This document shows positions 1 through 64,000 of a DNA stretch of 64,000 nucleotides, one piece after another (position 1 is the stretch's first letter; each line of letters starts with the position of its first letter). Under the pieces are notes generated by a model. The model was not told where the DNA came from. It made no database searches and was given only the letters and a program-made list of their open reading frames with translations. Origin of the DNA: an uncultured Bifidobacteriaceae bacterium (GTDB lineage Bacteria; Actinomycetota; Acidimicrobiia; IMCC26256; PALSA-555). The stretch is taken from positions 1,069 to 65,068 of the forward strand of contig CAZKTS010000288.1 in assembly GCA_964555735.1 (NCBI GenBank). Direction: 5' to 3'. Made by a program: the position numbers and the translations under genes.

Positions 1-168
1 CAGCTGGCACTTGGGCTCGGCGCGGTTCGGACGTTCTCGGTCGGCGCGCTGGTGCGCGTGACGGGCGCGCCGCGCACGTTCGACATCTGGGCCAACGACT
101 TCACCGGGCTGGGCGGCATGGCGCCGGCGGCAACGACGCAGGTGTCTGTGCTGCAGGTGGGCGTGTGA
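1..168 (+). CDS. 3' end (55 codons) of a CDS starting upstream of the window; possibly terminase large subunit (position only)
   Basis: Frame 1 is open from nt 1 to TGA 166-168 with G/C-rich third positions. It lies just upstream of the portal gene. The function is a synteny guess. Confidence 0.4.
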   Translation, partial: QLALGLGAVRTFSVGALVRVTGAPRTFDIWANDFTGLGGMAPAATTQVSVLQVGV

Positions 169-446
169 TCGCGCGGTTGCTCGCGGGCGCGGTCGTGCAT
201 GAGGTGCGGACGCGCGCAGCCGCGCTCTGCGTCGTGCTGGCGGAGTGGTGCGCGCCGGAGCCGGAGGCGGCCGCGGCCGAGGAGGACGACGATGAGACGC
301 GCGGGTGGGCGGTGCCGATGCAGCGCCCGCTGACGGCGGAGTCGCGGGCGCTGATGCGACCGCCGCCGCGCGATGACGGGGCGCCGGAGGACGACATCAC
401 GCGAGCGGGCAGTCTTCGGGATAGGGTGAGGGCATGGCAGACGTAA
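165..446 (+). CDS. hypothetical acidic protein (93 aa)
   Basis: The GTG start overlaps the upstream stop (GTGTGA). GC3 is high. The end overlaps the portal start. Confidence 0.5.
   Translation: MIARLLAGAVVHEVRTRAAALCVVLAEWCAPEPEAAAAEEDDDETRGWAVPMQRPLTAESRALMRPPPRDDGAPEDDITRAGSLRDRVRAWQT
422..427 (+). promoter_or_regulatory. class-L box variant TAGGGT, 6 nt before portal ATG 434
   Basis: gggaTAGGGTgagggcATG. Confidence 0.35.
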
Positions 447-2506
447 CCGCGTTGTCGAGCTTCGGGCTCGACACGACCACGCTGGGCGCCGACTTCCCGA
501 CGCTCGGCTTCGATGAGAGCCCGCGCTATCGGCTGCTCGATCGCCGGCAGAGCTACTACTCGTGCACGCAGCACGACGCGAAGACGTACGACTTCGACGG
601 GCGCACGATCGTCAACCCGGGGAACGTGCTCGTCTCGCCGATGATCGCGGAGGCGTCGAACCAGGGGCTAGTGCCGCTGCGCGATCGGCGACCGTCGGCG
701 CCGTATCGTCTGCCGCGAGTGATCGCGGACACCTTCACAAACCTGATCTTCGGTCACCAGCGGTGGCCGACGTTCCGCAGCGAAGACCCCGATACGGAGG
801 AGTTCATCCGCGCGCTGGTCGACGCGCAGGCGCTGCGGACGGTGATGGTGCGGGCGCGCACGCTTGGCGGCTCGACGGGCACGGTCGGGTTGTCGTGGCG
901 CTACTGGAACGGGCGACCGCGGACGCGCGTGCACAACGCGAAGAACCTCTTTGTCCATACGTGGGCCGATCGCGAGATGCTGATCCCGGCGCACGTCAGC
1001 GAGATTTACCGCTTTACGCGGCTGGAATACGACCGCGACACGCGGCGCATGGTCGACCGCCCGTACTGGTATCGGCACGATTGGACGCCGGCGGCGGACG
1101 TCGCGTTCTTCGAGGTGCCGATCGACGACACGGTCAACCCGCAGTGGCAGATCGACCCCGCGCGCAGCTACGTGCACGGCGACGGCGAAGCGCACTTCGT
1201 CTGGATCCAGAACCTCCCGAGCGACGACATCTCGACGATCGACGGCGTGCCGGATTACGAGGGGCTCTATGACACGTTTGATGCGCTCGACGTCCTGTAC
1301 TCGGTGCTCGTGCATGGCACGACGCTGAACCTCGACCCGACGCTGCTGCTGAAGGTCGATCCCGATCTGCTGGAGCGATCGGGCGCGGTGCAGAAGGGCA
1401 GCCGCGCGGCGCTCAACGTGGGGCCCGCGGGCGACGCGCGGTACATGGAGCTGCAGGGCACGGCGGTCACGGCAGGGACGGCGCTCTTCATGAAGATGCG
1501 CGAGTCGGCGTTGGAGGTCGCGCAGTGCATCATTCCCGATCCGAATCAGGTCGGGGCGAGCGGGACGTCGAGCGTGGCGCTGAAGGTCGTCAATGCGCCG
1601 ATGCTGAGCAAGGCGGACGTGATCCGTGAGCAGTACGATCACGGGATGCGGCAGCTGCTGCAGCAGCAGCTGCGAGGCGCGAGGCGGTTGGAGATCGGCG
1701 AGGAGTCGGGGCTCTACCTCGAACTACCAACGCGCGTTGAGGTGCAGCTGCAGGAGGACGACGACGGGATCACGCGAGAGGTCGAGGTGCGCGTCGATCA
1801 GAAGCCCGGCGGGTCGGATGTGGTGGTGACCGAGTGGGGCGACTACTACACGCCGACGGCGACGGACCAGCAGCTGACCAGCGCGACGCTCACGCAGTTG
1901 ACGGCGTCGAAGCTACTCGCGCAGGAGGTGGGCGCCGACCTCGCGGCGCGCGTGATGCGCATCAACGCGCGCGGGAATTGGGCGCAGCTGGAGGTCGAGC
2001 GGCGCGCGGCGGCCGAGCGGCAGCAGTTCGAGCTGGAGACGGGCGGCGCGGTGGAAGAGCCCGACGCGATGCCGGACGGCGCGAGTGGGCGGGGCGTGGC
2101 GGAGCTGCTGAAGGCGACGCGCGGCGCGCTGCCGGCGGCGCTGACGGTCAACGAGCTGCGCGAGCTACTCGGCCTGCCGTCGCGTGGCGAGGACGGCGAC
2201 GTAACGCTGGGCGAAGCGGTCGAGCGGGTGAAGCGGCCGCAGCAGCCGATCGAGCAGGGCATGCCGGTCGACGACGGCGGCGGGTATGGCGCCGAGGACG
2301 ATCGAGCGCAGCCTGGCGATGAGCCCGGGCAGTCGGCGGCCGAGCAGCTGGCGGCGGACATGACGGCGGCGAGCGTGGAGCGGTGCGAGCATGGGTCGGT
2401 GAATCGGTGCCGGCTGTGCGGGATCGAGCGCGAGCGGGGCTTTGACTTGCTGCCCGATGGCCAGCCGGTGTGGCGCGTGGCGTGGCGCGCGATGCGCGAT
2501 GGCTGA
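434..2506 (+). CDS. portal protein (690 aa)
   Basis: Size, and position directly upstream of and coupled to a MuF-like gene (the SPP1 gp6/gp7 arrangement). The C-terminus is Cys-rich (CEHGSVNRCRLCG). Confidence 0.7.
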   Translation: MADVTALSSFGLDTTTLGADFPTLGFDESPRYRLLDRRQSYYSCTQHDAKTYDFDGRTIVNPGNVLVSPMIAEASNQGLVPLRDRRPSAPYRLPRVIADTFTNLIFGHQRWPTFRSEDPDTEEFIRALVDAQALRTVMVRARTLGGSTGTVGLSWRYWNGRPRTRVHNAKNLFVHTWADREMLIPAHVSEIYRFTRLEYDRDTRRMVDRPYWYRHDWTPAADVAFFEVPIDDTVNPQWQIDPARSYVHGDGEAHFVWIQNLPSDDISTIDGVPDYEGLYDTFDALDVLYSVLVHGTTLNLDPTLLLKVDPDLLERSGAVQKGSRAALNVGPAGDARYMELQGTAVTAGTALFMKMRESALEVAQCIIPDPNQVGASGTSSVALKVVNAPMLSKADVIREQYDHGMRQLLQQQLRGARRLEIGEESGLYLELPTRVEVQLQEDDDGITREVEVRVDQKPGGSDVVVTEWGDYYTPTATDQQLTSATLTQLTASKLLAQEVGADLAARVMRINARGNWAQLEVERRAAAERQQFELETGGAVEEPDAMPDGASGRGVAELLKATRGALPAALTVNELRELLGLPSRGEDGDVTLGEAVERVKRPQQPIEQGMPVDDGGGYGAEDDRAQPGDEPGQSAAEQLAADMTAASVERCEHGSVNRCRLCGIERERGFDLLPDGQPVWRVAWRAMRDG

Positions 2507-3551
2507 CTCGGTGGCGGCCGCGCTGCGGGTGAACCGGCAGCAGGCGCGGCAGATCGCGGAGGACGTCGGCGTCAAGGAGGTGCGCCGCATGCTGACGCGC
2601 GCGGCGGACGACTTGCGCAGGCGGCTCGATGCGACGGTTCGCACTGGGGCGGCGACGCCGACGACGATCGAGGCGATGCAGACGACGCTGGCGCAGGTCG
2701 AGGCGGTGACGCGCGGAATCGCGACGGGTGTGGGTGACATCACGCGAGGCGCGGCGCGCGAGGTGGCGCAGGTGGGCGCGTCGCAGGCGTACAAGTTCCT
2801 CCGCGTCTCACAGCGCCGCTTTGGTGGGCAGCCGCTGCCGGTGCGTGAGGCGGCGATGATCAATCGCGCCGTTCGCGGCGCGGATGCGAGCCTGCTGCGG
2901 CGCCTAGCGTTGACCGAGACGCAGCGCGCGCGGCAGGCCGAGCGCGTGACGCCGGAGCCCGCGAGCAAGCCGCCGGCGTTCAGCGTTGACCGTCCAACGA
3001 GCGTGTTGCAGCGATACACGGCCGAGACGATCGGGCACTTCGAGGAGGAGCTGCAGACTGGGCTGGTGACCAAGCAGCCATGGGGCGAGGTGCGCGAGCG
3101 GCTGGTGACCAAGTCGACCTTCCTGCAGAGTGCGCCGGCGCACTGGGCGGAGCGCATCGTGCGGACGGAGACGATGGGCGCCTACAACCGCGCTGGGTGG
3201 GAGGCGACGCGCGAAGCCGATGAGACGCTCGGCGACATGGTCAAGGTGCTGGTGGCGACGATCGACGGGCGCACGGGCTGGGACTCGCTGCAGGTGCACG
3301 GCCAGATCCGGCGCGTCGACGAAGCGTTCGAGTGGGCGGGTGGGCTGTACCAGCACCCGCCGAATCGCCCCAACGATCGGGAGATCGTTGTGCCGCATCG
3401 ACTCGCGTGGCCGCTGCTGCCGGAGTTCGCGCCGCGGTCTGACGCCGAGGTGGTGGCGGCGTGGATTCGAGATCGGCGGCGTGGATCTCCGCCGCCGCGC
3501 CCGCAGCGGTCGACGGTGCCGCTCGATGAATTTGGCGGAAAACGCCGGTGA
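2499..3551 (+). CDS. MuF / SPP1 gp7-like minor head (head morphogenesis) protein
   Basis: ATG 2499 overlaps the portal stop (ATGGCTGA). Motifs VRTETMGAYNRAGWEA ... GRTGWDSLQVHGQ ... HPPNRPNDREIVVP are typical of the Phage_Mu_F domain. Confidence 0.85.
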   Translation: MADSVAAALRVNRQQARQIAEDVGVKEVRRMLTRAADDLRRRLDATVRTGAATPTTIEAMQTTLAQVEAVTRGIATGVGDITRGAAREVAQVGASQAYKFLRVSQRRFGGQPLPVREAAMINRAVRGADASLLRRLALTETQRARQAERVTPEPASKPPAFSVDRPTSVLQRYTAETIGHFEEELQTGLVTKQPWGEVRERLVTKSTFLQSAPAHWAERIVRTETMGAYNRAGWEATREADETLGDMVKVLVATIDGRTGWDSLQVHGQIRRVDEAFEWAGGLYQHPPNRPNDREIVVPHRLAWPLLPEFAPRSDAEVVAAWIRDRRRGSPPPRPQRSTVPLDEFGGKRR

Positions 3552-3585
3552 TCCGTGCAGGATGGACGGGGCGTCGCGCGTGAGA

Positions 3586-3591
3586 TAGCGT
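3586..3591 (+). promoter_or_regulatory. class-L box variant TAGCGT, 7 nt before GTG 3599
   Basis: gagaTAGCGTgtagatcGTG. Confidence 0.4.
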
Positions 3592-3598
3592 GTAGATC

Positions 3599-3862
3599 GT
3601 GTTCAAGCTCCGCCCGACGAAGGACGCGCAACCGCAGCTCGAAAAGCTCGCAGTGCTGGCGCCGACCAAGATCGTCGCGGAGGGCCCCGAGAAGGGGATC
3701 GAGCTGAGTGCATCGCTGCGCGCGCACCGCGTGCCGGACCGTGCGATTCGCGCCGGCGACAAGCCGCGCGATGTGGCGGGGCCGGGCACTCCGGTCTATC
3801 CTGACGCGAACCCATGGCCCGCGCCGGTGGCGCGAGTGCCGTACAAGCTGAAGGGCGCGTGA
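3599..3862 (+). CDS. hypothetical protein (87 aa)
   Basis: The GTG start lies 7 nt after a TAGCGT box. High GC3. The stop overlaps the next ATG (TGATG). Confidence 0.5.
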   Translation: MFKLRPTKDAQPQLEKLAVLAPTKIVAEGPEKGIELSASLRAHRVPDRAIRAGDKPRDVAGPGTPVYPDANPWPAPVARVPYKLKGA

Positions 3863-4236
3863 TGGCGAACGACAACGGATCCACGCCGGGCGACGGGCAG
3901 TCGAGCCCGTTCGGCGACGGGCGCGGTGGCATCGGAGGCAACATGGCCGGCGGCAACGATTTCACGCAGAACCCCACGGGCGGCATCGGCAAGAGCGGCG
4001 GCAACGACTTCGTCGTCAACCCGACCGGCAACGGGCCGAAGGGCAACGCGCAACCGGCGGCGTCGCAGCCGGCGCAGCCGAAGGGCAACCTACCGGACCT
4101 CAACGCGCAGACGCAGGCGCGCACGCTGAGCCCGGTGGACGACGCGACCCCGAGCACTTCGAGCGGGCCGCGCGCGAACCTGCTCGGGGCTGGGACCATC
4201 GGCGACGGGCGCAAGCCCTACACGCTGCGGGGCTGA
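3862..4236 (+). CDS. Gly/Asn-rich head-module protein with internal GGNDF-x2-NPTG repeats
   Basis: Starts MANDNGSTPGDG. Carries two copies of GGNDF(T/V)(Q/V)NPTG. Coupled to the upstream ORF. Confidence 0.55.
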   Translation: MANDNGSTPGDGQSSPFGDGRGGIGGNMAGGNDFTQNPTGGIGKSGGNDFVVNPTGNGPKGNAQPAASQPAQPKGNLPDLNAQTQARTLSPVDDATPSTSSGPRANLLGAGTIGDGRKPYTLRG

Positions 4237-4239
4237 TCG

Positions 4240-4656
4240 ATGGGGCAGCTGACGATCGCGGGGACGCTGCTCGGTGGGCCGGTCCAAGTCGGGGCCGGCT
4301 TCCCGCAAGCGATCTACACGACGCAGCTGGCGCTCTCGCAGACGCCGCGGCCCTTCTCGAAGGGTTCGGGCGTCGTGCAGTCGACGGTCAACACGCCTTC
4401 GCCGAGCTACGAGCCGCTGCAGGGTGTGGGGCCGACCGACCGCGTGCGGTACGGCGACGTTCTCTATCTGCGGTGTGATGGTTCACTAGAGCTGCGCATC
4501 TCGCAGACCGATCCCTTGAACCCGCTCGGGCCGCCGCTCGTGCGGCTGCTCAACGTGCAGGGGCTTCAGATCATGGAGTTCCCGCCGTCGTCGCGACTCG
4601 TCTTGCTTGAGGCGCAGGGGTCGGCGACAGTAGAGTACGCAATCTTCGGATCCTGA
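4240..4656 (+). CDS. hypothetical head-module protein (138 aa)
   Basis: High-GC3 ORF in the operon between MuF and the scaffold. Confidence 0.55.
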   Translation: MGQLTIAGTLLGGPVQVGAGFPQAIYTTQLALSQTPRPFSKGSGVVQSTVNTPSPSYEPLQGVGPTDRVRYGDVLYLRCDGSLELRISQTDPLNPLGPPLVRLLNVQGLQIMEFPPSSRLVLLEAQGSATVEYAIFGS

Positions 4657-4670
4657 CAGGAGCACTGACC

Positions 4671-5348
4671 ATGGCTGAGACTCTCCGATCGACGTTCAAT
4701 CGCGGTTCTCTCTCGACGCTGGCCGACGCACTCCGGCTGATCAAGTTCGGCGACGTGCTCGATTCGCTCGCGGCGACGCTGCGGCGCTCGGGGACGGTCG
4801 CGAGCGCGGGCGTCGATGCGGGCGCGCTGGTCACTGCCGCGCAGCAGGCCGACGTGCCGGCGCTCGGGGTGCTGTCGGCGTACGCGCGATCGGGTGCTGG
4901 CGCCGCCGGGCCGCTCGCGCAGGCGGCCGCCTACCCGCCGGTCGCCGGCGAGGTCGGCGTGGCGCCCAACGGCGCGGTCGTCACGGCGGCCGCGGACGCC
5001 TGGACCTCGGTGGACGTGGTCTACCTGCCCGCGAAGGGCGACGTGGTCGAGGTGACGGTGAGCGTGGTGCCGGGCACCGGCGTCGCGGCGATCCCGCCGT
5101 CGGTCGCGGCCGCTGGGATGGTGATGCTGCTCGATGCGGAGTCGCTCGCGGGCGGCTTCACCGGCGCCGCGGAGGTGCTGGAGCCCGGCGCGGGCGCGCC
5201 GGCGGCCGGGCAGGCGCGGCTGAACCTCGCGCTGACGGGCGTGACGTTCGCGGCGGCCGATGCGGTGACGCAGGCGCGGCTGCGCGTCCTGGTGTGCAGC
5301 GCGCAGGAGCTGAGCGCGCAGCTCGCCGGGCAGTCGACTCTGATCTGA
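4671..5348 (+). CDS. hypothetical head-module protein (225 aa, Ala/Val-rich)
   Basis: An AGGAG RBS lies upstream of ATG 4671. High GC3. Confidence 0.55.
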   Translation: MAETLRSTFNRGSLSTLADALRLIKFGDVLDSLAATLRRSGTVASAGVDAGALVTAAQQADVPALGVLSAYARSGAGAAGPLAQAAAYPPVAGEVGVAPNGAVVTAAADAWTSVDVVYLPAKGDVVEVTVSVVPGTGVAAIPPSVAAAGMVMLLDAESLAGGFTGAAEVLEPGAGAPAAGQARLNLALTGVTFAAADAVTQARLRVLVCSAQELSAQLAGQSTLI

Positions 5349-5383
5349 TCGTGCCGGGGCGGCACGGAGAGGCGTGGGAGAAC

Positions 5384-6142
5384 ATGGCGGACCAGCAGAC
5401 GAACGTGGGTGAAGCCGCCGGCGGGGCGCCGGCGGCGAGTGGGACAGCGGCACCGGCAGCGCCGGCGGCACCGGCAGCGCCGGACGACGCGCAGGGGCGC
5501 GGGGTGCCGGCGGCCAAGATGGTGCTGACGCGGGACCAGCTGACGGAGCGGCTGCAGCGCGCTCGGCGCGCTGCGCTGACGGAGGCGCTCGGCACGGACG
5601 ACGTGGCGGCCGTCAAGGCGAGGCTAAAGCGCGCCGAGGAGCTGGAGAAGAAGGCCGAGGAGCAGCGCCTGGCGCAGCTGAGCGAGATCGATCGAGCGCG
5701 CGAGCTGGCCCGGGCGGCCGAGCGGCGCGAGCGCGAGGCGCGGTCGCAGCTCACGGTCGAGCGCGAGCGCCGGATCACGCAAGAGCAGGACGTCTATGTC
5801 GCGCGGCTTGCGGCGCGACACATCAACCAGCGCTATGTGCCCGAGGCGACGCTGGCGTTTGCGCGCGAGGTGCGGCGCATGCCGGAGAGCGACGCGGCGA
5901 AGCTCGACGAGTCGAGCATCCTGAAGTGGTTCTCGCGATACGCGGCGGACAAGCGCGAGATCGCGGCATCGCCGAAGGCGCGCGAGCAGCGCACGCCAGC
6001 CGGCGCTGCGGCTCCGCCTCCGCGAGCACCCGCCACGGCGGGCGCGCGGCCGCCCGTGCAGTCGTTCGCGCCGTCGGCGCCCAACGCCATGTCACCGCGT
6101 GAGGCGCGCGCGGCGGCGGCGAAGATGGGCTACAAGTGGTGA
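5384..6142 (+). CDS. putative scaffolding protein
   Basis: ATG 5384 is preceded by GGAGAGG. Charged coiled-coil core (KRAEELEKKAEEQRLAQLSEIDRARELARAAERREREAR). Lies directly upstream of the major capsid gene. Confidence 0.6.
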   Translation: MADQQTNVGEAAGGAPAASGTAAPAAPAAPAAPDDAQGRGVPAAKMVLTRDQLTERLQRARRAALTEALGTDDVAAVKARLKRAEELEKKAEEQRLAQLSEIDRARELARAAERREREARSQLTVERERRITQEQDVYVARLAARHINQRYVPEATLAFAREVRRMPESDAAKLDESSILKWFSRYAADKREIAASPKAREQRTPAGAAAPPPRAPATAGARPPVQSFAPSAPNAMSPREARAAAAKMGYKW

Positions 6143-6158
6143 TCATCCGGCGCCGCGC

Positions 6159-6187
6159 TTGACGTAGCGCGCGCCGGCGCAGAGAAT
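6159..6187 (+). promoter_or_regulatory. sigma70-like promoter TTGACG-N17-GAGAAT upstream of the major capsid gene
   Basis: -35 at 6159-6164, a 17-nt spacer, -10 at 6182-6187. The -35 sits in the loop of an imperfect GC hairpin (6147-6177). Confidence 0.4.
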
Positions 6188-6271
6188 CAGTCAACCTAGT
6201 CGCGATACGCACACGCCGGCGGTAACGGGCGGAATCTCACGCGACGCAGAACCTTCACCGGAGATTCCGTC

Positions 6272-7648
6272 ATGGCAATCGCAGTCGCAATCCCTCCCAC
6301 CGTCGCAGACCTGATCCAGAAGGGTCTGATCGAGCGCGCGTTCCACGACGCGCTGGTTCCAAACCTGCAGTACCGCGCTGAGGCGTTCGTCGAGGAGTGG
6401 CCCGAGCACGCCGGCGATCAGCTGGTGATGACCCGCTCGGGGGTGCTGCCGACCATCACGGAGCCGCTGACGCCGGGTGTCGACCCGATCCCGCAGGCGC
6501 CGCTCAACGAGCAGTGGATCGCGAACCTCGTGCGCTTCGCCGGCGCGGATGACGTGTCGACGCCGACCAGCGCGGTCGCGGCGCAGAACCTCTTCCTGCA
6601 GAAGATCGCGGTGCAGGGCGTGCAGTCGGGCATGTCCGTCAACCAGATCGCGCGCAACGCCTACTTCAAGTCGTACCTGAGCGGCCAGACGCTCACGACC
6701 GCGGGGGCGCTCGCGGGTGCGACCACGATCACGGTGGCGGCGATCAACGGCTTCACGACCTCGCTGACGCTGACGCTGAGCGCGCTGCCGCAAAACGTCT
6801 CGCCGGTGACCCCGCAGGCGGTCACGATCGCGGGCGTGGCGAACACGGTGATCGGCGCCTTCCCGGCGGATCCGTCCGATCCCTTCGGGCCCGGGACGCT
6901 GCTGCTCGGGACGCCGCTCGTGGCTCCGATCGCGGCGCGCGCGGTGGTGCTCGCGGACGATCGCCCGCTGGTGCTGCGCGCCGGTGGCGGTGACAGCGTG
7001 GATGCGATCGCGGCGGGCGACATCCTCACGCTGCAGGACCTGATCAACGCGGTGAACCTGCTGCGTCAAAACAGCGTGCAGCCGCACGAGGACGGCTTCT
7101 ATCACGTGCACATCATGCCCGTCGGCAACAGCCAGCTCTTCGCCGACCCGGCGGTGCAGCGGCTCAACACGAGCCTGCCGGAGTTCGCGATCTACAAGGA
7201 GGCGTTCATCGGCACGCTGGCCGGCTTCATGGCGTCGCTGAACACCGAGTCGCCGACCCGGTTCAACAGCGGCCCGCTCACGGCGACCGGCGTGAACGCG
7301 CGCTACGCGCGCGGCATCGGCGGTGAGGTCGTGAACGACGGCGGCATCAACGTCGGGCGCGTGCTCGTGACGGGCCGCGCGGGGCTCTACGAGAAGTGGC
7401 TCCCGGGCACCGCGTACGTGACCGAGGCGGGCATCACGGGCAAGCTCGGCGCGTTCGACGTGATCAACAACGGCGTGCGGCTCAACACCGAGCGGATCGA
7501 TCTGATCTTGCGCGCCCCGATCAACCGGCTGCAGGACCAGGTCGGCATCGCCTGGCAGATCACGACGTCCTTCTCGACGCCGTCCGACAAGAGCAACGGC
7601 GGGCCGCAGCGCTTCAAGCGCGGCGTCATCGTCGAGCACGCCGCGTAA
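6272..7648 (+). CDS. major capsid protein (458 aa)
   Basis: Follows the scaffold gene. It has its own sigma70-like promoter, a leader with GGAG, and a structured region or terminator downstream. The size is typical for a capsid protein. Confidence 0.7.
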   Translation: MAIAVAIPPTVADLIQKGLIERAFHDALVPNLQYRAEAFVEEWPEHAGDQLVMTRSGVLPTITEPLTPGVDPIPQAPLNEQWIANLVRFAGADDVSTPTSAVAAQNLFLQKIAVQGVQSGMSVNQIARNAYFKSYLSGQTLTTAGALAGATTITVAAINGFTTSLTLTLSALPQNVSPVTPQAVTIAGVANTVIGAFPADPSDPFGPGTLLLGTPLVAPIAARAVVLADDRPLVLRAGGGDSVDAIAAGDILTLQDLINAVNLLRQNSVQPHEDGFYHVHIMPVGNSQLFADPAVQRLNTSLPEFAIYKEAFIGTLAGFMASLNTESPTRFNSGPLTATGVNARYARGIGGEVVNDGGINVGRVLVTGRAGLYEKWLPGTAYVTEAGITGKLGAFDVINNGVRLNTERIDLILRAPINRLQDQVGIAWQITTSFSTPSDKSNGGPQRFKRGVIVEHAA

Positions 7649-7657
7649 TCGCGGCGT

Positions 7658-7756
7658 GGAGGCGGGCGGGTCGGAAGTGCCAGCCTTCGCTCCTTCGTGA
7701 GTGGGGCGCCTTCCGCCCGCCCCCTCGCTCTCGGGTGTCTCGCTTGCGAAGGAGCG
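7658..7756 (+). terminator. GC-rich nested stem-loops downstream of the major capsid gene (terminator/attenuator candidate); the outer arm pairs with the next gene's RBS
   Basis: GGCGGGCGG (7661-7669) pairs with CCGCCCGCC (7713-7721). CGCTCCTTCG (7688-7697) pairs with CGAAGGAGCG (7747-7756), which contains the AAGGAG RBS of the gene at 7766. There is no T-tract. Confidence 0.4.
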
Positions 7757-7765
7757 ATCTAATCA

Positions 7766-8515
7766 ATGCCGCTGAAGCGTGGAGCTAGTCGCGAAGCCGT
7801 GGCGTCGAATGTCGCTACGCTGGTGCGCGAGGGCTACCCGCAGAAGCAGGCGGTGGCGATCGCGCTATCTCAGTCGGGCAAGTACGAGGACGACCCGGAG
7901 GCGCAGCGCGACGCCGAGGCGCGCGCGTGGTGGAGCATGCCGCCGCTCTCGCAGTGGGCGAGCGCGCGCGAGCGGTTGCGCGTGGTGCCGGCCGAGCAGA
8001 AGACGGACTATTCGTGTGGGCCGGCGGCGCTGGTGGGCGCGCTGTCGGCGTTCGGCGTGACGGCGACCGAGGATGAGCTGGCGGCGGCGGCCGACACGTC
8101 GGCGGCGGCGGGGACGTCGGCGGCCGGACTGATCGCGGCGGCGGAGGGGTACGGGATCGACGGCCGGTGCGCGGTGGGGATGACGGTCGATGAGCTGGCG
8201 GGGCAGCTGCGCGCGGGGCGGATCGTGGTGGCGTGTGTGCAGGCGCCGCGTGCAGCGCCGGAGGCTCTCGACGCGCTAGGGGTGGACGTGTCGCACTGGG
8301 TGGTGCCGGTGGCGGTGCGAGACGGCCAGGTGGAGCTGATGGACCCGAGCGTGCCGGGGGCGCTGACTGCCATGTCGGTCGACGACTTCGAGGCGGGCTG
8401 GTACGGGTACGATGAGGGTGAGCAGTGGCACGGGTTCGGCGTGGTGCTCTCGGGGCCGACGCCGGCCAGGGCCGAGCTGGCGCTGCCGGTGGCCGTCTAC
8501 GGCCGACCCGGATAG
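7766..8515 (+). CDS. papain-like cysteine peptidase (C39-like) with a conserved N-terminal basic module
   Basis: Candidate Cys/His/Asp triad: TDYSCGPAALVGAL (Cys), DVSHWVVPVAV (His), LMDPS (Asp). The N-terminus reads EGYPQKQAVAIALSQSGK. AAGGAG RBS. Confidence 0.7.
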   Translation: MPLKRGASREAVASNVATLVREGYPQKQAVAIALSQSGKYEDDPEAQRDAEARAWWSMPPLSQWASARERLRVVPAEQKTDYSCGPAALVGALSAFGVTATEDELAAAADTSAAAGTSAAGLIAAAEGYGIDGRCAVGMTVDELAGQLRAGRIVVACVQAPRAAPEALDALGVDVSHWVVPVAVRDGQVELMDPSVPGALTAMSVDDFEAGWYGYDEGEQWHGFGVVLSGPTPARAELALPVAVYGRPG

Positions 8516-8518
8516 GAT
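8513..8518 (+). promoter_or_regulatory. class-L box variant TAGGAT, 7 nt before ATG 8526
   Basis: cggaTAGGATgggggtcATG. Confidence 0.35.
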
Positions 8519-8525
8519 GGGGGTC

Positions 8526-8825
8526 ATGAGGAAGCGGCGAGAGCTGGGCGATGATGAGATGACCCCGCCAACGGCGCCACAAGGCGCGCCTACGGGGGTC
8601 CCGGGGCTGGCCCCTATCGTGGCCCCGCCGGCTGCGGAAGACGCGCCCACGGGGCTCACAGCGGCGCTGCCGCCGATCGAGCGCCGGCGGGTCGAGTCGG
8701 ACGTGCTGGTGGCGGTGAACGGGACGCGGGTGCGGCTGCGGGCGGGCAAGGTGCTCGATTCGAGGTACTACGACCTCGCGGCGATCGAGTCGCAGCCCGG
8801 GGTGCGCCTGACGGCGCTGGAGTGA
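8526..8825 (+). CDS. hypothetical protein (99 aa)
   Basis: ATG 8526 lies 7 nt after a TAGGAT box; the alternative start is ATG 8517. Contains the 14-mer repeat, which encodes PQGAPTGVPG. Confidence 0.5.
   Translation: MRKRRELGDDEMTPPTAPQGAPTGVPGLAPIVAPPAAEDAPTGLTAALPPIERRRVESDVLVAVNGTRVRLRAGKVLDSRYYDLAAIESQPGVRLTALE
8584..8597 (+). repeat. 14-mer core GCGCGCCTACGGGG inside a CDS
   Basis: Exact copy of the core. It encodes ..GAPTG.. in the gene at 8526. Confidence 0.7.
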
Positions 8826-8829
8826 TCCG

Positions 8830-9237
8830 GTGCCGTACTTCACGCGCGAGGAGAAGGCCAGGATTCGGTATCACCTCGGCTACGTGAACGTCACCTCGCA
8901 AGCGACGTTCGCACTCGGGTTGCCGGCGGGGGTGGAGCCGATCTACCTGATCGAAGCGGCGATGGATCGGGTACTGCCGGAGGCGGTGGTCATCGTGCGT
9001 GACCTGATGAGCAAGTGCGACCTCGCCGAAGCGCAGATGGTCGAGAACCAGGAGCTGCTGGCGGTGACGCAGGTGGATGAGATCGGGATCCGGCAAGACG
9101 AGTTTCAGCGGCTGCAGGACCGCTATCTGTACTGGCGGAGCGCGATGGCCAACAATCTGGGCGTGCAGCCGAATCCGTGGGATCGGCGATTCGTGGGCGG
9201 GCATGGGCGATCGATCAACGTGTCGGTGACCGGGTGA
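8830..9237 (+). CDS. hypothetical head-tail joining region protein (135 aa)
   Basis: GTG start after GGAG. High GC3. Confidence 0.5.
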   Translation: MPYFTREEKARIRYHLGYVNVTSQATFALGLPAGVEPIYLIEAAMDRVLPEAVVIVRDLMSKCDLAEAQMVENQELLAVTQVDEIGIRQDEFQRLQDRYLYWRSAMANNLGVQPNPWDRRFVGGHGRSINVSVTG

Positions 9238-9243
9238 CGGGGC

Positions 9244-9253
9244 GTGATAGGCT
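9244..9253 (+). promoter_or_regulatory. class-L box GTGATAGGCT (extended -10-like), 7 nt before ATG 9261
   Basis: gcGTGATAGGCTcgggggcATG. No SD in the gap. Confidence 0.55.
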
Positions 9254-9260
9254 CGGGGGC

Positions 9261-9689
9261 ATGCGCAAGCTGATCGGCGTGCTGATGGTATCCGCGGCGG
9301 TCGCGCTCGCCGGGTGCGGGGCGGCGCTCGACGACGTGGTGCTGCGCGACGTGAAGGTGGCGGCCAACGGCGCGGCGCTGACGCTGGAGGCGACGCTGTC
9401 GGCGGCCGAGCTGCTCTATGAGGCTGAGCAGCGCGCGGCGGTGGACCGGGTGATCGCGGCGGGTGGCGACAAGGCGGCGGCGACTGCGGCGGTCGCTGCG
9501 GTGCGCGAGCGCTGGGCGCCGGTCAAGGTGCTCTTCTCCGATGCGGTGAAGGCGCATGGCGAGGTGGCGGCGCTGCTCGCGCAGGGCGCCTCGGTCGTGC
9601 GCGTGGTCGAGGCTGGGAACGAGTTCGCCGCGAAGCAGCGGCAGATCGTGGACGCGCTGCGCGCGGCTCGCGAGCGGATGGGGAAGTGA
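9261..9689 (+). CDS. lipoprotein (moron-like) inside the structural module
   Basis: The N-terminus MRKLIGVLMVSAAVALAGCG is a signal peptide plus lipobox (LAGC). It has its own GTGATAGGCT box 7 nt upstream. Confidence 0.7.
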   Translation: MRKLIGVLMVSAAVALAGCGAALDDVVLRDVKVAANGAALTLEATLSAAELLYEAEQRAAVDRVIAAGGDKAAATAAVAAVRERWAPVKVLFSDAVKAHGEVAALLAQGASVVRVVEAGNEFAAKQRQIVDALRAARERMGK

Positions 9690-9692
9690 GCC

Positions 9693-9911
9693 ATGGGTGA
9701 CCTTCACAAGCTGATCGAGTTCGTGCGGTTGCTGGTCGGTAAGCATCCCGAGCTGTACGGCCAGGTCCGCGACGTGCTGGTCGAGTTCGAGCGCGTGGGG
9801 CACGCGGACGAGATCCGGGATCTGATCAAGCAGGTTCGTCCCGCGCACTTCGACGAGATCGACGCGCGGGTGGATGCGGCAATCGAGCGCGAGTTCGCGC
9901 GGAAGGGCTGA
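9693..9911 (+). CDS. hypothetical protein (72 aa)
   Basis: High-GC3 ORF in the operon. Confidence 0.5.
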   Translation: MGDLHKLIEFVRLLVGKHPELYGQVRDVLVEFERVGHADEIRDLIKQVRPAHFDEIDARVDAAIEREFARKG

Positions 9912-9916
9912 ACGGC

Positions 9917-10213
9917 ATGGCGCAGATCGTCTTTCTCCGGCAGTACACGTCGACTCAGGCGGGCGGGCTGCCGCTCACGATGCGGCCCGGCGACGTCGTG
10001 AGCGATACGGACATCACGGCGGCCGAGTTCGCGACGCTGCGCACGGCGGCGCTGGCGGTGCTCGCGGCGGCGGACTACGACGTGCCGGCGATGCAGCCGG
10101 AGCTGCAGGCGGCGCAGCTGCAGGCGGTCGCGCAGCGACTCCGCGCGGTGCCGGACGACGCCGTGGCGGTCGACACGATGCAGCCGGGGCTGATTCGCGA
10201 GCTGCAGCCTTGA
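9917..10213 (+). CDS. hypothetical protein (98 aa)
   Basis: High-GC3 ORF in the operon. Confidence 0.5.
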   Translation: MAQIVFLRQYTSTQAGGLPLTMRPGDVVSDTDITAAEFATLRTAALAVLAAADYDVPAMQPELQAAQLQAVAQRLRAVPDDAVAVDTMQPGLIRELQP

Positions 10214-10217
10214 GCCG

Positions 10218-10769
10218 ATGCCGCGCGTTCGCCCGCTCCAACCGTTCCAGGCGAAGCGGTCGCTTGCGAACCGGCTGAGCCCGACGGTCGATCGGCTGCG
10301 GCAGCTCGCGACGAACCTCGGGCTGCGGTCGCGCCGGGTGTTCCTCGTGTGGACGACCTTCGATGGTGGCCAGCGCGGCGAGGGCGATGAGCAGCTGATC
10401 GCGAAGATCGAGCTGTTGCCTACGCCGAAGGTGAGTGAGCTGGTGGGGCAGCAGTTCCTCGGCTACGCGGGCGGCGTGTTGCCGACCGGGTCGTTGCGGA
10501 TCGAGAAGGTCAGCGCCGGCTTCACCGAGGCGCAGCTGATGGGGCGTGAGATCCCGGGCGTGCCGGGGCTGACCACGATCCCGCAGCCGTATGATTTCTT
10601 CTACGAGATGATCGAGGACGGGCGCGACCTGCTGCGACCGATCCCGATGCGGTATCGGATGTTCGGATCGCCCTATCGCAAGGAGGGCTCGGTCAGCTGG
10701 ACGCTGCTCTTGGAGCGCCAGCAGGAGGCGCCCAACGTCAACGAGCGGCTGCCGTTCGCGCCGACATGA
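10218..10769 (+). CDS. hypothetical head-tail joining protein (183 aa)
   Basis: Position only. Coupled (ATGA) to the next gene. Confidence 0.5.
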   Translation: MPRVRPLQPFQAKRSLANRLSPTVDRLRQLATNLGLRSRRVFLVWTTFDGGQRGEGDEQLIAKIELLPTPKVSELVGQQFLGYAGGVLPTGSLRIEKVSAGFTEAQLMGREIPGVPGLTTIPQPYDFFYEMIEDGRDLLRPIPMRYRMFGSPYRKEGSVSWTLLLERQQEAPNVNERLPFAPT

Positions 10770-11269
10770 CGCGCGTGATCGAGCTGAAGCAGGCGCCCGA
10801 CTTCTTCGGGCGGGTGCTCGCCGGCGAGATGAAGCAGGCGGCGCTGCGCGGGCTCTACTCGGCGGCAGTGCGGTCGGTGCAGCTGCTGCAGACGCAGGAG
10901 ATCCAGCGGGCATCACCCGCGCCGGTCGACCGCGACGTGTATCGCGCGGGGTGGCGCGCGGAGAAGCTGATCGACGGCGCGGCGGTGGTCAATTCGGTCC
11001 CGTGGGCCGCGATGATCGAATATGGCGTGCCCGGTCGGAACGTCACGATCGGCAGGCAAGCGGTGCTCGCGTTGGCGGAGTGGGCGAGGCGCCGACTAGG
11101 CGTGTCGAGCGACAAGGCGCTATCGACGGCGTGGGCGATTCTGATCGCTGGGAAGCGGCGAGGGCTTTTCCGGCGCGGCGAGGGGCTTCGGATCTTGGAG
11201 ACGTACGCGCGCGAGCGCATGCCGCAGACGATCCGTGAGGAGATCGCGCGGGCGCTCGATGCGATGTAG
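10766..11269 (+). CDS. HK97 gp10-like tail-completion/neck protein
   Basis: SPAPVDRDVYRAGWRA ... NSVPWAAMIEYG resembles the HK97-gp10 family pattern (aPvdtG.lr ... YA..vE.G). Confidence 0.55.
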   Translation: MTRVIELKQAPDFFGRVLAGEMKQAALRGLYSAAVRSVQLLQTQEIQRASPAPVDRDVYRAGWRAEKLIDGAAVVNSVPWAAMIEYGVPGRNVTIGRQAVLALAEWARRRLGVSSDKALSTAWAILIAGKRRGLFRRGEGLRILETYARERMPQTIREEIARALDAM

Positions 11270-11272
11270 GCT
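11267..11272 (+). promoter_or_regulatory. class-L box TAGGCT, 7 nt before ATG 11280
   Basis: gatgTAGGCTcgggtgaATG. Confidence 0.45.
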
Positions 11273-11279
11273 CGGGTGA

Positions 11280-12224
11280 ATGTCCAGCCCGAAGCCGCCG
11301 CCAGGGCCGCCGCCAGGGCTGTCGCCTGAGACGGTCGGCGATGTGATCGGGGCGCCGCCTCCGCTATCGGCGCTCGAACTACCCGCGCTCGATGCGCGCT
11401 GGCGCGGGATCGATGTGTTCTGCCGGTGGCTCGCGTCGCTGGTGTATCGGCGGTCGGCGGGGCCGAGTCGGCCGGCCGAGTCGTTCACGTTGGCCTATGG
11501 CCACGACGTCAAGCTGCCGTCGATCTTCGCGGAGATGCCGGACAACGTGACCGACCTGCCGATCCCGTGCATCGGCGCGCTGCCGGGGCGCGGGTCGTAC
11601 GTGACGCGGTCATCGCTGGGGGGCGTGGAGCCCGAGGTCGATCCGGCACAGACGGGCTCGCCGCAGGCGGCGGTGGTGGTGCCGTACGACTACACCGAGC
11701 AAGTGACGTTCGAGGTCTGGGGCTCGAAGCTGGCCGAGCGAATGGCGCTGATCGCGGCGATCGAGATCGCCATGTCGATCTACGAGGGCTCTTCCGATCT
11801 GCGGCTGGTGGTGCCGGACTACTACGGGCTAGTCGCGAGTTACACGCTGCGCGATGCAGAGCGGCTCGACGGGATCGAGTCGATGCGCGGGCGCCGGCTC
11901 GCACACTTTTATGTCGACATGGTCGTTCCGGTGGCGTTCGGGATCGACGTGCGCGAGTTGAACGTCTTTGTCGGTGGCGGCGCGACGGGTGGCGCGGCGA
12001 TCGCGGCGGCGACGACGATTGCGGCGCCGTGGCAACAGGGGCTGCCGGTGGGTGCGGCGGTGGACGGGATCGTGATCGACGGGTCGGTGCCGGGTGTGGC
12101 CGAGGTGGAGATGGAGACGCACGCGGCCGACGGGCGGCCGGTGTATTCGCTCGATCCGTATCTGTACCCGCAGCCGCCGAGCTACCCGCGGCCGGGGTCG
12201 TTTGGCCGCGGGCGGCGCCGATAA
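11280..12224 (+). CDS. hypothetical structural protein (314 aa)
   Basis: ATG lies 7 nt after a TAGGCT box. Immediately upstream of the sheath gene. Confidence 0.55.
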   Translation: MSSPKPPPGPPPGLSPETVGDVIGAPPPLSALELPALDARWRGIDVFCRWLASLVYRRSAGPSRPAESFTLAYGHDVKLPSIFAEMPDNVTDLPIPCIGALPGRGSYVTRSSLGGVEPEVDPAQTGSPQAAVVVPYDYTEQVTFEVWGSKLAERMALIAAIEIAMSIYEGSSDLRLVVPDYYGLVASYTLRDAERLDGIESMRGRRLAHFYVDMVVPVAFGIDVRELNVFVGGGATGGAAIAAATTIAAPWQQGLPVGAAVDGIVIDGSVPGVAEVEMETHAADGRPVYSLDPYLYPQPPSYPRPGSFGRGRRR

Positions 12225-12256
12225 TGCCGGGGATGGACGGCTCTACGGGCGGAGGA

Positions 12257-12262
12257 TAGGCT
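12257..12262 (+). promoter_or_regulatory. class-L box TAGGCT, 6 nt before sheath ATG 12269
   Basis: gaggaTAGGCTagcgccATG. Confidence 0.5.
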
Positions 12263-12268
12263 AGCGCC

Positions 12269-14764
12269 ATGTCCGTCTTCCTCCGCAGGTTCACGTTCGA
12301 TCCGGGGACTGAGGTGTTGCTGGAGATCGAGGCTGTCAACATCCTCGATCTGGAGCCGGTGTCGGCGGTGTCCGGCGTGGGCACTGGAACGGCGTGCGTC
12401 GTCGGTGAGTTCGAGGATGGCCCGTTCGCGACCGTGACCGAGGTGGCGAGCACTCCCGATCTGACGAACACGTTCGGCGGGTTCGGGTACAGCTACGCGG
12501 GGGTCGGCGGAAACAACCCGTGCGCGCGCAAGCGGTTCGCGGACGCGGCGGTGGTGCCGGAGTTCTGGAACGGCAACGGCCTGGTGGCGCTGAACGGCAA
12601 GCGGTTCTCGCGGCTGCTGGTGGCGCGCGTCGACACGAGCGTCGGCGAGGTGCAGTTCTCGCGACTCGCGTACCTACTCGGCGGCAAGCTGTTCTCGTAC
12701 GCGCTGACGTCGGGTGACACGGTGGTCGGCGATCGCGGCGCGGGCATCGGCGCCTTCACGGCGACGTTCACGGGGACGGTCGCGGCGCTGGTGAGCGGCG
12801 TGGGCGTCTACCCGACGCTCTTCGTCGGCGGCGAGACGATCACGATCGCCCGCGACAGCGAGCCGGCGGTGGTGGTGGTGTTCCAGGCGGCCGATCAGCT
12901 GCAGTCGCAGGTGATCAGCCGCATCAACGCGGCGCTCGGGTACGCGGCCGCGGTCGACTCAGGCGGCGGCGTGACGACGCTGTCCGGCCGCGTGGGCGGC
13001 ACGGGTGGGTCGATCGCGATCACGGCGGCCACGCCGGCGGTGCTCGCGGCTACGGGCTTCGTGGTCGGCGCTGCGAGCGGTGGCGGCAACGTGTCGAACA
13101 TCCTGCAGGTCACGCCGCAGGAGATCGACACGATCGTCAACGCGGCGAGCGCGGGCGCGGTGCGGGTGCGGCTGCTCGACAGTGGCCAGCTGCGCATGGA
13201 GAACGTGCAGACGCCGGTGACGGGCGTGCTGCGGATCACGGCTGGCGCGGCGCTGACGTCGTTGGGGTTCTCGGTGACGCAGGCGGCGGCGTACCAGGAC
13301 GCGCCGCAGGAGCTGGAGATCGTGTCCATCGACCCGGCGGTGGCGGTGGCCACCGGCTTCGCGATCGGCTCGGCGCCGGTGCTGTCGAGCGTGGCGGGTG
13401 TGTACCCGAGCGGCTTCGTGGGCGGCGAGCAGATGGTGGTGCAGGTGGCGGGGCAGCCGCCGCTGACGATCGAGTTCGACGCGGCGGATCAGACGCAGGC
13501 GCAGGTGCTGGCGCGCATCAACCTGGCGCTCGGGTACACGGCGGCGGTGGCTCAGACGGCGACGCGGTCGAGCTTGGCGGGCCCGGGCACGCTGTCGACG
13601 GTGGTGCCGGCGGGGACGCTGGTGCAGACGCCGGCGGGCGTGCAGTGGGTGTCGATGCAGACGCTGGCGGTCACGGCGGAGCTGCTCGACGCGCTCACGG
13701 TCAAGGTTCGGCCGGCCAACGACGTGGGAACGACCGTGGCGGCGGTGGCGGGCGCGGTGACGGTGCTCGGGCGCCCGGTGCAGACGGCGGCGTTCTCGAC
13801 GATCAACCCGCTGGCGCTGACGGCGGCGCTGACGGAGGCGCAGCTCGACGCGCGGTATCTGACCGCGCTCGATTCGACGCTGGCCAGCGCGACGGTGGCG
13901 GCGGAGATCAACCTGCTCTGGGCGGCGCGGCAGAGCAACGCGATCCGGGGGGCGCTGCGGCAGAACGTGGTCGATGCGTCGCAGGGCGGCCTGCTCGGCC
14001 GGTCGTGCGTGATCCGGCCGCCGCTCAGCACCACGACGCGCGCGCAGGCGAAGTCGAACGCGGCGCAGCCCGGGGTCGGGGCGTACCGGCTCGATCGGGT
14101 GTGGTACGCATTCCCGGGCGTGCAGTCGTTCATGCCGGCGATCGCGCAGCGCGGGCTGTCCGGCGGCGAGGGGTTCACCGCCGACGGTGTGATCGACGTC
14201 GGCGCGGACGGCTTCCTCGTGTCGGTGTGCTCGCAGCTGCCGCCCGAGGAGAACCCGGGGCAGCTGACGCCGTACGCGGCGGGGGCGATCGGGATCGAGC
14301 GCGGCAACCCCGACGTCCAGACCATGACGATCAACGACTACAAGGCGTTTCGCGCGTCGGGCATCGCGGCGCCGCGGCTCGACAGCGGCGTGATGATCTT
14401 CCAGTCGGGTGTGACGTCGGTGAACCCGCTCCTGCAGCCGAGCTTGCGCAACATCGCGCGCCGCCGCATGGCCGACTTCATCCAGGATTCGCTCGGCGTG
14501 CGGCTCAAGCGGTTCGGCAAGCAGCTCAACACGCGCTCGCGGCGGACGCAGATCGTCGGTGAGATCCGGGCCTTCATGCTGGAGCTGCAGAACTCGCAGC
14601 GCGTGGCCGGGTTCGCGGTCGACCTCAATTCTGGCAACACGCCGCAGACGCTGGCGCTCGGGATCTTCCGGATCCTGCTCAACGTGCGGACGTGGTCGAG
14701 CCTGGACGCGATCGTGCTGGCGACGCGCATCGGCGAAGCCGTCGAGATCGAAGCTGCGGCGTGA
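12269..14764 (+). CDS. contractile tail sheath protein (831 aa) with duplicated insertion domains
   Basis: Synteny is sheath-tube-chaperone(PRF)-tape measure. The C-terminal region (INDYKAFRASGIAAPRLDSGVMIFQSGVTSV ... RNIARRRMADFIQDSL ... GIFRILLNVRTWSSLDAIVL) looks like a sheath C-terminal domain. Confidence 0.75.
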   Translation: MSVFLRRFTFDPGTEVLLEIEAVNILDLEPVSAVSGVGTGTACVVGEFEDGPFATVTEVASTPDLTNTFGGFGYSYAGVGGNNPCARKRFADAAVVPEFWNGNGLVALNGKRFSRLLVARVDTSVGEVQFSRLAYLLGGKLFSYALTSGDTVVGDRGAGIGAFTATFTGTVAALVSGVGVYPTLFVGGETITIARDSEPAVVVVFQAADQLQSQVISRINAALGYAAAVDSGGGVTTLSGRVGGTGGSIAITAATPAVLAATGFVVGAASGGGNVSNILQVTPQEIDTIVNAASAGAVRVRLLDSGQLRMENVQTPVTGVLRITAGAALTSLGFSVTQAAAYQDAPQELEIVSIDPAVAVATGFAIGSAPVLSSVAGVYPSGFVGGEQMVVQVAGQPPLTIEFDAADQTQAQVLARINLALGYTAAVAQTATRSSLAGPGTLSTVVPAGTLVQTPAGVQWVSMQTLAVTAELLDALTVKVRPANDVGTTVAAVAGAVTVLGRPVQTAAFSTINPLALTAALTEAQLDARYLTALDSTLASATVAAEINLLWAARQSNAIRGALRQNVVDASQGGLLGRSCVIRPPLSTTTRAQAKSNAAQPGVGAYRLDRVWYAFPGVQSFMPAIAQRGLSGGEGFTADGVIDVGADGFLVSVCSQLPPEENPGQLTPYAAGAIGIERGNPDVQTMTINDYKAFRASGIAAPRLDSGVMIFQSGVTSVNPLLQPSLRNIARRRMADFIQDSLGVRLKRFGKQLNTRSRRTQIVGEIRAFMLELQNSQRVAGFAVDLNSGNTPQTLALGIFRILLNVRTWSSLDAIVLATRIGEAVEIEAAA

Positions 14765-14775
14765 AGGAGTGAAGC

Positions 14776-15228
14776 ATGGCATCCAATGATCTGAGGCTAC
14801 GCGGGCAAGAGGTCGAGCTGCGCATGTTCGCGGACAGCGTGCTGGAGGACTCCATCTCGCTCGTGTCGTCATTCGACGAAACCTTCAAGCTGGAGAAGAA
14901 GGAAGACGGGTTCCTCGGCGAAGTGACGAACCGCTACGACGACATCTTCAACGGCATCGACGGCAAGCTCGACGTGCAGGTCAACACTGCAGCCTGGATG
15001 CCGTTCCAGCAGGCGATCAAGGCGCGCGCGCAGCGCCGCACGCCGGCGGTGCGGTTCAACCTCGTGCGGACCGACTTCTACGCCAACGGCGAGACGGCGA
15101 TCGTGACCTACGCGGACGTCAAGTTCGGGCCGATGCCGACGTCGGTGGCCGGGCGCGGTGAGTTCGTGAAGGTGTCGATCGACTTCTCGTGCAGCGACCG
15201 CACCGAGCAGATCACGACCGCGCTCTAA
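14776..15228 (+). CDS. tail tube protein (150 aa)
   Basis: AAGGAG RBS. Size and position between the sheath and the chaperone. Confidence 0.65.
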   Translation: MASNDLRLRGQEVELRMFADSVLEDSISLVSSFDETFKLEKKEDGFLGEVTNRYDDIFNGIDGKLDVQVNTAAWMPFQQAIKARAQRRTPAVRFNLVRTDFYANGETAIVTYADVKFGPMPTSVAGRGEFVKVSIDFSCSDRTEQITTAL

Positions 15229-15270
15229 CGCGCGGTGTGGGGCGAGTAGACAAGAGAGCGAGGCGAGGCG

Positions 15271-15795
15271 ATGGGCGATTCACGCAAGGTGGTGGGCTAT
15301 GATGAGGCGGGCGCGGCGTTGATGGACGCCGAGCCGGTGGCGGCAGAAGCGCCGACGGCGAATTTGCCGGAGGCGTCAACGGACGAGTTGCCGACGTGGG
15401 CCGTGGTCCCGTCGGGGCTGAAGCCGCCGCGGGGGCGCAACGTGCTCTTCCTGCGGATCCCGGCCGACTTCACCGACACGCCGTACAAGGGCGAGCGGCA
15501 GTGCACGATCTGGACGCTGAGCGACGGCGACGAGAAGATGGCGCTGCGCCGGTGCCAGGGCGACCCGAACCGCGCCGCATCGGAGTACACGCGCCAGATG
15601 CTGCGCGCGGTCGATGGCGTGGTGTCGGCGTGGGACAAGCCGGCGGGGCCCGGGTCGGTCGACGAGTTCTGGCGCGAGATCGGGGCGAAGGGGCGCAACA
15701 TGCTGATGCGCGTCTACACGCAGCTCCACCTCCCGACGGACGCGGAGATGGCCAATTTTTTCGAGCACTGCGTCGCTGTCAGAACGGCGAGCTGA
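15271..15795 (+). CDS. tail assembly chaperone (short, G-like product)
   Basis: Lies directly upstream of the tape measure gene. Contains the slippery heptamer T_TTT_TTC near its 3' end. Confidence 0.7.
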   Translation: MGDSRKVVGYDEAGAALMDAEPVAAEAPTANLPEASTDELPTWAVVPSGLKPPRGRNVLFLRIPADFTDTPYKGERQCTIWTLSDGDEKMALRRCQGDPNRAASEYTRQMLRAVDGVVSAWDKPAGPGSVDEFWREIGAKGRNMLMRVYTQLHLPTDAEMANFFEHCVAVRTAS

Positions 15796-16121
15796 GAGAT
15801 CCCGACTTCGGCGGGCCGGAATTGCTCGATGAGGTGGTCGGCCTGCGGGCGCCGTCGGCGCTCGGCGACGCACTCTTTCCGGCGATGTTGAGCTTTGCGG
15901 CGGACGCCGGCGAGCTACAGCGGGCGCGCGTGCGGCGGCTGGTGTTCTTGGCCCGCTTCGGGCGGCAACCGCTGCTCGGGTGGGACGACGTCGAATCGAG
16001 CGAGATCCGGCTCTACGTGGACGTCCTGGTAGAGCTGCTACGGGAGGAGTCGGAGTCGGCGCAGGCGCAGGCGAAGCGGATGCAGGCGCAGGCGCGGCAA
16101 TCGGACGACGACTCGGCGTGA
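15271..16121 (+). CDS. tail assembly chaperone, -1 frameshift fusion product (GT-like)
   Basis: The -1 frame is open from the slippery site (15756-15762) to TGA 16119-16121 with high GC3. It reads ...ANFF|RALRRCQNGELRDPDFGG... and ends 13 nt before the tape measure start. Confidence 0.65.
15756..15762 (+). other. -1 programmed ribosomal frameshift slippery heptamer T_TTT_TTC
   Basis: aaT TTT TTC in the zero frame fits the X_XXY_YYZ pattern. A T6 run is conspicuous in ~70% GC DNA. Its position matches the conserved G/GT frameshift of tailed phages. Confidence 0.7.
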
Positions 16122-16127
16122 TACGCT
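16118..16127 (+). promoter_or_regulatory. class-L box GTGATACGCT, 7 nt before tape-measure GTG 16135
   Basis: gcGTGATACGCTctgaggcGTG. Its TGA is also the stop codon of the frameshift product. Confidence 0.5.
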
Positions 16128-16134
16128 CTGAGGC

Positions 16135-18156
16135 GTGGCGAAGACCGAGACTGAGGTCAAAGCAAAGCTCACGCTGACGGATGGGGCGTCGGCCACGCTG
16201 GCGAAGCTCAAGGGCGGGTTCCAGGGGCTGAACGCGGTGGTCGACAACACCGCGCGGGGGGTGTTCGATTTCGGCAAGCAGGTCGCGGCAGTGGCGATCG
16301 GCGTGAACCTCGGCAGCATCCTCGGCTCGATCCGAGACATCGGGACGTCCGCGTTCGCGGCTGCGAGCGCGGGGCAGCTGCAGATGCGCGAGCTGGGCAA
16401 GGCGATGGCGGGGCTCGCGTCGGCGAAGGGCGCCGGGATGGGTGACTTCGTGCGCGCGGCCGAGTCGGTCTATGACCGGCTCTCGGCGGTGGCGCGACAG
16501 GGGATGGTGGCGCGCGATGAGCTGGTGTCGGCGTTCTCTGAGACGGCCAAGAGCACGACGTTGACCAGCTCGGCGCTCACGAAGCTGATCGCTGACGTGG
16601 CGGGCGCGAGTCGCGCGTTGCCGGCGCCGATTGCGCAGGTGGTGCAGGGCTTCGAGCAGTTCCGAAAGAACGTGATCAGTTCGGACAACCCGCTGGTCAC
16701 GATGATCAAGCAAGCCAACCTGATGCGCGGGCACACCGAGCAGATCACGCTGCGCCTGCAGGCGATGGGGCGGCATCGCGCGCTGACGTTGGCGGGGCAG
16801 GCGTTGCGCGTGATGCAAGAGCGGGCGAAGGCGCTGCCGCCGACGCTGGACGACATGACGCAGCAGCTGGACGACATGCGCACGGACGTCCTGCGCACGG
16901 CCGGGACGCCGATGTTGCAGGCGTTGATGCCGGCGTTCTCGCGGTTGCAGAAGCTGATCGCGGCGCACCGCGAGGAGATCGTGAGGTACGCGCGCGCGGT
17001 GGGGCAGCACGTAGGCCAGTGGATCGTGGCTGCGGCGCAGAAGATCGCCGAGGGCTTCCGCTACATCGACACGCACTCGGCGGAGATCAAGCAGTCGATC
17101 ATGACGGCGTTCTCATACGCGAAGAGCGTGTGGGAGTTCATCATGCGTCACAAGCTCGCGATCGGCGGCGCGATGGTGGCGAGCCGTGTGGCGCCGGCGG
17201 CCGCGTCGGCCGGGTCGGCGGTTGCTGGTGCCGCGGGCGGTCTGATCTCGCTGGCGCGCACGGGGATCCCGGCGCTCGGGATTGCAGCGAGCAGTGCGGC
17301 GACGGGCGTGGCGGGCGCGACGCTGGCGCTAGGGTCGTTCGTGGCGGCGGTGGGATCGGTCGCTGCGGCGGTGATGCAGTACACGCAGCTCCTTGAGGAG
17401 ACGTCTGGAACTGGGCTCACGGGGGCGCTGGGTGGTGGGTCTGAGGACGCGGCGAACGCGGAGGCGCGCAAGAAGGCGATCGAGGCATACGCGAGCAGCT
17501 TTCAGCCGGCGGACGACGCGACCAGGCGCGCGTTCGAGGCGTGGGGCGCGACGGTCAAGGCGAACGCGGAGCACCTCGGCATGACTGCCGAGAGCGCGCG
17601 GGCGTTCGTAGCCTCGGCGGCGGCGAGCCATGACGCGCTGGTGAAGGCGACGGACGGCATGCGGCGCGCGGCGGAGCAGGCGCGTGCGATTCCCGACGCG
17701 ACGGCGGCGACGGTCGGTGCAGTTGCGGCGCAGGAGCTGGAGGTCGCGAAGGCGTTCGCGGCGAGCTACAACGCCGCAGCGAAGTCGGGCAACACCGCGG
17801 CGCTGAATGCGTCGGTGTCGATTCTCGCGGGCTCGAAGGGGCTGCAGGCTGCGATTCTGAAGGCGGGGTCGTTGGCGGGGTTGTCGCTGGATCAGCTGGC
17901 CGATCAGCTCGGGCTGAAGTTGGGCGAGTTCGGCGACAAGTTGCGTGAGCAGGCTGGGATCGATGCTGAGAAGAACGCGCAGGGCGAGAAGGGCGCGGTG
18001 CCGCTGAACGTGTTCAACGGCGGCCAGACGTTCAACATCAAGCAGGACTTCCGCGATCAAGACCCGGACCGGATCGCGGTGGTGTTCGAGCGCGACATCG
18101 CGCGCGCCGCGCAGAACCGCCTGCAGGCGCGCAGCGCGCTCCCGTTCGGCGGATGA
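16135..18156 (+). CDS. tail tape measure protein (673 aa)
   Basis: Ala-rich, predicted helical, long ORF right after the frameshifting chaperone. The GTG start lies 7 nt after a GTGATACGCT box. Confidence 0.8.
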   Translation: MAKTETEVKAKLTLTDGASATLAKLKGGFQGLNAVVDNTARGVFDFGKQVAAVAIGVNLGSILGSIRDIGTSAFAAASAGQLQMRELGKAMAGLASAKGAGMGDFVRAAESVYDRLSAVARQGMVARDELVSAFSETAKSTTLTSSALTKLIADVAGASRALPAPIAQVVQGFEQFRKNVISSDNPLVTMIKQANLMRGHTEQITLRLQAMGRHRALTLAGQALRVMQERAKALPPTLDDMTQQLDDMRTDVLRTAGTPMLQALMPAFSRLQKLIAAHREEIVRYARAVGQHVGQWIVAAAQKIAEGFRYIDTHSAEIKQSIMTAFSYAKSVWEFIMRHKLAIGGAMVASRVAPAAASAGSAVAGAAGGLISLARTGIPALGIAASSAATGVAGATLALGSFVAAVGSVAAAVMQYTQLLEETSGTGLTGALGGGSEDAANAEARKKAIEAYASSFQPADDATRRAFEAWGATVKANAEHLGMTAESARAFVASAAASHDALVKATDGMRRAAEQARAIPDATAATVGAVAAQELEVAKAFAASYNAAAKSGNTAALNASVSILAGSKGLQAAILKAGSLAGLSLDQLADQLGLKLGEFGDKLREQAGIDAEKNAQGEKGAVPLNVFNGGQTFNIKQDFRDQDPDRIAVVFERDIARAAQNRLQARSALPFGG

Positions 18157-18362
18157 CCATCGCCGATGCGCCCGAGCTGCTGTGGTCGCTACGGTACGAC
18201 GCCGATCACGATGTGATGATGGTGGCCTATCACCACGACCCGACGGCGCCCGAGCACTGCCCATGGTGCGCCGGGGGGCGGTGCGTGCAGGAGGTGCGGT
18301 GGTGGCCGCGCCATGGGGCGGTGTGGCTGTGGATCCACGGCGCGGCCGGCGCCCTGAGCTAA
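18153..18362 (+). CDS. hypothetical small protein (69 aa; CPWC...C motif)
   Basis: ATGA overlap with the tape measure stop. Confidence 0.45.
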   Translation: MTIADAPELLWSLRYDADHDVMMVAYHHDPTAPEHCPWCAGGRCVQEVRWWPRHGAVWLWIHGAAGALS

Positions 18363-18480
18363 GGCGCCTAATCGCCGCCCTACGGCGCCCGGAGCCGCCA
18401 GGGCACCCTAGCCCCCATCCGGGGCCGCCGGACGCGCCCACGGGGCGATTAGGCGCCCTGGCGGGTTGCGCGGCGGTGGT
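18362..18480 (+). repeat. composite intergenic repeat, copy A
   Basis: Contains GGCGCCTAATCGCC (18363-18376) and its exact inverse GGCGATTAGGCGCC (18444-18457), the 17-mer GGGCACCCTAGCCCCCA (18401-18417) and a CCCTACGGCGCC variant of the core. Confidence 0.75.
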
Positions 18481-18489
18481 CGGCGCAGA

Positions 18490-18495
18490 TAGGCT
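18490..18495 (+). promoter_or_regulatory. class-L box TAGGCT with a 21-nt leader and AGGAGA RBS before ATG 18517
   Basis: cagaTAGGCTaggggtcAGGAGActgagccgATG. Confidence 0.45.
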
Positions 18496-18516
18496 AGGGG
18501 TCAGGAGACTGAGCCG

Positions 18517-18909
18517 ATGCGAAAGATTCTGATCGCGATGCCCGAAGAGCTTCCGCCCGAGCTGGCGACCGACCCGGACGTGCTGGTGGTCAGCCCGGAG
18601 ATGATCCCGCCCGAGGTGATGGCGATGCTCGACGAGGCGACCAACGGCGCGCTGAGCGGATCGGGGGCGCTGGAGGCGTGGGCGGGCGAGGAGGAGCGCG
18701 AGCACGGCATGGCCGGGCTCGACGACGACGGCGCCGAGGAGTCGGCGCAGCGCGGCGGCAAGGGCGACGACGAGGACGAGGAGAAGTCGGCCGAGGGCGA
18801 CGACGAGGACGAGGAGAGCGAGAAGAAATCGGCCGAGGGCCGTCGCTCGGCGCGGCAGGCGGTTCGCCGCTCGCCGCTGCAGATCTGGGCGCGGCGCTCG
18901 CTTGGCTGA
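18517..18909 (+). CDS. highly acidic protein (130 aa)
   Basis: AGGAGA RBS at 18503-18508. Contains D/E runs (GDDEDEEKSAEGDDEDEESEKK). Confidence 0.6.
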   Translation: MRKILIAMPEELPPELATDPDVLVVSPEMIPPEVMAMLDEATNGALSGSGALEAWAGEEEREHGMAGLDDDGAEESAQRGGKGDDEDEEKSAEGDDEDEESEKKSAEGRRSARQAVRRSPLQIWARRSLG

Positions 18910-18936
18910 CGCGCGCGCCCGTGAACCGGGGGGCGC

Positions 18937-20271
18937 GTGTCGAGTGAAGTCTCCATCCGCGAGCTGACCGGCGCGCGTCGCGAGCTACGGCTGCGCGGCG
19001 CCGGTCTGCCGTTGAGGGGCCAGGCCGACTGGGGCAGCCATCAGCGGGTGGTGACGACGTGGCCGGCGGGCAACGGGGCGCGAGCGACGCAGCACGTCCT
19101 TGGGCCGATCGAGGCGCCAACCAAGCTGACCGGCGAGTGGAACACGACGCGGCTGCTATCGCAGCCGTGCGGGTTCGTGGACGGTGACGGGCCGGAGCGC
19201 AAAGTGGTCATCGCGCACGACCTCGCGCTCTTGCTCGAAGACATCGTGCGCAGCGGGTCGCTGTTGCGCGTGACGTGGATCACGCAGCTGAACGACGTAT
19301 CCGGGCCGCGTGAGGTGCTGCGCGAGGGGCGCGCGCTCGACTTCTCGATCCAGCCGGACACGATCGACGACATCGTCTGGTCCGTCTCGTTCGAGTGGGT
19401 GAGCCGCGGCGACCGGCAGCAGCGCGCGGTGAGCTTCGAGACGAACGAAGCGGAGTCGGCGCTCTTCGACATCAACCAGGCGGCCTTCTCGGTCGCGGAT
19501 GCGTTGGAGGGCGCGAAGCTGGCCACGGCGAACCGCCTGATCCCGAAGGGGGCGCAGCCGCTGACGATCGGGCAGTTCGAGCAGCTCGCCAACGCACCCT
19601 CGACGGTGTTTCGCAGCTTCGCGCAGGCCGCGAATCTGATCGGCAACCGCGCCAAGCGCATCGGCGATCTGGTGCAGTCGGTGAGGACGGCGCCTTACGA
19701 GGTGTTGACCCAAGCGCTCGACGTGGCGCGCAACGCGCAGGCGGTCGCGAATCAGTTTGTGGACGCGATGACGTCGACTCCGCCCGAGGAGATGACGTTC
19801 AACACGAGCCTGAGCAGCGTGACGCGCGCGGCGAGCTACTTCGGCGACGGGACGAAGCAGGCGCAATACATGGCGCGGCAGTCGACGGCGGCGCAGCAGC
19901 GGCTGCGCGCGCAGCAGCAGGCGGCGCTTGCTGGTGGTGAGCAAGGCAAGGCGTCTTCGCCGCTGCAGACTGGCCCGGGCAAGGGCGACTTGCAGTTCTA
20001 TCTGACGCGGCCTGGTGACACGCTGATCGGGCTCGCGCTGAAGTTCTACGGCACCGAAGCCGGGGCGATCGACATCGCGACGGCGAACGCGCTGCGCTTG
20101 ACGACGGCGGTGGTACCGCCGCGGATGACGCTGCTGATCCCGCCGCTGTCGACCACTAGCGCGGCGCAGACGGCGCCGAGCAATCTGCCGTTCAGCGTGG
20201 CGCCGGCGACGAACCCGGCGATCGATGGACAGGTGTCGCCGGTGGTGCAGCAGCCGGGGCTCTTCCCGTGA
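18937..20271 (+). CDS. tail/baseplate protein with C-terminal LysM domain (Mu gp43 / P2 gpX-like position)
   Basis: The C-terminus YLTRPGDTLIGLALKFYGTEAGAIDIATANALRL..MTLLIPP matches the LysM consensus. Sits between the tape measure and the hub. Confidence 0.65.
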   Translation: MSSEVSIRELTGARRELRLRGAGLPLRGQADWGSHQRVVTTWPAGNGARATQHVLGPIEAPTKLTGEWNTTRLLSQPCGFVDGDGPERKVVIAHDLALLLEDIVRSGSLLRVTWITQLNDVSGPREVLREGRALDFSIQPDTIDDIVWSVSFEWVSRGDRQQRAVSFETNEAESALFDINQAAFSVADALEGAKLATANRLIPKGAQPLTIGQFEQLANAPSTVFRSFAQAANLIGNRAKRIGDLVQSVRTAPYEVLTQALDVARNAQAVANQFVDAMTSTPPEEMTFNTSLSSVTRAASYFGDGTKQAQYMARQSTAAQQRLRAQQQAALAGGEQGKASSPLQTGPGKGDLQFYLTRPGDTLIGLALKFYGTEAGAIDIATANALRLTTAVVPPRMTLLIPPLSTTSAAQTAPSNLPFSVAPATNPAIDGQVSPVVQQPGLFP

Positions 20272-22034
20272 TCGACGAATACCCCGAGCAGGGGTACTAC
20301 CCTGGCGCGCTCGTACGACTTGCGATCCGGTTCGACGACCCGAAGCGCAAGCGGTTCAATCGCCAGTTTCCGCGCTATCCGGCCACGGCGCTCAAGCGCA
20401 AGATCCCGCGCGTGCTCGACATCGTGCAGGACGGCGCCGATCTGGTGCTCGTACCGCGCGGCTCGAAGGACTTGGCGGTGTCGCCGCAACGGCAGGCGGT
20501 GAGCGATGACCAGCTGACACAGGTGATCGACGGCGTGATCCCGCTGAATGCGACGCTGTCGCTGAACGGCCTGCGGACGGCGAGCACGCTGTCGCTTGAG
20601 ATCCCGTATGCCGATCTGCCGGTAGAGCCGCGCATGGTGCGCGGCGTCGGCGTGGAGTTCTACCTCGGGACGCTGACGGCCGAGGAGTTCCGGCGCGGCA
20701 TCAGTGGCGGCCTGCGCGCGGGTACGAACGGGCAATTTGTGCCGCTCAATTCGATCCCATATGACTACGTCGACGGCTTCGGCCGGAAGCGGACAAATCT
20801 ACGCTTCGAGGGCTGGGTCGATGCGTGGGAGGCGTCGTGGAGCAGCGACGGGCAGCCCACGGTCAAGCTGGAGTGTCGCGACAACACGACGCTCTTGATC
20901 GATACGGAAGCGCCGCAGCAGCTGACGATCGATCCCAAGCTGCCGGTCACCCGCGCGTTTGCGGACTACCTTGCGGCGTTCCCGCAGTTCTTCGGGCTGC
21001 GCGTGCGCTACTACCCCGACGGGGCCGAGGTGCCGATCTATCGCAAGGCGCTGCAAAAGAGCGCGTTTAACCCGCGCCTGGGGCCGATGGCGACCGGCGA
21101 GAAGATGAGCATCTGGGACTACTTCACCGATGTTGCCGGAGCGATCGGCCACACGGTGCGATTCGACGGGCGCGCGATCATCGTGCAGCGACCTCGCACG
21201 TACTACGGCGGGCAGTACCCGCCGCGCCCCGACGATCCGTTCCAGGGGCGGCTCTTGCCAAGCGGCCGCGCGCTGCCGTTTCGGCTGTTCGTGTACGGGC
21301 GAAACATCCTCGACTATTCGGTCAAGCGAAACTTCACGACGGCGGGCCCGACGACGATCGAAGTGCGGTGCTACTCGAACACGAAGAAGCGAACGCTGGT
21401 CGTCCGCTACCCGCTGAAGAAGGACCGACTGGAGCGCGGCCTACCTGGGAGTTTGCTACCCGATGAGAAGCTCGTGGTGTTTCGCCTGAGCGGCATCGGC
21501 GATGACAAGACCTTGAAGATCGTCGCGCAGCAGATTTACGAGCAGCTGGGGCGCAACGAGCTGGAGGTCATGATTCATACGAAGAACCTCGGCTCGTTCG
21601 GCGGCAGCACCCTCGACCCCGACCTACTCGATTGCAAGCCTGGCGACACGGTGCAGCTGGAGATCAGCGACGATCCGACCACGGCCGAGGGCAACACGAC
21701 CAGCGCGATCGAGCGCGAGGGGACGGTGGCGACGCGCGCGGCGGCATTCGTGCGCGAGCTGGGCTACAGCGACGACTTCGCCCGGGCGTACGGGCGTGCG
21801 AAAGAGGCGGCGCGGCACCAGCAATCGTTTTACCGCGTGAAGCGCATGGAGTATCGGTGGTCGATGGATCAAGGGATCGATGTGGTCGTGACCGGGATCA
21901 ACTACCTGGAGGTCCGTGGCGATGAGCTGCCGGAGGGTGAGGTGCAGCTGAGCGCGGAGGATGTGCGGGCGCAGCAGGCGCAGCGCGCGAGAGAGTTCCC
22001 GATCGCGTCGCACGGGCGCCGGCTGGGTGGGTGA
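20268..22034 (+). CDS. baseplate hub protein (P2 gpD / Mu gp44-like)
   Basis: Synteny, plus a FEGWVDAWEASWSSDGQPTVKLECRDNTTLL-type motif common in gpD-like hub proteins. Confidence 0.55.
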   Translation: MIDEYPEQGYYPGALVRLAIRFDDPKRKRFNRQFPRYPATALKRKIPRVLDIVQDGADLVLVPRGSKDLAVSPQRQAVSDDQLTQVIDGVIPLNATLSLNGLRTASTLSLEIPYADLPVEPRMVRGVGVEFYLGTLTAEEFRRGISGGLRAGTNGQFVPLNSIPYDYVDGFGRKRTNLRFEGWVDAWEASWSSDGQPTVKLECRDNTTLLIDTEAPQQLTIDPKLPVTRAFADYLAAFPQFFGLRVRYYPDGAEVPIYRKALQKSAFNPRLGPMATGEKMSIWDYFTDVAGAIGHTVRFDGRAIIVQRPRTYYGGQYPPRPDDPFQGRLLPSGRALPFRLFVYGRNILDYSVKRNFTTAGPTTIEVRCYSNTKKRTLVVRYPLKKDRLERGLPGSLLPDEKLVVFRLSGIGDDKTLKIVAQQIYEQLGRNELEVMIHTKNLGSFGGSTLDPDLLDCKPGDTVQLEISDDPTTAEGNTTSAIEREGTVATRAAAFVRELGYSDDFARAYGRAKEAARHQQSFYRVKRMEYRWSMDQGIDVVVTGINYLEVRGDELPEGEVQLSAEDVRAQQAQRAREFPIASHGRRLGG

Positions 22035-23095
22035 TGGCTGGGCGCAGCACTGACCAGAGCACGATGGCGCAGGCGTTCGCCGGGCCCGGGATGGACACTC
22101 GGATCTGGGCGTCGTGGGCGACGGTGGACGCGCCCGATGAGACGGGCGAGCAGGCGGTGGTCTTCGACCAGGAGGACGGCCAAATCTATGTGGCGTGCAC
22201 GCTGCAGCCGTCGATGATCCCGGTCAATGCGCGGGTGGGGATGCTGTTCGCGGGTGCAGGTGAGGCGGCGTGGTTTCCGCTGCTCGCGGGCGACGAAGTG
22301 TTCGTGATCTTGCCCGAGGGCGACCCGCGCGCGGGTGCGCTGATCGTGAGCCGCGCAAACAACGCCTACGATCCGTTTCCGTTCGACTCGGTCGCGGGCG
22401 TGGATCCGACGATGAATAGCCTGGCGGTGCTGCGCACGCGCCCGGCGGTCACGATCGAGAGTGGCGCGACGGTGATGCTGCGCAGCGCGGCGGCCGGCGC
22501 GTTCTTTCGGCTGGACGCGAAGGGTGGCATCACATCGCGCGATGGGTCGACGGGTGTGCTGCAGCAGAGCGCGGATCTGTGGGGCTATCAGTCGGGGCCT
22601 GGCGATGCGTTCCACCAGTTCGATCTGAATGCGCAGCGGTACAGCTGGCAGATCGGCTCGGCCAACGCGACCTTCTGCGGCGATGGCGCCGACGTCGCGA
22701 CGCAGGGCCGCTCGATCGTGAAGCTGCCGGGGCCGTGCACGCTGGCGATGGGCGGGCTCGATCAAAACAACGCGGTGGAGCACGCGGCGAGCACGGAGTC
22801 GGTGGTCAATCTGCTGGTGCAGGTGCTGGCGCTAGTGGGCGCCAACATCGCGGTGGCCAACCCGGGGCCGCTGACGGGCGCGGCGCTGGCACCGCTGCTC
22901 AACGCGCTGACCACGCCGACGGTGCAGGCGGCGATCGTGGCGGCGATTCAGGCGGCGGCGGTGCAACCGCAGGCGTCGAGCATCGCGGCGGCGCTGTTCG
23001 CGGCGCTGGCGACGCCGACGGCGAAGCCCGCGGGCGTGCCGGGGTTCGGGCAGCTGCAGCCGGGGCTAGGTTCGCAGGGGCTGGTGATCGGGTAG
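22031..23095 (+). CDS. baseplate central spike (gpV/gp45, VgrG-like OB-fold)
   Basis: AGAGEAAWFPLLAGDEVFVILPEGDPRAGALIV matches the gpV/gp5 OB-fold signature (GDEV.V.f..GD...p.i.g). Confidence 0.7.
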   Translation: MMAGRSTDQSTMAQAFAGPGMDTRIWASWATVDAPDETGEQAVVFDQEDGQIYVACTLQPSMIPVNARVGMLFAGAGEAAWFPLLAGDEVFVILPEGDPRAGALIVSRANNAYDPFPFDSVAGVDPTMNSLAVLRTRPAVTIESGATVMLRSAAAGAFFRLDAKGGITSRDGSTGVLQQSADLWGYQSGPGDAFHQFDLNAQRYSWQIGSANATFCGDGADVATQGRSIVKLPGPCTLAMGGLDQNNAVEHAASTESVVNLLVQVLALVGANIAVANPGPLTGAALAPLLNALTTPTVQAAIVAAIQAAAVQPQASSIAAALFAALATPTAKPAGVPGFGQLQPGLGSQGLVIG

Positions 23096-23098
23096 GCT
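23093..23098 (+). promoter_or_regulatory. class-L box TAGGCT abutting ATG 23099 and 6 nt before ATG 23105 (amidase)
   Basis: cgggTAGGCTATGgcgATGgccATG. Confidence 0.45.
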
Positions 23099-24439
23099 AT
23101 GGCGATGGCCATGGCGAGTGCGCGAGAGTTGGCGGCGGCGTGTCAGGCGGTGCCGTGCACGGCGGTTCCTGTGCGGCTCGCGGACGGGCGCGTGGTGGAG
23201 TTCTGGGCGATGAACGACGCGGCCAAGGTCGCGGGCGTGCGGGCGATGGTATCGGCCAACCTCGCGCAGCAGGCGGCCGACCTGTGCGGGATGATGTTGC
23301 CGACGGCGCGCATGGTCGATCTGATCGTGGACGCGGCCACGATGCTGGTGGACCCGATGCCGATGCCGATCAGCGCGACGCCGGAGGCGGCGGTCACTCA
23401 TTCGCGCCGAGTGGATACGGCGGTCGGCGCGGCGCGCGGGCTCCTGAGCAACGTGGGCAAGTGGTGGGTGATCGATAACAAGCTGTCGATCGCGCACGGC
23501 CGGGCGATGAACTACGGGTGGCACGTCCGCGCGAACCCTTGGCGCGGGATCGCGACTCACCCGGCGGTCAGCGGGTCATGGCGTGTGATCCAGCCGGCGG
23601 CGACGGCGCACAACGGCCTGCACTACGACTACTCGCAGACGCTGCGGCTGGTGCGGCGCGAGTGCACGCTGGACGGAGAGCCGGCGGACCTCGCGCAGCT
23701 GCTGGCGGATCCGACCTGCGCGGCGGCGCTCACGACGTGCGGCCCGATGGTGATCACGCGCCAGCCGGGGGTGGAGCCTCCCGGGGTGGTGGTGCTGCCC
23801 GAGGTGGTGATCACGGCGAGCCCGCCGAAGCCGGTGGCGCCGAAGCCGATGGTGGCGGCGGTGGCGGCCGCGCGGGCGGCGATGGGCGACTTCGAGGACA
23901 TCCGCTTCGTGCCGACGCGGCAGCGCACGGCGGCGCAGCGCCGGCCGGACCAGATCCGGTGGATCGTGCTGCACACGGCCGAGACGGGCGAGGTGCCCAA
24001 CGCGGCGGAGAACCTCGCGGCGTGGGTGGCGGGGCCGCAGGCGCCGCAAGCGAGCTGGCACTTTGCGGTCGACTGCGACTCGATCGTGCAGAGCGTGCGG
24101 CTGTGTGATGTGGCGTGGCACGCGCCGGGCGCGAACCGAGATGGCATCGGGATCGAGCAGGCGGGGCGCGCAGCGCAGGGCGGCGTGCAGTGGGAGGACG
24201 ACTACTCGACGCGGATGCTGGAGCGCACGGCGCAGCTGGTGGCGCGGCTGTGCCGGCTGACGGGGATCCCGGTGGTGCGGCTCGGGCCTAGCGATCTGGT
24301 GCGTGCGGGGACGCGCGGGGTGTGCGGGCATCACGACGTGACGCTGGCGTTCATGAAGTCGACGCACACCGATCCGGGCGCGGCGTATCCGTGGGATCGA
24401 GTGCTCGGGCGGGTGCGTGATCTGCTGGCGGGTGGGTGA
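23099..24439 (+). CDS. N-acetylmuramoyl-L-alanine amidase (Amidase_2/AmpD-PGRP type) with a ~250-aa N-terminal domain of unknown function
   Basis: The C-terminal domain reads IRWIVLHTAETG ... WHFAVD ... AWHAPGANRDGIGIEQAG ... VCGHHDV..KSTHTDPG. The start could be ATG 23099, 23105 or 23111. Confidence 0.85.
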   Translation: MAMAMASARELAAACQAVPCTAVPVRLADGRVVEFWAMNDAAKVAGVRAMVSANLAQQAADLCGMMLPTARMVDLIVDAATMLVDPMPMPISATPEAAVTHSRRVDTAVGAARGLLSNVGKWWVIDNKLSIAHGRAMNYGWHVRANPWRGIATHPAVSGSWRVIQPAATAHNGLHYDYSQTLRLVRRECTLDGEPADLAQLLADPTCAAALTTCGPMVITRQPGVEPPGVVVLPEVVITASPPKPVAPKPMVAAVAAARAAMGDFEDIRFVPTRQRTAAQRRPDQIRWIVLHTAETGEVPNAAENLAAWVAGPQAPQASWHFAVDCDSIVQSVRLCDVAWHAPGANRDGIGIEQAGRAAQGGVQWEDDYSTRMLERTAQLVARLCRLTGIPVVRLGPSDLVRAGTRGVCGHHDVTLAFMKSTHTDPGAAYPWDRVLGRVRDLLAGG

Positions 24440-24744
24440 TGGCCGGAGTACCGCCGCCGCCCGATCTGCCACCGCCCGCGCCTGGCAGCTCGCCACTAGT
24501 CAGCGCGGAGGCGTCGTTCCCGCCATCGCCGAGCGCCGCGGACATCTGCGGCTTCAAGATCCCGCCGATCTTCGTGTTCAACATCTCGATCAACATTCCG
24601 TTTCCGTCGTTCGCGCTGCCGAACTTCCAATTTGCGCTGTCGCTGAAGTGCGACTTGAACGACCCGATCGGCGCCGAGGTGAGTTTCGGGGGCGGGCGGT
24701 CGCCGACGGGTGACACGATGGACCCGATCGAGCAGGACTTCTAA
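24436..24744 (+). CDS. hypothetical Pro-rich / beta-rich small baseplate-module protein (102 aa)
   Basis: Coupled (GTGATG) to the amidase gene. Locally lower GC. Confidence 0.45.
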   Translation: MMAGVPPPPDLPPPAPGSSPLVSAEASFPPSPSAADICGFKIPPIFVFNISINIPFPSFALPNFQFALSLKCDLNDPIGAEVSFGGGRSPTGDTMDPIEQDF

Positions 24745-24868
24745 GCGCCTCGCTGCCGCGCCTTTGGGCCCCGGGCACCCTAGCCCCCACGGGGCGCCCA
24801 AAAGCGCGCCTACGGGGCGCCCACGCGGGCTCCCGGGGTGCTCCGGGGCCGTGGGGTCACTGGGGCCC
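24745..24868 (+). repeat. composite intergenic repeat, copy B
   Basis: Contains the identical 17-mer GGGCACCCTAGCCCCCA (24773-24789), AAAGCGCGCCTACGGGG (24801-24817), and ACGGGGCGCCCA twice (24789-24800 and 24812-24823). Confidence 0.75.
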
Positions 24869-24878
24869 GTGATAGGCT
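24869..24878 (+). promoter_or_regulatory. class-L box GTGATAGGCT, 7 nt before GTG 24886
   Basis: ccGTGATAGGCTcctcggcGTG. Confidence 0.55.
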
Positions 24879-24885
24879 CCTCGGC

Positions 24886-25677
24886 GTGGCCGTCTCCATC
24901 CTGATCAACCAGCCTGGTAGTGGGGCGCCGCCGGGCGTGGCCGGCCAGGCGCGCGAAGACCTCACGACTGGATTCCCGGTGCAGCTGACGGCGATGGGCG
25001 GGCCGTTTGCGGCCTACCAGTGGTCGATCGTCGACAAGCCGGTGGACATCGTGGCCGGGGTGCAGAGTGCGGCGGTGCTGAGCGCCCCGGCGGCGGCGGT
25101 GACGTTGTATCTGCCGGCGGATCTGGAGGGCACGTCGCTGGTGCAGGTGGTGGTCGATTCGGGGTCGGGGCTCGGGGCGCTACCGGACGACATCGCACGG
25201 ATCACGTTCTACTGCGGGCCCGGGCTCAATGCGTTGAACCCGGATCCGACGCGGCTGCCACGCCGTCGGATGGCATTCCGCGAGCAGACCGAGCACAACG
25301 TACCGGACGCGATTTTCCCGCTCGGGAACCCGCGCGGGTGGGCCGAGGAGTGGGAGCGGTGGTTCGCGGTGATCCAGGCGGCGGGCGCGACGTCATCGCA
25401 GGCGATGGGGCGCGTCGTGCTGCCGGCGGGTGGCCCGGCGTCGCTGCTGTCGAGCTATCAAGTGGCGGGCGTCAATCGCGTCGCGGTGGGGACCGTCGAC
25501 GTGACGTTCCCGGTGCCGCTGCCGAGCGCGAGTTACGCGGTGCTGCACGCGGCTCGCGGGGTGGACGGGCAGCTGTACGTCGACACGGAGACCGTGAACG
25601 GCTTTCGCATCTATCGGGCCGACTCGGCGGGCACGCTGATCGACGCCGACTTTTCGTTCTCTGTGGTGCTGGCGTGA
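24886..25677 (+). CDS. hypothetical baseplate-module protein (263 aa)
   Basis: The GTG start lies 7 nt after a GTGATAGGCT box. High GC3. Confidence 0.5.
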   Translation: MAVSILINQPGSGAPPGVAGQAREDLTTGFPVQLTAMGGPFAAYQWSIVDKPVDIVAGVQSAAVLSAPAAAVTLYLPADLEGTSLVQVVVDSGSGLGALPDDIARITFYCGPGLNALNPDPTRLPRRRMAFREQTEHNVPDAIFPLGNPRGWAEEWERWFAVIQAAGATSSQAMGRVVLPAGGPASLLSSYQVAGVNRVAVGTVDVTFPVPLPSASYAVLHAARGVDGQLYVDTETVNGFRIYRADSAGTLIDADFSFSVVLA

Positions 25678-26582
25678 GTGGGTGGGGCTCGGGCTACTGG
25701 GGCGCCGGGCCATGGGGCGCGGGTGGCATCGACGCGCTGCGCATGCTCGGCGCTGAGGCGGTGCGCGAGAACGTGGTCCGCGTGACGTTCAACGCTGCGC
25801 CGCTGTTCGATCGGCTGCTCGGGCCCAACGATGCTAGCGACCCGAAGCGGTTTCAGATCGTGGCGGACGTCTTGACGATCGGGCGCGACGGCGAGCCCGC
25901 GCGGCCGGTGTTGCCGGTGCTGGTTGAGGTGGCGCCGATCGAGCTGTCGTTCGGCGCGGTGCTCGATGTGACGACGGACCGGCCGCTCTCACCCTGGCCG
26001 ACGTACTACCGGATTTCGGCGACGCAGCTCGTGGTGGCGGCGACGGGCGGGCTACTCGACCCGGCGGCGAGCAGCCGCGAGTTCCAAGGGCTGTATCGGG
26101 AGCTGCGCGTGCCGACGACGGCGATCGCGACGCCGAGTCAGGACGTGGCGAGCCCGGCGGCCGGGTTCGACGTCGTGCCGGGGCTGCCGGCGCTGACGCC
26201 GAGTGATGAGGAGCTGCAGCTCGGGACGTACGTGCCGGGCGATGATGGCGACTACGCAACCGACTCGGGGATCGCACAGCTGCGCAAGCGGATCTTCCGG
26301 CGGTTTGTGACGGCGCCTGGTGCGTTCGCGCACTTGCCGGGATACGGGCTCGGGGTCCGGTCGTACGGCAAGCGGCTGGGGACGGCGGCGGTGCGTCAGC
26401 AGCTGGTCGCCACGGCGATGGCGCAGCTGCGCGAAGAGCCGGACGTGGTCGCGGTGAAGGTGCGCGCTGAGACGGACGCGCGAAACCCGAGCATCACGCG
26501 GTTCTTTGTCGACGTGAAAGCGGCGGCCGCGCCCGACTGGGTGACGTTCGACTACTCGTTTGGAGGGACTGGAAATGGCTGA
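25674..26582 (+). CDS. baseplate wedge protein with C-terminal gp25/GPW-like domain
   Basis: GTGA overlap. The C-terminus RKRIFRRFVTAPGAFAHLPGYGLGVRSY ... LREEPDVVAVKVRAE ... ITRFFVDV resembles GPW/gp25. Lies directly upstream of the J-like gene. Confidence 0.55.
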   Translation: MSGWGSGYWGAGPWGAGGIDALRMLGAEAVRENVVRVTFNAAPLFDRLLGPNDASDPKRFQIVADVLTIGRDGEPARPVLPVLVEVAPIELSFGAVLDVTTDRPLSPWPTYYRISATQLVVAATGGLLDPAASSREFQGLYRELRVPTTAIATPSQDVASPAAGFDVVPGLPALTPSDEELQLGTYVPGDDGDYATDSGIAQLRKRIFRRFVTAPGAFAHLPGYGLGVRSYGKRLGTAAVRQQLVATAMAQLREEPDVVAVKVRAETDARNPSITRFFVDVKAAAAPDWVTFDYSFGGTGNG

Positions 26583-27699
26583 CTTCCCGACGCGGCTGGA
26601 CTTGTACGCGATCGGCCGCGACTACGTCACGCAGCGGGCGCGCAAGATCGATCCGGTCCAGGTCGACATCTCCGGCAGCGACATCAATCTCTATGTGGGG
26701 ATCGCGAGCTACGTGGGCAGCGCGGTGGTGCTCGCGCTCGTGCAATCGATCAATTCGCTGCTCTTGAACGGCGCCTACCGCGAAGACCTCGATCGGTACG
26801 CGCTCGATCGCTACTCGAACCAGGTGCCGCGCAAGGGCGCCGCGGCAGCGCGCGGCTTCGTGACGATCGCACGGCCGACGGCGGCGGCCGGTGCTGGATC
26901 GATCCCGCTCGGGACGCGGCTGCTGACGCTCTCGGGCGTGGAGTACACTACGGTCGCGGACGTCAGCATGGGGGGCGCACAGCTCACGCTGACGAATGTG
27001 CCGGTCCGCGCCGCGCAGGCGGGCAAGTCGAGCCAGACGGGCGCAAACACGATCCGACTCTTCGGCGACCTCGGCGCGCTGTGGGACCAGACGCTGACGG
27101 TGACCAACCCCGAGCGCACGGCGAACGGCGAGGACGCCGAGGAGGACGACGTCTACCGCGAGCGGATCCGTGCCTACTGGGGCGCGGCGCAGCGCGGGAC
27201 GCTCGCGGCGATCGAGTTCGGCGCGCGCAAGGTGCCTGGCATCACGAGCGCGCTGGCCGAGGAGGTGATCGATCCGACCGATCCCAACAAGCCCGCGCGC
27301 GTGGTGAATCTCTACATCGCCGACTCATCCGGCGTGGCGTCGGCGGCGATCGCGGCGGAGGTGCTGGCCGAGCTGCGCGAGTGGCGCGCTGGGGGGATCG
27401 CGGTGATCGTCAACACCAGCGTTCCGGTGATCGTCGACGTGCAGCTGCATCTGACGTTCGCGGCCGCGGTCGACACGACGTCCTTGACGGGGACGATTCG
27501 CGCGGCCGTCGCGGACTACATCAACAACCTGGGCGTGGGGCAGACGCTCTATCGCGCGGCGATTTACTCGGTGCTGCAGCGCTACACGCAGAACGGGCTG
27601 ATCGTAAACACGGCCAGCGTGGTGAGCCCGGCGGGCGACGTCGTGCCGGAGATCGGGCAGGCGTTGCGCACGCGATATGAAAACGTGGTGGTGGTCTGA
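26575..27699 (+). CDS. baseplate J-like protein (P2 gpJ / Mu gp47)
   Basis: SGSDINLYVGIASYVGSAVV ... REDLDRYALDRY..VPRKGAAAARGFVTI is a Baseplate_J-type pattern. ATGGCTGA overlap. Confidence 0.75.
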   Translation: MADFPTRLDLYAIGRDYVTQRARKIDPVQVDISGSDINLYVGIASYVGSAVVLALVQSINSLLLNGAYREDLDRYALDRYSNQVPRKGAAAARGFVTIARPTAAAGAGSIPLGTRLLTLSGVEYTTVADVSMGGAQLTLTNVPVRAAQAGKSSQTGANTIRLFGDLGALWDQTLTVTNPERTANGEDAEEDDVYRERIRAYWGAAQRGTLAAIEFGARKVPGITSALAEEVIDPTDPNKPARVVNLYIADSSGVASAAIAAEVLAELREWRAGGIAVIVNTSVPVIVDVQLHLTFAAAVDTTSLTGTIRAAVADYINNLGVGQTLYRAAIYSVLQRYTQNGLIVNTASVVSPAGDVVPEIGQALRTRYENVVVV

Positions 27700-29552
27700 T
27701 GCCGGCGCGCGGCGCGTTGACGCGCGACGAGCTGTTCCAGGTGTTGCGGTCGGTCGTCGACCCTGAGTACATCGAGCCCTTCCTGCTGCGCGGGTACGAT
27801 TCGGGGCTCGAATCGCTGGAGATGCTCTGCGAGGTGCTCGCGCGTGTATCGCAGTCGATCGACCGCTCGACGCAGCGGCTCTACATCGAGCCATGGAGCG
27901 GACAATCGGATGGGCCGGCGGTGGGCGCGGCGCTGGCTCGGATCACGCTGCGGCTGCAGCGATCGGCGCGCTTGAATTTCCCGCTCACGATCACGGCGGG
28001 CGAAGTGATCTTCGAGGAGATCGCAACGGAGGCGGGGGCGACGGGTGGCGTGCCGGTCGCGACGGGGCGCCGGTACACGATCGAGCACGACGTGACGTTC
28101 TTGCCCGGCGAGCCGGGGCCGATCGACGTGCCGGCGATCGCGCTGCGCCCGGGGTACACCGCGGGGCGCGTGCTGCCGGGGACGGTGACGGGCATCCTGC
28201 AGCCTGGGGCGGGGCTCTCGAATGCGGGCGCGAGCGTGGTGCAATCGCCGCCGGCGTCGCTGCTCGTGCTGGCGCCGCAGCCGGACGTCATCGCGCCGCA
28301 GCAAGTCGGGCAGATCGTGGAGCTGGTCGGCGGCGCGAGCGCGGGGCAGCAGCGGCGCGTGAGTGCATACGAGCGGGCGACGCTGGGCGCCGGCGGTAGC
28401 GTGCAGCTGGCGCCGGAGGTGGTCGTGCGCGCGGTGGCGACGGCGCCGGTCGGGACGTTCGAGCCGGGCGAGACGGTGCGCCAGGTCGACACGGCGCTAC
28501 CGGCGCCGGGGGTCATCGCCTCGGGCGTCGTTCTGGCCGCCACGTCACCCGCAGCCGGGCCGCCGTGGTGGCTGGTGGTGCTGCAGCAGACCGGCGCCTT
28601 CCAGCCGACGGCGGGCACGGTGGGGCCGCTGACGGGCGTGCTGTCCGGCGCCACGTTCGCGCTCGAAGACATCTCGCAGGGGCCGACCCTGGCGAGTGAG
28701 GTGCGGTCGGCGGTGTGGCGCGTGCTGACGTGGGGTGATGACCTCGGGCTGACGGTCACGAACGTCGGCGAGGGGTTGCCAGGCGAGCTGGCGACGCTCG
28801 ATGAGCTGGGGGCGGAGCGCGGCGTGTACCGGGCGCCGGGCGAGACTGACGAGAGCTACCGCGAGCGGGTCTATCACCCGGCGGACGTGGTCAGCCCGGA
28901 TGCACTGCTGCGCACGGCGAACCGCATCCTGGCGCCGATCGGCCTGCAGGCGTGCTTGCGCGAGGTGGGGCAAGCGAAGTTCCGCGGGCTGTTCGCCGAC
29001 GGCGACCCGCTGAGCACCGATCGAGCGGTGGCGTTCGCGTATGACATGGACGGCGTCCGATTCACGGGGCCGCAGGTGGGATTCTTCATCGAGGGCGAGG
29101 TGGTCACGCAGCAAGCGGGGCCGGGTGCGCCGATCGCTCGCGGGCGCGCGAGCGTGGTCCCGGCGGGCGTGCTGGTGGGCGTCTCGCGAGTTGAAGGGCA
29201 GTTCGTGCCTGGCTTCAACGCAGTCGGGTCGGTGAGTGGCGCGCTGGTGGTGGTGGCCAGCGCGGTGGGCGGGCCGAGCCCGCTCGACCGCTGGCGGGTG
29301 GTGCTCGATTACGAGCGATTCCGCGCGTACTTCGAGATCGGTGTGCCGCGGGTGCAGCTCGGCGACTTCGGCGTGCCGTTCGATCAGCACCCGCACAACG
29401 CATTCGACGCGGCGCCCTATCTGGCCGGGTTCGACGGGTTCCCGGTGACGGGCGCGGTGTTGATGCGGTCGATCTGGCAGGCGATCGACCGCGCGCGCGC
29501 GGGCGGTGTCGGGTTCGACCTGTACGTGGAGACGACGGGCTGTCTCGGGTGA
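27699..29552 (+). CDS. baseplate/fibre-adaptor protein (617 aa), function by position only
   Basis: Coupled to the J-like gene and precedes the fibre genes. Confidence 0.4.
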   Translation: MPARGALTRDELFQVLRSVVDPEYIEPFLLRGYDSGLESLEMLCEVLARVSQSIDRSTQRLYIEPWSGQSDGPAVGAALARITLRLQRSARLNFPLTITAGEVIFEEIATEAGATGGVPVATGRRYTIEHDVTFLPGEPGPIDVPAIALRPGYTAGRVLPGTVTGILQPGAGLSNAGASVVQSPPASLLVLAPQPDVIAPQQVGQIVELVGGASAGQQRRVSAYERATLGAGGSVQLAPEVVVRAVATAPVGTFEPGETVRQVDTALPAPGVIASGVVLAATSPAAGPPWWLVVLQQTGAFQPTAGTVGPLTGVLSGATFALEDISQGPTLASEVRSAVWRVLTWGDDLGLTVTNVGEGLPGELATLDELGAERGVYRAPGETDESYRERVYHPADVVSPDALLRTANRILAPIGLQACLREVGQAKFRGLFADGDPLSTDRAVAFAYDMDGVRFTGPQVGFFIEGEVVTQQAGPGAPIARGRASVVPAGVLVGVSRVEGQFVPGFNAVGSVSGALVVVASAVGGPSPLDRWRVVLDYERFRAYFEIGVPRVQLGDFGVPFDQHPHNAFDAAPYLAGFDGFPVTGAVLMRSIWQAIDRARAGGVGFDLYVETTGCLG

Positions 29553-29558
29553 TAGGCT
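29549..29558 (+). promoter_or_regulatory. class-L box GTGATAGGCT, 6 nt before ATG 29565 (fibre A)
   Basis: ggGTGATAGGCTcggccgATG. Its TGA is the stop codon of the upstream gene. Confidence 0.55.
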
Positions 29559-29564
29559 CGGCCG

Positions 29565-30470
29565 ATGGCACGGTTTGGGCTGCTGAATACGGTCACGGTG
29601 ACGCCGGGCGTGACGCTGGCGCCCGGTGCGGTGGTTGATGACCCCAAGCTGGTGCAGGCGGCGAGCGCGGCGGGTGGCGTGCTCGTGTCGGTCGACACGC
29701 CTACGGGCGCTGACGCGGTCGAGGTCGCGCGGCGATTCGCCGATCGCGGCGATAGCCTCGGCGGCAGCATGGCCGGGATCGGGCGCCTGGCGGTGGCCGG
29801 CGGTGGCGGTGGTGGTGGCATCTTCAGCCTGGCGCGTGTCGACTGCTCGGTGAACGCGGCCTACGTCGAGGCGCCGTACAGCGCGAGCCCGGTGCTGCAC
29901 ACTCGCGCGGGCGGCAACGCGGTCGGCGGCTACAACGGCACCGGGGTCGGCAACAAGTGCATCCTCGGATTTGCGGCGGGCGTGGGCACGGCGATCGGCG
30001 CATGGACGGGGCTGCGGTGGACGTGGCTGGACTTGGCGCCGGCGACGCCGGGTATCGGGTGCTACTCGAACCAGATCGTCAATCTGGGCGGTGGGACGAT
30101 CAAGGTGTTCGTGGTCGACCCGGGCGCCAACCCGGCGCTGAATAACGGCGTGACGGTGATCAACGGCGATGGGAGTCGAACCACGACGTTCGATCCGGCC
30201 GTGCACTTCGTGACGGTGGTGAATGACGTGGTGGGCGTGGTGCCGGCGGTGGACCTCGGCGGCAGCTGGACGGCGCGCAGCTACCGCGTGAGCGACATCC
30301 TGGCGGTCTACCCGGGGGCGGTGTTCGCGAACGTGGCCAGCGGAGACGGTGGGATGCCGGCGACGCCGGTGGCGACTCCGCCCGTGCTGATCGTGACCGG
30401 CGACAGCACAAATAACCGGGTGCGCGCGTTCCGCCTGTCGGCGGTCGAGTTCAACGGCGCGGCGGTGTGA
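29565..30470 (+). CDS. tail fibre/spike A (301 aa): shared N-terminal module + poly-Gly linker + distinct C-terminal domain
   Basis: About 85 N-terminal residues are paralogous to the protein at 33631, followed by a GGGGGGG linker. ATG lies 6 nt after GTGATAGGCT. Confidence 0.55.
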   Translation: MARFGLLNTVTVTPGVTLAPGAVVDDPKLVQAASAAGGVLVSVDTPTGADAVEVARRFADRGDSLGGSMAGIGRLAVAGGGGGGGIFSLARVDCSVNAAYVEAPYSASPVLHTRAGGNAVGGYNGTGVGNKCILGFAAGVGTAIGAWTGLRWTWLDLAPATPGIGCYSNQIVNLGGGTIKVFVVDPGANPALNNGVTVINGDGSRTTTFDPAVHFVTVVNDVVGVVPAVDLGGSWTARSYRVSDILAVYPGAVFANVASGDGGMPATPVATPPVLIVTGDSTNNRVRAFRLSAVEFNGAAV

Positions 30471-30477
30471 TCGGCGT

Positions 30478-30487
30478 GTGATAGGCT
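30478..30487 (+). promoter_or_regulatory. class-L box GTGATAGGCT, 7 nt before ATG 30495
   Basis: gtGTGATAGGCTcggtcgcATG. Confidence 0.55.
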
Positions 30488-30494
30488 CGGTCGC

Positions 30495-32120
30495 ATGTCA
30501 TCCGGTGGCAAGCGGCTGGTCCTGAATTTCGAGGAGCGCATCATCTCGCCCGATGCGAATCGGGCGCAGGCGTTCCAGTCGGCGCAGATCGCGGAAAGTG
30601 CGCGGCAGCTGTTCTCGCCATCAGAGAACGTCGACGTCTTCTCAGCGCAGCCGACGCCGGCGACGGTGACGGCTCCGGCTGGTGGTGCGGTGCTCAACGG
30701 GCTGATGGTCGTAGCACCGCTCGGGTCGCTGGAGCTGGCGGTGACCTCGGGCATGGCGCTCCTGATCGATCCCGACGGGCAGCCGGGCTCGACGGTGTTG
30801 ACGCCGGCCAACCCGGACGACTCGATCGGCAAGCTGTGCTACGACGCCGTCGGCGTGCTCGCGGGCAGCGGCGTGCTCGTGTTCATCCCGAATGGCTCGG
30901 GGCTCGTGCGCGTCGACGTGGTCGAGATCCAGCGCGACCCGGGGGCGGTGCTGGAGATCGACAATCGCGACATCTTCAACCCCGGGACCGGGCTCTTCAC
31001 GCCGGCGACGGTCGACAAGGTCGCGGCGGACGGGGTCGTGTACCGGATCCGTGCGGGTGTGCCCGGCGGTGGCGTGCCGGCGTCGGTGCTCGGGTGGATG
31101 CCGATCGCGGTGGTCAGCGTGCCAAGCGGTGCGGCCAATTTCGACGCCTGCACGCTGTACGACGTGCGACCGCTCGTGAGTGACCGAGGGCCCGGGTCGG
31201 GCGCGCTGCTTGGTGGGCCGCTGACGTCGCGGACGCGCGTGGGCGACTTCTACGTCGATCCGACGACTACGCCGGGCGCGCTGATCATGAGCGGCTGGGT
31301 CGATGGGCTCGCGCAAGGTGCGCGCGCGGGCGGCGTCTTCGGCGGGTTCAACCTGCGCGATGTGGCGAACCAAGAGCCTGGGTTCGCAGTCGTGGCGAGT
31401 ACGCTGGTCGCGGTGTGGCTGCTGTTTCCCGGCGGCCTGCCGCGGTGGGTGCGGTACTCGACGGTCGCCTCGCCGCCGTTCGGCGGCCGCGTGCCCAACG
31501 GGCCGCGCGGGATCATGGTGCTCTCTTCGACGCTGCCGCTCTCCACGGCGCCGCTGCCGAGCGCGCCGGTCAACCCGCCGCCTGCGAGTGGGCTGGTCGG
31601 GTCGCTGACATCGGAGGCGCTGCTGGTCGGCGTGCTCGCCAATTCGTCGACGCCGGGGGTCGCCGGGTGCGTGGCGAAGTGCGTGGACGGGCGCACGACG
31701 TTCGGGCAGGCGCCGGGCGTGGGGATCCCGGTGCTGCTGCCGGTAGTCACGCCGGCGGCGTTCTCGGCGGCAGTGGCGCTGCAGTACGGGCTGACGGTGC
31801 CAGCGGGGGTCCGCGCGGTGCTGCTGAACGCGACGTGCGACATGACTGGAGTACCCGCGACGCCGTTCAACTACCAGCCGAGCATGGGCAGTCAGCGCTT
31901 CCCAGTCGGGAACGAGATTTTCGTCGGCGAGGCGAACACTATCGCGGCGCAGACCGACGGCGCCGGCGTCGTACAGCTCGGCCAGACGCGGTGGGTCGAT
32001 CTGATGGTCGACCGCTCGAACATCCAGCCCGTGCTTCAGGTCGCCAACGTAAACTGGCTGCAGGCGGCCGGCGTCATCAAGAGCGCCGATGCCGCGGCGG
32101 TGCTCGGGTGGGAAGTGTGA
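30495..32120 (+). CDS. tail fibre-module structural protein (541 aa)
   Basis: Position only. ATG lies 7 nt after GTGATAGGCT. Confidence 0.45.
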   Translation: MSSGGKRLVLNFEERIISPDANRAQAFQSAQIAESARQLFSPSENVDVFSAQPTPATVTAPAGGAVLNGLMVVAPLGSLELAVTSGMALLIDPDGQPGSTVLTPANPDDSIGKLCYDAVGVLAGSGVLVFIPNGSGLVRVDVVEIQRDPGAVLEIDNRDIFNPGTGLFTPATVDKVAADGVVYRIRAGVPGGGVPASVLGWMPIAVVSVPSGAANFDACTLYDVRPLVSDRGPGSGALLGGPLTSRTRVGDFYVDPTTTPGALIMSGWVDGLAQGARAGGVFGGFNLRDVANQEPGFAVVASTLVAVWLLFPGGLPRWVRYSTVASPPFGGRVPNGPRGIMVLSSTLPLSTAPLPSAPVNPPPASGLVGSLTSEALLVGVLANSSTPGVAGCVAKCVDGRTTFGQAPGVGIPVLLPVVTPAAFSAAVALQYGLTVPAGVRAVLLNATCDMTGVPATPFNYQPSMGSQRFPVGNEIFVGEANTIAAQTDGAGVVQLGQTRWVDLMVDRSNIQPVLQVANVNWLQAAGVIKSADAAAVLGWEV

Positions 32121-32503
32121 CCACGCCGAGCGATGCGCTGCTCGCGGCGCGCGATCTGTCGCGCATCGCGCTTGCATCGGCCACGACCTTGCAAGACCCG
32201 GTGTCTCGCACCCTGGACGACTTGGCGCGCCGCGCAGGCACGACCCGCGCGCTGGTGGCGACCGCGTGCGGCGTCGACCCTCTGCTGTTCGAGCGCGTCG
32301 ATCAGGGGCGGCAGCCGATGCCGCTATCGGTGGTGGTGTCGATCGCGTCGTTGCTGCGGATCCCGATGTGGATGGCGCGCGCGGCGTGCCGGTCGTGGAC
32401 CGACCAGATCGACGCGCGGCTGCGCAACCCGAAGCCGCCGCGCCCCATTCTCGGGGATTCGTTGCCGGCGGTGTCCATCGTGGCGACGGTGCCGCAGCCT
32501 TGA
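32117..32503 (+). CDS. XRE-family helix-turn-helix protein (128 aa)
   Basis: GTGA overlap. RTLDDLARRAGTTRALVATACGVDPLLFERVDQGRQPMPLSVVVSIASLLRIP fits the Cro/C1-type HTH pattern. Confidence 0.6.
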   Translation: MTTPSDALLAARDLSRIALASATTLQDPVSRTLDDLARRAGTTRALVATACGVDPLLFERVDQGRQPMPLSVVVSIASLLRIPMWMARAACRSWTDQIDARLRNPKPPRPILGDSLPAVSIVATVPQP

Positions 32504-32513
32504 CGGGACCACG

Positions 32514-32840
32514 ATGGAGGCGCGCGCTGTAGAGCTGCTCGGGTCGCTGGGGTTGCCAGGGCTGGTCATCGGCGGCCTGTGGCTGTACGCGCGGCAGCTG
32601 CACCTCCGCAACGAGCAGATCATGGATCTGCGGCTGCGTGAGGCGCAGGACTATGCCTCGGTGCTGCGGGCTATCGACGAGACGCGCGTGCGTGAGGAGC
32701 GCGAGCGTGGAGATCGGATCTTGGCGGTGCAGCGCGAGGTGCACGCCACGATCAAGCAGCTGACGATGTTGGTGGAGCGCGAAGAGCGCCGCGACGATCG
32801 CCTAGACCGCCGCGGGTCATGGAGACAGGACGATGAATAA
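32514..32840 (+). CDS. N-terminal TM + charged coiled-coil protein (holin/BhlA-like or i-spanin-like architecture)
   Basis: LLGSLGLPGLVIGGLWLYA is a TM segment, followed by REAQDY...REERERGDRILAVQREVHATIKQL. Confidence 0.5.
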   Translation: MEARAVELLGSLGLPGLVIGGLWLYARQLHLRNEQIMDLRLREAQDYASVLRAIDETRVREERERGDRILAVQREVHATIKQLTMLVEREERRDDRLDRRGSWRQDDE

Positions 32841-33030
32841 CCAACGCACGATCGCGGACGTGGCGCGTGAGATGGAGATCGAAGAGGAGTCGGCGCGGCT
32901 CGAAGCGCGCGCGCGTGCACTGGTGGCGCGTGCCGCGGCGCTCCTCGACGGGCAGGCGCGGCGTCAATCCGGCCAGCATCGGCTCGATCTACCGCCGGAA
33001 ATGATGGCGCTTCGCAAGCCATCGGCCTGA
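32833..33030 (+). CDS. hypothetical small helical protein (65 aa)
   Basis: Overlaps the upstream stop. High GC3. Confidence 0.4.
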   Translation: MNNQRTIADVAREMEIEEESARLEARARALVARAAALLDGQARRQSGQHRLDLPPEMMALRKPSA

Positions 33031-33040
33031 GTGATAGCGT
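33031..33040 (+). promoter_or_regulatory. class-L box GTGATAGCGT, 8 nt before ATG 33049
   Basis: gaGTGATAGCGTttcgggccATG. Confidence 0.5.
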
Positions 33041-33048
33041 TTCGGGCC

Positions 33049-33282
33049 ATGGCAAGTGTGTTCATGGCTCTCGCGCAGTCGCGCAAGGCGTGGGTGGTGC
33101 TGGCCGCGGTGGTCGGCGTGATCGTGATGAATGTCACGGGGCGCGTGCCGGGCGAACGCGCGCTGGACTTCATCAAGTGGATCGTGATGACGTGGCTCGG
33201 CGCGCAGGCGGCCGAGGACGCCGCGGGCAAGCTGCTCGTTCCACCCAAGAGTGGCGGCGATGAGACTGGCGGTGTCGAGTGA
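33049..33282 (+). CDS. two-TM small membrane protein (class II holin-like)
   Basis: ATG 33049 lies 8 nt after GTGATAGCGT. Hydrophobic segments AWVVLAAVVGVIVMNV and FIKWIVMTWLGAQAA, with a charged C-terminus. Confidence 0.5.
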   Translation: MASVFMALAQSRKAWVVLAAVVGVIVMNVTGRVPGERALDFIKWIVMTWLGAQAAEDAAGKLLVPPKSGGDETGGVE

Positions 33283-33626
33283 GCCGCGCGATTCACATCG
33301 TGACGGCGGGCGGCGCGGTTCTGCCGGTCGACACGTCGCCAGTGTCGGTCGAGCCGCCGCGTGAGCGCGTGTTCCCGTTCGTGCGGTCGCCGACGGGTGC
33401 CGATGCGCTCTGGCTGGGTGCGATCGGCGGGTCGTGCACCGTGGAGCTGTGGGCCAAGGACGGCGCGGACTGGTTCGCGGCGACTGCGGTGCCGGTGGTC
33501 GTGCCGGCGAACCGGCTCGCGCTCGGGTTCGCCGGGCTGATCGTGCCGCAGGAGCTGCTGTACTTCGTCCAGATCACGGCGAACGCGGGAGCCACGCAGC
33601 TCCGCGTCGGAACGATCTACAGGTGA
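33279..33626 (+). CDS. hypothetical protein (115 aa)
   Basis: GTGA overlap. High GC3. Confidence 0.5.
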   Translation: MSRAIHIVTAGGAVLPVDTSPVSVEPPRERVFPFVRSPTGADALWLGAIGGSCTVELWAKDGADWFAATAVPVVVPANRLALGFAGLIVPQELLYFVQITANAGATQLRVGTIYR

Positions 33627-33630
33627 CCCC

Positions 33631-36351
33631 ATGTTGCTCGCGCTGCTGAATCAGGTTTCGATTTCGGGCACGACGCTCACGCCTGGCAGCGTGATCGATG
33701 ACGTCGCCGACCCGCAGCTTGCGGGGGCGGTGCTCGAAGCGGGCGGCATCCTGGTCAACCTGGGGACGCTCCAAGGGGCTCGCGCGGCGGACCTCGCGCA
33801 GCGCTTCGCGCGGCGTGGCGACACGACCGGCGCGGCGATCGCGGGCATCGGCGCGATGCTCGGCGCAGGAGGAGGCGGTGGCGGCGGTGGCGCGTGCGCG
33901 TCGACGTACTCGGTCCCGAGCGATGACTACCCGACGATCGAGGCGGCGCTGGCTGCGGCCAACGGCGCGGCCGGGCCTGCGCAGCCGATCACGGTGATGG
34001 TGTGCCCGGGGACGTACGTGGTGACGTCGACGCTCGACATCACGAACCCCTACGTGGACGTCACGGCTGAGAGCGAGGTCAGCGCGTTCGTGCTCGCGGC
34101 GCCGGGCGTCTCGCCGCTACTGCGCGTGAGTGCGCCGCCCGCGCTCGATGCGGTGCGCGTGCGCGGGCTCGTGCTGATGCGCTCGGATGCGGGCGTGATG
34201 CTCGACCTGACATCGCAGCAGAGCGTCTTCGTGGCCGACTGCGTGTTTCTGCGCACGGCGGCGTCTCCGGGCATCGTCTGCGTGCAGCAGTCGGCGTCGA
34301 CGTTCACGGTCCTGGAGCGGTGCTTCGTGGGGATCGATAGCGGCGGCCTGCCGTCGGGCTCGGCGTTCGTGGTGACGGATGGCCAGCTGACGCTGTCGGA
34401 CTGTCAGATCCAGGACGCGCTCGGATCGAGCGTGACGGGGCCCGGGTCGGCCGTGACGCTGAGCCGGTGCCTGATGCAGTCGGCGGCGACGGCGCAGGCG
34501 CTGCTGGTCACGGGCGGCGCGCGCTTGGACGCGAAGAGCCTGCAGCTGTTCGCGCCGAGTGCGGCGGCCGGCGTGGTGCTGAACGGCGCAGCGACGGGCG
34601 ACCTGGAGAGCTGCTCGATCAACGGCGACGCGCCCGCCGCTGCTGGTGTGCGCGCGCTGGGCTCGGCGTCCGTGCGCGTGCGCCTGAGCCAGATCCGGGC
34701 TGACGTCGGTGTCTACGGGGGCGGCGCGGTCGTGGAGCTGGAGTCGGTGCAGTACGCGACGACGACGGCGCTGCCTGGCGTGATGCTGACGGCCTCGGCG
34801 GGCGTGGCGCGTGCGCTGAATTGTGTCTGCTACCCGCCGCACATCCCGCTGGTGCAGTCAGCGGGTGTACCGTGCGCGATGCTCTGGGGCGAGCTGGCGA
34901 TGCAGAATGCGCTGATCGCGACGCCGCTGGATGTGCGCTGGGTCACGAGCGCGACGGCGGAGCTGGAGGTGCAGCACCTCAACGGGTCGTGGGCGAGCTT
35001 CGCGATCCGGTCGCCATACACGCCGACAAGCCCGAGCGACCCCAACGGGGCCGTGGGTGCGATCAATTGGGGCGACTCGACCACCCATCCGCCGCTGCTG
35101 AGCGTGCGATCGAGCACTGGCTGGGCCAGCGTGCCGATGGGCGGGGTAGCTGACCTCGCGAGCGTGACGGCGCTACCGGGGGCGTTGCGCCCTGGCGCCT
35201 CGGTGTGGTGCGCGGAGGTGCGCGCGTCATTCGTGCTGACTGACTTTGCGGCACCGCTCGCGGTCAACGGGGTCACGGTGCTGGCGACGGCGCTGGGCGG
35301 CAATACGCGCTGGGAGCGCGTGCAGGGTGGGCCGCAGTCGGATCTGGCGCTGTACGGCGACGGGCGAGACGGTGTCGCCACGATCAGCGCGCCGGTCACG
35401 CTGACGCGCGACATGTTCTACGCCGATCTGACCCTGACCCCGGGTGCCGCCATCACGACGGCGGGATTCGCGATCTACGTGGCCGGGGTGCTGGACCTCA
35501 GCACCGCCCCAGCCGGGGCGATCGCGCGCAGTGGCGCCAACGGCGCCAACGGCGCCACGGTGGGCACCGGAGGCGGCGCAGGCGCGGCTTTGGCCGCGGT
35601 GGCCACGGGGGGCTCTGGCGCGGGCACCGCGGGCGGTGCGGGCGGCGTAGCGGCCGGCGTGCAGGCTACGGCGCCGACGGCGCAGAACCCGGGCAACGGC
35701 GGCGTCGGCGGGCTCGGCGCGGCCGGCGGCTCGGGCTCGGGTGGCGCCGGCGGCGCGGCCCGCGCTGGCGCGGCGGTCACTGCGTACCCGCGGGGCGTGC
35801 TGACCACGCAGCTCACGCGAGGCGCGGCGATCATTCAGGGCGGCGCCGGCGGTGCCGGCGGTGGTGGCGGCGGCGGCGATGCGACCTCGGGCGGCGGCGG
35901 TGGCGGTGGTGCGAGCGGCGGCGGCGTGGTGCTGGTGTGCGCGCGCACGATCCAGAGAGGCGGCGGCACGGCGGCGGGTGCGATCCGGGCGCTGGGTGGC
36001 ACCGCAGGCAACGGCGGCTCGGCGACGGCGGGCAATCGCGGCGGCGGCGGTGGTGGTGGTGGTGGCGGCGGTGGGTGGGTGATGGTGATCTATGATCAGC
36101 TCATCGGTGCGGCCGCGCCGAATGCGGTGGCGTGCAACGGCGGCAACGGCGGCACGGGCGGCAACGGCTTCGGCACTGGTATCGGCGGCACGGGCGGCAC
36201 GGGCGGCGCCGGTGGGCGCGTGACGCTCATGTCGCCGCTGGTGGGCACGATCGCCGATTCGGTCGGTGGTGCTGGGTCGGCCGGCAGCGCGGGCGCTGGT
36301 ACGGTGGGCGGCGCGGGTGGTGGCGGTGCAGCCTTCGCGGTGACGCTATGA
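33631..36351 (+). CDS. tail spike/fibre B (906 aa): shared N-terminal module, beta-helix-like middle, extreme glycine-rich C-terminal region
   Basis: The N-terminus is paralogous to 29565. Residues ~100-400 show ~25-30 aa periodic V/L/C repeats like a parallel beta-helix. The last ~270 aa carry poly-Gly runs (G7, G7, G12) separated by short segments. Confidence 0.7.
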   Translation: MLLALLNQVSISGTTLTPGSVIDDVADPQLAGAVLEAGGILVNLGTLQGARAADLAQRFARRGDTTGAAIAGIGAMLGAGGGGGGGGACASTYSVPSDDYPTIEAALAAANGAAGPAQPITVMVCPGTYVVTSTLDITNPYVDVTAESEVSAFVLAAPGVSPLLRVSAPPALDAVRVRGLVLMRSDAGVMLDLTSQQSVFVADCVFLRTAASPGIVCVQQSASTFTVLERCFVGIDSGGLPSGSAFVVTDGQLTLSDCQIQDALGSSVTGPGSAVTLSRCLMQSAATAQALLVTGGARLDAKSLQLFAPSAAAGVVLNGAATGDLESCSINGDAPAAAGVRALGSASVRVRLSQIRADVGVYGGGAVVELESVQYATTTALPGVMLTASAGVARALNCVCYPPHIPLVQSAGVPCAMLWGELAMQNALIATPLDVRWVTSATAELEVQHLNGSWASFAIRSPYTPTSPSDPNGAVGAINWGDSTTHPPLLSVRSSTGWASVPMGGVADLASVTALPGALRPGASVWCAEVRASFVLTDFAAPLAVNGVTVLATALGGNTRWERVQGGPQSDLALYGDGRDGVATISAPVTLTRDMFYADLTLTPGAAITTAGFAIYVAGVLDLSTAPAGAIARSGANGANGATVGTGGGAGAALAAVATGGSGAGTAGGAGGVAAGVQATAPTAQNPGNGGVGGLGAAGGSGSGGAGGAARAGAAVTAYPRGVLTTQLTRGAAIIQGGAGGAGGGGGGGDATSGGGGGGGASGGGVVLVCARTIQRGGGTAAGAIRALGGTAGNGGSATAGNRGGGGGGGGGGGGWVMVIYDQLIGAAAPNAVACNGGNGGTGGNGFGTGIGGTGGTGGAGGRVTLMSPLVGTIADSVGGAGSAGSAGAGTVGGAGGGGAAFAVTL

Positions 36352-36521
36352 GCGGCGACGTGAGCGTGAGCTACGTCTACGTCCCGGCCCTGCCGAGTGA
36401 TCTGCCGCCGCTGCGCGTGGCCGAGGGGAAGATCGTAGTCGATACGGCGATCGCGTTGACGCCGGCGGAGCTGATCGTGCTCGACGCGCACTTCGCGGCG
36501 CGCGGATACCGGAGGGAGTGA
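36348..36521 (+). CDS. small protein (57 aa), paralog 1 of a tandem pair
   Basis: ATGA overlap with the fibre stop. The C-terminus reads ...IALTPAELIVLDAHFAARGYRRE. Confidence 0.5.
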   Translation: MSGDVSVSYVYVPALPSDLPPLRVAEGKIVVDTAIALTPAELIVLDAHFAARGYRRE

Positions 36522-36522
36522 G

Positions 36523-36693
36523 ATGTGGTCCTACGGCTACACGTTCAAGGTGCCTGAGATGCTCGGGCTGCCGCCCGAGCTGCAGCCGACGCAGGGCAAC
36601 GAGGTCGTCTTCACGTCGAGCGTCGAGCTGACGCCTGAGCAGAAGTCGGCGCTCGATGCGTTCATGATCGGCAAGGGTTACGATCCCGAGTGA
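36523..36693 (+). CDS. small protein (56 aa, not in the ORF track), paralog 2 of a tandem pair
   Basis: My own translation gives MWSYGYTFKVPEMLGLPPELQPTQGNEVVFTSSVELTPEQKSALDAFMIGKGYDPE. It shares the V.LTP.E...LDA....GY..E tail with 36348. Confidence 0.5.
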   Translation: MWSYGYTFKVPEMLGLPPELQPTQGNEVVFTSSVELTPEQKSALDAFMIGKGYDPE

Positions 36694-36709
36694 CGCCGGT
36701 GTGTGCGGT

Positions 36710-36719
36710 GCGCTATTCG
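36710..36719 (+). promoter_or_regulatory. class-E box GCGCTATTCG, 7 nt before ATG 36727
   Basis: gtGCGCTATTCGtgagtgcATG. Confidence 0.45.
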
Positions 36720-36726
36720 TGAGTGC

Positions 36727-36987
36727 ATGCGCGTCTCTCTGGTCGATGTGCTGGAGGCGGTGCGAGCGGAGTTCGCGCGCGGTCATCACCCGCGGGCGCT
36801 CGTGCGGCTGGGTGATGGGTGGATCGAGTGCTGGACGCTGACGGTGGCGCCTGAGCGGGCCGCCGGCCTGCGGCGTCACCTCGGGTCGCGCTGCCGGTGG
36901 CCGGCGGCGGGGATGCCCGAGGTGCCCGGGTACACGCCGATCGCGCTGATCCACGGCGATCTGCTGATTCTCGCCCGCCAACCTTGA
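36727..36987 (+). CDS. hypothetical protein (86 aa)
   Basis: ATG 36727 lies 7 nt after a GCGCTATTCG box. Confidence 0.45.
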   Translation: MRVSLVDVLEAVRAEFARGHHPRALVRLGDGWIECWTLTVAPERAAGLRRHLGSRCRWPAAGMPEVPGYTPIALIHGDLLILARQP

Positions 36988-37012
36988 CAGCCCTATGCAC
37001 CGGGCATATACC
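36984..37012 (+). promoter_or_regulatory. canonical sigma70-type promoter TTGACA-N17-TATACC upstream of the UvrD-like helicase operon
   Basis: Perfect -35 TTGACA at 36984-36989, a 17-nt spacer, TATACC at 37007-37012, ~38 nt before ATG 37050. Confidence 0.6.
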
Positions 37013-37049
37013 TGGGGCGCGGCTGAGATGGCGGCCGCGGAGGCACCCC

Positions 37050-38561
37050 ATGATCAACACGTTCCTGGCTCACAGTGATTCGGCGGATGAGGCGGCACCG
37101 GCGTCGGCGCCGGTGAAGGCGGCGCGCGAGTGGTCGCCATACCAGGCGGCTGTGTTCGCGGACGTCGAGAGCGGCGAGGGCAACACGATCGTCTCGGCGC
37201 GCGCCGGAAGCGGCAAGACGTCGACGATCGTGGAGGCGCTGCGCTACTTGCCGCCCGGCAGCAAGGCGCTGCTGGTCGCCTTCAACAAGAATATCGCGCA
37301 GGAGCTGTCCACGCGCGCGCCCAAGGGTGTCGACGTGATGACGCTGCACAGCTACGGGCTGCGCGCCGTCAAGGCGCGCAACCGCGCCGCGGAGATCGAC
37401 AGCGACAAGTCGCGCAACATCGCACGCGAGCTGTACGGCGATGATGCGAAGTTCTTCGGGGCGGCCTTGCCCAAGGCGGTCGGGCTCGCGAAGAACTTGC
37501 TCCTCTCGACGGCGGAGGAGATCGACGCGGTGCTCGACGGGTACGGGGTCGACATTCCGGGGCCGGCGACGGCGGCGGCGCGGGCGAAGTTCGTGGCCGC
37601 GGTGGTCGCGGTGGTCGAGGCGAGCAAGCGCGACCTCGACACGATCGACTTCGACGACATGATCTGGCTGCCGGTGGTCCTGCGCTTGCCGACGCCGCGA
37701 TACGCGCGGGTCTTTGTGGACGAAACGCAAGACCTCAACCCCTGCCAGATCGAGCTGGTGCTCGGGTCGGTGGCGACCGGCGGCCGCGTGACGGCGGTGG
37801 GCGATGACCGGCAGGCGATCTACGGCTTCCGCGGCGCCGACCGCAACGCGATGGAGCGCGTCCGCGCCGCACTCGGCGCGAAGGTGCTGCCGCTGTCCAT
37901 CACGTATCGCTGCGCGACGGCGATCGTGAAGGTGGCGCAGGCGATCGTGCCCGACCTGGAGGCGGCGCCGGGTGCGGCGGAGGGTAGCGTGGCAGAGCTG
38001 CCGTGGGCGCAGGCGTCGCAGCGGCTGGAGGCGGGCGACATGGTGATCTCGCGCACGAACGCGCCGCTGGTGCGGGAGCTGCTGCGCGCGGTGCGCGCGG
38101 GGCGCCGGGCGACGATGCTCGGGCGCGACTTCGGCCAGGCGTTGACCGGGCTGATTCGCAAGAGCAAGGCGGCGACGATCGCGCAGCTCGACGCCTACAT
38201 CGACCAGTGGGAGGCGCGCGAGGTGGCGCGGCTGGACGCGAAGGGGCGCGACACGGGCGCGGTGCGCGATCGCGCCGACACGCTGCGCGCGCTGGCCGAG
38301 GGGGCGACCTCGCCCGAGCAGGTGATCTCGACGATCGAGAGGTACTTCGCCGAGAACGCGGCGAAGGACGCGGTCGTGTTCTCCTCGACTCACAAGGCGA
38401 AGGGCTTGGAGGCGCACCGGGTGGTGCTCTTCGCCGACACGTACCGGCCGGGTCGCTCGGTCGAGGAGGATAACCTCTGGTATGTCGCGGTGACGCGCGC
38501 CAAGGTGGAGCTGGTGCTGGCGTACGGCGCCGGGCAGGACGACGAGCAGGGGGCGGCGTGA
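37050..38561 (+). CDS. UvrD/PcrA/Rep-family SF1 helicase (503 aa)
   Basis: Motifs ARAGSGKTST (I), VFVDETQDLNP (II), VGDDRQAIYGFRGA (III), ITYRC (IV), STHKAKGLEAHRVVLF (V), YVAVTRAKVELVL (VI). A canonical promoter lies upstream. Confidence 0.9.
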   Translation: MINTFLAHSDSADEAAPASAPVKAAREWSPYQAAVFADVESGEGNTIVSARAGSGKTSTIVEALRYLPPGSKALLVAFNKNIAQELSTRAPKGVDVMTLHSYGLRAVKARNRAAEIDSDKSRNIARELYGDDAKFFGAALPKAVGLAKNLLLSTAEEIDAVLDGYGVDIPGPATAAARAKFVAAVVAVVEASKRDLDTIDFDDMIWLPVVLRLPTPRYARVFVDETQDLNPCQIELVLGSVATGGRVTAVGDDRQAIYGFRGADRNAMERVRAALGAKVLPLSITYRCATAIVKVAQAIVPDLEAAPGAAEGSVAELPWAQASQRLEAGDMVISRTNAPLVRELLRAVRAGRRATMLGRDFGQALTGLIRKSKAATIAQLDAYIDQWEAREVARLDAKGRDTGAVRDRADTLRALAEGATSPEQVISTIERYFAENAAKDAVVFSSTHKAKGLEAHRVVLFADTYRPGRSVEEDNLWYVAVTRAKVELVLAYGAGQDDEQGAA

Positions 38562-39154
38562 TGCCGCCCCGGGTCCGCACTCGCAAGGGGTCGCATCCGG
38601 TCGGGGAGATGATCTGGTCGTACGGGTCGAATCTCTACACGCCGCAGGCGCTGAGCCGGTGCCCGAGCGCGGTGCGGGTGGGTCCGGCGGCGCTGCACGA
38701 CCACGCGATCGAGTTCGTCGGGTACTCGGCGGGCTGGGGCGGCGGGGTCGCGACGGTGATCCCGGCGCACGGGTCGCAGGTCGACGGCGAGCTGATGATC
38801 GTGCGGGAGAGCGATCTGGCGCGGCTCGATGCGTACGAGGGGGCGCCGGACGTCTACCAGCGGATCAAGGTGGAGGTGGTGGCGACCGCGACCGACGGCG
38901 CGCCGTACCGCGTGCCGTGCTGGACGTATCGGCACACTCGCGGGGTGAGTGCGCGGCGCGACCCGAGCGCGGCCTACATCGCGCGCATCGCGGCGGGATA
39001 CGGGCGACTCGGCTTCGATCTGACGCCGGTGATCGCGGCGATGGGCCGCGCGAATGCTGCGCGGTGGACACAGACTCAGCTGACGTGGGAGCGAGAGCAT
39101 GCGACAAATCGAGATCCGAATCCTGGCCCTGGACCCGGCCGCCGTAGTCGGTGA
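38558..39154 (+). CDS. gamma-glutamylcyclotransferase (GGCT/AIG2-like fold) with ~65-aa C-terminal extension
   Basis: WSYGSNL...RCPSA ... WGGGVATVIP ... VDGELM ... LARLDAYEG ... YQRIKVEV ... PCWTY is collinear with the human GGCT pattern (YGSNL, PSA, WHGGIATI, LDEQEG catalytic Glu). Start is GTG 38558, ATG 38561 or ATG 38609. Confidence 0.85.
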   Translation: MMPPRVRTRKGSHPVGEMIWSYGSNLYTPQALSRCPSAVRVGPAALHDHAIEFVGYSAGWGGGVATVIPAHGSQVDGELMIVRESDLARLDAYEGAPDVYQRIKVEVVATATDGAPYRVPCWTYRHTRGVSARRDPSAAYIARIAAGYGRLGFDLTPVIAAMGRANAARWTQTQLTWEREHATNRDPNPGPGPGRRSR

Positions 39155-39398
39155 GGTGCGCGAGCTGGCGCTAGTGCGCGGCTGGCAGTGGGGCGGCGCG
39201 CGAGACAATCCGATCGGCGCGACGGCGGGCACGGTGGCGCCGGAGACGGCCGACCAGATCCGTGCGCTGCGGGCGCAGGGGCTCTCGATCGGGGCCATCG
39301 TGGCGACGCTGAATGAGCAGGGCGTGACGGGCCCGCGCGGCGGGCGGTGGTGGCCGCGGACGGTACACCTCGCGCTGCGGCGGCTGGGGCTCTCGTGA
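39099..39398 (+). CDS. small DNA-binding protein resembling the 'Recombinase' wHTH domain of serine recombinases (no catalytic domain)
   Basis: IRALRAQGLSIGAIVATLNEQGVTGPRGGRWWPRTVHLALRR matches the i..l...G.s...Ia..Ln..g..t.rGg.W....V..il pattern. The alternative start is GTG 39156. Confidence 0.55.
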   Translation: MRQIEIRILALDPAAVVGEVRELALVRGWQWGGARDNPIGATAGTVAPETADQIRALRAQGLSIGAIVATLNEQGVTGPRGGRWWPRTVHLALRRLGLS

Positions 39399-40393
39399 CT
39401 CGCGTGGTGACGGGCGGCCCGGAGCTGCGCGCGGCGCTGCAATCGACCACGGCGGAGGCGCTGGCGCTCGAATCTGAGCCGATCGCTGAGGTGCAGCGGT
39501 GCGTGGCCGACGTCATGCGCCTGCTGGCCGACGTGCCAATCGCGCCCGAGGTGCCATCGGCGGCGGTCGTGCAAGCGGTCATCGACTGGCTGTGGGAGCG
39601 GCGGGTGGTCGTGCGCGCGCCGACGGGCGCGACGCTGGCGGCGGCGGCGATCGTGGCCGAGTCGCGGGACATCCAGCTGCGATGGCACTGGGGCGTCCGG
39701 TGGGTGGCGGCGGCGTATCCGACGGTCGACCTCGCCACGCCGCAGTTCGTCGCGGCGCTGCTGTGCTCGGGGCACGACCCCGAGCAGGAGCTGCGAGCGC
39801 CGTGGCCGGCGTTCCTGCTGCGCATACCGCCCGGGACGGGCCTGCCGGCTGAGCTGATCATGGTGGCGCGCGTGACCGACCCGGACGAAGGGCTGGCGAT
39901 CGTGGCGCTCGGCCGGAGCTATTCGTGGTGGCAGCGCGTGACGGTGGCGCAGCTGTGCGCGCCGGACTTCGCGCTCGACCAGCCCGACACGGCGACGGAG
40001 GTGCCGATGGATGCGGCCGACGTGCGGGTGCAGACCGCGCTGCGTGCGCTGGTGCGCAGCGTGCTCGCGTGGGTGGCCGACCCGGAGCGGGTGCAGGCGG
40101 CGCGTGTGGGGCCATCGAGCCCGAAGGCTGAGCGGGCGCGCGCGGCTGCGCGTCGTGGTCTTCCGCTCGATCGGTACGTGCTGACGGCTCCGATCCGAAT
40201 CGATGCGCGCCCGGTGGTAGCGGCGTACCTCGCCGGCGAGAGGGCGCGGCCTGGTGTGCGGTCGCTCGTGCGCGGGTTCTGGCGGCGGCAGGCGTGCGGT
40301 GCTGGGCGCGTGGATCGGGTGTGGCGGTGGATCGAGCCGCACTGGCGCGGCGGCGAAGACCTCCCGATCGCGGTGCGGGTGCATCGGCCGTGA
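39395..40393 (+). CDS. hypothetical protein (332 aa)
   Basis: GTGA overlap. High GC3. No motif recognised. Confidence 0.55.
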   Translation: MTRVVTGGPELRAALQSTTAEALALESEPIAEVQRCVADVMRLLADVPIAPEVPSAAVVQAVIDWLWERRVVVRAPTGATLAAAAIVAESRDIQLRWHWGVRWVAAAYPTVDLATPQFVAALLCSGHDPEQELRAPWPAFLLRIPPGTGLPAELIMVARVTDPDEGLAIVALGRSYSWWQRVTVAQLCAPDFALDQPDTATEVPMDAADVRVQTALRALVRSVLAWVADPERVQAARVGPSSPKAERARAAARRGLPLDRYVLTAPIRIDARPVVAAYLAGERARPGVRSLVRGFWRRQACGAGRVDRVWRWIEPHWRGGEDLPIAVRVHRP

Positions 40394-40566
40394 GGCGGGC
40401 GCGGCACCCGACGATCGAGCCGATGACGGTCCAGATCCGTACCCGGGCCGAGGTCGGCGACAACGACCGCACGGTCGAGCTGCTCACACGCCTGGCGAGG
40501 AGCCGAGGGTGGGAGCTGACCGTCACGCGGCGGCACCCGCGCCGGGCGCCCCGCCAGCCCGCCTAA
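40390..40566 (+). CDS. hypothetical small protein (58 aa)
   Basis: GTGA overlap (alternative start ATG 40423). High GC3. Last ORF before the non-coding region. Confidence 0.35.
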   Translation: MRRARHPTIEPMTVQIRTRAEVGDNDRTVELLTRLARSRGWELTVTRRHPRRAPRQPA

Positions 40567-40790
40567 TCGCCGCGCTGGCGCGCCTTCGAGTGGTCGCCCA
40601 CCCCTGACCCGCCCGCCCGGGCAAAGCGCGCCTACGGGGCTCCTACGGGCCCCGGGCGCCAATGGGCCTAATCGCCTCGCTGGCGCGTCGGGCGAGGCTG
40701 GGGCACCTAGCACCCGTCCGGCGCCCAAAAGCGCGCCTACGGGGCGCCTGTGCGGCCCGGCGGGCGGTCTTGGCCCTGGGGCGAGGGGAA
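40558..40790 (+). repeat. composite intergenic repeat, copy C (double)
   Basis: Contains CCTAATCGCC.CGCTGGCGCG twice (~40563 and ~40667), AAAGCGCGCCTACGGGG twice (40623-40639 and 40728-40744) and GGGCACCTAGCACCCG (40701-40716). Confidence 0.75.
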
Positions 40791-40793
40791 GTG

Positions 40794-40864
40794 CCGCCCG
40801 CGTACCCGTCGGTCGTGCGGTCGAGGGGATGGGCGCTCCGACATCGGGCCGGGTACGCGGGCGG
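40794..40864. repeat. 14-bp perfect inverted repeat (CCGCCCGCGTACCC / GGGTACGCGGGCGG), 43-nt spacer
   Basis: Arms at 40794-40807 and 40851-40864. Confidence 0.75.
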
Positions 40865-40947
40865 CGAGGTGCAGCCTACCACGGGCGGCCGCGCTCGATC
40901 GGGGTCGGGGCTTGGCCGGTCCTTGCCGGTCTTCGACAAGCCTCGGC

Positions 40948-40969
40948 GAGCGCATGTCCGCATGCGCTC
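40948..40969. repeat. 9-bp stem / 4-nt loop hairpin GAGCGCATG-tccg-CATGCGCTC
   Basis: Perfect palindrome arms. Confidence 0.75.
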
Positions 40970-41070
40970 GCGCGCGCCGCCCGGCGGGCGGCGCAATCGC
41001 GTCACGGCCGGCGCGGATCGGCCTACGGCCGATAAGCCTCTTCGATGATTCCCTGAGGAGAATCTCTGAC

Positions 41071-41128
41071 GCGCACGGGCGCGCTTGCGCGCACGTACGC
41101 ATGTACCCGCGTGGGCGCGCCCGTGCGC
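41071..41128. repeat. 14-bp perfect inverted repeat (GCGCACGGGCGCGC / GCGCGCCCGTGCGC), 30-nt spacer
   Basis: Arms at 41071-41084 and 41115-41128, followed by (CGCACA)n-like repeats. Confidence 0.75.
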
Positions 41129-41154
41129 ACACGCACACGCACGCGCGGGCGCGC

Positions 41155-41183
41155 GAGGCGGCGGCACCGGCGGCGCTCGGGGC
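41155..41183 (+). repeat. 29-bp perfect direct repeat, copy 1
   Basis: GAGGCGGCGGCACCGGCGGCGCTCGGGGC. Confidence 0.8.
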
Positions 41184-41190
41184 GGCCGCG

Positions 41191-41210
41191 GTGTCTACCC
41201 GAGTAGACAC
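41191..41210. repeat. 8-bp stem / 4-nt loop palindrome GTGTCTAC-ccga-GTAGACAC
   Basis: Perfect arms. Unusually A/T-containing for this DNA. Confidence 0.75.
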
Positions 41211-41344
41211 CGATCGGCGGGGCTGGGGGGAACTGGTGCAACGTGGCGGGATCGCGAGGCGAATCGGCATCGCCGCTCGACGCGCATGCACTAGCCTCGC
41301 GGTGTATGCGGTATGTGAGTGAGCCGAACTAGCGGCCCGCGCTA

Positions 41345-41373
41345 GAGGCGGCGGCACCGGCGGCGCTCGGGGC
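41345..41373 (+). repeat. 29-bp perfect direct repeat, copy 2
   Basis: Identical 29-mer 190 bp downstream of copy 1, and 34 nt before the class-E box at 41407. Confidence 0.8.
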
Positions 41374-41406
41374 TGGGGCTGAATTAGCGGGGCCGGCCGC
41401 AGTGGC

Positions 41407-41416
41407 GCGCTATTCG
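41407..41416 (+). promoter_or_regulatory. class-E box GCGCTATTCG, 7 nt before ATG 41424 (SF2 helicase)
   Basis: ggcGCGCTATTCGgggtgggATG. Confidence 0.5.
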
Positions 41417-41423
41417 GGGTGGG

Positions 41424-42890
41424 ATGGCTGTGCGGGTGCGTGCGACGCTGGAGCTAGCCCTGGCTGACGTGCCGGCGGAGCTGGTGGACGCGCTGCGCGC
41501 GGAGTTCACGGTCGCGAACCCGGTTCGCGCGAAGCTGGAGGCGATGGGGCGGCGCAACCGTGCGATGGCGTGGCGCGCGGCGAAGACGCCGGCTGAGCTG
41601 CGGTTCTGGCGCGAGGCGGGGGGTGTGCTGCATCTACCGCGGGGCGCGGTGTCGCGAGTGCGGCGGGTGGCGGAGGCGCACGGGGTGCGGCTGACGTGGC
41701 GCGATGAGCGGGAGGCGGGCGGGGACTTCTACGCGCGTGCGATCGCGCATCGCCCGGCGAGTCGCGAGGCGGATGGTGGGGCGCTGCGGTGGTATCAGAC
41801 CGAGGCGATTGCGCGGGCGATGGATCGGCAGTGCGGGATCATTCGCGCGCCGACGGGGTCGGGCAAGACGACGATCGCGCTGGGGCTGGTGGCGGCGGTT
41901 CGGGTGCCTACGCTGGTCGTGGTGTGGTCGGGCGCGCTATTCGACCAGTGGGTGCAGCGACTGCGCGATGAGTTGGGGCTGCGCGCCGATGAGATTGGGC
42001 GATACGGTGCGGGGCATGATCAGGTGCGGCCGGTGACGGTGGCGATGCAACAGAAGCTCTGGCGCGGCATGTCGCGGGACTTCGTCGCGCGGTGGGGGAT
42101 GGTGGTGATCGATGAGGTGCAGCGCGCGCCGGCGCGCACGTTCGCCGAGGTGGTGGGCCAGATCCCGGCGAAGTACCGGATCGGGATCAGCGCAGACGAG
42201 ACGCGACCCGATGGGCTGGAGGCGGTGACGTACGACGTGTTCGGGCCGCTGGTGTACGAGGTGTCGCGCGATGACTTGATCGCGGACGGCAGCGTGCGCG
42301 ACGTGGAGATCCGGGTGGTGCCGACGGAGTTTCGCGCGGACTGGTATCGCGATCAGCTAGCGCGGCGGCAGATCCCAGACATCAAGCGGTTGCTCGATGA
42401 GATGGAGGCGGACGACGCGCGCAACGAGCTAGTGGCCGAGGTGATGCAGGGCGAGGTGCGCGAGGGCCGGCAGGTGGCGATGGTGGCGTCGCGGGTCGCG
42501 ATCTGTCGGCGGGTAGATGCGGCGTTGGCGGCGCGGCGGGTGGGGTCGGGCGTGGCGGTGGGCGAGGACGGCGCTGCGGCGGGCGAGGCGATCGCGCGGT
42601 TGAAGTCGGGCGAGCTGCGCGCGTTGTGCGCGAGCATCCAGCTATTCGGAACGGGCGTGGACGTGCCGGCGTTGTCGCGCGGCGTGCTGGCGACTCCGAT
42701 CGGGTCGAATCGCCAGCTGTTCGGCCAGGTGCGCGGGCGGCTGTCGCGACCTGGTGAGCCGGCGGTGCTCTATGTGCTGTGGGATCGACACGTCTACAGC
42801 GCGAACATGCTGCGGCGGCTGGAGGCGTGGAATCGGCGCGTGTTGGTGCGCGTCGGTGGTGGCTGGGTCGATGCGAGTGAGGTGGAGTAA
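41424..42890 (+). CDS. SF2 DEAD/DEAH-box (DExH) helicase, type III restriction Res-like/XPB-like
   Basis: WYQTEAI (Q), RAPTGSGKTT (I), VIDEVQRAP (II), SADETR (III), GTGVDVP (V), QVRGRLSR (VI). Confidence 0.85.
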   Translation: MAVRVRATLELALADVPAELVDALRAEFTVANPVRAKLEAMGRRNRAMAWRAAKTPAELRFWREAGGVLHLPRGAVSRVRRVAEAHGVRLTWRDEREAGGDFYARAIAHRPASREADGGALRWYQTEAIARAMDRQCGIIRAPTGSGKTTIALGLVAAVRVPTLVVVWSGALFDQWVQRLRDELGLRADEIGRYGAGHDQVRPVTVAMQQKLWRGMSRDFVARWGMVVIDEVQRAPARTFAEVVGQIPAKYRIGISADETRPDGLEAVTYDVFGPLVYEVSRDDLIADGSVRDVEIRVVPTEFRADWYRDQLARRQIPDIKRLLDEMEADDARNELVAEVMQGEVREGRQVAMVASRVAICRRVDAALAARRVGSGVAVGEDGAAAGEAIARLKSGELRALCASIQLFGTGVDVPALSRGVLATPIGSNRQLFGQVRGRLSRPGEPAVLYVLWDRHVYSANMLRRLEAWNRRVLVRVGGGWVDASEVE

Positions 42891-43138
42891 TGGCGAAGGT
42901 CCGTGTGGTGGTGACGCGAGGTGAAGAGGTTTACGCGCCGGTGAGTTATCACTCTTTCCGAGTGGGGCCGCTCTCGGTGACGTTCGAGTGCGAGTCGGAC
43001 ATGGTCGGTCCGATGGCGGAGGAGTGGACGGAGGCGCTTCGCCGGCTGAGCGACACGGTCTATGCCGATGAGCTGCGGCTGCATCTGGAGCGGGTGAAGA
43101 CTGCAGCGGCGGCGGCGCGTGCGAGCCAGCGCGCATGA
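42890..43138 (+). CDS. hypothetical protein (82 aa)
   Basis: TAATG overlap with the helicase stop. High GC3. Confidence 0.5.
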   Translation: MAKVRVVVTRGEEVYAPVSYHSFRVGPLSVTFECESDMVGPMAEEWTEALRRLSDTVYADELRLHLERVKTAAAAARASQRA

Positions 43139-43626
43139 GTCGGCGGCTGAGGTACGCCGAGCACGAGGCGGCGGCGGCCAAGCTGGCGGCGATGGTGACG
43201 GCGCGGCCGGCGGCCAAGCGGCGCGTGATCACACGGGCGCGCGCGGCGCAGGACTTGGAGCGCGCGATCGAGGCTCGCGACTATGCGAGCCTGCGGCCGA
43301 CGCATCTGGTCGCGTTGTGGGCGCGGTGCCATGGGCAGGTGTACGGGGTCGCGCCGGCGGAGCTGGACGCGGCCTCGTGGCGAGGCGCGGCGTTTGCGGC
43401 GGCGCGGCTGGTCAGGGGTGAGTTCGGCGGGTCGATGGAGGCGGCGGTGGAGTTCCTGCGGTGGACGTGGCGGCGGGAGCAGTGGCGCGAGGACAAGGCG
43501 CGCGAGGAGCGCAACGCGCGGGTGGGGCGCATCGGCTGGCGGCTGCAGTTCGTGGCGCGTCACTTGCTGACGGACTATCGGCTCGACCGGGCGCGGCGCC
43601 GGTTGCCGATCGGGGCGAAGCCGTGA
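43135..43626 (+). CDS. hypothetical protein (163 aa)
   Basis: ATGA overlap. High GC3. Confidence 0.55.
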   Translation: MSRRLRYAEHEAAAAKLAAMVTARPAAKRRVITRARAAQDLERAIEARDYASLRPTHLVALWARCHGQVYGVAPAELDAASWRGAAFAAARLVRGEFGGSMEAAVEFLRWTWRREQWREDKAREERNARVGRIGWRLQFVARHLLTDYRLDRARRRLPIGAKP

Positions 43627-43817
43627 GTCGCAAGGACCGAGTGATGTTGGCGGCGTGGGTGTCACCCGAGGTGCGCGAGGTCGCGCGGGTGGAAGCCGCG
43701 GCGGCGTGTATGGAGTTCTCGCGGTGGGTCGAGTGGGCGGTGAGGCGCGCATTCGCTGAGGAGGTTTCGCGGCAGGTGTTGCGGGATGACGCGGAGAAGG
43801 ACGCGGCGGGTCGATGA
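43623..43817 (+). CDS. ribbon-helix-helix (CopG/Arc-like) protein (64 aa)
   Basis: GTGA overlap. KDRVMLAAWVSPEVREVARVEAAAACMEFSRWVEWAVRRAF shows a beta-alpha-alpha pattern. Confidence 0.55.
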   Translation: MSRKDRVMLAAWVSPEVREVARVEAAAACMEFSRWVEWAVRRAFAEEVSRQVLRDDAEKDAAGR

Positions 43818-43848
43818 CGTGCAAGGAGTGCCACGGGTGCCGACTGGT
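43744..43848 (+). repeat. direct repeat copy 1 (~105 bp) flanking the DUF2829 gene
   Basis: 62 nt (43744-43805) are identical to 44177-44238. The next ~43 nt differ at about 6 positions. Confidence 0.85.
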
Positions 43849-43894
43849 GACGTGCAAGTTCTCACAGACAGAGGAGAGGGTTAATCATGGCTGA
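43814..43894 (+). pseudogene. truncated 5' copy (26 codons) of the zinc-ribbon gene at 44247
   Basis: MTCKECHGCRLV then diverges, compared with MMCKECHGCRLVGWSG at 44247. It lies in copy 1 of the ~105-bp direct repeat. Confidence 0.5.
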
Positions 43895-44162
43895 TTTCTC
43901 ATGGGCGTTGGCGGAGCTGAGGGCAGGGCGGCTGGTAGCTCGGGAGGGGTGGAACGGGAAGGGCCAGTGGCTCGCGCTCCCGAGGGCGTATCCGCGCGGC
44001 ATTCCGATCGACAAGAACACGGCTGAGGCGACGGGGATCCCCGAGGGGACGGTCTGCAGGTTCTTGCCGTACATCATCGTGCGGACGGTCGATGGGGCTT
44101 TCGTGCCGTGGCAGGCGTCGCAGACGGACGTGATGGCTGAGGACTGGGCGGCGCCCCCATGA
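43887..44162 (+). CDS. DUF2829-family protein (Tad2-like candidate anti-Thoeris nucleotide sponge)
   Basis: FSWALAELRAGRLVAREGWNGKGQWL ... LPYIIVRTVDGAFVPWQASQTDVMAEDW matches the DUF2829 hallmarks (A...lk.Gk.v.R.gW.gkg ... pW..SqtDllAeDW). GGAGAGG RBS. GC is lower than in the neighbours. Confidence 0.85.
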   Translation: MADFSWALAELRAGRLVAREGWNGKGQWLALPRAYPRGIPIDKNTAEATGIPEGTVCRFLPYIIVRTVDGAFVPWQASQTDVMAEDWAAPP

Positions 44163-44176
44163 GGCGCGTTCCGCCC

Positions 44177-44281
44177 GGCGCGCATTCGCTGAGGAGGTTT
44201 CGCGGCAGGTGTTGCGGGATGACGCGGAGAAGGACGCGCGCGGCCGATGATGTGTAAGGAGTGCCACGGGTGCCGACTGGT
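44177..44281 (+). repeat. direct repeat copy 2 (~105 bp) flanking the DUF2829 gene
   Basis: Duplicate of the RHH gene's 3' end plus the zinc-ribbon gene's 5' end. Confidence 0.85.
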
Positions 44282-44747
44282 CGGCTGGAGCGGGGCGGGG
44301 CCGCACTTCTGCCGCGCGTGCTCGCGAGAGGTGACGCTGCTCGAAGCGTTCGAGGTCATCACGGCGGCATGGCGTGAGCAGCGCTCTCGTGCCGAGCGAG
44401 CCGAGCACGCGAGGGATGAGGCGGCAGCGTGGCTGCTGACGATCGCGGAGATGACCAGCGACTACATGAAGGCGGTCGTGCTCGCGAAGCAGGCGCTGCG
44501 CGGGCGCTCGCCGAGTGCGCGGCTGCTTGCGCGGGTACAGGCCGGGGATGCTCTTTCTCACAGCCCGGAGGACGAGAGACTCGTGGCCGCCCGGGTAGCC
44601 GAGGTCATGGGTGGCGAGAAGCCAAGGCCGCTCAATAGTCGTGCGTGGGAGGAGCGAGCCGTGCGGGCCGAGGCTCGGTGTGCCGAGTATGAAGCTCGGC
44701 TGCAGCAGGTGCATGATGCGATTGAGCGACTCAGGGGTGACTCGTGA
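44247..44747 (+). CDS. zinc-ribbon + coiled-coil protein (166 aa)
   Basis: CKECHGC...FCRAC at the N-terminus, with a helical charged remainder. Confidence 0.55.
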   Translation: MMCKECHGCRLVGWSGAGPHFCRACSREVTLLEAFEVITAAWREQRSRAERAEHARDEAAAWLLTIAEMTSDYMKAVVLAKQALRGRSPSARLLARVQAGDALSHSPEDERLVAARVAEVMGGEKPRPLNSRAWEERAVRAEARCAEYEARLQQVHDAIERLRGDS

Positions 44748-45046
44748 GAGTGAAACCCACTGACCCAAGGTGGACCGTGAGCGGGATTGGCGTCTTGACG
44801 CCGCGTCAGGCGCTGGAGATTGGGCTTGCGCGCGACGAGCACAATTGCAGGACGTGGACCCGCGCGAGTGGCGTTGCTCAGCTGTCGCATATCGTGACGG
44901 ACTGTGCCGTGCGAGTCGTGCAGGTCCAGCGATTCCGCGCCTCTGGGTCCGCGACACGCGGCGATCGCGTGATGATGGGGCGGGCACTGCGCACTCTCAA
45001 TGTCGCGGTCGATCTGTGGACCGAGTCGACGGGGCGGACGCCATGA
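44744..45046 (+). CDS. hypothetical protein (100 aa)
   Basis: GTGA overlap. Somewhat lower GC3. Confidence 0.4.
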   Translation: MRVKPTDPRWTVSGIGVLTPRQALEIGLARDEHNCRTWTRASGVAQLSHIVTDCAVRVVQVQRFRASGSATRGDRVMMGRALRTLNVAVDLWTESTGRTP

Positions 45047-45279
45047 GCGTGACGCTGCGGACGTTGCGGGTAGAGCGCCCGGACTGGGCGTGGACGGCCG
45101 AGCGCGCGGGGATGGGGTGGCGATATGTTGGAGCACGCGGAGGGCGGCAGGTGGTGGTTTTCGCGTGTGCGCGGCTGATCGGCGAGGATGAGTTTGCGAC
45201 GGAGTGGCGTGTGGATGATGGAGCCATCTCGCGGTCTTATGTGTCGTGGTGGCTGGAGTGCGAGGCGCGGTCGGCATGA
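45043..45279 (+). CDS. hypothetical protein (78 aa)
   Basis: ATGA overlaps at both ends. Confidence 0.5.
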   Translation: MSVTLRTLRVERPDWAWTAERAGMGWRYVGARGGRQVVVFACARLIGEDEFATEWRVDDGAISRSYVSWWLECEARSA

Positions 45280-46748
45280 TGCGGCGGCGCGTGGGGTCTG
45301 GTGAGCGGGCGGCGCCTGCGGCGGTGCAGATCCCGCACGACGTCGTCAACGAGCAGGCGGTGCTGGTCGCGGCGTTGGCGGACGCCGATGTTCGGCGCAA
45401 GCTGACGCTGCAGATCAAGCCGGACGAGTTTGTGGTCCGCGAGCACGGTGTCTTGTGGATCGCGCTCGGCGAGGTGGCGAAGCGCCGGCTGGAGCCGGAC
45501 CTCGCGACGCTGCAGCAGCTGACGGGTGATGAGAAGTCGGCGCGGTATGCGATCGAGCTGGCGGGCGCGTTGGGTGCGCCGGCGAACCTTGACCATCATG
45601 TCACGGCGATGCGGTGGGATCGCGCGCGCGTTGAGGCGTCGACGGGGCCGCTGGCGCAGCTGATCGAGCTATTGCGCGACCCGCAGACGGAGCCGGCGCG
45701 GGTGCAATCGGTGGCTGGGCAGCTGGCGGAGGTGTTTCGGCGCGGTGCGGCGCATGAGCTACTGCGCGACCCGCAGGCGTTGTCGGCGGCGACACGGGCG
45801 GAGCGGGCGAGGCGCCGCGAGCGGGCGGTGTACCCGTACGGGATCGATGGGCTCGACTACACGGAGGACGGGGCGGTGCGAGTGATGCCCGGGTGTGCGC
45901 CGGGCAAGGTGACGGTGGTGACGGGCGTTCCGGGTTCGGGCAAGACCACGGTGGCGGCGCAGATGGCGCTAGGGCAGCTGCGTGCTGGGCGGACGGTGCT
46001 CTATGGCGCGTGGGAGATCGGGGCCGAGGCGGCGCTGGAGATGCTGGCGACGCTGTCGGTTGGGCAGTCGCGCTCGAAGGTTCTGGCGGCTGGGATCACG
46101 GCGGAGGAAGAGCGCGAGATCGAAGCCGAGGAGGAGCGGCTGCAGGCCGATCGCCGGCTGTATTTCGTGGGGCGCCCGAAGCGGGTGGTGGGGTCGCACA
46201 CGGCGCGCGGAGTGAGTGCGCACAACCTGCGAGCGTTGGAGGCGGTGCACGCGGCGATCGTGGAGACGGGTGCGGAGGTTTTCGTGGCCGACTTGTGGAA
46301 GCGCATGCTGACGGAGACGCGGCCCGAGGACGAAGAGGCGGCGTTCGAGGTGCAGCAGGACGTGTGTCAGCAGACGGGGTGCCACGGGCTGCTGCTGCAG
46401 CAACAGCGATTCAAGGACATCGAGTCGCGGCCCGACAAGCGGCCGACGCGCGAGGGGATCAAGGGATCGGGCACGTATGTCGAGGTCGCGGATGTGATCG
46501 TCGGCGTGCACCGCCCGGCGCTGTGGAAGAATATCGCGGACGACACGCTGGAGCTGATCTTGCTGAAGCAGCGATGGGGCGGGCGGGCGACGGCGATCGA
46601 GTTCGATTGGCACGGCGACACGGCGTCACTCGCGAACCCGCGCGAAGTACCGCTCGACGATGGCGTGCGAGGGCATGACGACGCGGACGACTTTCTGGCG
46701 CCGCGGGTGGGCAGCCCGAAGCGCGCGCGCAAGGGTGCGGGGCGGTAG
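45276..46748 (+). CDS. dnaB: DnaB-family replicative helicase
   Basis: The N-terminus PHDVVNEQAVLVAALAD is a DnaB_N-type pattern. Walker A is TGVPGSGKTT. RecA-like core (VFVADLW, LLLQQQRF, REGIKGSGTYVEVADVIVGVHRP). Confidence 0.85.
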   Translation: MMRRRVGSGERAAPAAVQIPHDVVNEQAVLVAALADADVRRKLTLQIKPDEFVVREHGVLWIALGEVAKRRLEPDLATLQQLTGDEKSARYAIELAGALGAPANLDHHVTAMRWDRARVEASTGPLAQLIELLRDPQTEPARVQSVAGQLAEVFRRGAAHELLRDPQALSAATRAERARRRERAVYPYGIDGLDYTEDGAVRVMPGCAPGKVTVVTGVPGSGKTTVAAQMALGQLRAGRTVLYGAWEIGAEAALEMLATLSVGQSRSKVLAAGITAEEEREIEAEEERLQADRRLYFVGRPKRVVGSHTARGVSAHNLRALEAVHAAIVETGAEVFVADLWKRMLTETRPEDEEAAFEVQQDVCQQTGCHGLLLQQQRFKDIESRPDKRPTREGIKGSGTYVEVADVIVGVHRPALWKNIADDTLELILLKQRWGGRATAIEFDWHGDTASLANPREVPLDDGVRGHDDADDFLAPRVGSPKRARKGAGR

Positions 46749-47674
46749 TGGTCGTCGATGTACCGCGGCTGTTGGAGGCGCTGGGCATCGCGCAGGGCAA
46801 GGCGCGCAACGCGCGCGAGGTGTGGTGCTTGTGTCCGGCGCACGTCGATCGGTCGCCGAGCTGGTCGATCGACCTGAAGGACGGCAAGCACTTCTGCTTT
46901 GCGTGCTCGTTCGGGGGCGGCCCGCTCGATCTGGTGATGCACGCGCGGAAGCTGACGCGCGGCGAGGCGGCGCAGTGGGTCCGCGATTCGGGCCTGGCGC
47001 TCGATTCGGCGACGCTGCCGGAGACGCGCGTGGTGTTGCGGGTGGGCTCGCTCGATCGGTTCGTGATGCCCGCCGAGGTGCAGATGGCCGAGCCGTGGCC
47101 GGCGGAGGCGCAGGCGTACGCTGAGCGGCGCGGCATCACCCGCGAGCAGATCGAGCGGTGGGGGATCGGGTACGCGGCGACGGGTCGCTTGGCCAAGCGG
47201 CTGGTGATCCCGATCGTCGATTGGCTGGGGCGGCTGTCGGGCTACACGGCGCGGACGTGGTCCACCTCGCCGGTGCGCTACTTGACCCCGAGCGAGGCTG
47301 AGCACCCGCGGCGGGAGGTGCTGTTCGGTGAGCGGCACTGGTTCGCGATCGGCGCGGAGGTCGTGGTGGTGACGGAGGGGGCGATCGATGCGTTGGCGGT
47401 CGAGCGCGCGTGTGAGGGGCGCTTCGCGGTGGCGGCGCTGAGCGGTGCGAGCAATTCGCGATCGAGGCTGGTGCAGGCGAAGCTGGCGCGATTTGGCTGC
47501 GTGGTGCTGGCGACCGATGTGGATTCGGCGGGAGACGCCGCGGCGGCCGGGTTGCGGGTGGCGCTCGCGCGGCACACTCACGTCGTCCGGCTGCGATACC
47601 CGGCGGGCGTTGACGCGGCTGGTATGGATCGGGCAGGCTTGGCAGAGTTGATCGTGGACGCGGTGAGCCGATGA
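46748..47674 (+). CDS. dnaG: DnaG-type DNA primase (CHC2 zinc finger + TOPRIM)
   Basis: CLCPAHVDRSPSWSIDLKDGKHFCFAC is a CHC2 finger. VVVTEGAIDALAV ... LATDVDSAGD is TOPRIM. Confidence 0.85.
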   Translation: MVVDVPRLLEALGIAQGKARNAREVWCLCPAHVDRSPSWSIDLKDGKHFCFACSFGGGPLDLVMHARKLTRGEAAQWVRDSGLALDSATLPETRVVLRVGSLDRFVMPAEVQMAEPWPAEAQAYAERRGITREQIERWGIGYAATGRLAKRLVIPIVDWLGRLSGYTARTWSTSPVRYLTPSEAEHPRREVLFGERHWFAIGAEVVVVTEGAIDALAVERACEGRFAVAALSGASNSRSRLVQAKLARFGCVVLATDVDSAGDAAAAGLRVALARHTHVVRLRYPAGVDAAGMDRAGLAELIVDAVSR

Positions 47675-47979
47675 ATCGCACGGGATCGAGATCGACGTGG
47701 CTGCGCAAGCTGCGAGCGCGCGGCGTGTCGATCGCGCCGTTCGTGCTGGCGGCGGTGTGGCGCGCGGATGGGCGGGTTGAGGCGGCGGCGGCGCTGCTCG
47801 GGATCACGTCGCGCAATCTCCGCCAGCACTTGTGGCGAGAGGCGCTGTGGGGCGAGGTGCATGCGGCGCGTGCGGCTGCGGCCGCGGCGCGGCGGGTGTA
47901 CTTGCCGGCGTCGATGGCGCAGGCGGCGCGTGAGGCGCTGCGCGCGCCGCTGGGAGCGCGGCGTGTATCGGACATGTGA
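47671..47979 (+). CDS. Fis-type HTH protein (102 aa)
   Basis: DGRVEAAAALLGITSRNLRQHL matches the gn...AA..LGisr.tL.rkl pattern. Confidence 0.55.
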   Translation: MNRTGSRSTWLRKLRARGVSIAPFVLAAVWRADGRVEAAAALLGITSRNLRQHLWREALWGEVHAARAAAAAARRVYLPASMAQAAREALRAPLGARRVSDM

Positions 47980-48178
47980 GCTGGGTCTAGAGGTGCGGCT
48001 GAAGCCGCAGCACGCGGCGCGGCGCATCCGTCGGGCGCTGGGCGTGTCGGCGAACCGGGCCGAGGCGGCGCGGCGCCTCGGCTGCGGCGTGCGGTCGCTG
48101 GTGCGGTGGATCGCGATACTCCGGGCGGAAGGGTTCGAGGTGGAGCATGGATCAGGCGACGTTGATGTTGGCGGTTGA
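47963..48178 (+). CDS. second Fis-type HTH protein (~71 aa)
   Basis: ANRAEAARRLGCGVRSLVRWI. GTG start at 47963 or 47993. Tandem to 47671. Confidence 0.45.
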   Translation: MYRTCELGLEVRLKPQHAARRIRRALGVSANRAEAARRLGCGVRSLVRWIAILRAEGFEVEHGSGDVDVGG

Positions 48179-48431
48179 GGCGATCTTCGATCAGCTGAAG
48201 GCGCTGCATCGCGCGGCGAAGCGGGGCGATGAGTCGGCCGAGTACGTGATGGGGCGCCACGATGATCTCGGGGCGGCGCTGCTCACGCTGATCAGCGCGA
48301 TGCCGGACGCGGGCGCGGCGGCGGTGCAGCGCGCACGGTTGCAGCGCGCGCTCGACTACGGGGCCGCGCAGTACCACGATCGCGTGGCAGCCGCGCGGAT
48401 CGAGCAGCCGCGACTGCGGCGGCGCGAATAG
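48147..48431 (+). CDS. hypothetical protein (94 aa)
   Basis: High-GC3 helical ORF. Confidence 0.5.
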   Translation: MDQATLMLAVEAIFDQLKALHRAAKRGDESAEYVMGRHDDLGAALLTLISAMPDAGAAAVQRARLQRALDYGAAQYHDRVAAARIEQPRLRRRE

Positions 48432-48452
48432 ACTTGAGGCGCGCCAAGGTTG

Positions 48453-48462
48453 GCGCTATTAG
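48453..48462 (+). promoter_or_regulatory. class-E box variant GCGCTATTAG with a 40-nt leader and AAGGAG before ATG 48503
   Basis: ttgGCGCTATTAGgtctgc...AAGGAGtcgagcATG. Confidence 0.4.
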
Positions 48463-48502
48463 GTCTGCACGCGCCACGAACCGGCGCGCAAAGGAGTCGA
48501 GC

Positions 48503-48934
48503 ATGGAAAACACGCGGACGCTGCTGAAGGCGGCGCACAAGGAGCTGGCGGGGCTGATGGGTGGGCGCGCGCGCATGGCGCGGCGCGAGCGGCTGCGGGT
48601 GGCGCTGGAGGCGGGCGTCATGGTGCGGACGCGCAAGGGTGCCGAGGTGGCGATCGCGCTGTCGCCGATCGACAGCGTGATCCACGCGATCGAGCTGATC
48701 AAGCTCGGCGAGGCGGTGCCGGCCGCGGCGGTGCAGCGGCTGCGGGCGGCCTTCGGCGCGGCGCCCGGGCGGCCGCAGGTGGCCGAGGCCGTGCGGCGGG
48801 CGATGGACGGCGCGGGCGTCGCGGCGGCCGCGCGGGATGCGTTCCTGCAGGCGATCGATCTGGACGTGGAGACGGCCGAGTCTCCGCTGGCGGCGGGGCT
48901 GGACGCGGCGCGGCGCCGGCGGGGGCGCGCGTGA
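48503..48934 (+). CDS. hypothetical protein (143 aa)
   Basis: AAGGAG RBS at 48491-48496. A GCGCTATTAG box lies 40 nt upstream. Confidence 0.5.
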   Translation: MENTRTLLKAAHKELAGLMGGRARMARRERLRVALEAGVMVRTRKGAEVAIALSPIDSVIHAIELIKLGEAVPAAAVQRLRAAFGAAPGRPQVAEAVRRAMDGAGVAAAARDAFLQAIDLDVETAESPLAAGLDAARRRRGRA

Positions 48935-49434
48935 CCTCGTCGGAGGTCGCGCGGGTGGCGCGGGCGATTCACCGGGCCTGGCGGTTGCCGGCCGCGGTGG
49001 AGGTCGAGGACATCGAGCAGGAGCTGCGCCTGCAGTACGTGCTCGGCGGCCGCGCGTACGACGCGAGCCGCGGAGTGCCGCGGGAGGCGTTCTGCTGGTG
49101 GTACGCACGGCGGCAGGCCGAGCGGTGGTGTCACACGCAGCGCTCGGCGCTGCGGCGCTCGGGGCGCGCCCCGAGCCGGCTGCCGGTCCTGCTGGACGAC
49201 GCGATCGATCCCGGGGTCGAGCCGTGCGCCGAGCGGGTGGCCGAGCTGGCCAGCGCGGTGAGGCGGGCGCGCCGCCTCTGCCGCTCGGCGGTGGACGCCA
49301 GGGCGCTGGAGGCGCTGGAGGCGTCAGCGCTCGACACGTCGGCGGCGGTGGAGTCGCTGGCGGGCGAGCTGACGCGCCGCCAGGCTCGCGCGGCCATGGG
49401 GCGCGTGACGCGCGCGCTGAGGGCGGCCGCGTGA
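48931..49434 (+). CDS. ECF-like sigma factor candidate (regions 2 and 4)
   Basis: EDIEQELRLQYVLGGRAYD....PREAFCWWYARRQAERW is region-2-like (eDl.Qe..l.......yd.....f..Wl..ia.n). The C-terminus ..AVESLAGELTRRQARAAMGRVTRALRAAA is region-4-like. GTGA overlap. Confidence 0.5.
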   Translation: MTSSEVARVARAIHRAWRLPAAVEVEDIEQELRLQYVLGGRAYDASRGVPREAFCWWYARRQAERWCHTQRSALRRSGRAPSRLPVLLDDAIDPGVEPCAERVAELASAVRRARRLCRSAVDARALEALEASALDTSAAVESLAGELTRRQARAAMGRVTRALRAAA

Positions 49435-50444
49435 AGCACCGGGTCGATCTGACCAAGGCACGCCAGGAGTGCGTGGTGGCGGCGCTGAAGCGCCACGGGC
49501 TGGCCCCTCCGGGGGCTGGCTCGTGGGCGCTCGCGCGGCAGGTGTCGACGCTGGTGGCCTACTATCGCGCGCACACACCGCGCGCGCGCATCGCGGACTG
49601 CGAGACGTGCGGGGGCGAGAGCGACAGCGGCGAAGCGGCGTGCCCGTACTGCGGCGACGCGGACGGCGAAGCGTCGGCCGAGGTGGAGGCGGTGGAGCCG
49701 GTGGCGCCGGTGGTGGGCGGCCTGCAGGTCGTACCCGCGGCCGGGTCGATGGTGGCGGCGGCGGAGCCGCCGAGCGGGTCGACGGAGCGTGACCTCGATC
49801 GGGCCGTGGCGAAGGTGCTCCGGCTGCGCCGCGACGCGGCGAGCAGCATCTGGGAGCTGGCGGTTGCGGTGCGGGAGGTGAGCGAGTCGTCGATCTGGAA
49901 GCTGCGGCGCGATGAGACGGGCGCGCCGAAGTGGACCAGCTGGGGGCGGTTCGCCGTGGAGGAGCTGGGCGTGTCGCCGGCCTACAGCTACCAGCTGATC
50001 GAGGTGGCCAAGACCTTCACGCGGGCGGAGGTCGACGAAGTCGGGATCAAGAAGCTGATCGTCTCGCTGCGCGTCTCTCACCACGACCGCGGCGACATCT
50101 TGGCGGCGGCTCGCGCGGGTGAGTCGGTGTCCGAGCTGGAGGCGCGCGTGGAGACGGTGCTCGATGGCGGCGAGGCGGGTGGTGACGATGGCGGCGCTGG
50201 CGGTGGCGGCGAGGCGGGTGCGACGCCGCGGCCGCGTCTCGCGCGTGGCGTCACGGCAGCCATGCTGATGCGACGGGTCACGATCCCGCTGTACCGCCCT
50301 GGGTCCATGGCGCGGGCTCGCCGGCTGGCCGACACGCCGCGCGGTGAGGAGCGGCTGGTCAACGGCGTCAAGCAGGTATTTGTGGTTGACGTCGACTCCG
50401 ACGGCGGGCTGGTGCTGATCGTGGAGCGGCTCCGCGAGACATGA
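49431..50444 (+). CDS. DNA-binding protein: zinc ribbon + ParB/KorB-like HTH region
   Basis: CETCGG...CPYCGD, followed by IWELAVAVREV...WTSWGRFAVEELGVSPAYSYQLIEVAKTF...ESVSELEARVE. Confidence 0.4.
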   Translation: MKHRVDLTKARQECVVAALKRHGLAPPGAGSWALARQVSTLVAYYRAHTPRARIADCETCGGESDSGEAACPYCGDADGEASAEVEAVEPVAPVVGGLQVVPAAGSMVAAAEPPSGSTERDLDRAVAKVLRLRRDAASSIWELAVAVREVSESSIWKLRRDETGAPKWTSWGRFAVEELGVSPAYSYQLIEVAKTFTRAEVDEVGIKKLIVSLRVSHHDRGDILAAARAGESVSELEARVETVLDGGEAGGDDGGAGGGGEAGATPRPRLARGVTAAMLMRRVTIPLYRPGSMARARRLADTPRGEERLVNGVKQVFVVDVDSDGGLVLIVERLRET

Positions 50445-52981
50445 TCGAGGCGCTCAACGCCTGGTCAGAGCATGACGGGCGGGTGTACTACGCCGCGCGC
50501 GATGCGGACGGCCGGGTACGAGTGCACGACGCGGGGCGGGTCGTGTACTCGTACCTCCGCGGTGACAGTGACCCTGAGCTGATTCGCGAGATCGAGCGGT
50601 CGCGGGTGCTGCGTGCGGTGGAGCGCGCAGGCGACTGGTGGCGCCTGCACTGGTCCGCGCCGTGGGCGCGCGATGCGGCGTGCGGGCCTGACGGGTGGTT
50701 CGCGTCGAAGCGAGTGCCGACGTTCGAGGCTGATCTGCCGGCGGTGCGGCAGTGGGCGATCGAGCGCGACGTGCAGGTGCAGCGGCCGCGCCTCTGCTAT
50801 TTCGACATCGAGACGGACGCGCGCGCTGGGATCGCCAACAAGGAGCGCATGCGCATCCTGTGCTGGACGGTGCAGAGCGCCGACGGTGAGCGCGTGCAGA
50901 GCGGCATGCTGGAGGCTGACACGGATGCGGCGGAGCGCGACTTGCTGCGCGCGTTGTGGCGCGAGTTCGATCGGTACGATCAGGTCGCGGCGTGGTACGG
51001 CGACGGCTTCGACTTCCCGGTGGTGTTTGCGCGCAGTAAGCGCGCGGGTATCTCGGTCGACGCGCGGCGGTGGCTGTGGCTGGACCACCTTGAGGTGTTC
51101 CGCCGGATGAATATCTCGTCGTCTGAGAGTGGCGAGGAGAAGCAGTCGCTGGCGCTGCAGGCGATTGCGATGGCGGTGCTCGGTGAGGGCAAGCTGCCGG
51201 GGTTCGGGTACGCCGAGATTTACCGCGCGTGGGCGGCGGGCGGCGATGACCGCGATCGGCTGCTCGCGTACAACGTGCGCGACGTCGACTTGATGCGGCG
51301 GGTTGAGGACCGGACGGGTTACATCGAACTGCTCTTCACGCTGTGCGCGACCACGGGCGTCTTCCCTGATACTCGCGGGATCCGGCCGATGCCGCAGGTC
51401 GAGACGTACGTGCAGCGGCTGGCCAACGCGCGCGGCGACCGCCTGCCGACGCAGTATCGGGGTGGGGATGAGAGCAAGTATCGCGGCGCGTATGTGATGG
51501 AGCCGCGGCGTACGGGGCTGATCCGTGACCGCGTGCACGTCTGCGACTTCGGCTCGATGTATCCGAGCATTGTGCAGACCTGGAATATCTCGCCGGAGAT
51601 GATCGTGGAGAAGCCGCCCGAGCCGGTGTTCCCCGCGTATCTGTCGCACCTTGCGGCTGAGTGGAAGCCGCCGCCGCGGCCGGCTGAGTACGCCGAGGCG
51701 CCGAAGACGCGCGTGTGGTTCCGCCAGGCGGAGCGCGGGCTGCTACCGCGCGCGCTCGATGCGCTGGGCGCGCTGCGTGCGCAGTGGCAGGCGCGCAAGG
51801 CGGAGCTGCCGCCTAACACGCCGGAGTGGCGTGACGCGGACGCGCGAGCGACCGCGTACAAGATCAACGCCAACAGTTTTCCGGGTGTGATCGGCGCGTC
51901 GGTGTCGCGGCTCTATTCGCGCGAGGCGGCCGAGAGCGTGAGCACAACGGGGGCGTGGCTGCTGGAGCAGGTCGACCGTGCGGCGCGCGAGCACGCCGGG
52001 CTCGATCCGTTCTACGGCGACACGGATTCCAGCATGGTCGCTGGCTGTAGTGATGAGACTTTCGCGGCGTTCGTCGCGTGGTGCAACGGCGATCTGCTGC
52101 CGCGGTTGGCGCGCGAGCAAGGTTGCGCGGGCGCGTGCACGCTGAAGCTGGCGTACGAAAAGGCGTTCGAGCGGATGCTCTTGCTGAGCGCGAAGCGGTA
52201 CATCGCGCGGCTGGCGCACTACAAGGGGCAGGCGCCGACGGCGGCGACGAAGCCGGAGATCAAGGGGATCGAATACAAGCGCGGCGACTCGCTGCGCCTC
52301 ACGCGGCAGATGCAGGCGATCGTGATCGACCTCATGATGGGCGGCGGGCTGGTGCGACCGCGCCAGGAGCGGTGCGAAGACGCTGAGGAGACGTATGTGG
52401 CGCTAGTCGAGGCGTGGCGCGACCTCGTGCTGACGGGCCCGCTGGAGCTGGCCGACGTGGTGCGGTCGCAGCGGCTGACGCAGCCGCTGAAGGCGTACGC
52501 GGGCAAGGTCAAGCTCGATGGGACCGAGAGCGGCGGCATGCCGCATGTCCGGGTGGCGCGGGTGCTGGCTGAGCGCGGTGAGGCGATCGGGGTCGGGGCG
52601 CGCGTGGAGTACGTGGTGGTCGATGGCTCGGTGAGCCCGGCGGAGGTGATCCCGGCGTCGGACTGGACCGGCGAGTGCGACCGCTTCGCGCTGTGGGAGT
52701 CGGCGGTCTGGCCGCCGACCCGGCGATTGCTGGAGTCGGCGTTTCCGGCGGGCCCGTGGGCGCGGTACGACCGGGTCCGGCCGAGCAAGCGCCGGCCGGC
52801 GGCGCACGCCGACAAGCTGCCGCTGTTCGAGGCGCCCACGCGCCGCGCCAAGGCGCCGGCGCGCCCGGCCGCCCCAATGCCCCAGGCGGCGCCCGAAAGC
52901 GCGCCTACGGGGCTCCCAGGCGGCCAGATCGGGCTCTTCGGGGCGGCGACCGCTGCTCGGCGCGGCAGGAGGCGCGGGTGA
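50441..52981 (+). CDS. family B DNA polymerase with 3'-5' exonuclease domain and C-terminal clamp-binding-like motif
   Basis: Exo I YFDIETD, Exo II LAYNVRDVDL, motif A CDFGSMYPSIV, motif B KINANSFPGV, motif C YGDTDS. The C-terminal QIGLF lies at nt 52925-52939. Confidence 0.95.
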   Translation: MIEALNAWSEHDGRVYYAARDADGRVRVHDAGRVVYSYLRGDSDPELIREIERSRVLRAVERAGDWWRLHWSAPWARDAACGPDGWFASKRVPTFEADLPAVRQWAIERDVQVQRPRLCYFDIETDARAGIANKERMRILCWTVQSADGERVQSGMLEADTDAAERDLLRALWREFDRYDQVAAWYGDGFDFPVVFARSKRAGISVDARRWLWLDHLEVFRRMNISSSESGEEKQSLALQAIAMAVLGEGKLPGFGYAEIYRAWAAGGDDRDRLLAYNVRDVDLMRRVEDRTGYIELLFTLCATTGVFPDTRGIRPMPQVETYVQRLANARGDRLPTQYRGGDESKYRGAYVMEPRRTGLIRDRVHVCDFGSMYPSIVQTWNISPEMIVEKPPEPVFPAYLSHLAAEWKPPPRPAEYAEAPKTRVWFRQAERGLLPRALDALGALRAQWQARKAELPPNTPEWRDADARATAYKINANSFPGVIGASVSRLYSREAAESVSTTGAWLLEQVDRAAREHAGLDPFYGDTDSSMVAGCSDETFAAFVAWCNGDLLPRLAREQGCAGACTLKLAYEKAFERMLLLSAKRYIARLAHYKGQAPTAATKPEIKGIEYKRGDSLRLTRQMQAIVIDLMMGGGLVRPRQERCEDAEETYVALVEAWRDLVLTGPLELADVVRSQRLTQPLKAYAGKVKLDGTESGGMPHVRVARVLAERGEAIGVGARVEYVVVDGSVSPAEVIPASDWTGECDRFALWESAVWPPTRRLLESAFPAGPWARYDRVRPSKRRPAAHADKLPLFEAPTRRAKAPARPAAPMPQAAPESAPTGLPGGQIGLFGAATAARRGRRRG
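52899..52912 (+). repeat. 14-mer core GCGCGCCTACGGGG inside the DNA polymerase 3' end
   Basis: Exact copy. The flanks (GAAAGCGCGCCTACGGGGCTCC) match the first core of copy C. It encodes PESAPTGLPG just before QIGLF. Confidence 0.7.
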
Positions 52982-53001
52982 GTGTCCGCGGCGCGCGGGT
53001 C

Positions 53002-53011
53002 GCGCTATTGG
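53002..53011 (+). promoter_or_regulatory. class-E box GCGCTATTGG, 7 nt before ATG 53019
   Basis: tcGCGCTATTGGgggtggcATG. Confidence 0.5.
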
Positions 53012-53018
53012 GGGTGGC

Positions 53019-53732
53019 ATGGTGAGGCGACGGCGTGCGGCCGAGGTGACCGGGTCACCCGCGGCGGGTGGTGGGGTGGACGTGGGGGCGCTCGATCCGT
53101 TGGCGGCGTACGTGGCGAGCTGGTCAGAGCCGCATCGACCGCCGGCGGGGCCCGGCGAGGCGGAGCTGGTCGCGCGAGCCGAGCCGAGCAGGCCAGAGCC
53201 GAGCAGGCCAGAGCCGCCCGCGGCCGAGGAGCGCGTCAGCCGGTTTCTGGCGGCGGGGCCGGTGCACGGGCGCGGGTACGATCGGATCGTGGAGCGCGTG
53301 TTCGATCTGCCGGATCCCGACGATGAGTATCGCGCGCTGGAGGCGGCGCTGGTGGTGGGCGACCGCGAGCACGATTCGCTGGCGGCGGCGCTCGACCGGG
53401 CCGAGGACAACGCGCGCCGAGCGCATCGGCTCTATGTCGCGGCGAAGCTCGACCGCGATCGGTATGAGGCGGACGCCGAGGTGGTGACGGCGGCGCTGCG
53501 CGAGCAGGCGACCGACGTGCTGCAACAGCAGAAGGCGGCGGGGCTCCGCTCGAAGGCGATCACGGACGCGGACGTGCTGGCGCAGTGCGCGGCGATGCAC
53601 CCGGATGAGTGGCGCGACATTGTCGACCGCCGCTCGCGGGCGCGGCTGACGGTCGAACATCTCGAACGGCTCGCCGACCTGTGGGTGAGCCGTTGCAGGT
53701 CGTTGACGGCGCTGCTGTCGGCGAGGCGTTGA
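53019..53732 (+). CDS. hypothetical coiled-coil protein (237 aa) with EPSRP tandem repeat
   Basis: ATG lies 7 nt after a GCGCTATTGG box. Helical C-terminal half. Confidence 0.55.
   Translation: MVRRRRAAEVTGSPAAGGGVDVGALDPLAAYVASWSEPHRPPAGPGEAELVARAEPSRPEPSRPEPPAAEERVSRFLAAGPVHGRGYDRIVERVFDLPDPDDEYRALEAALVVGDREHDSLAAALDRAEDNARRAHRLYVAAKLDRDRYEADAEVVTAALREQATDVLQQQKAAGLRSKAITDADVLAQCAAMHPDEWRDIVDRRSRARLTVEHLERLADLWVSRCRSLTALLSARR
53181..53216 (+). repeat. 15-bp tandem repeat (GAGCCGAGCAGGCCA x2.4) encoding EPSRP-EPSRP-EP
   Basis: Units at 53181-53195 and 53196-53210, with a partial third unit. Confidence 0.8.
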
Positions 53733-53760
53733 GTAACCAGTACGGACATGGAGGATTGAT

Positions 53761-55026
53761 ATGCCGCAGCTGTCGTTGGATGAGTTCGTCAGCCACAAGT
53801 CGAACGAGCGAGGCGCGAGTGCTTCGCGCAAGTCGCTGATCTGGAAGAAGCGCGCGCCGATTCCGCCGGCGAAGCTGCCGGGGCTCACGGCGTGGCTGCA
53901 CACGCAGGCCAGCATCGAGGCGGTCTGGCGGCACCCGTGGGCGCGCCTGGTGGAGCGCGAGCGCGACGGAGAGCAGACGCGCGAGGTGTGGAGCGACGAG
54001 TTCGTCTGCCACGAGTCGGAGGCGGTGCTGCGCCGGCAGTACCGGCGCGGCGATGATGGCAAGCGGGTCGCGCCGCCGGAGGTGTGCCCGCTGTGCCGCG
54101 TGATCGACTACGTGCACGGGCAGGTCACGGACGGGGCGCTCGACTGGACCGATCCGGTGTTCGTGTTCGACGCGGACGAACCGCGCGTGTTCACCGCGGG
54201 CGGGATCTGCAACATGTTCGGGCGCGACCTCACGGCCGAACAGAAGCGCGAGCTGCGCGCGGCGAAGATCAACCTGCGCGAAGCGTTCAAGCAGAACGTG
54301 ATCGCCAAGTGCAGCTACATCTTCACCGTGGTCGATCACGATCGGCCGGAGGACGGCGTGCAGGTGTGCGTCGAGCCGACGTCGCTCGGCGACTCGGTCA
54401 AGGGCGTGATCCGTATGCAGATGGAGGGCGCTGAGGATGAGCGGCAGGGCAACCCGCTGATCAACCCGTACGCGATCCGGTGGGAGTACGACGAGAACGA
54501 GCCCGAGTTCGGCAAGAAGTATCGGGCCTTCGCGTACCCGCGAGCGCGGCTGACGGATGAGGTCCGCGCGCTGATCGTCGACTCGCCGGCGCCGTCGCTG
54601 GCGGCGTGGACCACGCCGGGCGATGTGGACCGGCTCCGGCTGTCGATGGAGGCGGCCGCGAAGATCGATCTGCCGTTCGATCGGCTGTTCGGCGGCGGCA
54701 AGCGCGCGGTGTCGGCGCAGGTGCCGCGCGAGCGTGCCGCGCAGAAGGCGCCTGTGAAGGCGCGCGTGCTCGATGAGGTCGCGGAGAGCCCGCCGAAGCC
54801 GGCGGGTCGGCGGCGGGCGCAGGCGCCGACTCTGATCCCGTGCGAGGCGTGCGGCAAGCCGATGGACGAGCGGGCGACCAAGTGCCCGCACTGCGGCGAG
54901 GAGTACGCATTCGACGACGAACCGGCGGCCAAGCCTGCGGCTGCCGCGCCGGCGAAGGCGGTGAAGGCGCCGGTGCTGCTGGATGATCTGGCCGCCGACG
55001 ATGACGACTCGCTGCCGTGGGGCTGA
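53761..55026 (+). CDS. putative ssDNA-binding protein (zinc-containing, acidic C-terminal tip)
   Basis: GGAGGA RBS. Sits between the polymerase and the RecA-like gene. Has a C-H...CPLC cluster, a C-terminal zinc ribbon CEACG..CPHCG, and the tail DDLAADDDDSLPWG, which resembles an SSB/gp32/gp2.5 acidic tip. Confidence 0.4.
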   Translation: MPQLSLDEFVSHKSNERGASASRKSLIWKKRAPIPPAKLPGLTAWLHTQASIEAVWRHPWARLVERERDGEQTREVWSDEFVCHESEAVLRRQYRRGDDGKRVAPPEVCPLCRVIDYVHGQVTDGALDWTDPVFVFDADEPRVFTAGGICNMFGRDLTAEQKRELRAAKINLREAFKQNVIAKCSYIFTVVDHDRPEDGVQVCVEPTSLGDSVKGVIRMQMEGAEDERQGNPLINPYAIRWEYDENEPEFGKKYRAFAYPRARLTDEVRALIVDSPAPSLAAWTTPGDVDRLRLSMEAAAKIDLPFDRLFGGGKRAVSAQVPRERAAQKAPVKARVLDEVAESPPKPAGRRRAQAPTLIPCEACGKPMDERATKCPHCGEEYAFDDEPAAKPAAAAPAKAVKAPVLLDDLAADDDDSLPWG

Positions 55027-55028
55027 GC

Positions 55029-56216
55029 ATGGCGGCGAAGCGCAAGGTGGAGGCGGCGCCCGCGGGGGCGCCGCCTAGCCCTGGTGACACGCGCGATCGA
55101 CTGGCGGCGATGGCGTCGGTCGCGGCGAAGTTCTCGGCGTTCAAGCCGGCGGCGCAGGTGCTAACGCGCGTGCGTGCGGTGCCGACCGACTTCATCCAGC
55201 TCGACTACGCGACGCGTTGCGGCGGCTGGCCGATCGAGCGGTTCTGCACGTTGCACGGACCGAGCAACGAAGGCAAGACGCTCACGAGTCACGGGCTCGG
55301 GCTCTCGTTTCTGAGCCGCGGGCATTACTACGCATTCGTCGACGCCGAGTTCACCACGCCGGCGGACTGGCTGCGCCGCATGATGGGCGCGGTTGCTGAC
55401 CATCCGGGGTTCGTCGCACTGCGGCCTGATTCGTTCGAGTCGACGGTCGATGAGGTGCGCAAGTTCTGTCTCGCGATCAAGGCGGCGCGCGAGAAGGGCG
55501 ACCTACAGACGGACACTAGCGCGCTGATCGTGGTCGACAGCGTGCGGAAGCTGGTTCCGCGCGAGCTGATCAAGCGAGTCGAGAAGGACGGGACCAAGCA
55601 CGGCGTCGACGGGTACAGCGGGCGCGCGGCGCAGTTTCGCGCGGCGCTCATGTCGCAGTGGCTGGATGAACTGGTGCCGCTGCTCTATCACTCGGGGACG
55701 TCGATGATCGCGATCGCGCGCGAGGCGGACGATCCCGACGCGAGCGCGATGGAGCGCAAGTTCGGCAGCGACTGGAAGGTGCAGGGCGCCAAGGCGCTCG
55801 TGTACGACGCGAGCCTGGTGGCGCGCATCACTCGCGGCTGGCTGCGCGAGAAGGACGAGACGGGCGAAGCGGGCGAGGAGGGCGAGCGGAGCGACGTGAT
55901 CGGCGAGCGGCACCGCGTGCGGCTGTGGAAGACCAAGGTGGGCACGAAAGAGGGCGCGGCCACAGACGCATTCATTCACACGTCGAACGGCGCTACGGCG
56001 CCGGAGGGGTTCGACTTCGCGATGGATTCGCTGCGGCTGGCGGAGAAGCTGGAGGTAGTCGAGAAGGCGGGCGCGTGGATCTCATGGGGGCGCCACAAGT
56101 GGCAGGGGCGGCGCAAGGCGTTGCAGGCGCTGCGCGAGAAGCCGGCGCTGCGCCTGGAGCTGAACGAAGCGCTGCGCGAGCGGTTCACGGCCGAGCCCGA
56201 CAAGGTGGAGCCGTGA
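55029..56216 (+). CDS. RecA-family recombinase (UvsX/Sak4-like)
   Basis: GGWPIERFCTLHGPSNEGKT (Walker A), YAFVDAEF, SALIVVDSVRKLVP (Walker B region). Confidence 0.75.
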   Translation: MAAKRKVEAAPAGAPPSPGDTRDRLAAMASVAAKFSAFKPAAQVLTRVRAVPTDFIQLDYATRCGGWPIERFCTLHGPSNEGKTLTSHGLGLSFLSRGHYYAFVDAEFTTPADWLRRMMGAVADHPGFVALRPDSFESTVDEVRKFCLAIKAAREKGDLQTDTSALIVVDSVRKLVPRELIKRVEKDGTKHGVDGYSGRAAQFRAALMSQWLDELVPLLYHSGTSMIAIAREADDPDASAMERKFGSDWKVQGAKALVYDASLVARITRGWLREKDETGEAGEEGERSDVIGERHRVRLWKTKVGTKEGAATDAFIHTSNGATAPEGFDFAMDSLRLAEKLEVVEKAGAWISWGRHKWQGRRKALQALREKPALRLELNEALRERFTAEPDKVEP

Positions 56217-57247
56217 TCATATCGAGCGACTGGCACCTCGACGCGGTGACGTGCGGGGTCGAGCGGTTCGCGGAGATCGCGGCGCAGGTTGACGGGTTAG
56301 CGCGGCGCGCGATCGAGGCGGGCGAGCCGTTCGCGTTCTTGGGCGACCTGTGTGATCCCGACTCGGCGAGCGCGAGCCGGTGTATCGCGTACGCGGTTGG
56401 CGTCGCGTCGCGGCTCAAGGCGGCCGGGGTGCCGAGTGTATGGGTCGCGGGGAATCACGACGTGGTCGAGGATGGGCGCGGGCACTCGGTGCTGGAGGCG
56501 CTGGCGTCGCTCGGCGACCCGCTGGTGATGGTAGCCGAGAAGCCGGAGCAGTTCGTGATCGAGGGGCTAGCGGTGCGCGCGCTGCCGTACACGGCGCGGG
56601 TGGGCGCTTACGACGCGGCGGCGGTGGTGCGCGCGCTCGACGTCGTCGAGCGGCCGCTGGAGCCGTTGGCGGTGCTCGGGCACTTGATGGTCCCGGGCGC
56701 GCTGATGCGCGAGGAGTCGCACGAGATGGCGCGCGGGCGTGAGCAGACGTGGACGGGCGCCGAGTGCGGCGATGCGTGGCCGCGATTCAACGGGCACTAT
56801 CACTGCCAGCAGCAGTGCGGCCCGATCTGGATCCCGGGCTCCCTCGCGACGTTGTCATTCGGCGAGGCGCCTGGAGTACCGCGCGCGCTGCGGTTGAGTG
56901 GTGGCGCGGTGACGTCGCTGGCGTTGCCGGTGCCGCCGGTCGAGATGGTGACGGTCGCGACGGCGGAGGAGTTCGACGCGGTGCATGAGCGATTGCGCCG
57001 CGTAATCGGGCGGGCGTTCGTCCGGGTGCGCGGGGATGAGGCGCTGCTGGAGCGTGTGAGGTCGGCGCCGACGTGTGCGGGCGCGAAGCTCGATCGGGTG
57101 GCGCGCGCGGCGCGCAAGCCCGAGGCGCAGCGCGCGGCGCAGCGCATGACGCCGCGGATGGCGGTCGAGCAGGAGCTGCAGCGGCGGGTCGACCGGGGCG
57201 AGGTCGAGCCGGTGGTTGCTGGGCTACTCGACCGCGGGGGGCTCTGA
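56213..57247 (+). CDS. sbcD: SbcD/Mre11-type metallophosphoesterase nuclease
   Basis: SSDWHLD, FLGDLCD and VAGNHD calcineurin-like motifs. GTGA overlap. Followed by the SbcC-like ATPase. Confidence 0.85.
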   Translation: MIISSDWHLDAVTCGVERFAEIAAQVDGLARRAIEAGEPFAFLGDLCDPDSASASRCIAYAVGVASRLKAAGVPSVWVAGNHDVVEDGRGHSVLEALASLGDPLVMVAEKPEQFVIEGLAVRALPYTARVGAYDAAAVVRALDVVERPLEPLAVLGHLMVPGALMREESHEMARGREQTWTGAECGDAWPRFNGHYHCQQQCGPIWIPGSLATLSFGEAPGVPRALRLSGGAVTSLALPVPPVEMVTVATAEEFDAVHERLRRVIGRAFVRVRGDEALLERVRSAPTCAGAKLDRVARAARKPEAQRAAQRMTPRMAVEQELQRRVDRGEVEPVVAGLLDRGGL

Positions 57248-59109
57248 TGCGCGTCGCGCGGCTGGAGCTGCAGAACTGGGCCCGGTTCGCCGGGCGGGTG
57301 GTGGTCGAGTGCCCGCCCGGCGTGACGGCGGTGGTGGCGCGGTACGTCGACGATCGAGCGCGCTCGAACTGGGGCGGCAAGAGCGTGCTGCTGGAGGCGA
57401 TTCGGTTCGCGCTGTTCGGGGTGCACCGCTGGCGGCGGGACGACGAGTGGATCACGGCGGGCGCTGGCAGTGGGTCGGTCGGGCTGGAGCTGACGGGCGG
57501 CATGGGCATTCGTCGCGCCAGGAGCCGCGGGTCGGCGACTTCGATCGCGGTGGTGAGTGAGGGTGCAGAACGGTCCGGCGCGCGCGCGGCGGCTGCCCTG
57601 CAGGCCGCGCTCGGGCTCGATGGCGACTATTTCTCGACGTGCTGGATTGGGCAGAAGCAGGCGGCGCGGCTGGTGGTCGCGCGGCCGGCTGAGCGGTTCG
57701 CGCTGGTGGCGCAGTGGGCGGGGATCGAGGCGCTGCGCAAGTGCGAGGAGTCGGCGCGGGACATGGGGCGCGCGGTGGCGGCCGAGGTGGCGGGGCTGTC
57801 CGCGCAGCTGCAGGCGCAGCGCGCGCTGGTGGTCGAGTGCGACTGGAGCGCCGAGCTGGCGTATGCGCGAGCCGCGGCACGGGTGGCGCGCGAGAAGCTG
57901 CACGCTTACGAGCTGCACACTGAGGCGGCGAAGCCGCGCAAGGCGATGGCGCGCGCGGCGGCTGACATGCAGGCCGAGCTGGCTGGGCTGAAGCGCGAGT
58001 ACGATCAGATCGGGGTGGTGGCGGAGCCGGATTCGCGGGCGTGGGAGGCGGCGACCCTCGGGCTGCGCGAGGTGGACGCGCAGCTGGCGCGGCTGGCGGC
58101 GATTCGATCGGGCGGGTTTGATGGGGCGTGTCCGGTGGTGCCGGGGCTGGAGTGCCCGGCGCGTAAGGTGGTGGACGCGGCGGCGCGGGATCGGACGGAG
58201 GCGCGGGCGGAGCTGGGCGCGCGGCAGGCGATGCTGCGCGAAGCGGAGCGCGTGGAGGGGCTGGCGGTGAGCACGGCGCGGCGTGCGGTGGCGCGGCGTG
58301 CGGCGCTGGTGCAGGCGCGGGATGCGATCGTGCCGCGGCTGCGTGCGATGCTGGCCGAGATGCCCGCGCCGCCGGTCGAGGAGTACGTCACGGGCGCCGG
58401 CGGCGAGTTGGCGGCCGCGGCTGAGCGGGCGACGCGCGAGGAGGCGCGGCTGCGTGCGGCGCGCGAGGCGTCCGATCGGGCGGCGGCGAGGGCGGCCGAG
58501 CTGGAGGCTGAGCTGGTCGCGGTGAAGGCGCGGCTGGCGGCGGTGCAAGGCGCGGCGCAGGTGGTGGGGCGGCAGGGCGCGCAGCGGGTGCTGGCGCAGC
58601 GCGCGCTGGAGGCGATCGAGCACGGGGCGAACGTGCTGCTGGGCGAGTCGGGGATCGATCTGTCGGTGTCGCTGAGCTGGTCGCGCGATGCGAGTGACCA
58701 GCTGGCGCCGGTGTGCGCGTGCGGATATCAGTACAGCGGGCAGCGCGAGAAGCGGTGTCCTGAGTGCCGCGAGCCTCGCGGCCCGAAGCAGATCGACGCG
58801 CTCGACGTCGAGCTGAGCGACCGCAGCGGTGCGGCAGAGGACTTGGCGGGCATCGCGCTGCAGCTTGGGGCGGCGGCATGGCTGCGGGAGGAGCACGCGA
58901 TCCCGTGGTCGGTGGCGGTGATCGATGAGCCGTTCGGCGCGCTCGATGAGCGCAATCGGCGGCAGTTCTCTGCGCACCTCGCGAGCATGCTGGCGAGCCG
59001 CTATGGCATCGAGCAGGCGTTCGTGATCGCGCATTCGTCCGACGTAGTCGACGCGCTGCCGAACCGGATTCAGATCGTGGCGGATGCGACGAGGTCGTGG
59101 GTGGAGTAG
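57247..59109 (+). CDS. sbcC: SbcC/Rad50-type SMC-like ATPase
   Basis: N-terminal P-loop region NWGGKSVLLEAIRFALFG. Long coiled coils with a central Cys hook-like CPVVPGLECP. C-terminal VIDEPFGALD. Also an extra CPEC zinc element. Confidence 0.85.
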   Translation: MRVARLELQNWARFAGRVVVECPPGVTAVVARYVDDRARSNWGGKSVLLEAIRFALFGVHRWRRDDEWITAGAGSGSVGLELTGGMGIRRARSRGSATSIAVVSEGAERSGARAAAALQAALGLDGDYFSTCWIGQKQAARLVVARPAERFALVAQWAGIEALRKCEESARDMGRAVAAEVAGLSAQLQAQRALVVECDWSAELAYARAAARVAREKLHAYELHTEAAKPRKAMARAAADMQAELAGLKREYDQIGVVAEPDSRAWEAATLGLREVDAQLARLAAIRSGGFDGACPVVPGLECPARKVVDAAARDRTEARAELGARQAMLREAERVEGLAVSTARRAVARRAALVQARDAIVPRLRAMLAEMPAPPVEEYVTGAGGELAAAAERATREEARLRAAREASDRAAARAAELEAELVAVKARLAAVQGAAQVVGRQGAQRVLAQRALEAIEHGANVLLGESGIDLSVSLSWSRDASDQLAPVCACGYQYSGQREKRCPECREPRGPKQIDALDVELSDRSGAAEDLAGIALQLGAAAWLREEHAIPWSVAVIDEPFGALDERNRRQFSAHLASMLASRYGIEQAFVIAHSSDVVDALPNRIQIVADATRSWVE

Positions 59110-59591
59110 TGGTCGACTCGCGCGAGAAGGGGGCGCGAGCGGAGCGCGAGGTGGCGGCGCTGCTGGTGGGGTGGTGGTGCCGGCGGGAGCCCGGGACGCG
59201 GTTCGTGCGCTCGCCTGGGTCTGGCGGGTGGGCGACGGCGGACGTACGCGCCGAGTTCCGCGCGAGCGGGGATCTGATGACGACGGCGGCGGAGTTTCCG
59301 TGGTCGGTCGAGGTGAAGCGCCGCGAGCGGTTCGTGCTGTCGCGGGTGGCGGAGGGGCGGCAGAGCCCGGTGTGGCGGTGGTGGTGGCAGGCGTGCGGCG
59401 CCGCGCATGAGGCGTGCGTGCGGCCGATGCTGTGGCTGCGCGCGTCGCGTGCGCCGTGGGTGGTCGTGCTGAGCGATTCGGAGCCGATCGATCGCGCGCT
59501 GGGTGGGCGGTATCGTCGCGTCCAGTGGCAGCGCGTGGTCATGGTGGACGCGGAGGCGTTGCTGCAGAGTGACCCGGGGCACTGGATTTGA
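59097..59591 (+). CDS. PD-(D/E)xK nuclease, Hjc/Holliday-junction-resolvase-like
   Basis: KGARAEREVAALL...GSGG...GDLM...WSVEVKRRE fits the KG...ER ... D ... E.K pattern. Confidence 0.5.
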   Translation: MGGVVVDSREKGARAEREVAALLVGWWCRREPGTRFVRSPGSGGWATADVRAEFRASGDLMTTAAEFPWSVEVKRRERFVLSRVAEGRQSPVWRWWWQACGAAHEACVRPMLWLRASRAPWVVVLSDSEPIDRALGGRYRRVQWQRVVMVDAEALLQSDPGHWI

Positions 59592-60052
59592 CGGAGATTG
59601 ACGCGGAGTGCACACTGCCGGGCGTGGCGACGTCTACGCCGACCCTCGCGGATGCTCGCGCGGCCTACGCGGCCGCGCAGGTCGAGCTGCGCACGGTGGC
59701 CGCGGATGGCGCGGTGGGGCCTGAGTTCGAGGCGGCCGCGCGGCGGGTGATGGCGGCGGCGACGGCGGTAGCGCAGGCGCAGCACCGCGAGGCGCGGAGC
59801 ACGGCGCAGGTGGGCACTTGGCGGCCGCCGAATGCGGCGCACGTTCTCGGGACGTGGGAGCCGCGGCTCTTCGATCCCGAGACGGGCTTGCCCGAGCCGC
59901 AGCGGGTGATGTGCATCTGCGAGTGGCCAGACTGCGGCGGGGTGTGGACGACGGAGTGCTCTAGCGGGCTGGTGCGTGAGCACGTCCAGCGTTTCGCGCT
60001 GGTGCACTTGCACCGCGACGTCTTCGCGCCGCCCGTCCGCGCTACTCGGTAG
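59588..60052 (+). CDS. hypothetical protein (154 aa)
   Basis: TTG start overlapping the upstream stop. High GC3. Confidence 0.4.
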   Translation: MTEIDAECTLPGVATSTPTLADARAAYAAAQVELRTVAADGAVGPEFEAAARRVMAAATAVAQAQHREARSTAQVGTWRPPNAAHVLGTWEPRLFDPETGLPEPQRVMCICEWPDCGGVWTTECSSGLVREHVQRFALVHLHRDVFAPPVRATR

Positions 60053-60054
60053 GT

Positions 60055-60237
60055 ATGGGCTACCTGAATGCGGAAGATCGGGTGCGTTTGCTCGATGCGT
60101 TGAACCGGGTGGAGCTGTGGGCCCGGCTGCGGACGGTCGTGGTGGGCGATGAGCGGCTCGCGCGATGGGTCGCGCGGGGGCTGGCCGAAGCCGAGGTCGA
60201 TCTGCTGCACCTAGCGCGAGAGGTGGCCCGTGAGTAG
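60055..60237 (+). CDS. hypothetical protein (60 aa)
   Basis: ATG lies 2 nt after the upstream stop. Confidence 0.4.
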   Translation: MGYLNAEDRVRLLDALNRVELWARLRTVVVGDERLARWVARGLAEAEVDLLHLAREVARE

Positions 60238-60248
60238 ACTCGGGCGGG

Positions 60249-60803
60249 ATGCCGACTGCGTCGCCGAATCGACTTGCCGCGCGGACGACGGATCCGGCGA
60301 ACCGCAGGGCCGCCTATTCGGTCGACGACCGGCGGCGGCAGCTTGCGGGGATCGAGCGGCTGCTGATCGCGGGCGTGTCGGTGTCGCGAGTCGAGCATGC
60401 GATGCGCGAGGAGTTCGGCATGCCGCCGAGCGCGACGAAGCGCGCGATCGATGCGGTGCGCCGGCGGTGGACCGAGGAGGAGCGCGAGAACCGTGCGCAC
60501 TTCAAGGCGATGGCGCAGCGCCGGATCTATGGGCACATAGCCGAGGCGCGCAAGGCGGCGAATTTCGCGAGCGTGGCGCAGCTGGAGCGGCTGCTTGCGG
60601 AGATCCAGGGGACACGCGAGCCGGAGGCGCTGCAGATCAGCGTCGACGCGACGGTCAGCGAGGCGGCGTTGTCTGTGATCTCCGGGCTTACGCGCGAGCG
60701 CATCGAGGCGCTGGTGGCCGAGCAGCGGCGCCTGCGGCAGCTGGCGCCGGCGCCGCCGGTGGCGGCGATGCCGGTAGTCGAGACGTCGGGGGTGGAGCGG
60801 TGA
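60249..60803 (+). CDS. hypothetical helical protein (184 aa)
   Basis: High-GC3 ORF. No confident motif. Confidence 0.5.
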   Translation: MPTASPNRLAARTTDPANRRAAYSVDDRRRQLAGIERLLIAGVSVSRVEHAMREEFGMPPSATKRAIDAVRRRWTEEERENRAHFKAMAQRRIYGHIAEARKAANFASVAQLERLLAEIQGTREPEALQISVDATVSEAALSVISGLTRERIEALVAEQRRLRQLAPAPPVAAMPVVETSGVER

Positions 60804-61045
60804 AGCCCGCGCGGGTCGTGGACCTGGAGGCGCGGCGGCAGGCGCTGGTCGAGCGCGAGCGCGGGTCGCAGATCGAGCGCACGGAGGCGGTGCTGCGGCG
60901 GGTGATCGCGCTGATCGAGACGGCGGGGCTGTCGCCGATCGAGCGGGTGGCGGTGTGTGATGCGGCGGTGCAGATCGTGGGCGAGGGGTGCACGCGGGCG
61001 CAGCTGATCGCGTCGTCGGTGCTGGCCGAGGAGATTTTCGGGTGA
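60800..61045 (+). CDS. hypothetical protein (81 aa)
   Basis: GTGA overlap. Confidence 0.45.
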   Translation: MKPARVVDLEARRQALVERERGSQIERTEAVLRRVIALIETAGLSPIERVAVCDAAVQIVGEGCTRAQLIASSVLAEEIFG

Positions 61046-61626
61046 GTGACGCGGCGGTGCTTGCGGCGGCGCTGTTGGCGCTGCCGGTCGCGTGGTATCC
61101 GCCGGGGCGCGAGCCGGAGACGGAGGCGCAGCGCGTCGCGCGGTACGGTGTGATCGCGGATGCGATCGACCATGCGAGCCGGCGGGCGACGACGTGTGAG
61201 GGTGCCGGGTGCGCGCCGCTGTGGCCGTGGCCGCGGGATGAGCTGGTGGCGGTGCTGGCGGCTCAGGGCTGGTGGGAGACGCGCTATGCGCACCACGTCC
61301 ACGCTGGGCGGTGCCGGCGGCACGAGTGCGACACGCGCAACGGGCGCGCGCGGGCGGTGAGCCCGTGGCAGATCCAGATGACGGCGCTCGTACCGCGCGC
61401 GGAGTGGTCGACGCTCACGGGAACGGGGTTCGAGCCGACCGAGCGCGCGGCCTACGCGGCGGCGAAGGTGCTGGCGTCGTCTCGCGCGCGATGCGCGAAG
61501 TCTGAGGCGTGGGCGGCGCCCACGATCGCGATGTACGCGACGGGGGCGCGATGCCGGTGGCGGGGCGCTCGGGTGCGAGCGGCGACGGTGGGGCGGCTGC
61601 TGGTGGCGCTGCGCGCTACTCGGTGA
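61042..61626 (+). CDS. secreted lytic-transglycosylase-like protein (SLT-like)
   Basis: N-terminal hydrophobic signal AAVLAAALLALPVAW. GWWETRY (candidate catalytic Glu) and GRARAVSPWQIQ (compare A.GlmQi). Confidence 0.4.
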   Translation: MSDAAVLAAALLALPVAWYPPGREPETEAQRVARYGVIADAIDHASRRATTCEGAGCAPLWPWPRDELVAVLAAQGWWETRYAHHVHAGRCRRHECDTRNGRARAVSPWQIQMTALVPRAEWSTLTGTGFEPTERAAYAAAKVLASSRARCAKSEAWAAPTIAMYATGARCRWRGARVRAATVGRLLVALRATR

Positions 61627-61654
61627 GGGCGCCGAGGCGCGACTGGAGGCGGAC

Positions 61655-61855
61655 GTGGACAACGAACCGATCGTGTTAGCGCTGAGTGCGACCGAGGTGG
61701 CGGAGGCGGTCTGGCGGTACGCGGCGGCGCGAGACAAGCTGTCGGCCGAGGTGCTCTCGGGGCGCGTGACGGCGGTGTCGTTCAGCGCTGGTGGTCGCAC
61801 GCTGACGGAGTATCCGGTGGTCGCGGTTGCGTTCTTGCCGGGGCGCGGCGCGTGA
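61655..61855 (+). CDS. hypothetical protein (66 aa)
   Basis: GTG start. High GC3. Confidence 0.4.
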   Translation: MDNEPIVLALSATEVAEAVWRYAAARDKLSAEVLSGRVTAVSFSAGGRTLTEYPVVAVAFLPGRGA

Positions 61856-62460
61856 GCGACGCGGCTGGACAGGCGTTCTTTCTGGTGGCGTTCATCGCGC
61901 TGCTGGTGGCGGTGGCTGTGATCGTCGTGCGGCGGCGCGGGTTGCCGGGTGAGCCGATCGGGGCGCCGGTGGAGCGCGAGGAGCCGCGGCCTGACCCGGA
62001 GATCGGGTCGGCGACGACGGCGATCGGGGTGGTGACTGCTGAGGCTGGGTGGTGCGTGGTGTGCGGCGTGGCTCGGGCGAGTGAGTGCTGGCCGGGGTTC
62101 GGCGAGTCGTCGATCGACGCGGCGTGGACGACGCTGGGGCACCGCCAGCTGCAGCAGAGCGGGGCGCTCTACACGGTGCGCGACGTGGGGCGCGAGTCGC
62201 TGTGTGCGACGCACAAGCGGGTCGCGGTGCGCACGCTGGAGGCGAAGCTCGGCGAGGTGGTGAGGCGGCGTGGCGAGTTCAACGCGCTGGTCGAGCGCGA
62301 GCTGGCCGAGTGCGAGACGACGCTACTCGCCACGATGCAGCTGGACCAGCGGCGCACGGTCGACGCGATGCGCGCGGTTGCGGCCGCGGTCGATCGCCCG
62401 GCGCCGCAGCTGTCGCGCGGGACGATGACGCTGATCACGACGCGCTCTGAGGAGGAGTAA
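61852..62460 (+). CDS. membrane-anchored protein (202 aa)
   Basis: N-terminal TM segment FFLVAFIALLVAVAVIVV. GTGA overlap. Confidence 0.5.
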   Translation: MSDAAGQAFFLVAFIALLVAVAVIVVRRRGLPGEPIGAPVEREEPRPDPEIGSATTAIGVVTAEAGWCVVCGVARASECWPGFGESSIDAAWTTLGHRQLQQSGALYTVRDVGRESLCATHKRVAVRTLEAKLGEVVRRRGEFNALVERELAECETTLLATMQLDQRRTVDAMRAVAAAVDRPAPQLSRGTMTLITTRSEEE

Positions 62461-62690
62461 TGCTGTGTGAGCACGGGCATGGGGTCGCGTGTGGCGCGTG
62501 CGCGGCGGCGCTGGAGGCGGCGGTGGGCGCGAAGCGCGCGCTCGCCGCGATGCGGCGGGCCGCGTTCTGGCTGGAGGAGCTGGAGCGCCACGACACGCTG
62601 TCGATGGACGCCGCGGGCGACCGCGCGAGGCTGGCGAGCTACCTAGCGATCGCGGTCGTTCGGGCGCGTGCTCGGGAGATGGGGCGGTGA
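62460..62690 (+). CDS. hypothetical protein (76 aa)
   Basis: TAATG overlap. CEHGHGVACGAC N-terminus. Confidence 0.45.
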   Translation: MLCEHGHGVACGACAAALEAAVGAKRALAAMRRAAFWLEELERHDTLSMDAAGDRARLASYLAIAVVRARAREMGR

Positions 62691-62860
62691 AGGAGAGGCG
62701 GCATGTGTGCTCTGAGTGCGGCAAGCTGGCACCGGCAGCGCAGCTGGTGCCCAAGCGGGACGCGGGGAACCGGCGGCACTGGTTTCATCCTGCGTGCTGG
62801 GCGCAGCTCTGCGCGTGGATGAGCGGCGGGCTTCGCCCAGTGCGCGAATCGCTGCGGTGA
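62687..62860 (+). CDS. small Cys/His protein (57 aa)
   Basis: GTGA overlap. HVCSECG...HPAC. Confidence 0.4.
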   Translation: MKERRHVCSECGKLAPAAQLVPKRDAGNRRHWFHPACWAQLCAWMSGGLRPVRESLR

Positions 62861-63276
62861 TGGGAGCGCCGCGCGTGGTGCGCTCGGTGGAGATCGCGAG
62901 AGCGGTCAAGGCTGAGCCGCGCGAGCCGCGGCACTTGCCGCTGACGCGGGGCGAGTGCGAGCAGAGTGCGCGGCCGTGTCCCTACGTGAGCTGTCGACAG
63001 CACTTGTTTGCGGACGTCACGATCGGCGGGGCGATTCGCCCGAATTTCGACGTCGACATCTTGGAGCTGGAGCGGCTGCCCGAGACGTGCGCGCTCGACG
63101 TCGCGGCGAGGGGCGCGCACGGGTTGGACGCGATCGCGGCGGTGATGAATCTGACCAGCGAGCGGGTGCGGCAGATCGAGCTGAGCGGGCTCGGCCAGGT
63201 GCGGCGGGTCGCGCTCGCGCTCGATCTGGCATTCGAGGTGGGGCCGCCGTCGTACTGGGACGCGGGCGACGGATGA
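62860..63276 (+). CDS. sigma-70 region-4-like HTH DNA-binding protein
   Basis: CPYVSCRQHLF ... ETCALDVAARGAHGLDAIAAVMNLTSERVRQIELSGLGQVRR matches the common phage 'sigma factor-like HTH' pattern (sCaLDva..g..tleeig..lg.TrERvRQIE..al.KlR). Confidence 0.8.
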   Translation: MGAPRVVRSVEIARAVKAEPREPRHLPLTRGECEQSARPCPYVSCRQHLFADVTIGGAIRPNFDVDILELERLPETCALDVAARGAHGLDAIAAVMNLTSERVRQIELSGLGQVRRVALALDLAFEVGPPSYWDAGDG

Positions 63277-63377
63277 CCGGCGCGCGGGTAGTGGCGGTCG
63301 CCCTGGGGCGCCTGGGCGGGCTCAAGGGCGGCAAGGCTCGGGCTGCGAGCCCGCTGGTCGCGATAGTGGCGGTTTGA
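63273..63377 (+). CDS. short KGG-motif peptide (34 aa), possibly truncated
   Basis: ATGA overlap. GRLGGLKGGKARAAS resembles the start of small GG.KGGkARA..LS..eR..IA..AA..RW proteins, but the usual C-terminal half is missing. Confidence 0.3.
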   Translation: MTGARVVAVALGRLGGLKGGKARAASPLVAIVAV

Positions 63378-63381
63378 AGGA

Positions 63382-63597
63382 CTACATCGACAATGTCCCG
63401 TTAAAAACCAGCGCGTTAGACCTGGGCGCGAACTTCGTGGAGTTTCGCTCCAACGGGAGCGGCTTCAGAATCGGCATCTTCGGCGTTGGCTCCACCGACT
63501 TGCGCGCCGCGGCCTGGGCCGCGCTCAGCAATTCCGCCGTCAGGCGCGCTTGCCGCTGCAGTGCCTCTTGAACCTCCCGCGTCGTTGACGGTCGCAT
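63382..63597 (-). CDS. hypothetical protein (71 aa); the only plausible minus-strand gene
   Basis: ATG 63597 is preceded by a perfect AAGGAG 6 nt upstream (on the minus strand). GC is lower than its surroundings. It competes with a + strand ORF (63374..63571) that shares the same wobble positions. Confidence 0.4.
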   Translation of the reverse strand: MRPSTTREVQEALQRQARLTAELLSAAQAAARKSVEPTPKMPILKPLPLERNSTKFAPRSNALVFNGTLSM

Positions 63598-63612
63598 GAG
63601 CTACTCCTTGCC

Positions 63613-63627
63613 GGGTCAAACTGACCC
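63613..63627. promoter_or_regulatory. palindrome GGGTCA-aac-TGACCC in the divergent intergenic region (operator candidate)
   Basis: 6-bp perfect arms with a 3-nt spacer, lying between the minus-strand ATG 63597 and the class-E box at 63641. Confidence 0.4.
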
Positions 63628-63640
63628 ACTACCGGCGCGC

Positions 63641-63650
63641 GCGCTATTGG
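63641..63650 (+). promoter_or_regulatory. class-E box GCGCTATTGG, 6 nt before ATG 63657
   Basis: gcGCGCTATTGGgtaggcATG. Confidence 0.5.
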
Positions 63651-63656
63651 GTAGGC

Positions 63657-64000
63657 ATGGACACAGGCCGACGGCATCGGGTGCGCTGGCAGCCGGAGGG
63701 CGCGGCGGTCGAGCTGAGGGGGCCGGGAATCCGATCGGTCATCGGCGAGGCGATGGCGCGCCGCGGGATTGCGCGGCGATATGCCGCGCTGCGGGAGCGG
63801 TGGCCAGGGTTGAAGCCGCGGGTTTACGTGGCATTCGCGCCGGTCGATCTGCGGGTGGTCTGCGGCGTGCCTGGGGGTGAGATGCCCGTGCAGTCGCTGG
63901 TGGTGGCCGGGTGCGAACCGAGCTGGGTGGACGGCGAGATCCGGGCCGAGGACCATGCGCGGCTGGTGGATGCGCTGGAGGTGGTGATCGCTAGGATGTT
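63657..64000 (+). CDS. hypothetical protein, 5' part (runs off the window)
   Basis: My own translation gives MDTGRRHRVRWQPEGAAVELRGPGIRSVIGEAMARRGIARRYAALRERWPGL..., open to nt 64000 with high GC3. ATG lies 6 nt after a GCGCTATTGG box. Confidence 0.55.
   Translation, partial: MDTGRRHRVRWQPEGAAVELRGPGIRSVIGEAMARRGIARRYAALRERWPGLKPRVYVAFAPVDLRVVCGVPGGEMPVQSLVVAGCEPSWVDGEIRAEDHARLVDALEVVIARM

Follow-up and report, generated by a model that had tools for sequence, protein, structure and literature searches.

A probable conserved late module of five small genes in a group of uncultured high-GC phages

Five small genes (g1–g5) that lie between the gene for a 541-residue baseplate/fibre-module protein and a spike gene, in the 64,000-nucleotide stretch of uncultured Bifidobacteriaceae DNA analysed here (the window), very probably constitute a conserved core late module rather than cargo. 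The module belongs to a block of tail genes in uncultured phages of high GC content, a group that had not been seen before. A comparison of synteny with relatives of the window phage showed that the same gene order is retained, and the predicted products comprise a protein with an XRE (Cro/C1) fold, a membrane protein with a charged helical tail, a small helical protein, a second, highly conserved membrane protein and a jelly-roll protein.

The gene cluster and its relatives

The original prediction had placed five genes here, and all five open reading frames were found on the + strand where they had been claimed: g1 (32117–32503; 128 aa, GTG start), g2 (32514–32840; 108 aa), g3 (32833–33030; 65 aa), g4 (33049–33282; 77 aa, ATG start) and g5 (33279–33626; 115 aa, GTG start). 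Their codon bias is of the coding type (GC3 of 0.74–0.91 versus GC2 of 0.39–0.57), as it is in the flanking large genes, and the coding signal is weakest in g3 (GC3 of 0.74). Identical products were returned by the gene caller of a public collection in two independent assemblies. The start codon of g1 overlaps the stop codon of the 541-aa gene (GTGA, a 4-nt overlap), g2 and g3 overlap by 8 nt, the start of g5 overlaps the stop of g4 (again GTGA, 4 nt) and only 4 nt separate the g5 stop codon from the spike gene that follows. No terminator-like sites were found between 32 and 33.7 kb. The GC content of the cluster (67–73%) is similar to that of its flanks, and its base composition is that of the rest of the genome. 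Searches of g1–g5 against Pfam (above threshold), PHROGs, NCBIfam, PADLOC (E ≤ 0.1) and 50,697 GenBank phages returned no match.

The 541-aa baseplate/fibre-module gene (30495–32120, + strand) served as the anchor of the cluster; its product has 46 homologues and no family match. About a dozen uncultured relatives, with 35–58% identity in this flanking protein, keep the order of the set. The full set recurs in L003, L004, L005, L006, L007, L012/L021 and L014/L016, and a partial set is found in L008, L009 and L017. A g1 homologue is present in nine of ten relatives, the g2-type slot is occupied in nearly all of them, and g4 is found in the window and, in the same order, in at least seven further lineages (L003, L004, L005, L012, L014/16, L017 and L021). 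In L006, L007, L009 and L014/16, the cluster directly adjoins the replication module, at its ResIII helicase. The small genes do lie between fibre genes in the window phage, as had been described; in the relatives, however, the spike genes prove to be the variable part. Spike B (33631–36351, + strand; 906 aa), a variable receptor-binding-type protein, shares 49% identity with spike A (29565–30470) over its N-terminal 80 aa. In L003, L004 and L021, the genes after g4/g5 encode spikes that have this N-terminal module, and no spike follows the cluster in L006, L007 and L014/16.

A class-L box of its own had also been assigned to g4, and the box (GTGATAGCGT; 33031–33040, + strand) is indeed present 8 nt before the g4 ATG. 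The motif is enriched over shuffled sequence: GTGATAG occurs 10 times versus 2.4 expected, a count reached in none of 100 shuffles. In its strict form, the box occurs six times on the + strand, each time 6–8 nt 5′ of the start codon of a structural-module gene; the 541-aa gene has its own at 30478. The box before g4 is the only promoter box in the cluster and is of the structural-gene class, and the same box precedes the g4 homologues in L005 and L012. Its resemblance to an extended −10 element (TGn-TAnnnT) suggests a promoter function, and a leaderless late transcript covering g4, g5 and spike B would be made from it.

An XRE fold beside the baseplate/fibre gene

The assignment of g1 as a Cro/C1-type helix-turn-helix (HTH) protein was upheld by its family profile, its predicted structure and structural searches. 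The protein consists of an N-terminal helix, a five-helix XRE fold at residues 31–95 and a tail, disordered and rich in Pro, that contains the motif NPxPPxPxxGDxxP. In the AF2 model, the helices span residues 33–39, 44–50, 55–62, 70–80 and 84–90, with a core pLDDT of 83–92, and helices 2 and 3 make up the helix-turn-helix. The family profile matches the XRE proteins 3kxa (E = 1.1e-6) and ClgR (0.0065) in the PDB, and XRE, Cro and antitoxin HTH proteins dominate the top 50 Foldseek matches; the score against Pfam HTH_31 (E = 6.7e-5, 23.6 bits) lies under the gathering cut-off of 27. The fold is the same as that of C.BclI, 434 Cro, ClgR and NGO0477 (3kxa), and g1 carries the signature [S/D]P..L..[IV][ED].G[RK].P.

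Apart from the sub-gathering Pfam score, g1 differs from these domains in several respects, and any DNA binding by g1 would be putative. Helix 3 reads DPLLFERVD, and the positions that usually contact DNA are acidic or hydrophobic (D/P/L/L/E in g1; D/N-P-L/F-L/F-L/V-E/Q across the family). The net charge of the core ranges from +4, the value for the window protein, to between −4 and −5 in six members. The combination of polar or basic contacts in the recognition helix with a positive binding face was not found. Moreover, g1 is encoded within a baseplate/fibre operon: its homologue directly follows that of the 541-aa gene wherever g1 exists, overlapping or abutting it in L003, L004, L005, L006, L007 and L012. 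In two lineages (L008 and L014), g1 forms the N-terminal ~95 aa of proteins of 450–510 aa, whose β-rich C-termini of 350–400 aa are unrelated to each other; these fused forms are located among the fibre genes, directly after the 541-aa homologue.

Because it is fused to exchangeable β-rich C-termini in two lineages, g1 may be an attachment or partner-binding module. The arrangement is reminiscent of modular receptor-binding proteins, in which a conserved N-terminal anchor carries an exchangeable head, as the g1 module is likewise joined to two unrelated C-termini. It also recalls the T2-type gp38 adhesin/chaperones, whose gene stands just after the fibre gene, the slot that g1 occupies with translational coupling. 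In contrast to both, g1 mostly occurs without a head domain, and its attachment is putative. Its position directly 3′ of a fibre gene is that of a tail fibre assembly chaperone; however, no Pfam or PHROG match to Tfa/gp38-type families was obtained, and the fold is that of XRE proteins. To our knowledge, an XRE fold is not known from any anchor or chaperone. We tentatively prefer a protein-binding role for g1, in which it may act as a docking module.

Alternatively, g1 could be a true DNA-binding XRE regulator that is made late, for instance for the shut-off of early or middle genes or in readiness for the next infection. In that case, g2–g4 would be membrane proteins unrelated to it, and one-component regulators with sensor domains would account for the fused forms. 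An HTH with a variable C-terminal domain is the classical architecture of such regulators, and the fusions fit that pattern; the profile and structure matches of g1 are to repressors, C-proteins and antitoxins, its core is clearly XRE and the window core has a net charge of +4. The acidic or hydrophobic character of the canonical contacts in helix 3, the negatively charged cores of the six members, the coupling to the baseplate/fibre gene throughout and the location of the fusions among fibre genes nevertheless make a regulator rather unlikely.

Membrane proteins, a jelly-roll and the lysis question

Scans of hydrophobicity and charge agree with the description of g2 as a protein with one N-terminal transmembrane (TM) segment and a charged helical tail. 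The TM segment (conserved GLPGxVIxGL; Kyte–Doolittle peak of 1.76 at residues 8–24) precedes a long charged helical region, and the charges that flank it, −1 before the segment and 0 after it, do not fix the topology. PDB matches were to generic coiled-coil proteins only, at E > 0.2. Homologues of g2 are present in L003, L006 and L014/L016; in L004, L007, L012 and L021, the slot holds unrelated proteins with the same architecture (hhalign probability of 1% between g2 and a non-homologous occupant), and in L009 a TM-plus-helix protein comes first after the 541-aa homologue. Replacement by a non-homologue of the same architecture is typical of lysis-type membrane proteins, which are rapidly exchanged. 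The neighbouring g3 is rich in Ala, Arg and Glu, is probably helical and carries a C-terminal motif, SGEHRLDLP. It has no family match; hmmsearch recovered its homologues in L003 and L006 (E of about 1e-35), both of which were part of the seed alignment.

In g4, a basic N-terminus (SRK) leads into a strong TM1; after a GRVxGE turn come an amphipathic helix of high conservation (ALxFIKWIVMTWLGAQAxEDA) and a tail that is acidic. Although a two-TM protein had been proposed, only the first segment stands firmly: TM1 (residues 14–31) has a hydrophobicity of about 2.4 by hand calculation (2.4–2.5 in homologues by hydrophobicity scan), whereas the second, amphipathic helix, with conserved D/E, K and Q residues, reaches about 1.05 by hand calculation versus the scan cut-off of 1.2, which leaves the second TM uncertain. 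The tail, EDAAGKLLVPPKSGGDETGGVE, is net negative, unlike the hydrophilic and usually basic C-terminus of typical holins. Identity of g4 to its homologues is 71–76% in L003 and L004 and 49–50% in L005 and L016, and its searches against Pfam, PHROG, NCBIfam, PADLOC and GenBank phages gave no match to a holin family or any other. Pairing with g5 is usual rather than universal, and is retained where the genes are relocated (L005) or swapped in order (L017).

The last gene, g5, is confidently predicted to encode a soluble eight-stranded β-sandwich, or jelly-roll (AF2 mean pLDDT of 86.9, pTM of 0.81). Thirty homologues were found among 1.84 billion representatives, mostly as stand-alone proteins of 113–129 aa. 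Its best structural neighbours are the C-terminal domains of phage collagen-like fibres, Mtd-N proteins and tail fibres, all as weak matches (TM-score of 0.5–0.64, E of 5e-3 to 6e-2, none below 1e-3), and its PDB neighbours are CBM- and C1q-type sandwiches. With the C1q-TNF-like heads of collagen-like fibres and Mtd-type tail fibres, g5 shares the compact eight-strand sandwich, but it lacks a stalk and stands alone at 115 aa. In L018, a g5 homologue is encoded immediately before the major capsid gene, and in L019 one lies within the head module. The L018 gene thus holds the slot of lambda gpD before the major capsid gene, a likeness by position only, and gpD is not among the top 50 PDB matches listed for g5. 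We consider the chances even that g5 is associated with the virion, and its most likely role is that of a virion accessory or decoration protein. The gene list and the architectures of the original prediction are right overall, but the label 'non-structural' that it had given to the five genes is doubtful for g1, given the fusions, and for g5, given the jelly-roll and the head-module position.

All five products could, by extension, be virion or assembly proteins (such as fibre chaperones, adaptors or tip proteins), in which case the hydrophobic stretches of g2 and g4 would be buried in the tail tip, or would insert into membranes as part of it, instead of being host-membrane anchors. The genes form part of the structural operon and use the promoter class of that operon, g5 is fibre-tip-like and g1 comes right after a fibre-type gene, where the genes of fibre chaperones usually lie. 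By contrast, the TM segments of g2 and g4 are basic-flanked and Gly-containing, as is typical of integral membrane proteins, no likeness to known chaperone families was seen and it would be unusual for a structural part to be exchanged for unrelated TM proteins, as g2 is. We regard an all-virion cluster as improbable.

A further possibility is superinfection exclusion or receptor masking by late-made g2, g4 or both, perhaps together with g5; these proteins would protect the infected cell or spare progeny from loss on debris, in the manner of T5 Llp. Llp is encoded next to a receptor-binding gene; here, membrane proteins adjoin receptor-binding-type spikes, and g4, g5 and a spike recur together under a promoter of their own. 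However, g4 is far more conserved (71–76%) than the spikes that follow it, persists without a following spike in L014/16, L017 and L022 and has no lipoprotein signal, and early expression and variability are usual for exclusion genes. These considerations leave exclusion or masking with a small probability.

The original prediction had raised a lysis-timing cassette, and this idea is plausible only for g2 and g4. Mycobacteriophage Ms6 encodes a holin-like pair, Gp4 (77 aa, two TM segments) and Gp5 (124 aa, an N-terminal TM segment and a charged tail) (PMC6116114). The small g4 (77 aa, one or two TM segments) and the charged-tail g2 (108 aa) are similar in outline, and they too lie near each other at the end of the late genes. 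The two pairs differ in that g2 and g4 have no sequence similarity to the Ms6 proteins, are separated by g3 and have no lysA or lysB as neighbour, and in that the second helix of g4 is weakly hydrophobic and its tail acidic. A likeness to two-component spanins (Rz/Rz1) is limited to g2, which has the i-spanin outline of an N-terminal TM segment and a coiled-coil-like region; no embedded, overlapping or adjacent lipoprotein gene accompanies g2, its charges give no clear periplasmic placement of the helix and no homology was found. Among the g2 analogues, that of L009 alone matches an Rz-like PHROG (E = 0.036). Judged by the Ms6 analogy and the exchanges in the g2 slot, a role for g2 and g4 in lysis timing is possible, although we would not call it probable. 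Against it stand the lack of an endolysin beside the cluster in any relative and the lack of homology to holin or spanin families.

It is very unlikely that the whole cluster is a complete lysis cassette (holin, antiholin and spanin) that works with the distant amidase. Such a cassette would account for the two membrane proteins, for the i-spanin-like outline of g2 and for the location, since lysis genes are commonly found where the late operon ends. However, no endolysin or other muralytic gene lies in or beside the cluster in the window or in ~12 relatives, nor next to g4 in the window, L003, L004, L005, L012, L016, L017 or L021. The cluster has no sequence relation to holin, spanin or Tfa families; a lipobox scan of all frames found nothing in or near it at 32–34 kb, with the only convincing lipoprotein of the window at 9261–9689; and the XRE fold of g1 and the jelly-roll of g5 are not of lysis type. 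The amidase at 23099 is confirmed (Amidase_2, 2e-19; PHROG endolysin, 4.9e-41), but its gene is part of the baseplate block, 9 kb upstream, and is absent from that slot in L004–L006; it is an optional insert in that block. The gene at 61042, previously described as SLT-like, is supported by no library. Elsewhere in the window, another membrane protein, encoded at 61852–62460, has a far stronger TM segment and could be the real holin, which also counts against g2 and g4 in that role.

A tentative model for the distal end of the late operon

That g1–g5 are a moron, defence or abortive-infection island placed as cargo beside fibre genes, as an XRE-type protein, small membrane proteins and a separate promoter box before g4 might suggest, is extremely unlikely and is contradicted because the order is conserved clade-wide in distant relatives (down to 35% identity in the neighbouring baseplate protein), in several of which the set borders directly on replication genes, instead of being variably present at a conserved site, because the box before g4 is that of the structural genes, and because the composition is typical, PADLOC models find nothing and overlaps of stop and start codons bind the genes to their neighbours.

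As a tentative best explanation of the whole, g1–g5 would be the conserved distal end of a late baseplate/fibre operon with two sub-modules. The first, g1–g2–g3, would be translationally coupled to the 541-aa gene. In it, g1 would bind proteins through its XRE fold instead of acting as a classical repressor, docking on the 541-aa protein or on the spikes and bearing exchangeable β-rich heads in sister lineages, g2 would be a bitopic inner-membrane protein and g3 its small helical partner. The second, g4–g5, would be a semi-mobile pair whose own late, leaderless-type promoter also drives spike B, with g4 as a small, highly conserved membrane protein and g5 as a fibre-tip-type jelly-roll that may serve as a virion accessory or decoration protein. 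Across the two sub-modules, g2 and g4 may form a holin-like pair in the manner of Ms6 Gp5 (one TM segment) and Gp4 (two TM segments). This pair would most likely serve to control lysis at its membrane step, in contractile-tailed phages of high GC that are uncultured and would make up a clade not described before.

Gene order and putative late promoters at the end of the structural module

The window has a GC content of approximately 70% and nearly all of its genes lie on the + strand. Its first 36 kb are occupied by a contractile-tail structural module, which includes the major capsid protein (6272–7648; 26–27% identity with capsids of Streptomyces, Ralstonia and Komagataeibacter phages), the sheath (12269–14764), the hub (22031–23095), an Amidase_2 protein (23099–24439) and baseplate J (26560–27699; 27% identity only, to SPO1-like Bacillus phages). 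The module ends with a 617-aa protein, spike A (29565–30470), a 541-aa baseplate/fibre-module protein (30495–32120), five small genes and spike B (33631–36351), after which comes a replication module that encodes UvrD-like, ResIII and DnaB helicases, a primase, PolB and RecA. The five small ORFs of the original prediction, here termed g1 (32117–32503), g2 (32514–32840), g3 (32833–33030), g4 (33049–33282) and g5 (33279–33626), are all on the + strand and are borne out by codon bias and by independent gene calls. Their GC3 (0.74–0.91) and GC2 (0.39–0.57) are as in real genes of this genome, g3 having the weakest coding signal, with an Ala/Arg/Glu-rich product that raises GC1 too. Independent gene calls on two other assemblies of the phage gave the same products (128, 108, 65, 77 and 115 aa). 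Adjoining stop and start codons overlap or lie very close together (GTGA at the junction of the 541-aa gene and g1 and again at g4/g5; 8 nt at g2/g3), which indicates translational coupling of the five genes with those beside them.

Searches of 50,697 GenBank phages at the DNA and protein levels returned no match for the region, the 541-aa protein, g1, g4 or g5, and none was found in IMG/VR with the 541-aa protein as the only query. In Pfam, PHROGs, NCBIfam and PADLOC, the sole result for the five proteins was a sub-threshold HTH_31 match of g1. The phage lineage is undescribed, and the five genes, whose functions are all predicted, represent moderately interesting new protein families and not a system of a new type.

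The late promoter-like box that had been noted before g4 is real: GTGATAG occurs 10 times against 2.4 expected, and none of 100 shuffles reached 10. The stricter form GTGATA[GC][GC][CG]T is found six times on the + strand (9244, 16118, 24869, 29549, 30478 and 33031), each 6–8 nt 5′ of an ATG or GTG start in the structural module (9261, 16135, 24886, 29565, 30495 and 33049), and it is absent from the replication module of the window. The box also occurs in relatives, the uncultured loci that we designate L003–L022 (L004, 2039; L005, 13441; L006, 2296 and 6985; L012, 7978), and it is kept before g4 in the window, L005 and L012, with a degenerate version in L003. From general promoter geometry, we infer that it is an extended −10 element (TGn-TAnnnT), with transcription starting from or beside the start codon to give leaderless late mRNAs. 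A 186-aa product (62716–63276) with a weak match to Sigma70 region 4/RpoS C-terminal profiles (E = 4e-4 to 7e-4) could be a sigma-like phage factor for this box. One boxed gene (9261–9689, +), in the head–tail part of the structural module, encodes a 142-aa lipoprotein with the signal MRKLIGVLMVSAAVALAGC and the lipobox LAGC, the only convincing lipoprotein in the window.

Conservation of the cluster among uncultured relatives

A large protein collection yielded 46 homologues of the 541-aa protein. Gene contexts were taken for nine of these and for loci reached via g1, g4 and g5, and the relatives were compared by BLAST and HMM. g1 follows the 541-aa homologue in L003, L004, L005, L006, L007, L008, L012 and L014/16, with identities of 42–49% in the four closest relatives and 32–47% elsewhere, a divergence similar to that of the flanking structural proteins. 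For g2, true homologues are present in L003, L006 and L014/16. In L004, L007 and L012/L021, the g2 slot holds proteins that likewise have an N-terminal transmembrane (TM) segment followed by charged helices, with no detectable kinship to g2 (hhalign probability 1%), and in L009, which has no g1, a protein of this architecture directly follows the 541-aa homologue. Homologues of g3 occur in L003 and L006 and small helical analogues in other relatives. The best conserved protein of the neighbourhood is g4 (71–76% identity in L003 and L004), which is found in L003, L004, L005, L012/L021, L014/16, L017 and L022. g5 adjoins g4 in L003, L005, L012/L021, L014/16 and L017, and the two remain paired when relocated (L005) or reversed in order (L017). 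The set is thus conserved across the clade and divides into g1–g3 and g4–g5 sub-modules.

In L006, L007, L009 and L014/16, a replication helicase comes directly after the cluster, without a spike. Together with the conserved order, this arrangement identifies the cluster as the conserved terminal part of the late operon, with the spikes as variable inserts. The proposal that the genes form a moron or defence island is contradicted by this synteny, by a base composition like that of the flanks and by the lack of any PADLOC match.

The N-terminal 80 aa of spikes A and B are 49% identical (E = 2e-11), and the C-terminal ~220 aa of spike A share 65–67% identity with spike C-termini of L004 and L005; judged by sequence, the spikes look like modular receptor-binding proteins sharing a common anchor. 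The C-terminal third of spike B (35500–36100) is extremely Gly-rich, with GGxGG runs and local GC of up to 0.83. In L005, a 52-aa two-TM protein (12791–12949) and a RyR-domain protein (13003–13416) are encoded between the spikes and the relocated g4–g5. Cys-rich secreted proteins or lipoproteins of 216–217 aa occur in L004 (12535–13188), L005 (12031–12684) and L019 (5341–5991, adjoining a g5 homologue), and carry DVSLVDGYSN, a motif known in thaumatin-like proteins; the L004 protein had no match in Pfam. Pfam and PHROG scans of the relatives' extra products of 242, 217, 195, 166 and 134 aa and of fused g1 proteins gave nothing usable. In L017 (CAYZYD010000244.1), g5–g4 lie beside an inverted replication module; this contig was binned in an ‘uncultured Planctomycetia’ MAG, which is the only hint of a host and, coming from a single binned contig, one too weak to rely on.

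Small membrane proteins and the question of lysis

The g2 product has a conserved Gly/Pro-containing hydrophobic segment (GLPGxVIxGL), with flanking charges that do not fix its topology, followed by ~80 residues of charged helix; a PDB profile search returned nothing meaningful, only generic coiled-coil proteins at E > 0.2. Because no lipoprotein ORF was found in or near g2 in any frame, the protein does not qualify as one partner of a canonical spanin pair. g3 encodes a small, probably helical protein with a conserved C-terminal SGEHRLDLP, and was rejected as an o-spanin since it has neither a signal peptide nor a Cys. The g4 product comprises a basic N-terminus, a strong TM segment (Kyte–Doolittle 2.4–2.5 among homologues), a turn with the sequence GRVxGE, a second, highly conserved helix that is amphipathic (ALxFIKWIVMTWLGAQAxEDA) and may span the membrane, and a C-terminal tail that is acidic. 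No relatives of g4 were found in Pfam, PHROGs, NCBIfam or GenBank phages, and of two metagenome scans the first gave no matches and the second matched short contigs only.

The original prediction that the cluster sets the timing of lysis holds as a possibility for g2 and g4 only. In favour of such a role are their late promoter class, their location where the late operon ends, the small membrane proteins that they encode and the replacement of g2 by non-orthologous look-alikes. A precedent is provided by the holin-like pair of phage Ms6, which consists of a one-TM and a two-TM protein (PMC6116114). Against it stand the lack of an adjacent endolysin, here and in every relative, the lack of homology and the atypical tail of g4. 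On balance, we regard lysis timing by g2 and g4 as possible but somewhat doubtful. If it were correct, they would be two new holin-like families unlinked from any endolysin, and a reminder that adjacency alone cannot find lysis genes.

The two muralytic genes that had been pointed out elsewhere in the window fared differently. The amidase (23099–24439) is genuine, with an Amidase_2 domain, and its gene is part of the baseplate block, flanked by the hub gene and by a conserved gene of ~100 aa. A counterpart is present in L003 (634–1935), but this slot lacks the amidase in L004, L005 and L006, so that it looks like an optional insert; this suggests an optional tail-associated lysin rather than the endolysin of the clade. 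For the ‘SLT-like’ protein (60988–61626, 212 aa), searches of Pfam, PHROGs and NCBIfam, of PDB sequences, and of GenBank phages and IMG/VR detected neither a family nor a relative. Two genes 3′ of it, 61852–62460 encodes a 202-aa product with a highly hydrophobic N-terminal TM segment (Kyte–Doolittle 3.4), which could be an alternative holin candidate and, with 60988–61626, could form an alternative lysis locus.

Predicted folds of g5 and g1 and their place at the tail end

A word-index search with g5 matched only itself, and a PDB sequence-profile search gave nothing meaningful. An exhaustive search returned 30 relatives, approximately 24 of which are stand-alone proteins of 113–129 aa, the remainder being weak multi-stretch matches to giant Ig-like/PKD-repeat proteins. 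AF2 modelling from 24 sequences gave, with confidence, an eight-strand sandwich of jelly-roll fold (mean pLDDT 86.9, pTM 0.81). The PDB offers it no closer structural neighbours than generic jelly-rolls, carbohydrate-binding modules and C1q heads (TM-score at most 0.48). When set against predicted viral structures, the model scores best with C-terminal domains of collagen-like phage fibres, Mtd-N-domain proteins, a tail fibre and ‘virion proteins’ (TM-score 0.5–0.64, E = 5e-3 to 6e-2). In two more distant relatives, g5 homologues lie in the head module (L018, 7001–7366; L019, 6001–6351). That of L018 is located between a scaffold-region gene and the major capsid gene, immediately upstream of the latter, which is the slot of the lambda decoration protein gpD. 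On the contig bearing P0068, g5 is again at the end of the tail module. Given a gene confined to structural modules, a slot that changes and a modelled fold like that of fibre tips, the most plausible interpretation of g5 is a small accessory protein of the virion.

For g1, a profile built from nine members of the family retrieves NGO0477 (E = 1.1e-6) and ClgR, both XRE proteins. AF2 modelling from the nine-sequence alignment gave a five-helix core (residues 31–95, pLDDT 83–92), preceded by a helix modelled with less certainty and followed by a Pro-rich tail that is disordered, and Foldseek neighbours are mostly Cro/C1-type proteins. The original assignment of a Cro/C1-type helix–turn–helix (HTH) fold is therefore sound. 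Three observations argue against a routine repressor. The usual DNA-reading positions of helix 3 hold D/N-P-L/F-L/F-L/V-E/Q, and the net charge of the core ranges from +4 to −5 across the family; the gene is tied to the baseplate/fibre gene clade-wide; and long, beta-rich proteins of L008 (452 aa) and L014 (513 aa) begin with the g1 domain and its Pro-rich linker. No relationship links the two fused C-terminal parts, which are propeller-like in appearance, with a faint NHL match.

Phage receptor-binding proteins are built on this plan, with a conserved N-terminal module that carries exchangeable heads and is encoded directly behind a fibre-type gene. One-component regulators are built likewise, and a regulatory role of this kind is the main rival explanation. 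We tentatively propose, as a reading that is rather unlikely to be right, that a Cro/C1 (XRE) HTH fold has come to serve exchangeable receptor-binding proteins as the conserved module by which they dock onto the baseplate or fibre. In its stand-alone form, g1 would lack the head and, with g4–g5, would constitute a new clade-wide tail-end accessory module of undescribed environmental myoviruses. A literature search for XRE domains in fibre proteins returned nothing relevant. If g1 does dock in this way, it would be the first Cro/C1-fold domain known to us to act as a structural adaptor for receptor-binding proteins, and would give a way of predicting host-range modules across an uncultured clade of phages. 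Small genes next to fibre genes should not be presumed to be cargo: here, the comparison of relatives showed a core module.

Follow-up and report, generated by a model that had tools for sequence, protein, structure and literature searches.

A recurrent GCGCTAYTSG box ahead of non-structural phage genes as a candidate -10 region for mostly leaderless transcripts

Introduction

What is the role of a short box that recurs a few nucleotides before start codons in one half of a phage genome? The question arises from a 64,000-nt stretch of DNA from an uncultivated phage of high G+C content (the whole of the sequence under analysis, hereafter the window). Its initial annotation described such a box in the non-structural half and read it as a temporally distinct promoter class that yields leaderless mRNAs. 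The box is referred to here as class E, with the short form GCGCTAYTSG. Judging from sequence features, we think it fairly likely that class E boxes would be the -10 regions of a phage promoter family that is read by the host polymerase and gives rise to mostly leaderless mRNAs.

Copy number, consensus and distribution

The motif GCGCTATTSG occurs five times in the window, always on the plus strand (at 36710, 41407, 41934, 53002 and 63641), against an expectation of 0.19; none of 100 dinucleotide shuffles reached five. Non-coding DNA, approximately 3.0 kb in all, holds four exact copies, and the approximately 61 kb of coding sequence one. This 80-fold difference in density speaks against the motif being equally frequent in coding sequence, an outcome that the initial annotation had named as damaging to its proposal. 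A search with GCGCTATT adds a TAG-variant site at 48453, and GCGCTACTCG marks two further class E sites, at 60039 and 61613, that were absent from the original list.

The class E set as used here consists of seven sites (36710, 41407, 48453, 53002, 60039, 61613 and 63641). They have a common 17-nt consensus, sGCGCTAYTsGGkrgg, of approximately 20.6 bits, in which GCGC (at -16 to -13), the TA and a G at -7 are invariant. Outside this core, the flanks are unrelated. Upstream of the seven sites, no second conserved motif or palindrome was found, and the best shared k-mers match a random, G+C-rich background. The fifth exact copy (41934–41943, plus strand), which had been raised as a caveat, does lie inside the helicase gene, across the codons Ala-Leu-Phe-Asp, and is left out of the site count. 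It is compatible with chance: codon usage predicts approximately 0.2 such copies in coding sequence, and the conserved G-rich flank is missing from this copy, whose score is 13.3 bits against 20.8–24.1 for the seven sites on a matrix trained on those seven. It is probably a chance occurrence.

Class E sites are asymmetric and share one orientation; they lie in narrow gaps between genes or at gene ends, and each heads a gene block. Their restriction to the replication and accessory half, as originally claimed, is borne out. Thirteen gene starts carry a TANNNT hexamer 6–8 nt upstream (class L); all seven E sites fall in the non-structural half and 12 of the 13 L-type sites outside it (Fisher P = 1e-4). 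No exact copy occurs at 1–36 kb of the window, or in the 9.6 kb upstream and 1.8 kb downstream of it that are covered by public contigs of the same phage. No terminator-like hairpin consistently precedes the boxes, so the unit boundaries carry no independent mark.

Individual sites

All boxes and hexamers described here are on the plus strand, and the coordinates given with each box run on through the start codon. The box GCGCTATTCG at 36710–36729 is followed after 7 nt by ATG36727, the start of an 86-aa gene at the head of the UvrD-like helicase block, and a putative -35-like hexamer, GTGACG (36690–36695), lies 18 nt upstream of its TATTCG. The same box at 41407–41426 closes an 840-nt non-coding stretch, 7 nt before ATG41424 of the SF2 helicase. 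At 48453–48505, GCGCTATTAG is separated from ATG48503 by the 40-nt leader noted earlier, which contains AAAGGAG; here, a putative hexamer TTGAGG (48434–48439) is 17 nt upstream of TATTAG. The box GCGCTATTGG at 53002–53021 stands 7 nt before ATG53019, and again at 63641–63659, 6 nt before ATG63657 of a 123-aa gene. This last copy sits in a 59-nt divergent region opposite a minus-strand gene (63382–63597), with a putative hexamer CTGACC (63621–63626) 18 nt upstream of TATTGG.

The variant GCGCTACTCG is found at 60039–60057, 6 nt before ATG60055, and at 61613–61657, where a 32-nt leader with GGAGG precedes GTG61655. Each copy extends over the final codons of the gene before it (R-A-T-R-stop). The two gene ends use rare GCT and ACT codons and an identical 13-nt string, which suggests selection on the DNA. 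As to gene content, the block beginning at ATG48503 runs into DNA polymerase B (PolB), while ATG53019 opens a 237-aa gene after PolB, in a block with RecA-like and Mre11/Rad50-like genes.

Spacing to start codons and the -10 register

The reported position of the box, 6–7 nt before ATG36727, ATG41424, ATG53019 and ATG63657, is upheld and now forms part of the extended set of seven. With an ATG frequency of 0.0103 per position, the probability that an ATG would lie at +6 or +7 of at least four of five exact copies is 8.6e-7. For four of the five starts without a leader (ATG41424, ATG53019, ATG60055 and ATG63657), no in-frame start codon lies between the upstream stop and the ATG; ATG36727 has one earlier in-frame start, a GTG at 36703. 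An independent gene caller, applied to public contigs of the same phage, picked ATG36727, ATG41424 and ATG63657. The five close sites leave too little space before the ATG for a Shine-Dalgarno sequence, and neither AGGAG nor GGAGG occurs within the box or the 6–7-nt spacer. The two distant sites (48453 and 61613) have a separate Shine-Dalgarno sequence 20–30 nt downstream of the box, which argues against a role of the box in translation.

The hexamer ends 6–7 nt before the ATG at five sites, and its TA falls in the register that TANNNT occupies at the 13 class L starts, in agreement with the spacing first described. This -10-like register, together with the missing room for a Shine-Dalgarno sequence, lends indirect support to the suggestion of leaderless promoters. 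Classes E and L also have in common G at -14, T at -12, A at -11, and weak -35-like hexamers. Consequently, the same sigma-70-type holoenzyme may read both, and the idea of a distinct promoter type is not supported. Any difference between E and L in timing or in a helper factor is conjectural. The 'three promoter types' envisaged for the window are plausible as sequence families, but not as mechanisms.

Sigma-70-type -10 elements nearly always carry T at -7. Class E departs from this pattern, with G in all seven sites. The canonical promoter at 36984 (TTGACA-17-TATACC) likewise lacks T at -7, and G at this position is thus a weaker class marker than it appears. As regards the TG of an extended -10 element at -15/-14, G at -14 is present throughout, but -15 is C. 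Hexamers with at least four of six matches to TTGACA, at a distance of 17–18 nt, accompany three of the seven sites compared with 7.9% of random anchors, a modest enrichment (binomial P ~0.013). Inspection by eye gave no sigma-54 pattern (GG-N10-GC in a TGGCAC/TTGC context), and the GG found 10 nt before the GC of the box at three of seven sites is about what chance would give.

Relatives and host

Relatives of the phage are distant (34–55% protein identity), and conservation at their orthologous junctions, another point on which the original proposal depended, takes a degenerate form. The box GCG[GC][CT]AT[TA] occurs at two such junctions. Upstream of the helicase, the relatives carry GCGCCATTGT, GCGGCATTGT, GCGGCATAAC, GCGGCATTAT and GCGGCATAGG; at the PolB stop, aCGGCATAAc is found in relative L007 and GCGTCATTGA in L001. 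A start codon follows 17 of 52 forward copies but only 1 of 38 reverse copies, a forward/reverse ratio within the top 0.5% of 398 permuted-motif controls. In L131, CATAAC lies 17 nt from TTGACG, a consensus -35. The relatives' box differs from class E in having C at -12 and GCGG, and homology between the two, argued from position, is possible but unproven. Many of the relatives' copies have a leader with a separate Shine-Dalgarno sequence, and in some relatives the box often adjoins a 16–18-bp palindrome. Their genomes range from 47 to 71% G+C, and the hosts presumably differ accordingly.

The host of the phage itself is probably a member of the Myxococcota, similar to Sandaracinaceae. In a locus from a Sandaracinaceae MAG, 5 of 19 genes have a TA-hexamer 6–7 nt before the start codon, and these hexamers include TACCCG and TAACGA, neither with T at -7. 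A limited literature search found no report of a leaderless -10 style in myxobacteria.

Comparison with known systems

Class E most closely recalls the leaderless-mRNA promoters of Actinobacteria and Deinococcus-Thermus, which have also been predicted in Cluster O mycobacteriophages: a TA-hexamer lies 6–7 nt before the start, the Shine-Dalgarno sequence is absent, and the -35 element is weak or absent. A start adjacent to the -10 element is described as a common arrangement in Deinococcus-Thermus (PMC12340547). Class E differs in its hexamer, which is TAYTSG with G at -7 rather than TANNNT, in its invariant GCGC and G-rich discriminator flank, and in its host, which is probably a myxobacterium. 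Thermus phage P23-45 similarly has several motif-defined promoter classes tied to gene blocks. Its promoters are reportedly -35-independent extended -10 elements, and many of its transcripts are said to be leaderless. However, the early classes of P23-45 are read by two phage polymerases and their timing is known, whereas no such polymerase was found here in the approximately 75 kb read of the 83-kb genome.

In placement, class E corresponds to the start-associated sequences (SAS), asymmetric and highly conserved motifs of the non-structural half that share one orientation and stand 3–7 bp ahead of starts, most of them ATG; their function is still unproven (PMC3203893, PMC7302621, PMC12699233). 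Class E is likewise an asymmetric, conserved motif near starts, in one orientation and in that half. In contrast to class E, SAS contains the Shine-Dalgarno core AGGAG at the ribosome-binding position. The class E box lacks such a core. It contains a -10-like TA and is additionally found 32–40 nt upstream of starts with a separate Shine-Dalgarno sequence. About half of SAS sites have an ESAS, an upstream pair of 17-bp inverted repeats; no comparable repeats accompany class E sites within the window.

Two further systems share some of these features. The stoperators of Cluster A mycobacteriophages number about 25–30. Like class E, they are asymmetric, oriented with transcription, and often placed where the gap between genes is short (summary in PMC4351075). 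They are, however, distributed genome-wide, bound by the immunity repressor, and at no fixed distance from start codons, whereas class E has seven sites at a fixed distance, and no repressor was found. T4 late promoters resemble class E in being defined solely by an extended -10-like box, lacking a -35, and in serving a single phage gene block. The T4 sequence, TATAAATA, is read by gp55, a phage sigma that is required together with gp33 and the sliding clamp. Proteins of the gp55, gp33 and sliding-clamp types were not detected in the class E phage.

What reads the box

Under the favoured promoter reading, a sigma-70-type holoenzyme, most likely that of the host, would recognise G(-14)-C-T(-12)-A(-11)-Y-T-S-G largely or wholly independently of a -35 element. 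The DNA would be opened at the TA, and transcription would start at, or within 1–2 nt of, the A of the ATG 6–7 nt downstream. Five units (36727, 41424, 53019, 60055 and 63657) would then begin as leaderless mRNAs, and two (48503 and 61655) with leaders of about 25–35 nt bearing their own Shine-Dalgarno sequence. In this manner, the seven boxes would partition the replication and accessory half, as TGnTANNNT-type boxes would the structural half, into separate units. We infer all three elements of this reading (promoter function, the start at the ATG, and reading by the host enzyme) from the arrangement of motifs in the DNA. Against it, the information content of the 17-nt core exceeds what a -10 element alone needs, which hints at an extra reader.

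That reader might be a specificity factor made by the phage itself, whether a diverged sigma, a protein that binds RNA polymerase or an RNA polymerase that escaped recognition, acting in place of the unmodified host holoenzyme, a possibility that we consider rather unlikely. It would account for the length of the conserved core, the G at -7 and the invariant GCGC at -16 to -13, as well as for the strict segregation of E boxes from TANNNT boxes by genome half and the recurrence of GCG-N before YAT-W near starts in relatives of such varied G+C content. There is also precedent in P23-45, where polymerases serving motif-defined classes are barely detectable by sequence search (PMC10770324). Yet in the approximately 75 kb read of the 83-kb genome, no protein among those scanned over 300 aa had a Pfam match to an RNA polymerase, no sigma region 2 was found, and no DFDGD-like or DxDGD motif lies in a real reading frame (two chance DxDxD matches fall near protein ends). 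The phage does encode a free-standing protein resembling sigma region 4.2, but this is a copy of a host chromosomal gene with no counterpart in the relatives' loci. Moreover, the register, the shared G-14, T-12 and A-11, the -35-like hexamers, and the pairing of CATAAC with TTGACG in L131 all suit an ordinary sigma-70-type enzyme.

It is improbable that the box is instead an asymmetric, stoperator-like operator through which a phage regulator blocks or tunes non-structural transcription. The single orientation, the position in short gaps or gene ends of one genome arm (compare PMC4351075, PMC3203893), the palindromes abutting the relatives' box, and several encoded helix-turn-helix proteins, albeit with weak matches, would agree with it. 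An operator would not be expected to keep a fixed 6–7-nt distance to the ATG or the TANNNT register. Furthermore, the sites are only seven, each heading a block and none with an upstream palindrome or second motif, and no repressor or integrase was recognised in the same 75 kb. Still less probable is action at the RNA level, either by helping the ribosome or as a processing site at which cleavage of a long transcript yields leaderless mRNAs. Here, the geometry does resemble that of the SAS in Cluster K mycobacteriophages and Cluster EF Microbacterium phages (PMC3203893, PMC7302621), but the box has no Shine-Dalgarno core, GGGTGG lies just 1–2 nt before the ATG, many of the relatives' copies and two of the sites precede a separate Shine-Dalgarno sequence by 20–40 nt, and the invariant TA in the -10 register would be left unexplained. 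That the boxes are functionless, being junctions repeated by recombination between modules or products of chance, is scarcely credible. Phage genomes are mosaic, and the copy at 41934 shows that coding sequence can generate the 10-mer; against this stand the shuffles, the ATG spacing, the unrelated flanks beyond the core, and the degenerate form retained at two orthologous junctions.

Implications

If class E boxes are promoters read by the host polymerase, as we favour, they would be a real and useful signal, yet an unsurprising one. Should a phage factor read them, class E would form a promoter class specific to the phage and truly separate from the others, with early or middle timing. A broader conjecture, slightly more doubtful again, is that GCGS-YAT-W (here GCGCTAYTSGG) is the site of an unrecognised specificity factor, sigma-like or RNA-polymerase-binding, that is conserved family-wide. 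The family proposed is large and uncultivated, with genomes of 47 to 71% G+C and a module of SF2 helicase, DnaB, primase, PolB and RecA. If the conjecture were true, class E promoters would serve the replication genes of the whole family, independently of the host.

A conserved box in the replication module

The window has a G+C content of 71% and carries nearly all of its genes on the plus strand. Structural genes (portal, capsid, tail and baseplate-type) occupy 1-36.3 kb, followed at 36.7-64 kb by a replication and recombination module. This module encodes UvrD-like (37050-38561), SF2 (41424-42890) and DnaB-like (45246-46748) helicases, a primase (46748-47674) and a family B DNA polymerase (PolB; 50441-52981), together with RecA-like, Mre11/Rad50-like and PD-(D/E)XK proteins. 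The initial annotation placed a box, here class E, before gene starts in this half; this is confirmed and now extends to seven sites (36710, 41407, 48453, 53002, 60039, 61613 and 63641).

GCGCTATTSG occurs five times in the window, on the plus strand only, against an expectation of 0.19. Four of these five exact copies are followed 6-7 nt later by ATG (chance P = 8.6e-7 for four or more of the five, given that 1.03% of positions are ATG). GCGCTATT contributes a further site at 48453, and extra sites were obtained by a one-mismatch search and inspection of all gene junctions. The variant GCGCTACTCG lies 6 nt upstream of ATG60055 (box 60039) and 32 nt upstream of GTG61655, with GGAGG between (box 61613). 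The starts 41424, 53019, 60055 and 63657 are each the first in-frame start following the upstream stop, while 36727 has one in-frame GTG earlier; those at 36727, 41424 and 63657 were also picked by an independent gene caller.

Both copies of the variant overlap the end of the preceding gene. Because these two genes end identically, in Arg-Ala-Thr-Arg-stop, and use GCT (4% of Ala codons) and ACT codons to do so, selection appears to have acted at the DNA level rather than the protein level. The consensus of the seven sites, sGCGCTAYTsGGkrgg (~20.6 bits), extends conservation beyond the 10-mer. The sites score 20.8-24.1 bits with a weight matrix, by construction, as the matrix was built from them; the next-best score is 19.1 bits at 57409, a site without the A.

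Rather than being equally frequent in coding sequence, exact copies are ~80-fold denser in non-coding (3.0 kb) than in coding DNA (61 kb). The copy at 41934, inside the SF2 helicase gene, scores 13.3 bits with the seven-site matrix because the G-rich flank is absent. It codes for Ala-Leu-Phe-Asp, and with ~0.2 such coding-sequence copies predicted from codon usage, it appears to require no special explanation.

The upstream regions of the seven sites have no -35 or operator motif in common above background, and terminator-like hairpins before the boxes follow no general pattern. A strong fold is found at 60039 only, where the stretch 59964-60036, within the 3' end of gene 59588-60052 and directly before the box, is strongly structured (-43.3 kcal/mol, z = -3.7 vs shuffles). 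The only clear minus-strand gene near class E sites (63382-63597; 71 aa, AAGGAG ribosome site, no family match) diverges from box 63641 over a 59-nt gap that contains the hairpin GGGTCAaacTGACCC. A literature search for the box sequences returned unrelated primer matches only.

One set of public runs contains the same phage in contigs that are 100% identical, the longest record being 83,345 bp. Ten public contigs are 100% identical over the window, so microdiversity is uninformative. These contigs supplied sequence beyond the window, 9.6 kb upstream and 1.8 kb downstream. Strain variants occur outside the window: shortly past 64000, two contigs (L018 and L019) differ in gene content from a third (L017), one variant having a 98-aa gene in the place taken by 31-aa and 91-aa genes in the others. 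On L020, the contig that reaches upstream, a class-E-like box with one mismatch (GAGCTACTCG GGGTGCGGGT; 3805-3814) lies 5.8 kb upstream of the window start. It is 10 nt upstream of a DNA methyltransferase GTG, overlaps the end of a ParB-like gene, and may be an eighth class E site, in an accessory region.

Comparison with other promoter sequences

Class L, the TANNNT-type box before structural-half genes, was originally described as (G)TGATAGGCT(C) at 9246, 12255, 18488, 24871, 29551 and 30480, with TAGGCTCG at 11267. This sequence is an extended -10 element, TGnTAGGCT. The class takes in more than four GTGATAGGCTC copies and is looser: in a survey of all gene starts, TANNNT hexamers end 6-8 nt upstream of the start codon in 13 cases (TAGGCT, TAGGGT, TAGCGT, TACGCT, TACGAT or TAGACT), nearly always with G at -14. 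These G-n-TANNNT starts are located at 434, 3599, 9246, 11267, 12255, 16120, 24871, 29551, 30480 and 60235 in the window, and at 3065, 7117 and 7384 on L020.

The TA of the class E box is in the identical register to that of the TANNNT boxes, and G-14 is common to both classes. They differ at -16/-15, -13 and -10 to -7, with G in class E and T in class L at -7. The two classes are also segregated by genome half (Fisher P = 1.0e-4). All seven class E sites fall within 36.7-63.7 kb, and 12 of the 13 TANNNT sites within -6.5 to +30.5 kb; the remaining one, TAGACT at 60235, is in the replication half. At 16-19 nt, -35-like hexamers are modestly over-represented in both classes; for class E these are GTGACG, TTGAGG and CTGACC, at 3/7 sites vs 7.9% of random anchors. 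Two promoters with good -35 elements, reported previously, are present as sequences: TTGACG-17-GAGAAT (6159) and TTGACA-17-TATACC (36984), the latter likewise without T at -7.

Conservation in related phages

Searched with 18 kb by megablast, 50,697 phage records yielded no match, and tblastn with PolB and portal gave matches of only ~30% identity or less; these deposited phage genomes thus include no close relative. Among 5.8 billion proteins, the closest helicase homologue is 55% identical. The closest homologues (34-55% identical) lie on contigs of 47-69% G+C in which helicase is followed, in conserved order, by two small genes, DnaB, primase, PolB, the 237-aa gene and RecA. A portal-based search for the structural modules of these relatives' contigs returned one unrelated contig only.

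The exact box is absent from the same place in all relatives' contigs examined. Conservation is nevertheless found, as a degenerate box at two orthologous junctions. Upstream of the helicase start, the box is GCGCCATTGT in L112 and L114 (6-7 nt to ATG), GCGGCATTGT in L005 (7 nt), CCCTATTTAG in L016 (8 nt), GCGGCATAAC in L002 (9 nt), GCGGCATTAT in L120 (9 nt) and GCGGCATAGG in L126 (10 nt), while L123 and L124 have GCGGCATTAC and GCGGCATAAC with longer leaders. At the PolB end, aCGGCATAAc in L007 and GCGTCATTGA in L001 span the stop codon, with a Shine-Dalgarno leader after each. In addition, L122 and L016 have exact copies of GCGCTATT ahead of starts, at 7 and 10 nt respectively.

Across 29 non-redundant loci, counting starts within 4-10 nt and ORFs of at least 50 codons, GCG[GC][CT]AT[TA] is followed by an ORF start in 17/52 forward copies vs 1/38 reverse copies; of 398 column-permuted control motifs, only 0.5% reach a higher ratio. 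As for the tetramer before YATW, GCG-N is one of those with the greatest enrichment near starts (19/68 vs 9.4% overall). In L131, CATAAC lies 17 nt from TTGACG, the spacing of a sigma-70 -10 element. In several relatives (L002, L006, L118, L123 and L126), a 16-18-bp palindrome (CCGCAACACGTGTTGCGG, CCGCAAACCGGTTTGCGG, GTCACACCGGTGTGAC or GTGACGATCGGCGTCAC) directly precedes the GCGG-CAT-W box. These palindromes may be operators or terminator hairpins; the class E boxes of the window have no counterpart.

Recognition of the box and the likely host

The sequence itself establishes the motif with its statistics and geometry, its confinement to one genome half and its conservation in degenerate form; promoter function, start point and enzyme are what we infer from these patterns. 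A sigma-70-type holoenzyme, most likely the host's, would read the box as an extended -10-like element, largely independently of a -35. Transcription would start at or next to the A of ATG at five sites (36727, 41424, 53019, 60055 and 63657) and, where there is a leader (48503 and 61655), ~7 nt past the box. The original interpretation is partly supported, in that the box is promoter-like, leaderless and module-specific; that it also marks a temporally distinct class stays a proposal.

The position of the box before start codons could instead reflect a translational or 'start-associated sequence' signal. This fails, as the box is without a Shine-Dalgarno core and, both here and in relatives, can stand far upstream of a separate Shine-Dalgarno sequence. 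An operator-type site fails as well, since it leaves unexplained the register held in common with -10 hexamers. A sigma-54 promoter was rejected, there being no TGGCAC / TTGC context. A holoenzyme acting as proposed might be joined at class E boxes by a class-specific helper or phage factor, which could account for the extra conservation (GCGC, the G-rich discriminator and G-7) and for the clean segregation from TANNNT boxes; we consider this unlikely. Pfam and PHROGs scans of ~80 proteins identified no RNA polymerase, sigma region 2 or WhiB-like protein. No real reading frame contains the catalytic DxDGD motif, the two DxDxD matches sit at protein ends, and PDB searches with a 906-aa protein were without result.

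The sole sigma-related match is a 138-aa protein (62860-63276), Cys-rich towards its N-terminus (RPCPYVSC..HL) and with a C-terminal helix-turn-helix, where the last 40 residues match primary sigma region 4.2 (Pfam E = 4e-4; profile vs PDB E = 5e-10). Homologues of this protein (42-47% identity across the aligned family) are encoded by a chromosomal gene in conserved synteny, in MAGs named Sandaracinaceae, Sandaracinus, Polyangiales and Myxococcota by NCBI. The gene adjoins an oligopeptide transporter in every MAG locus, and the Sandaracinaceae loci have 71-72% G+C. These homologues suggest a myxobacterial host of Sandaracinaceae type, the best host clue found, although one that comes from a single gene, and a host-derived regulator, which might compete for -35 elements or the polymerase flap. 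A search for the host via prophages in reference genomes gave only generic Walker-A matches in cyanobacteria.

In a Sandaracinaceae MAG locus (L137; GCA_040218145.1, 72% G+C), 5/19 genes have a TA-hexamer 6-7 nt upstream of the start, where ~8% is expected: 3561, 10257, 11821-12195(-), 14552-15316(-) and 15371-16597(-), with the hexamers TAGCGT, TATCCT, TACGGT, TACCCG and TAACGA. A second MAG locus has fewer. From this small sample of 19 genes, there is a hint of widespread leaderless expression in these Myxococcota. Since the hexamers include some with non-T at -7, both the leaderless style and the tolerance of non-T at -7 may be properties of the host lineage.

Repeats and a putative anti-defence cassette

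A ~105-nt repeat family occurs at 24745-24849, 40567-40671, 40672-40776 and 52840-52944, with a weak copy near 8572. It has an almost invariant core, AAAGCGCGCCTACGGGGC, and a small conserved hairpin (GGCGC...GCGCC). One copy ends 22 nt upstream of class L box 24871, and another 58 nt upstream of class E box 53002, within the PolB reading frame. The repeat could be a terminator, insulator or protein-binding element. Two copies lie in 40567-41406, an 840-nt stretch directly upstream of the helicase box that has no coding signal in any frame, no Rfam match, and a direct repeat, gaggcggcggcaccggcggcgctcgggg, at ~41150 and ~41347. The stretch may be an origin of replication or a non-coding RNA region; the window as a whole contains no known RNA families.

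Separately, gene 43887-44162, in which Pfam recognises a Thoeris anti-defence 2-like (Tad2) domain (E = 2.6e-22), lies between 105-nt direct repeats at 43744-43848 and 44177-44281 (94% identical). Position 43773 is a breakpoint in public assemblies of the phage. The gene and its flanking repeats look like an inserted anti-defence cassette.

Known systems and implications

In working principle, the class E box is closest to the -10-next-to-ORF leaderless promoters described from Actinobacteria, Deinococcus-Thermus and some phages of these groups (PMC12340547; PMC4351075), and to the promoter classes, likewise defined by motif, of Thermus phage P23-45 (PMC10770324). We claim that it works like such a leaderless promoter; strict TANNNT membership is not claimed, because T at -7, one of the features that define that class, is lacking from the box. 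In appearance, it is closest to the start-associated sequences of Cluster K and EF actinobacteriophages, the function of which is still unproven (PMC3203893, PMC7302621, PMC12699233). Placement, orientation and restriction to non-structural genes are common to both, but start-associated sequences carry a ribosome-binding core and the class E box does not.

If this promoter reading is true, it would provide a transcription map for a phage lineage from which nothing has been cultured and in which hardly any regulators are annotated, with seven replication-half units under one box and ~12 structural-half units under TGnTANNNT. The leaderless style would extend beyond the classic groups, to the phage of a likely Sandaracinaceae-type myxobacterium, and the small sample of host-lineage DNA has the same arrangement as the phage. 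The invariant G-7 and GCGC (-16 to -13) offer a probe of promoter class identity outside the TANNNT core in high-GC bacteria. In metagenomic phage contigs, operon starts and true start codons could be located by means of the box and of the degenerate form that relatives carry. The finding is not surprising; it is of mild interest for high-GC promoter biology, and useful for annotating this phage family.
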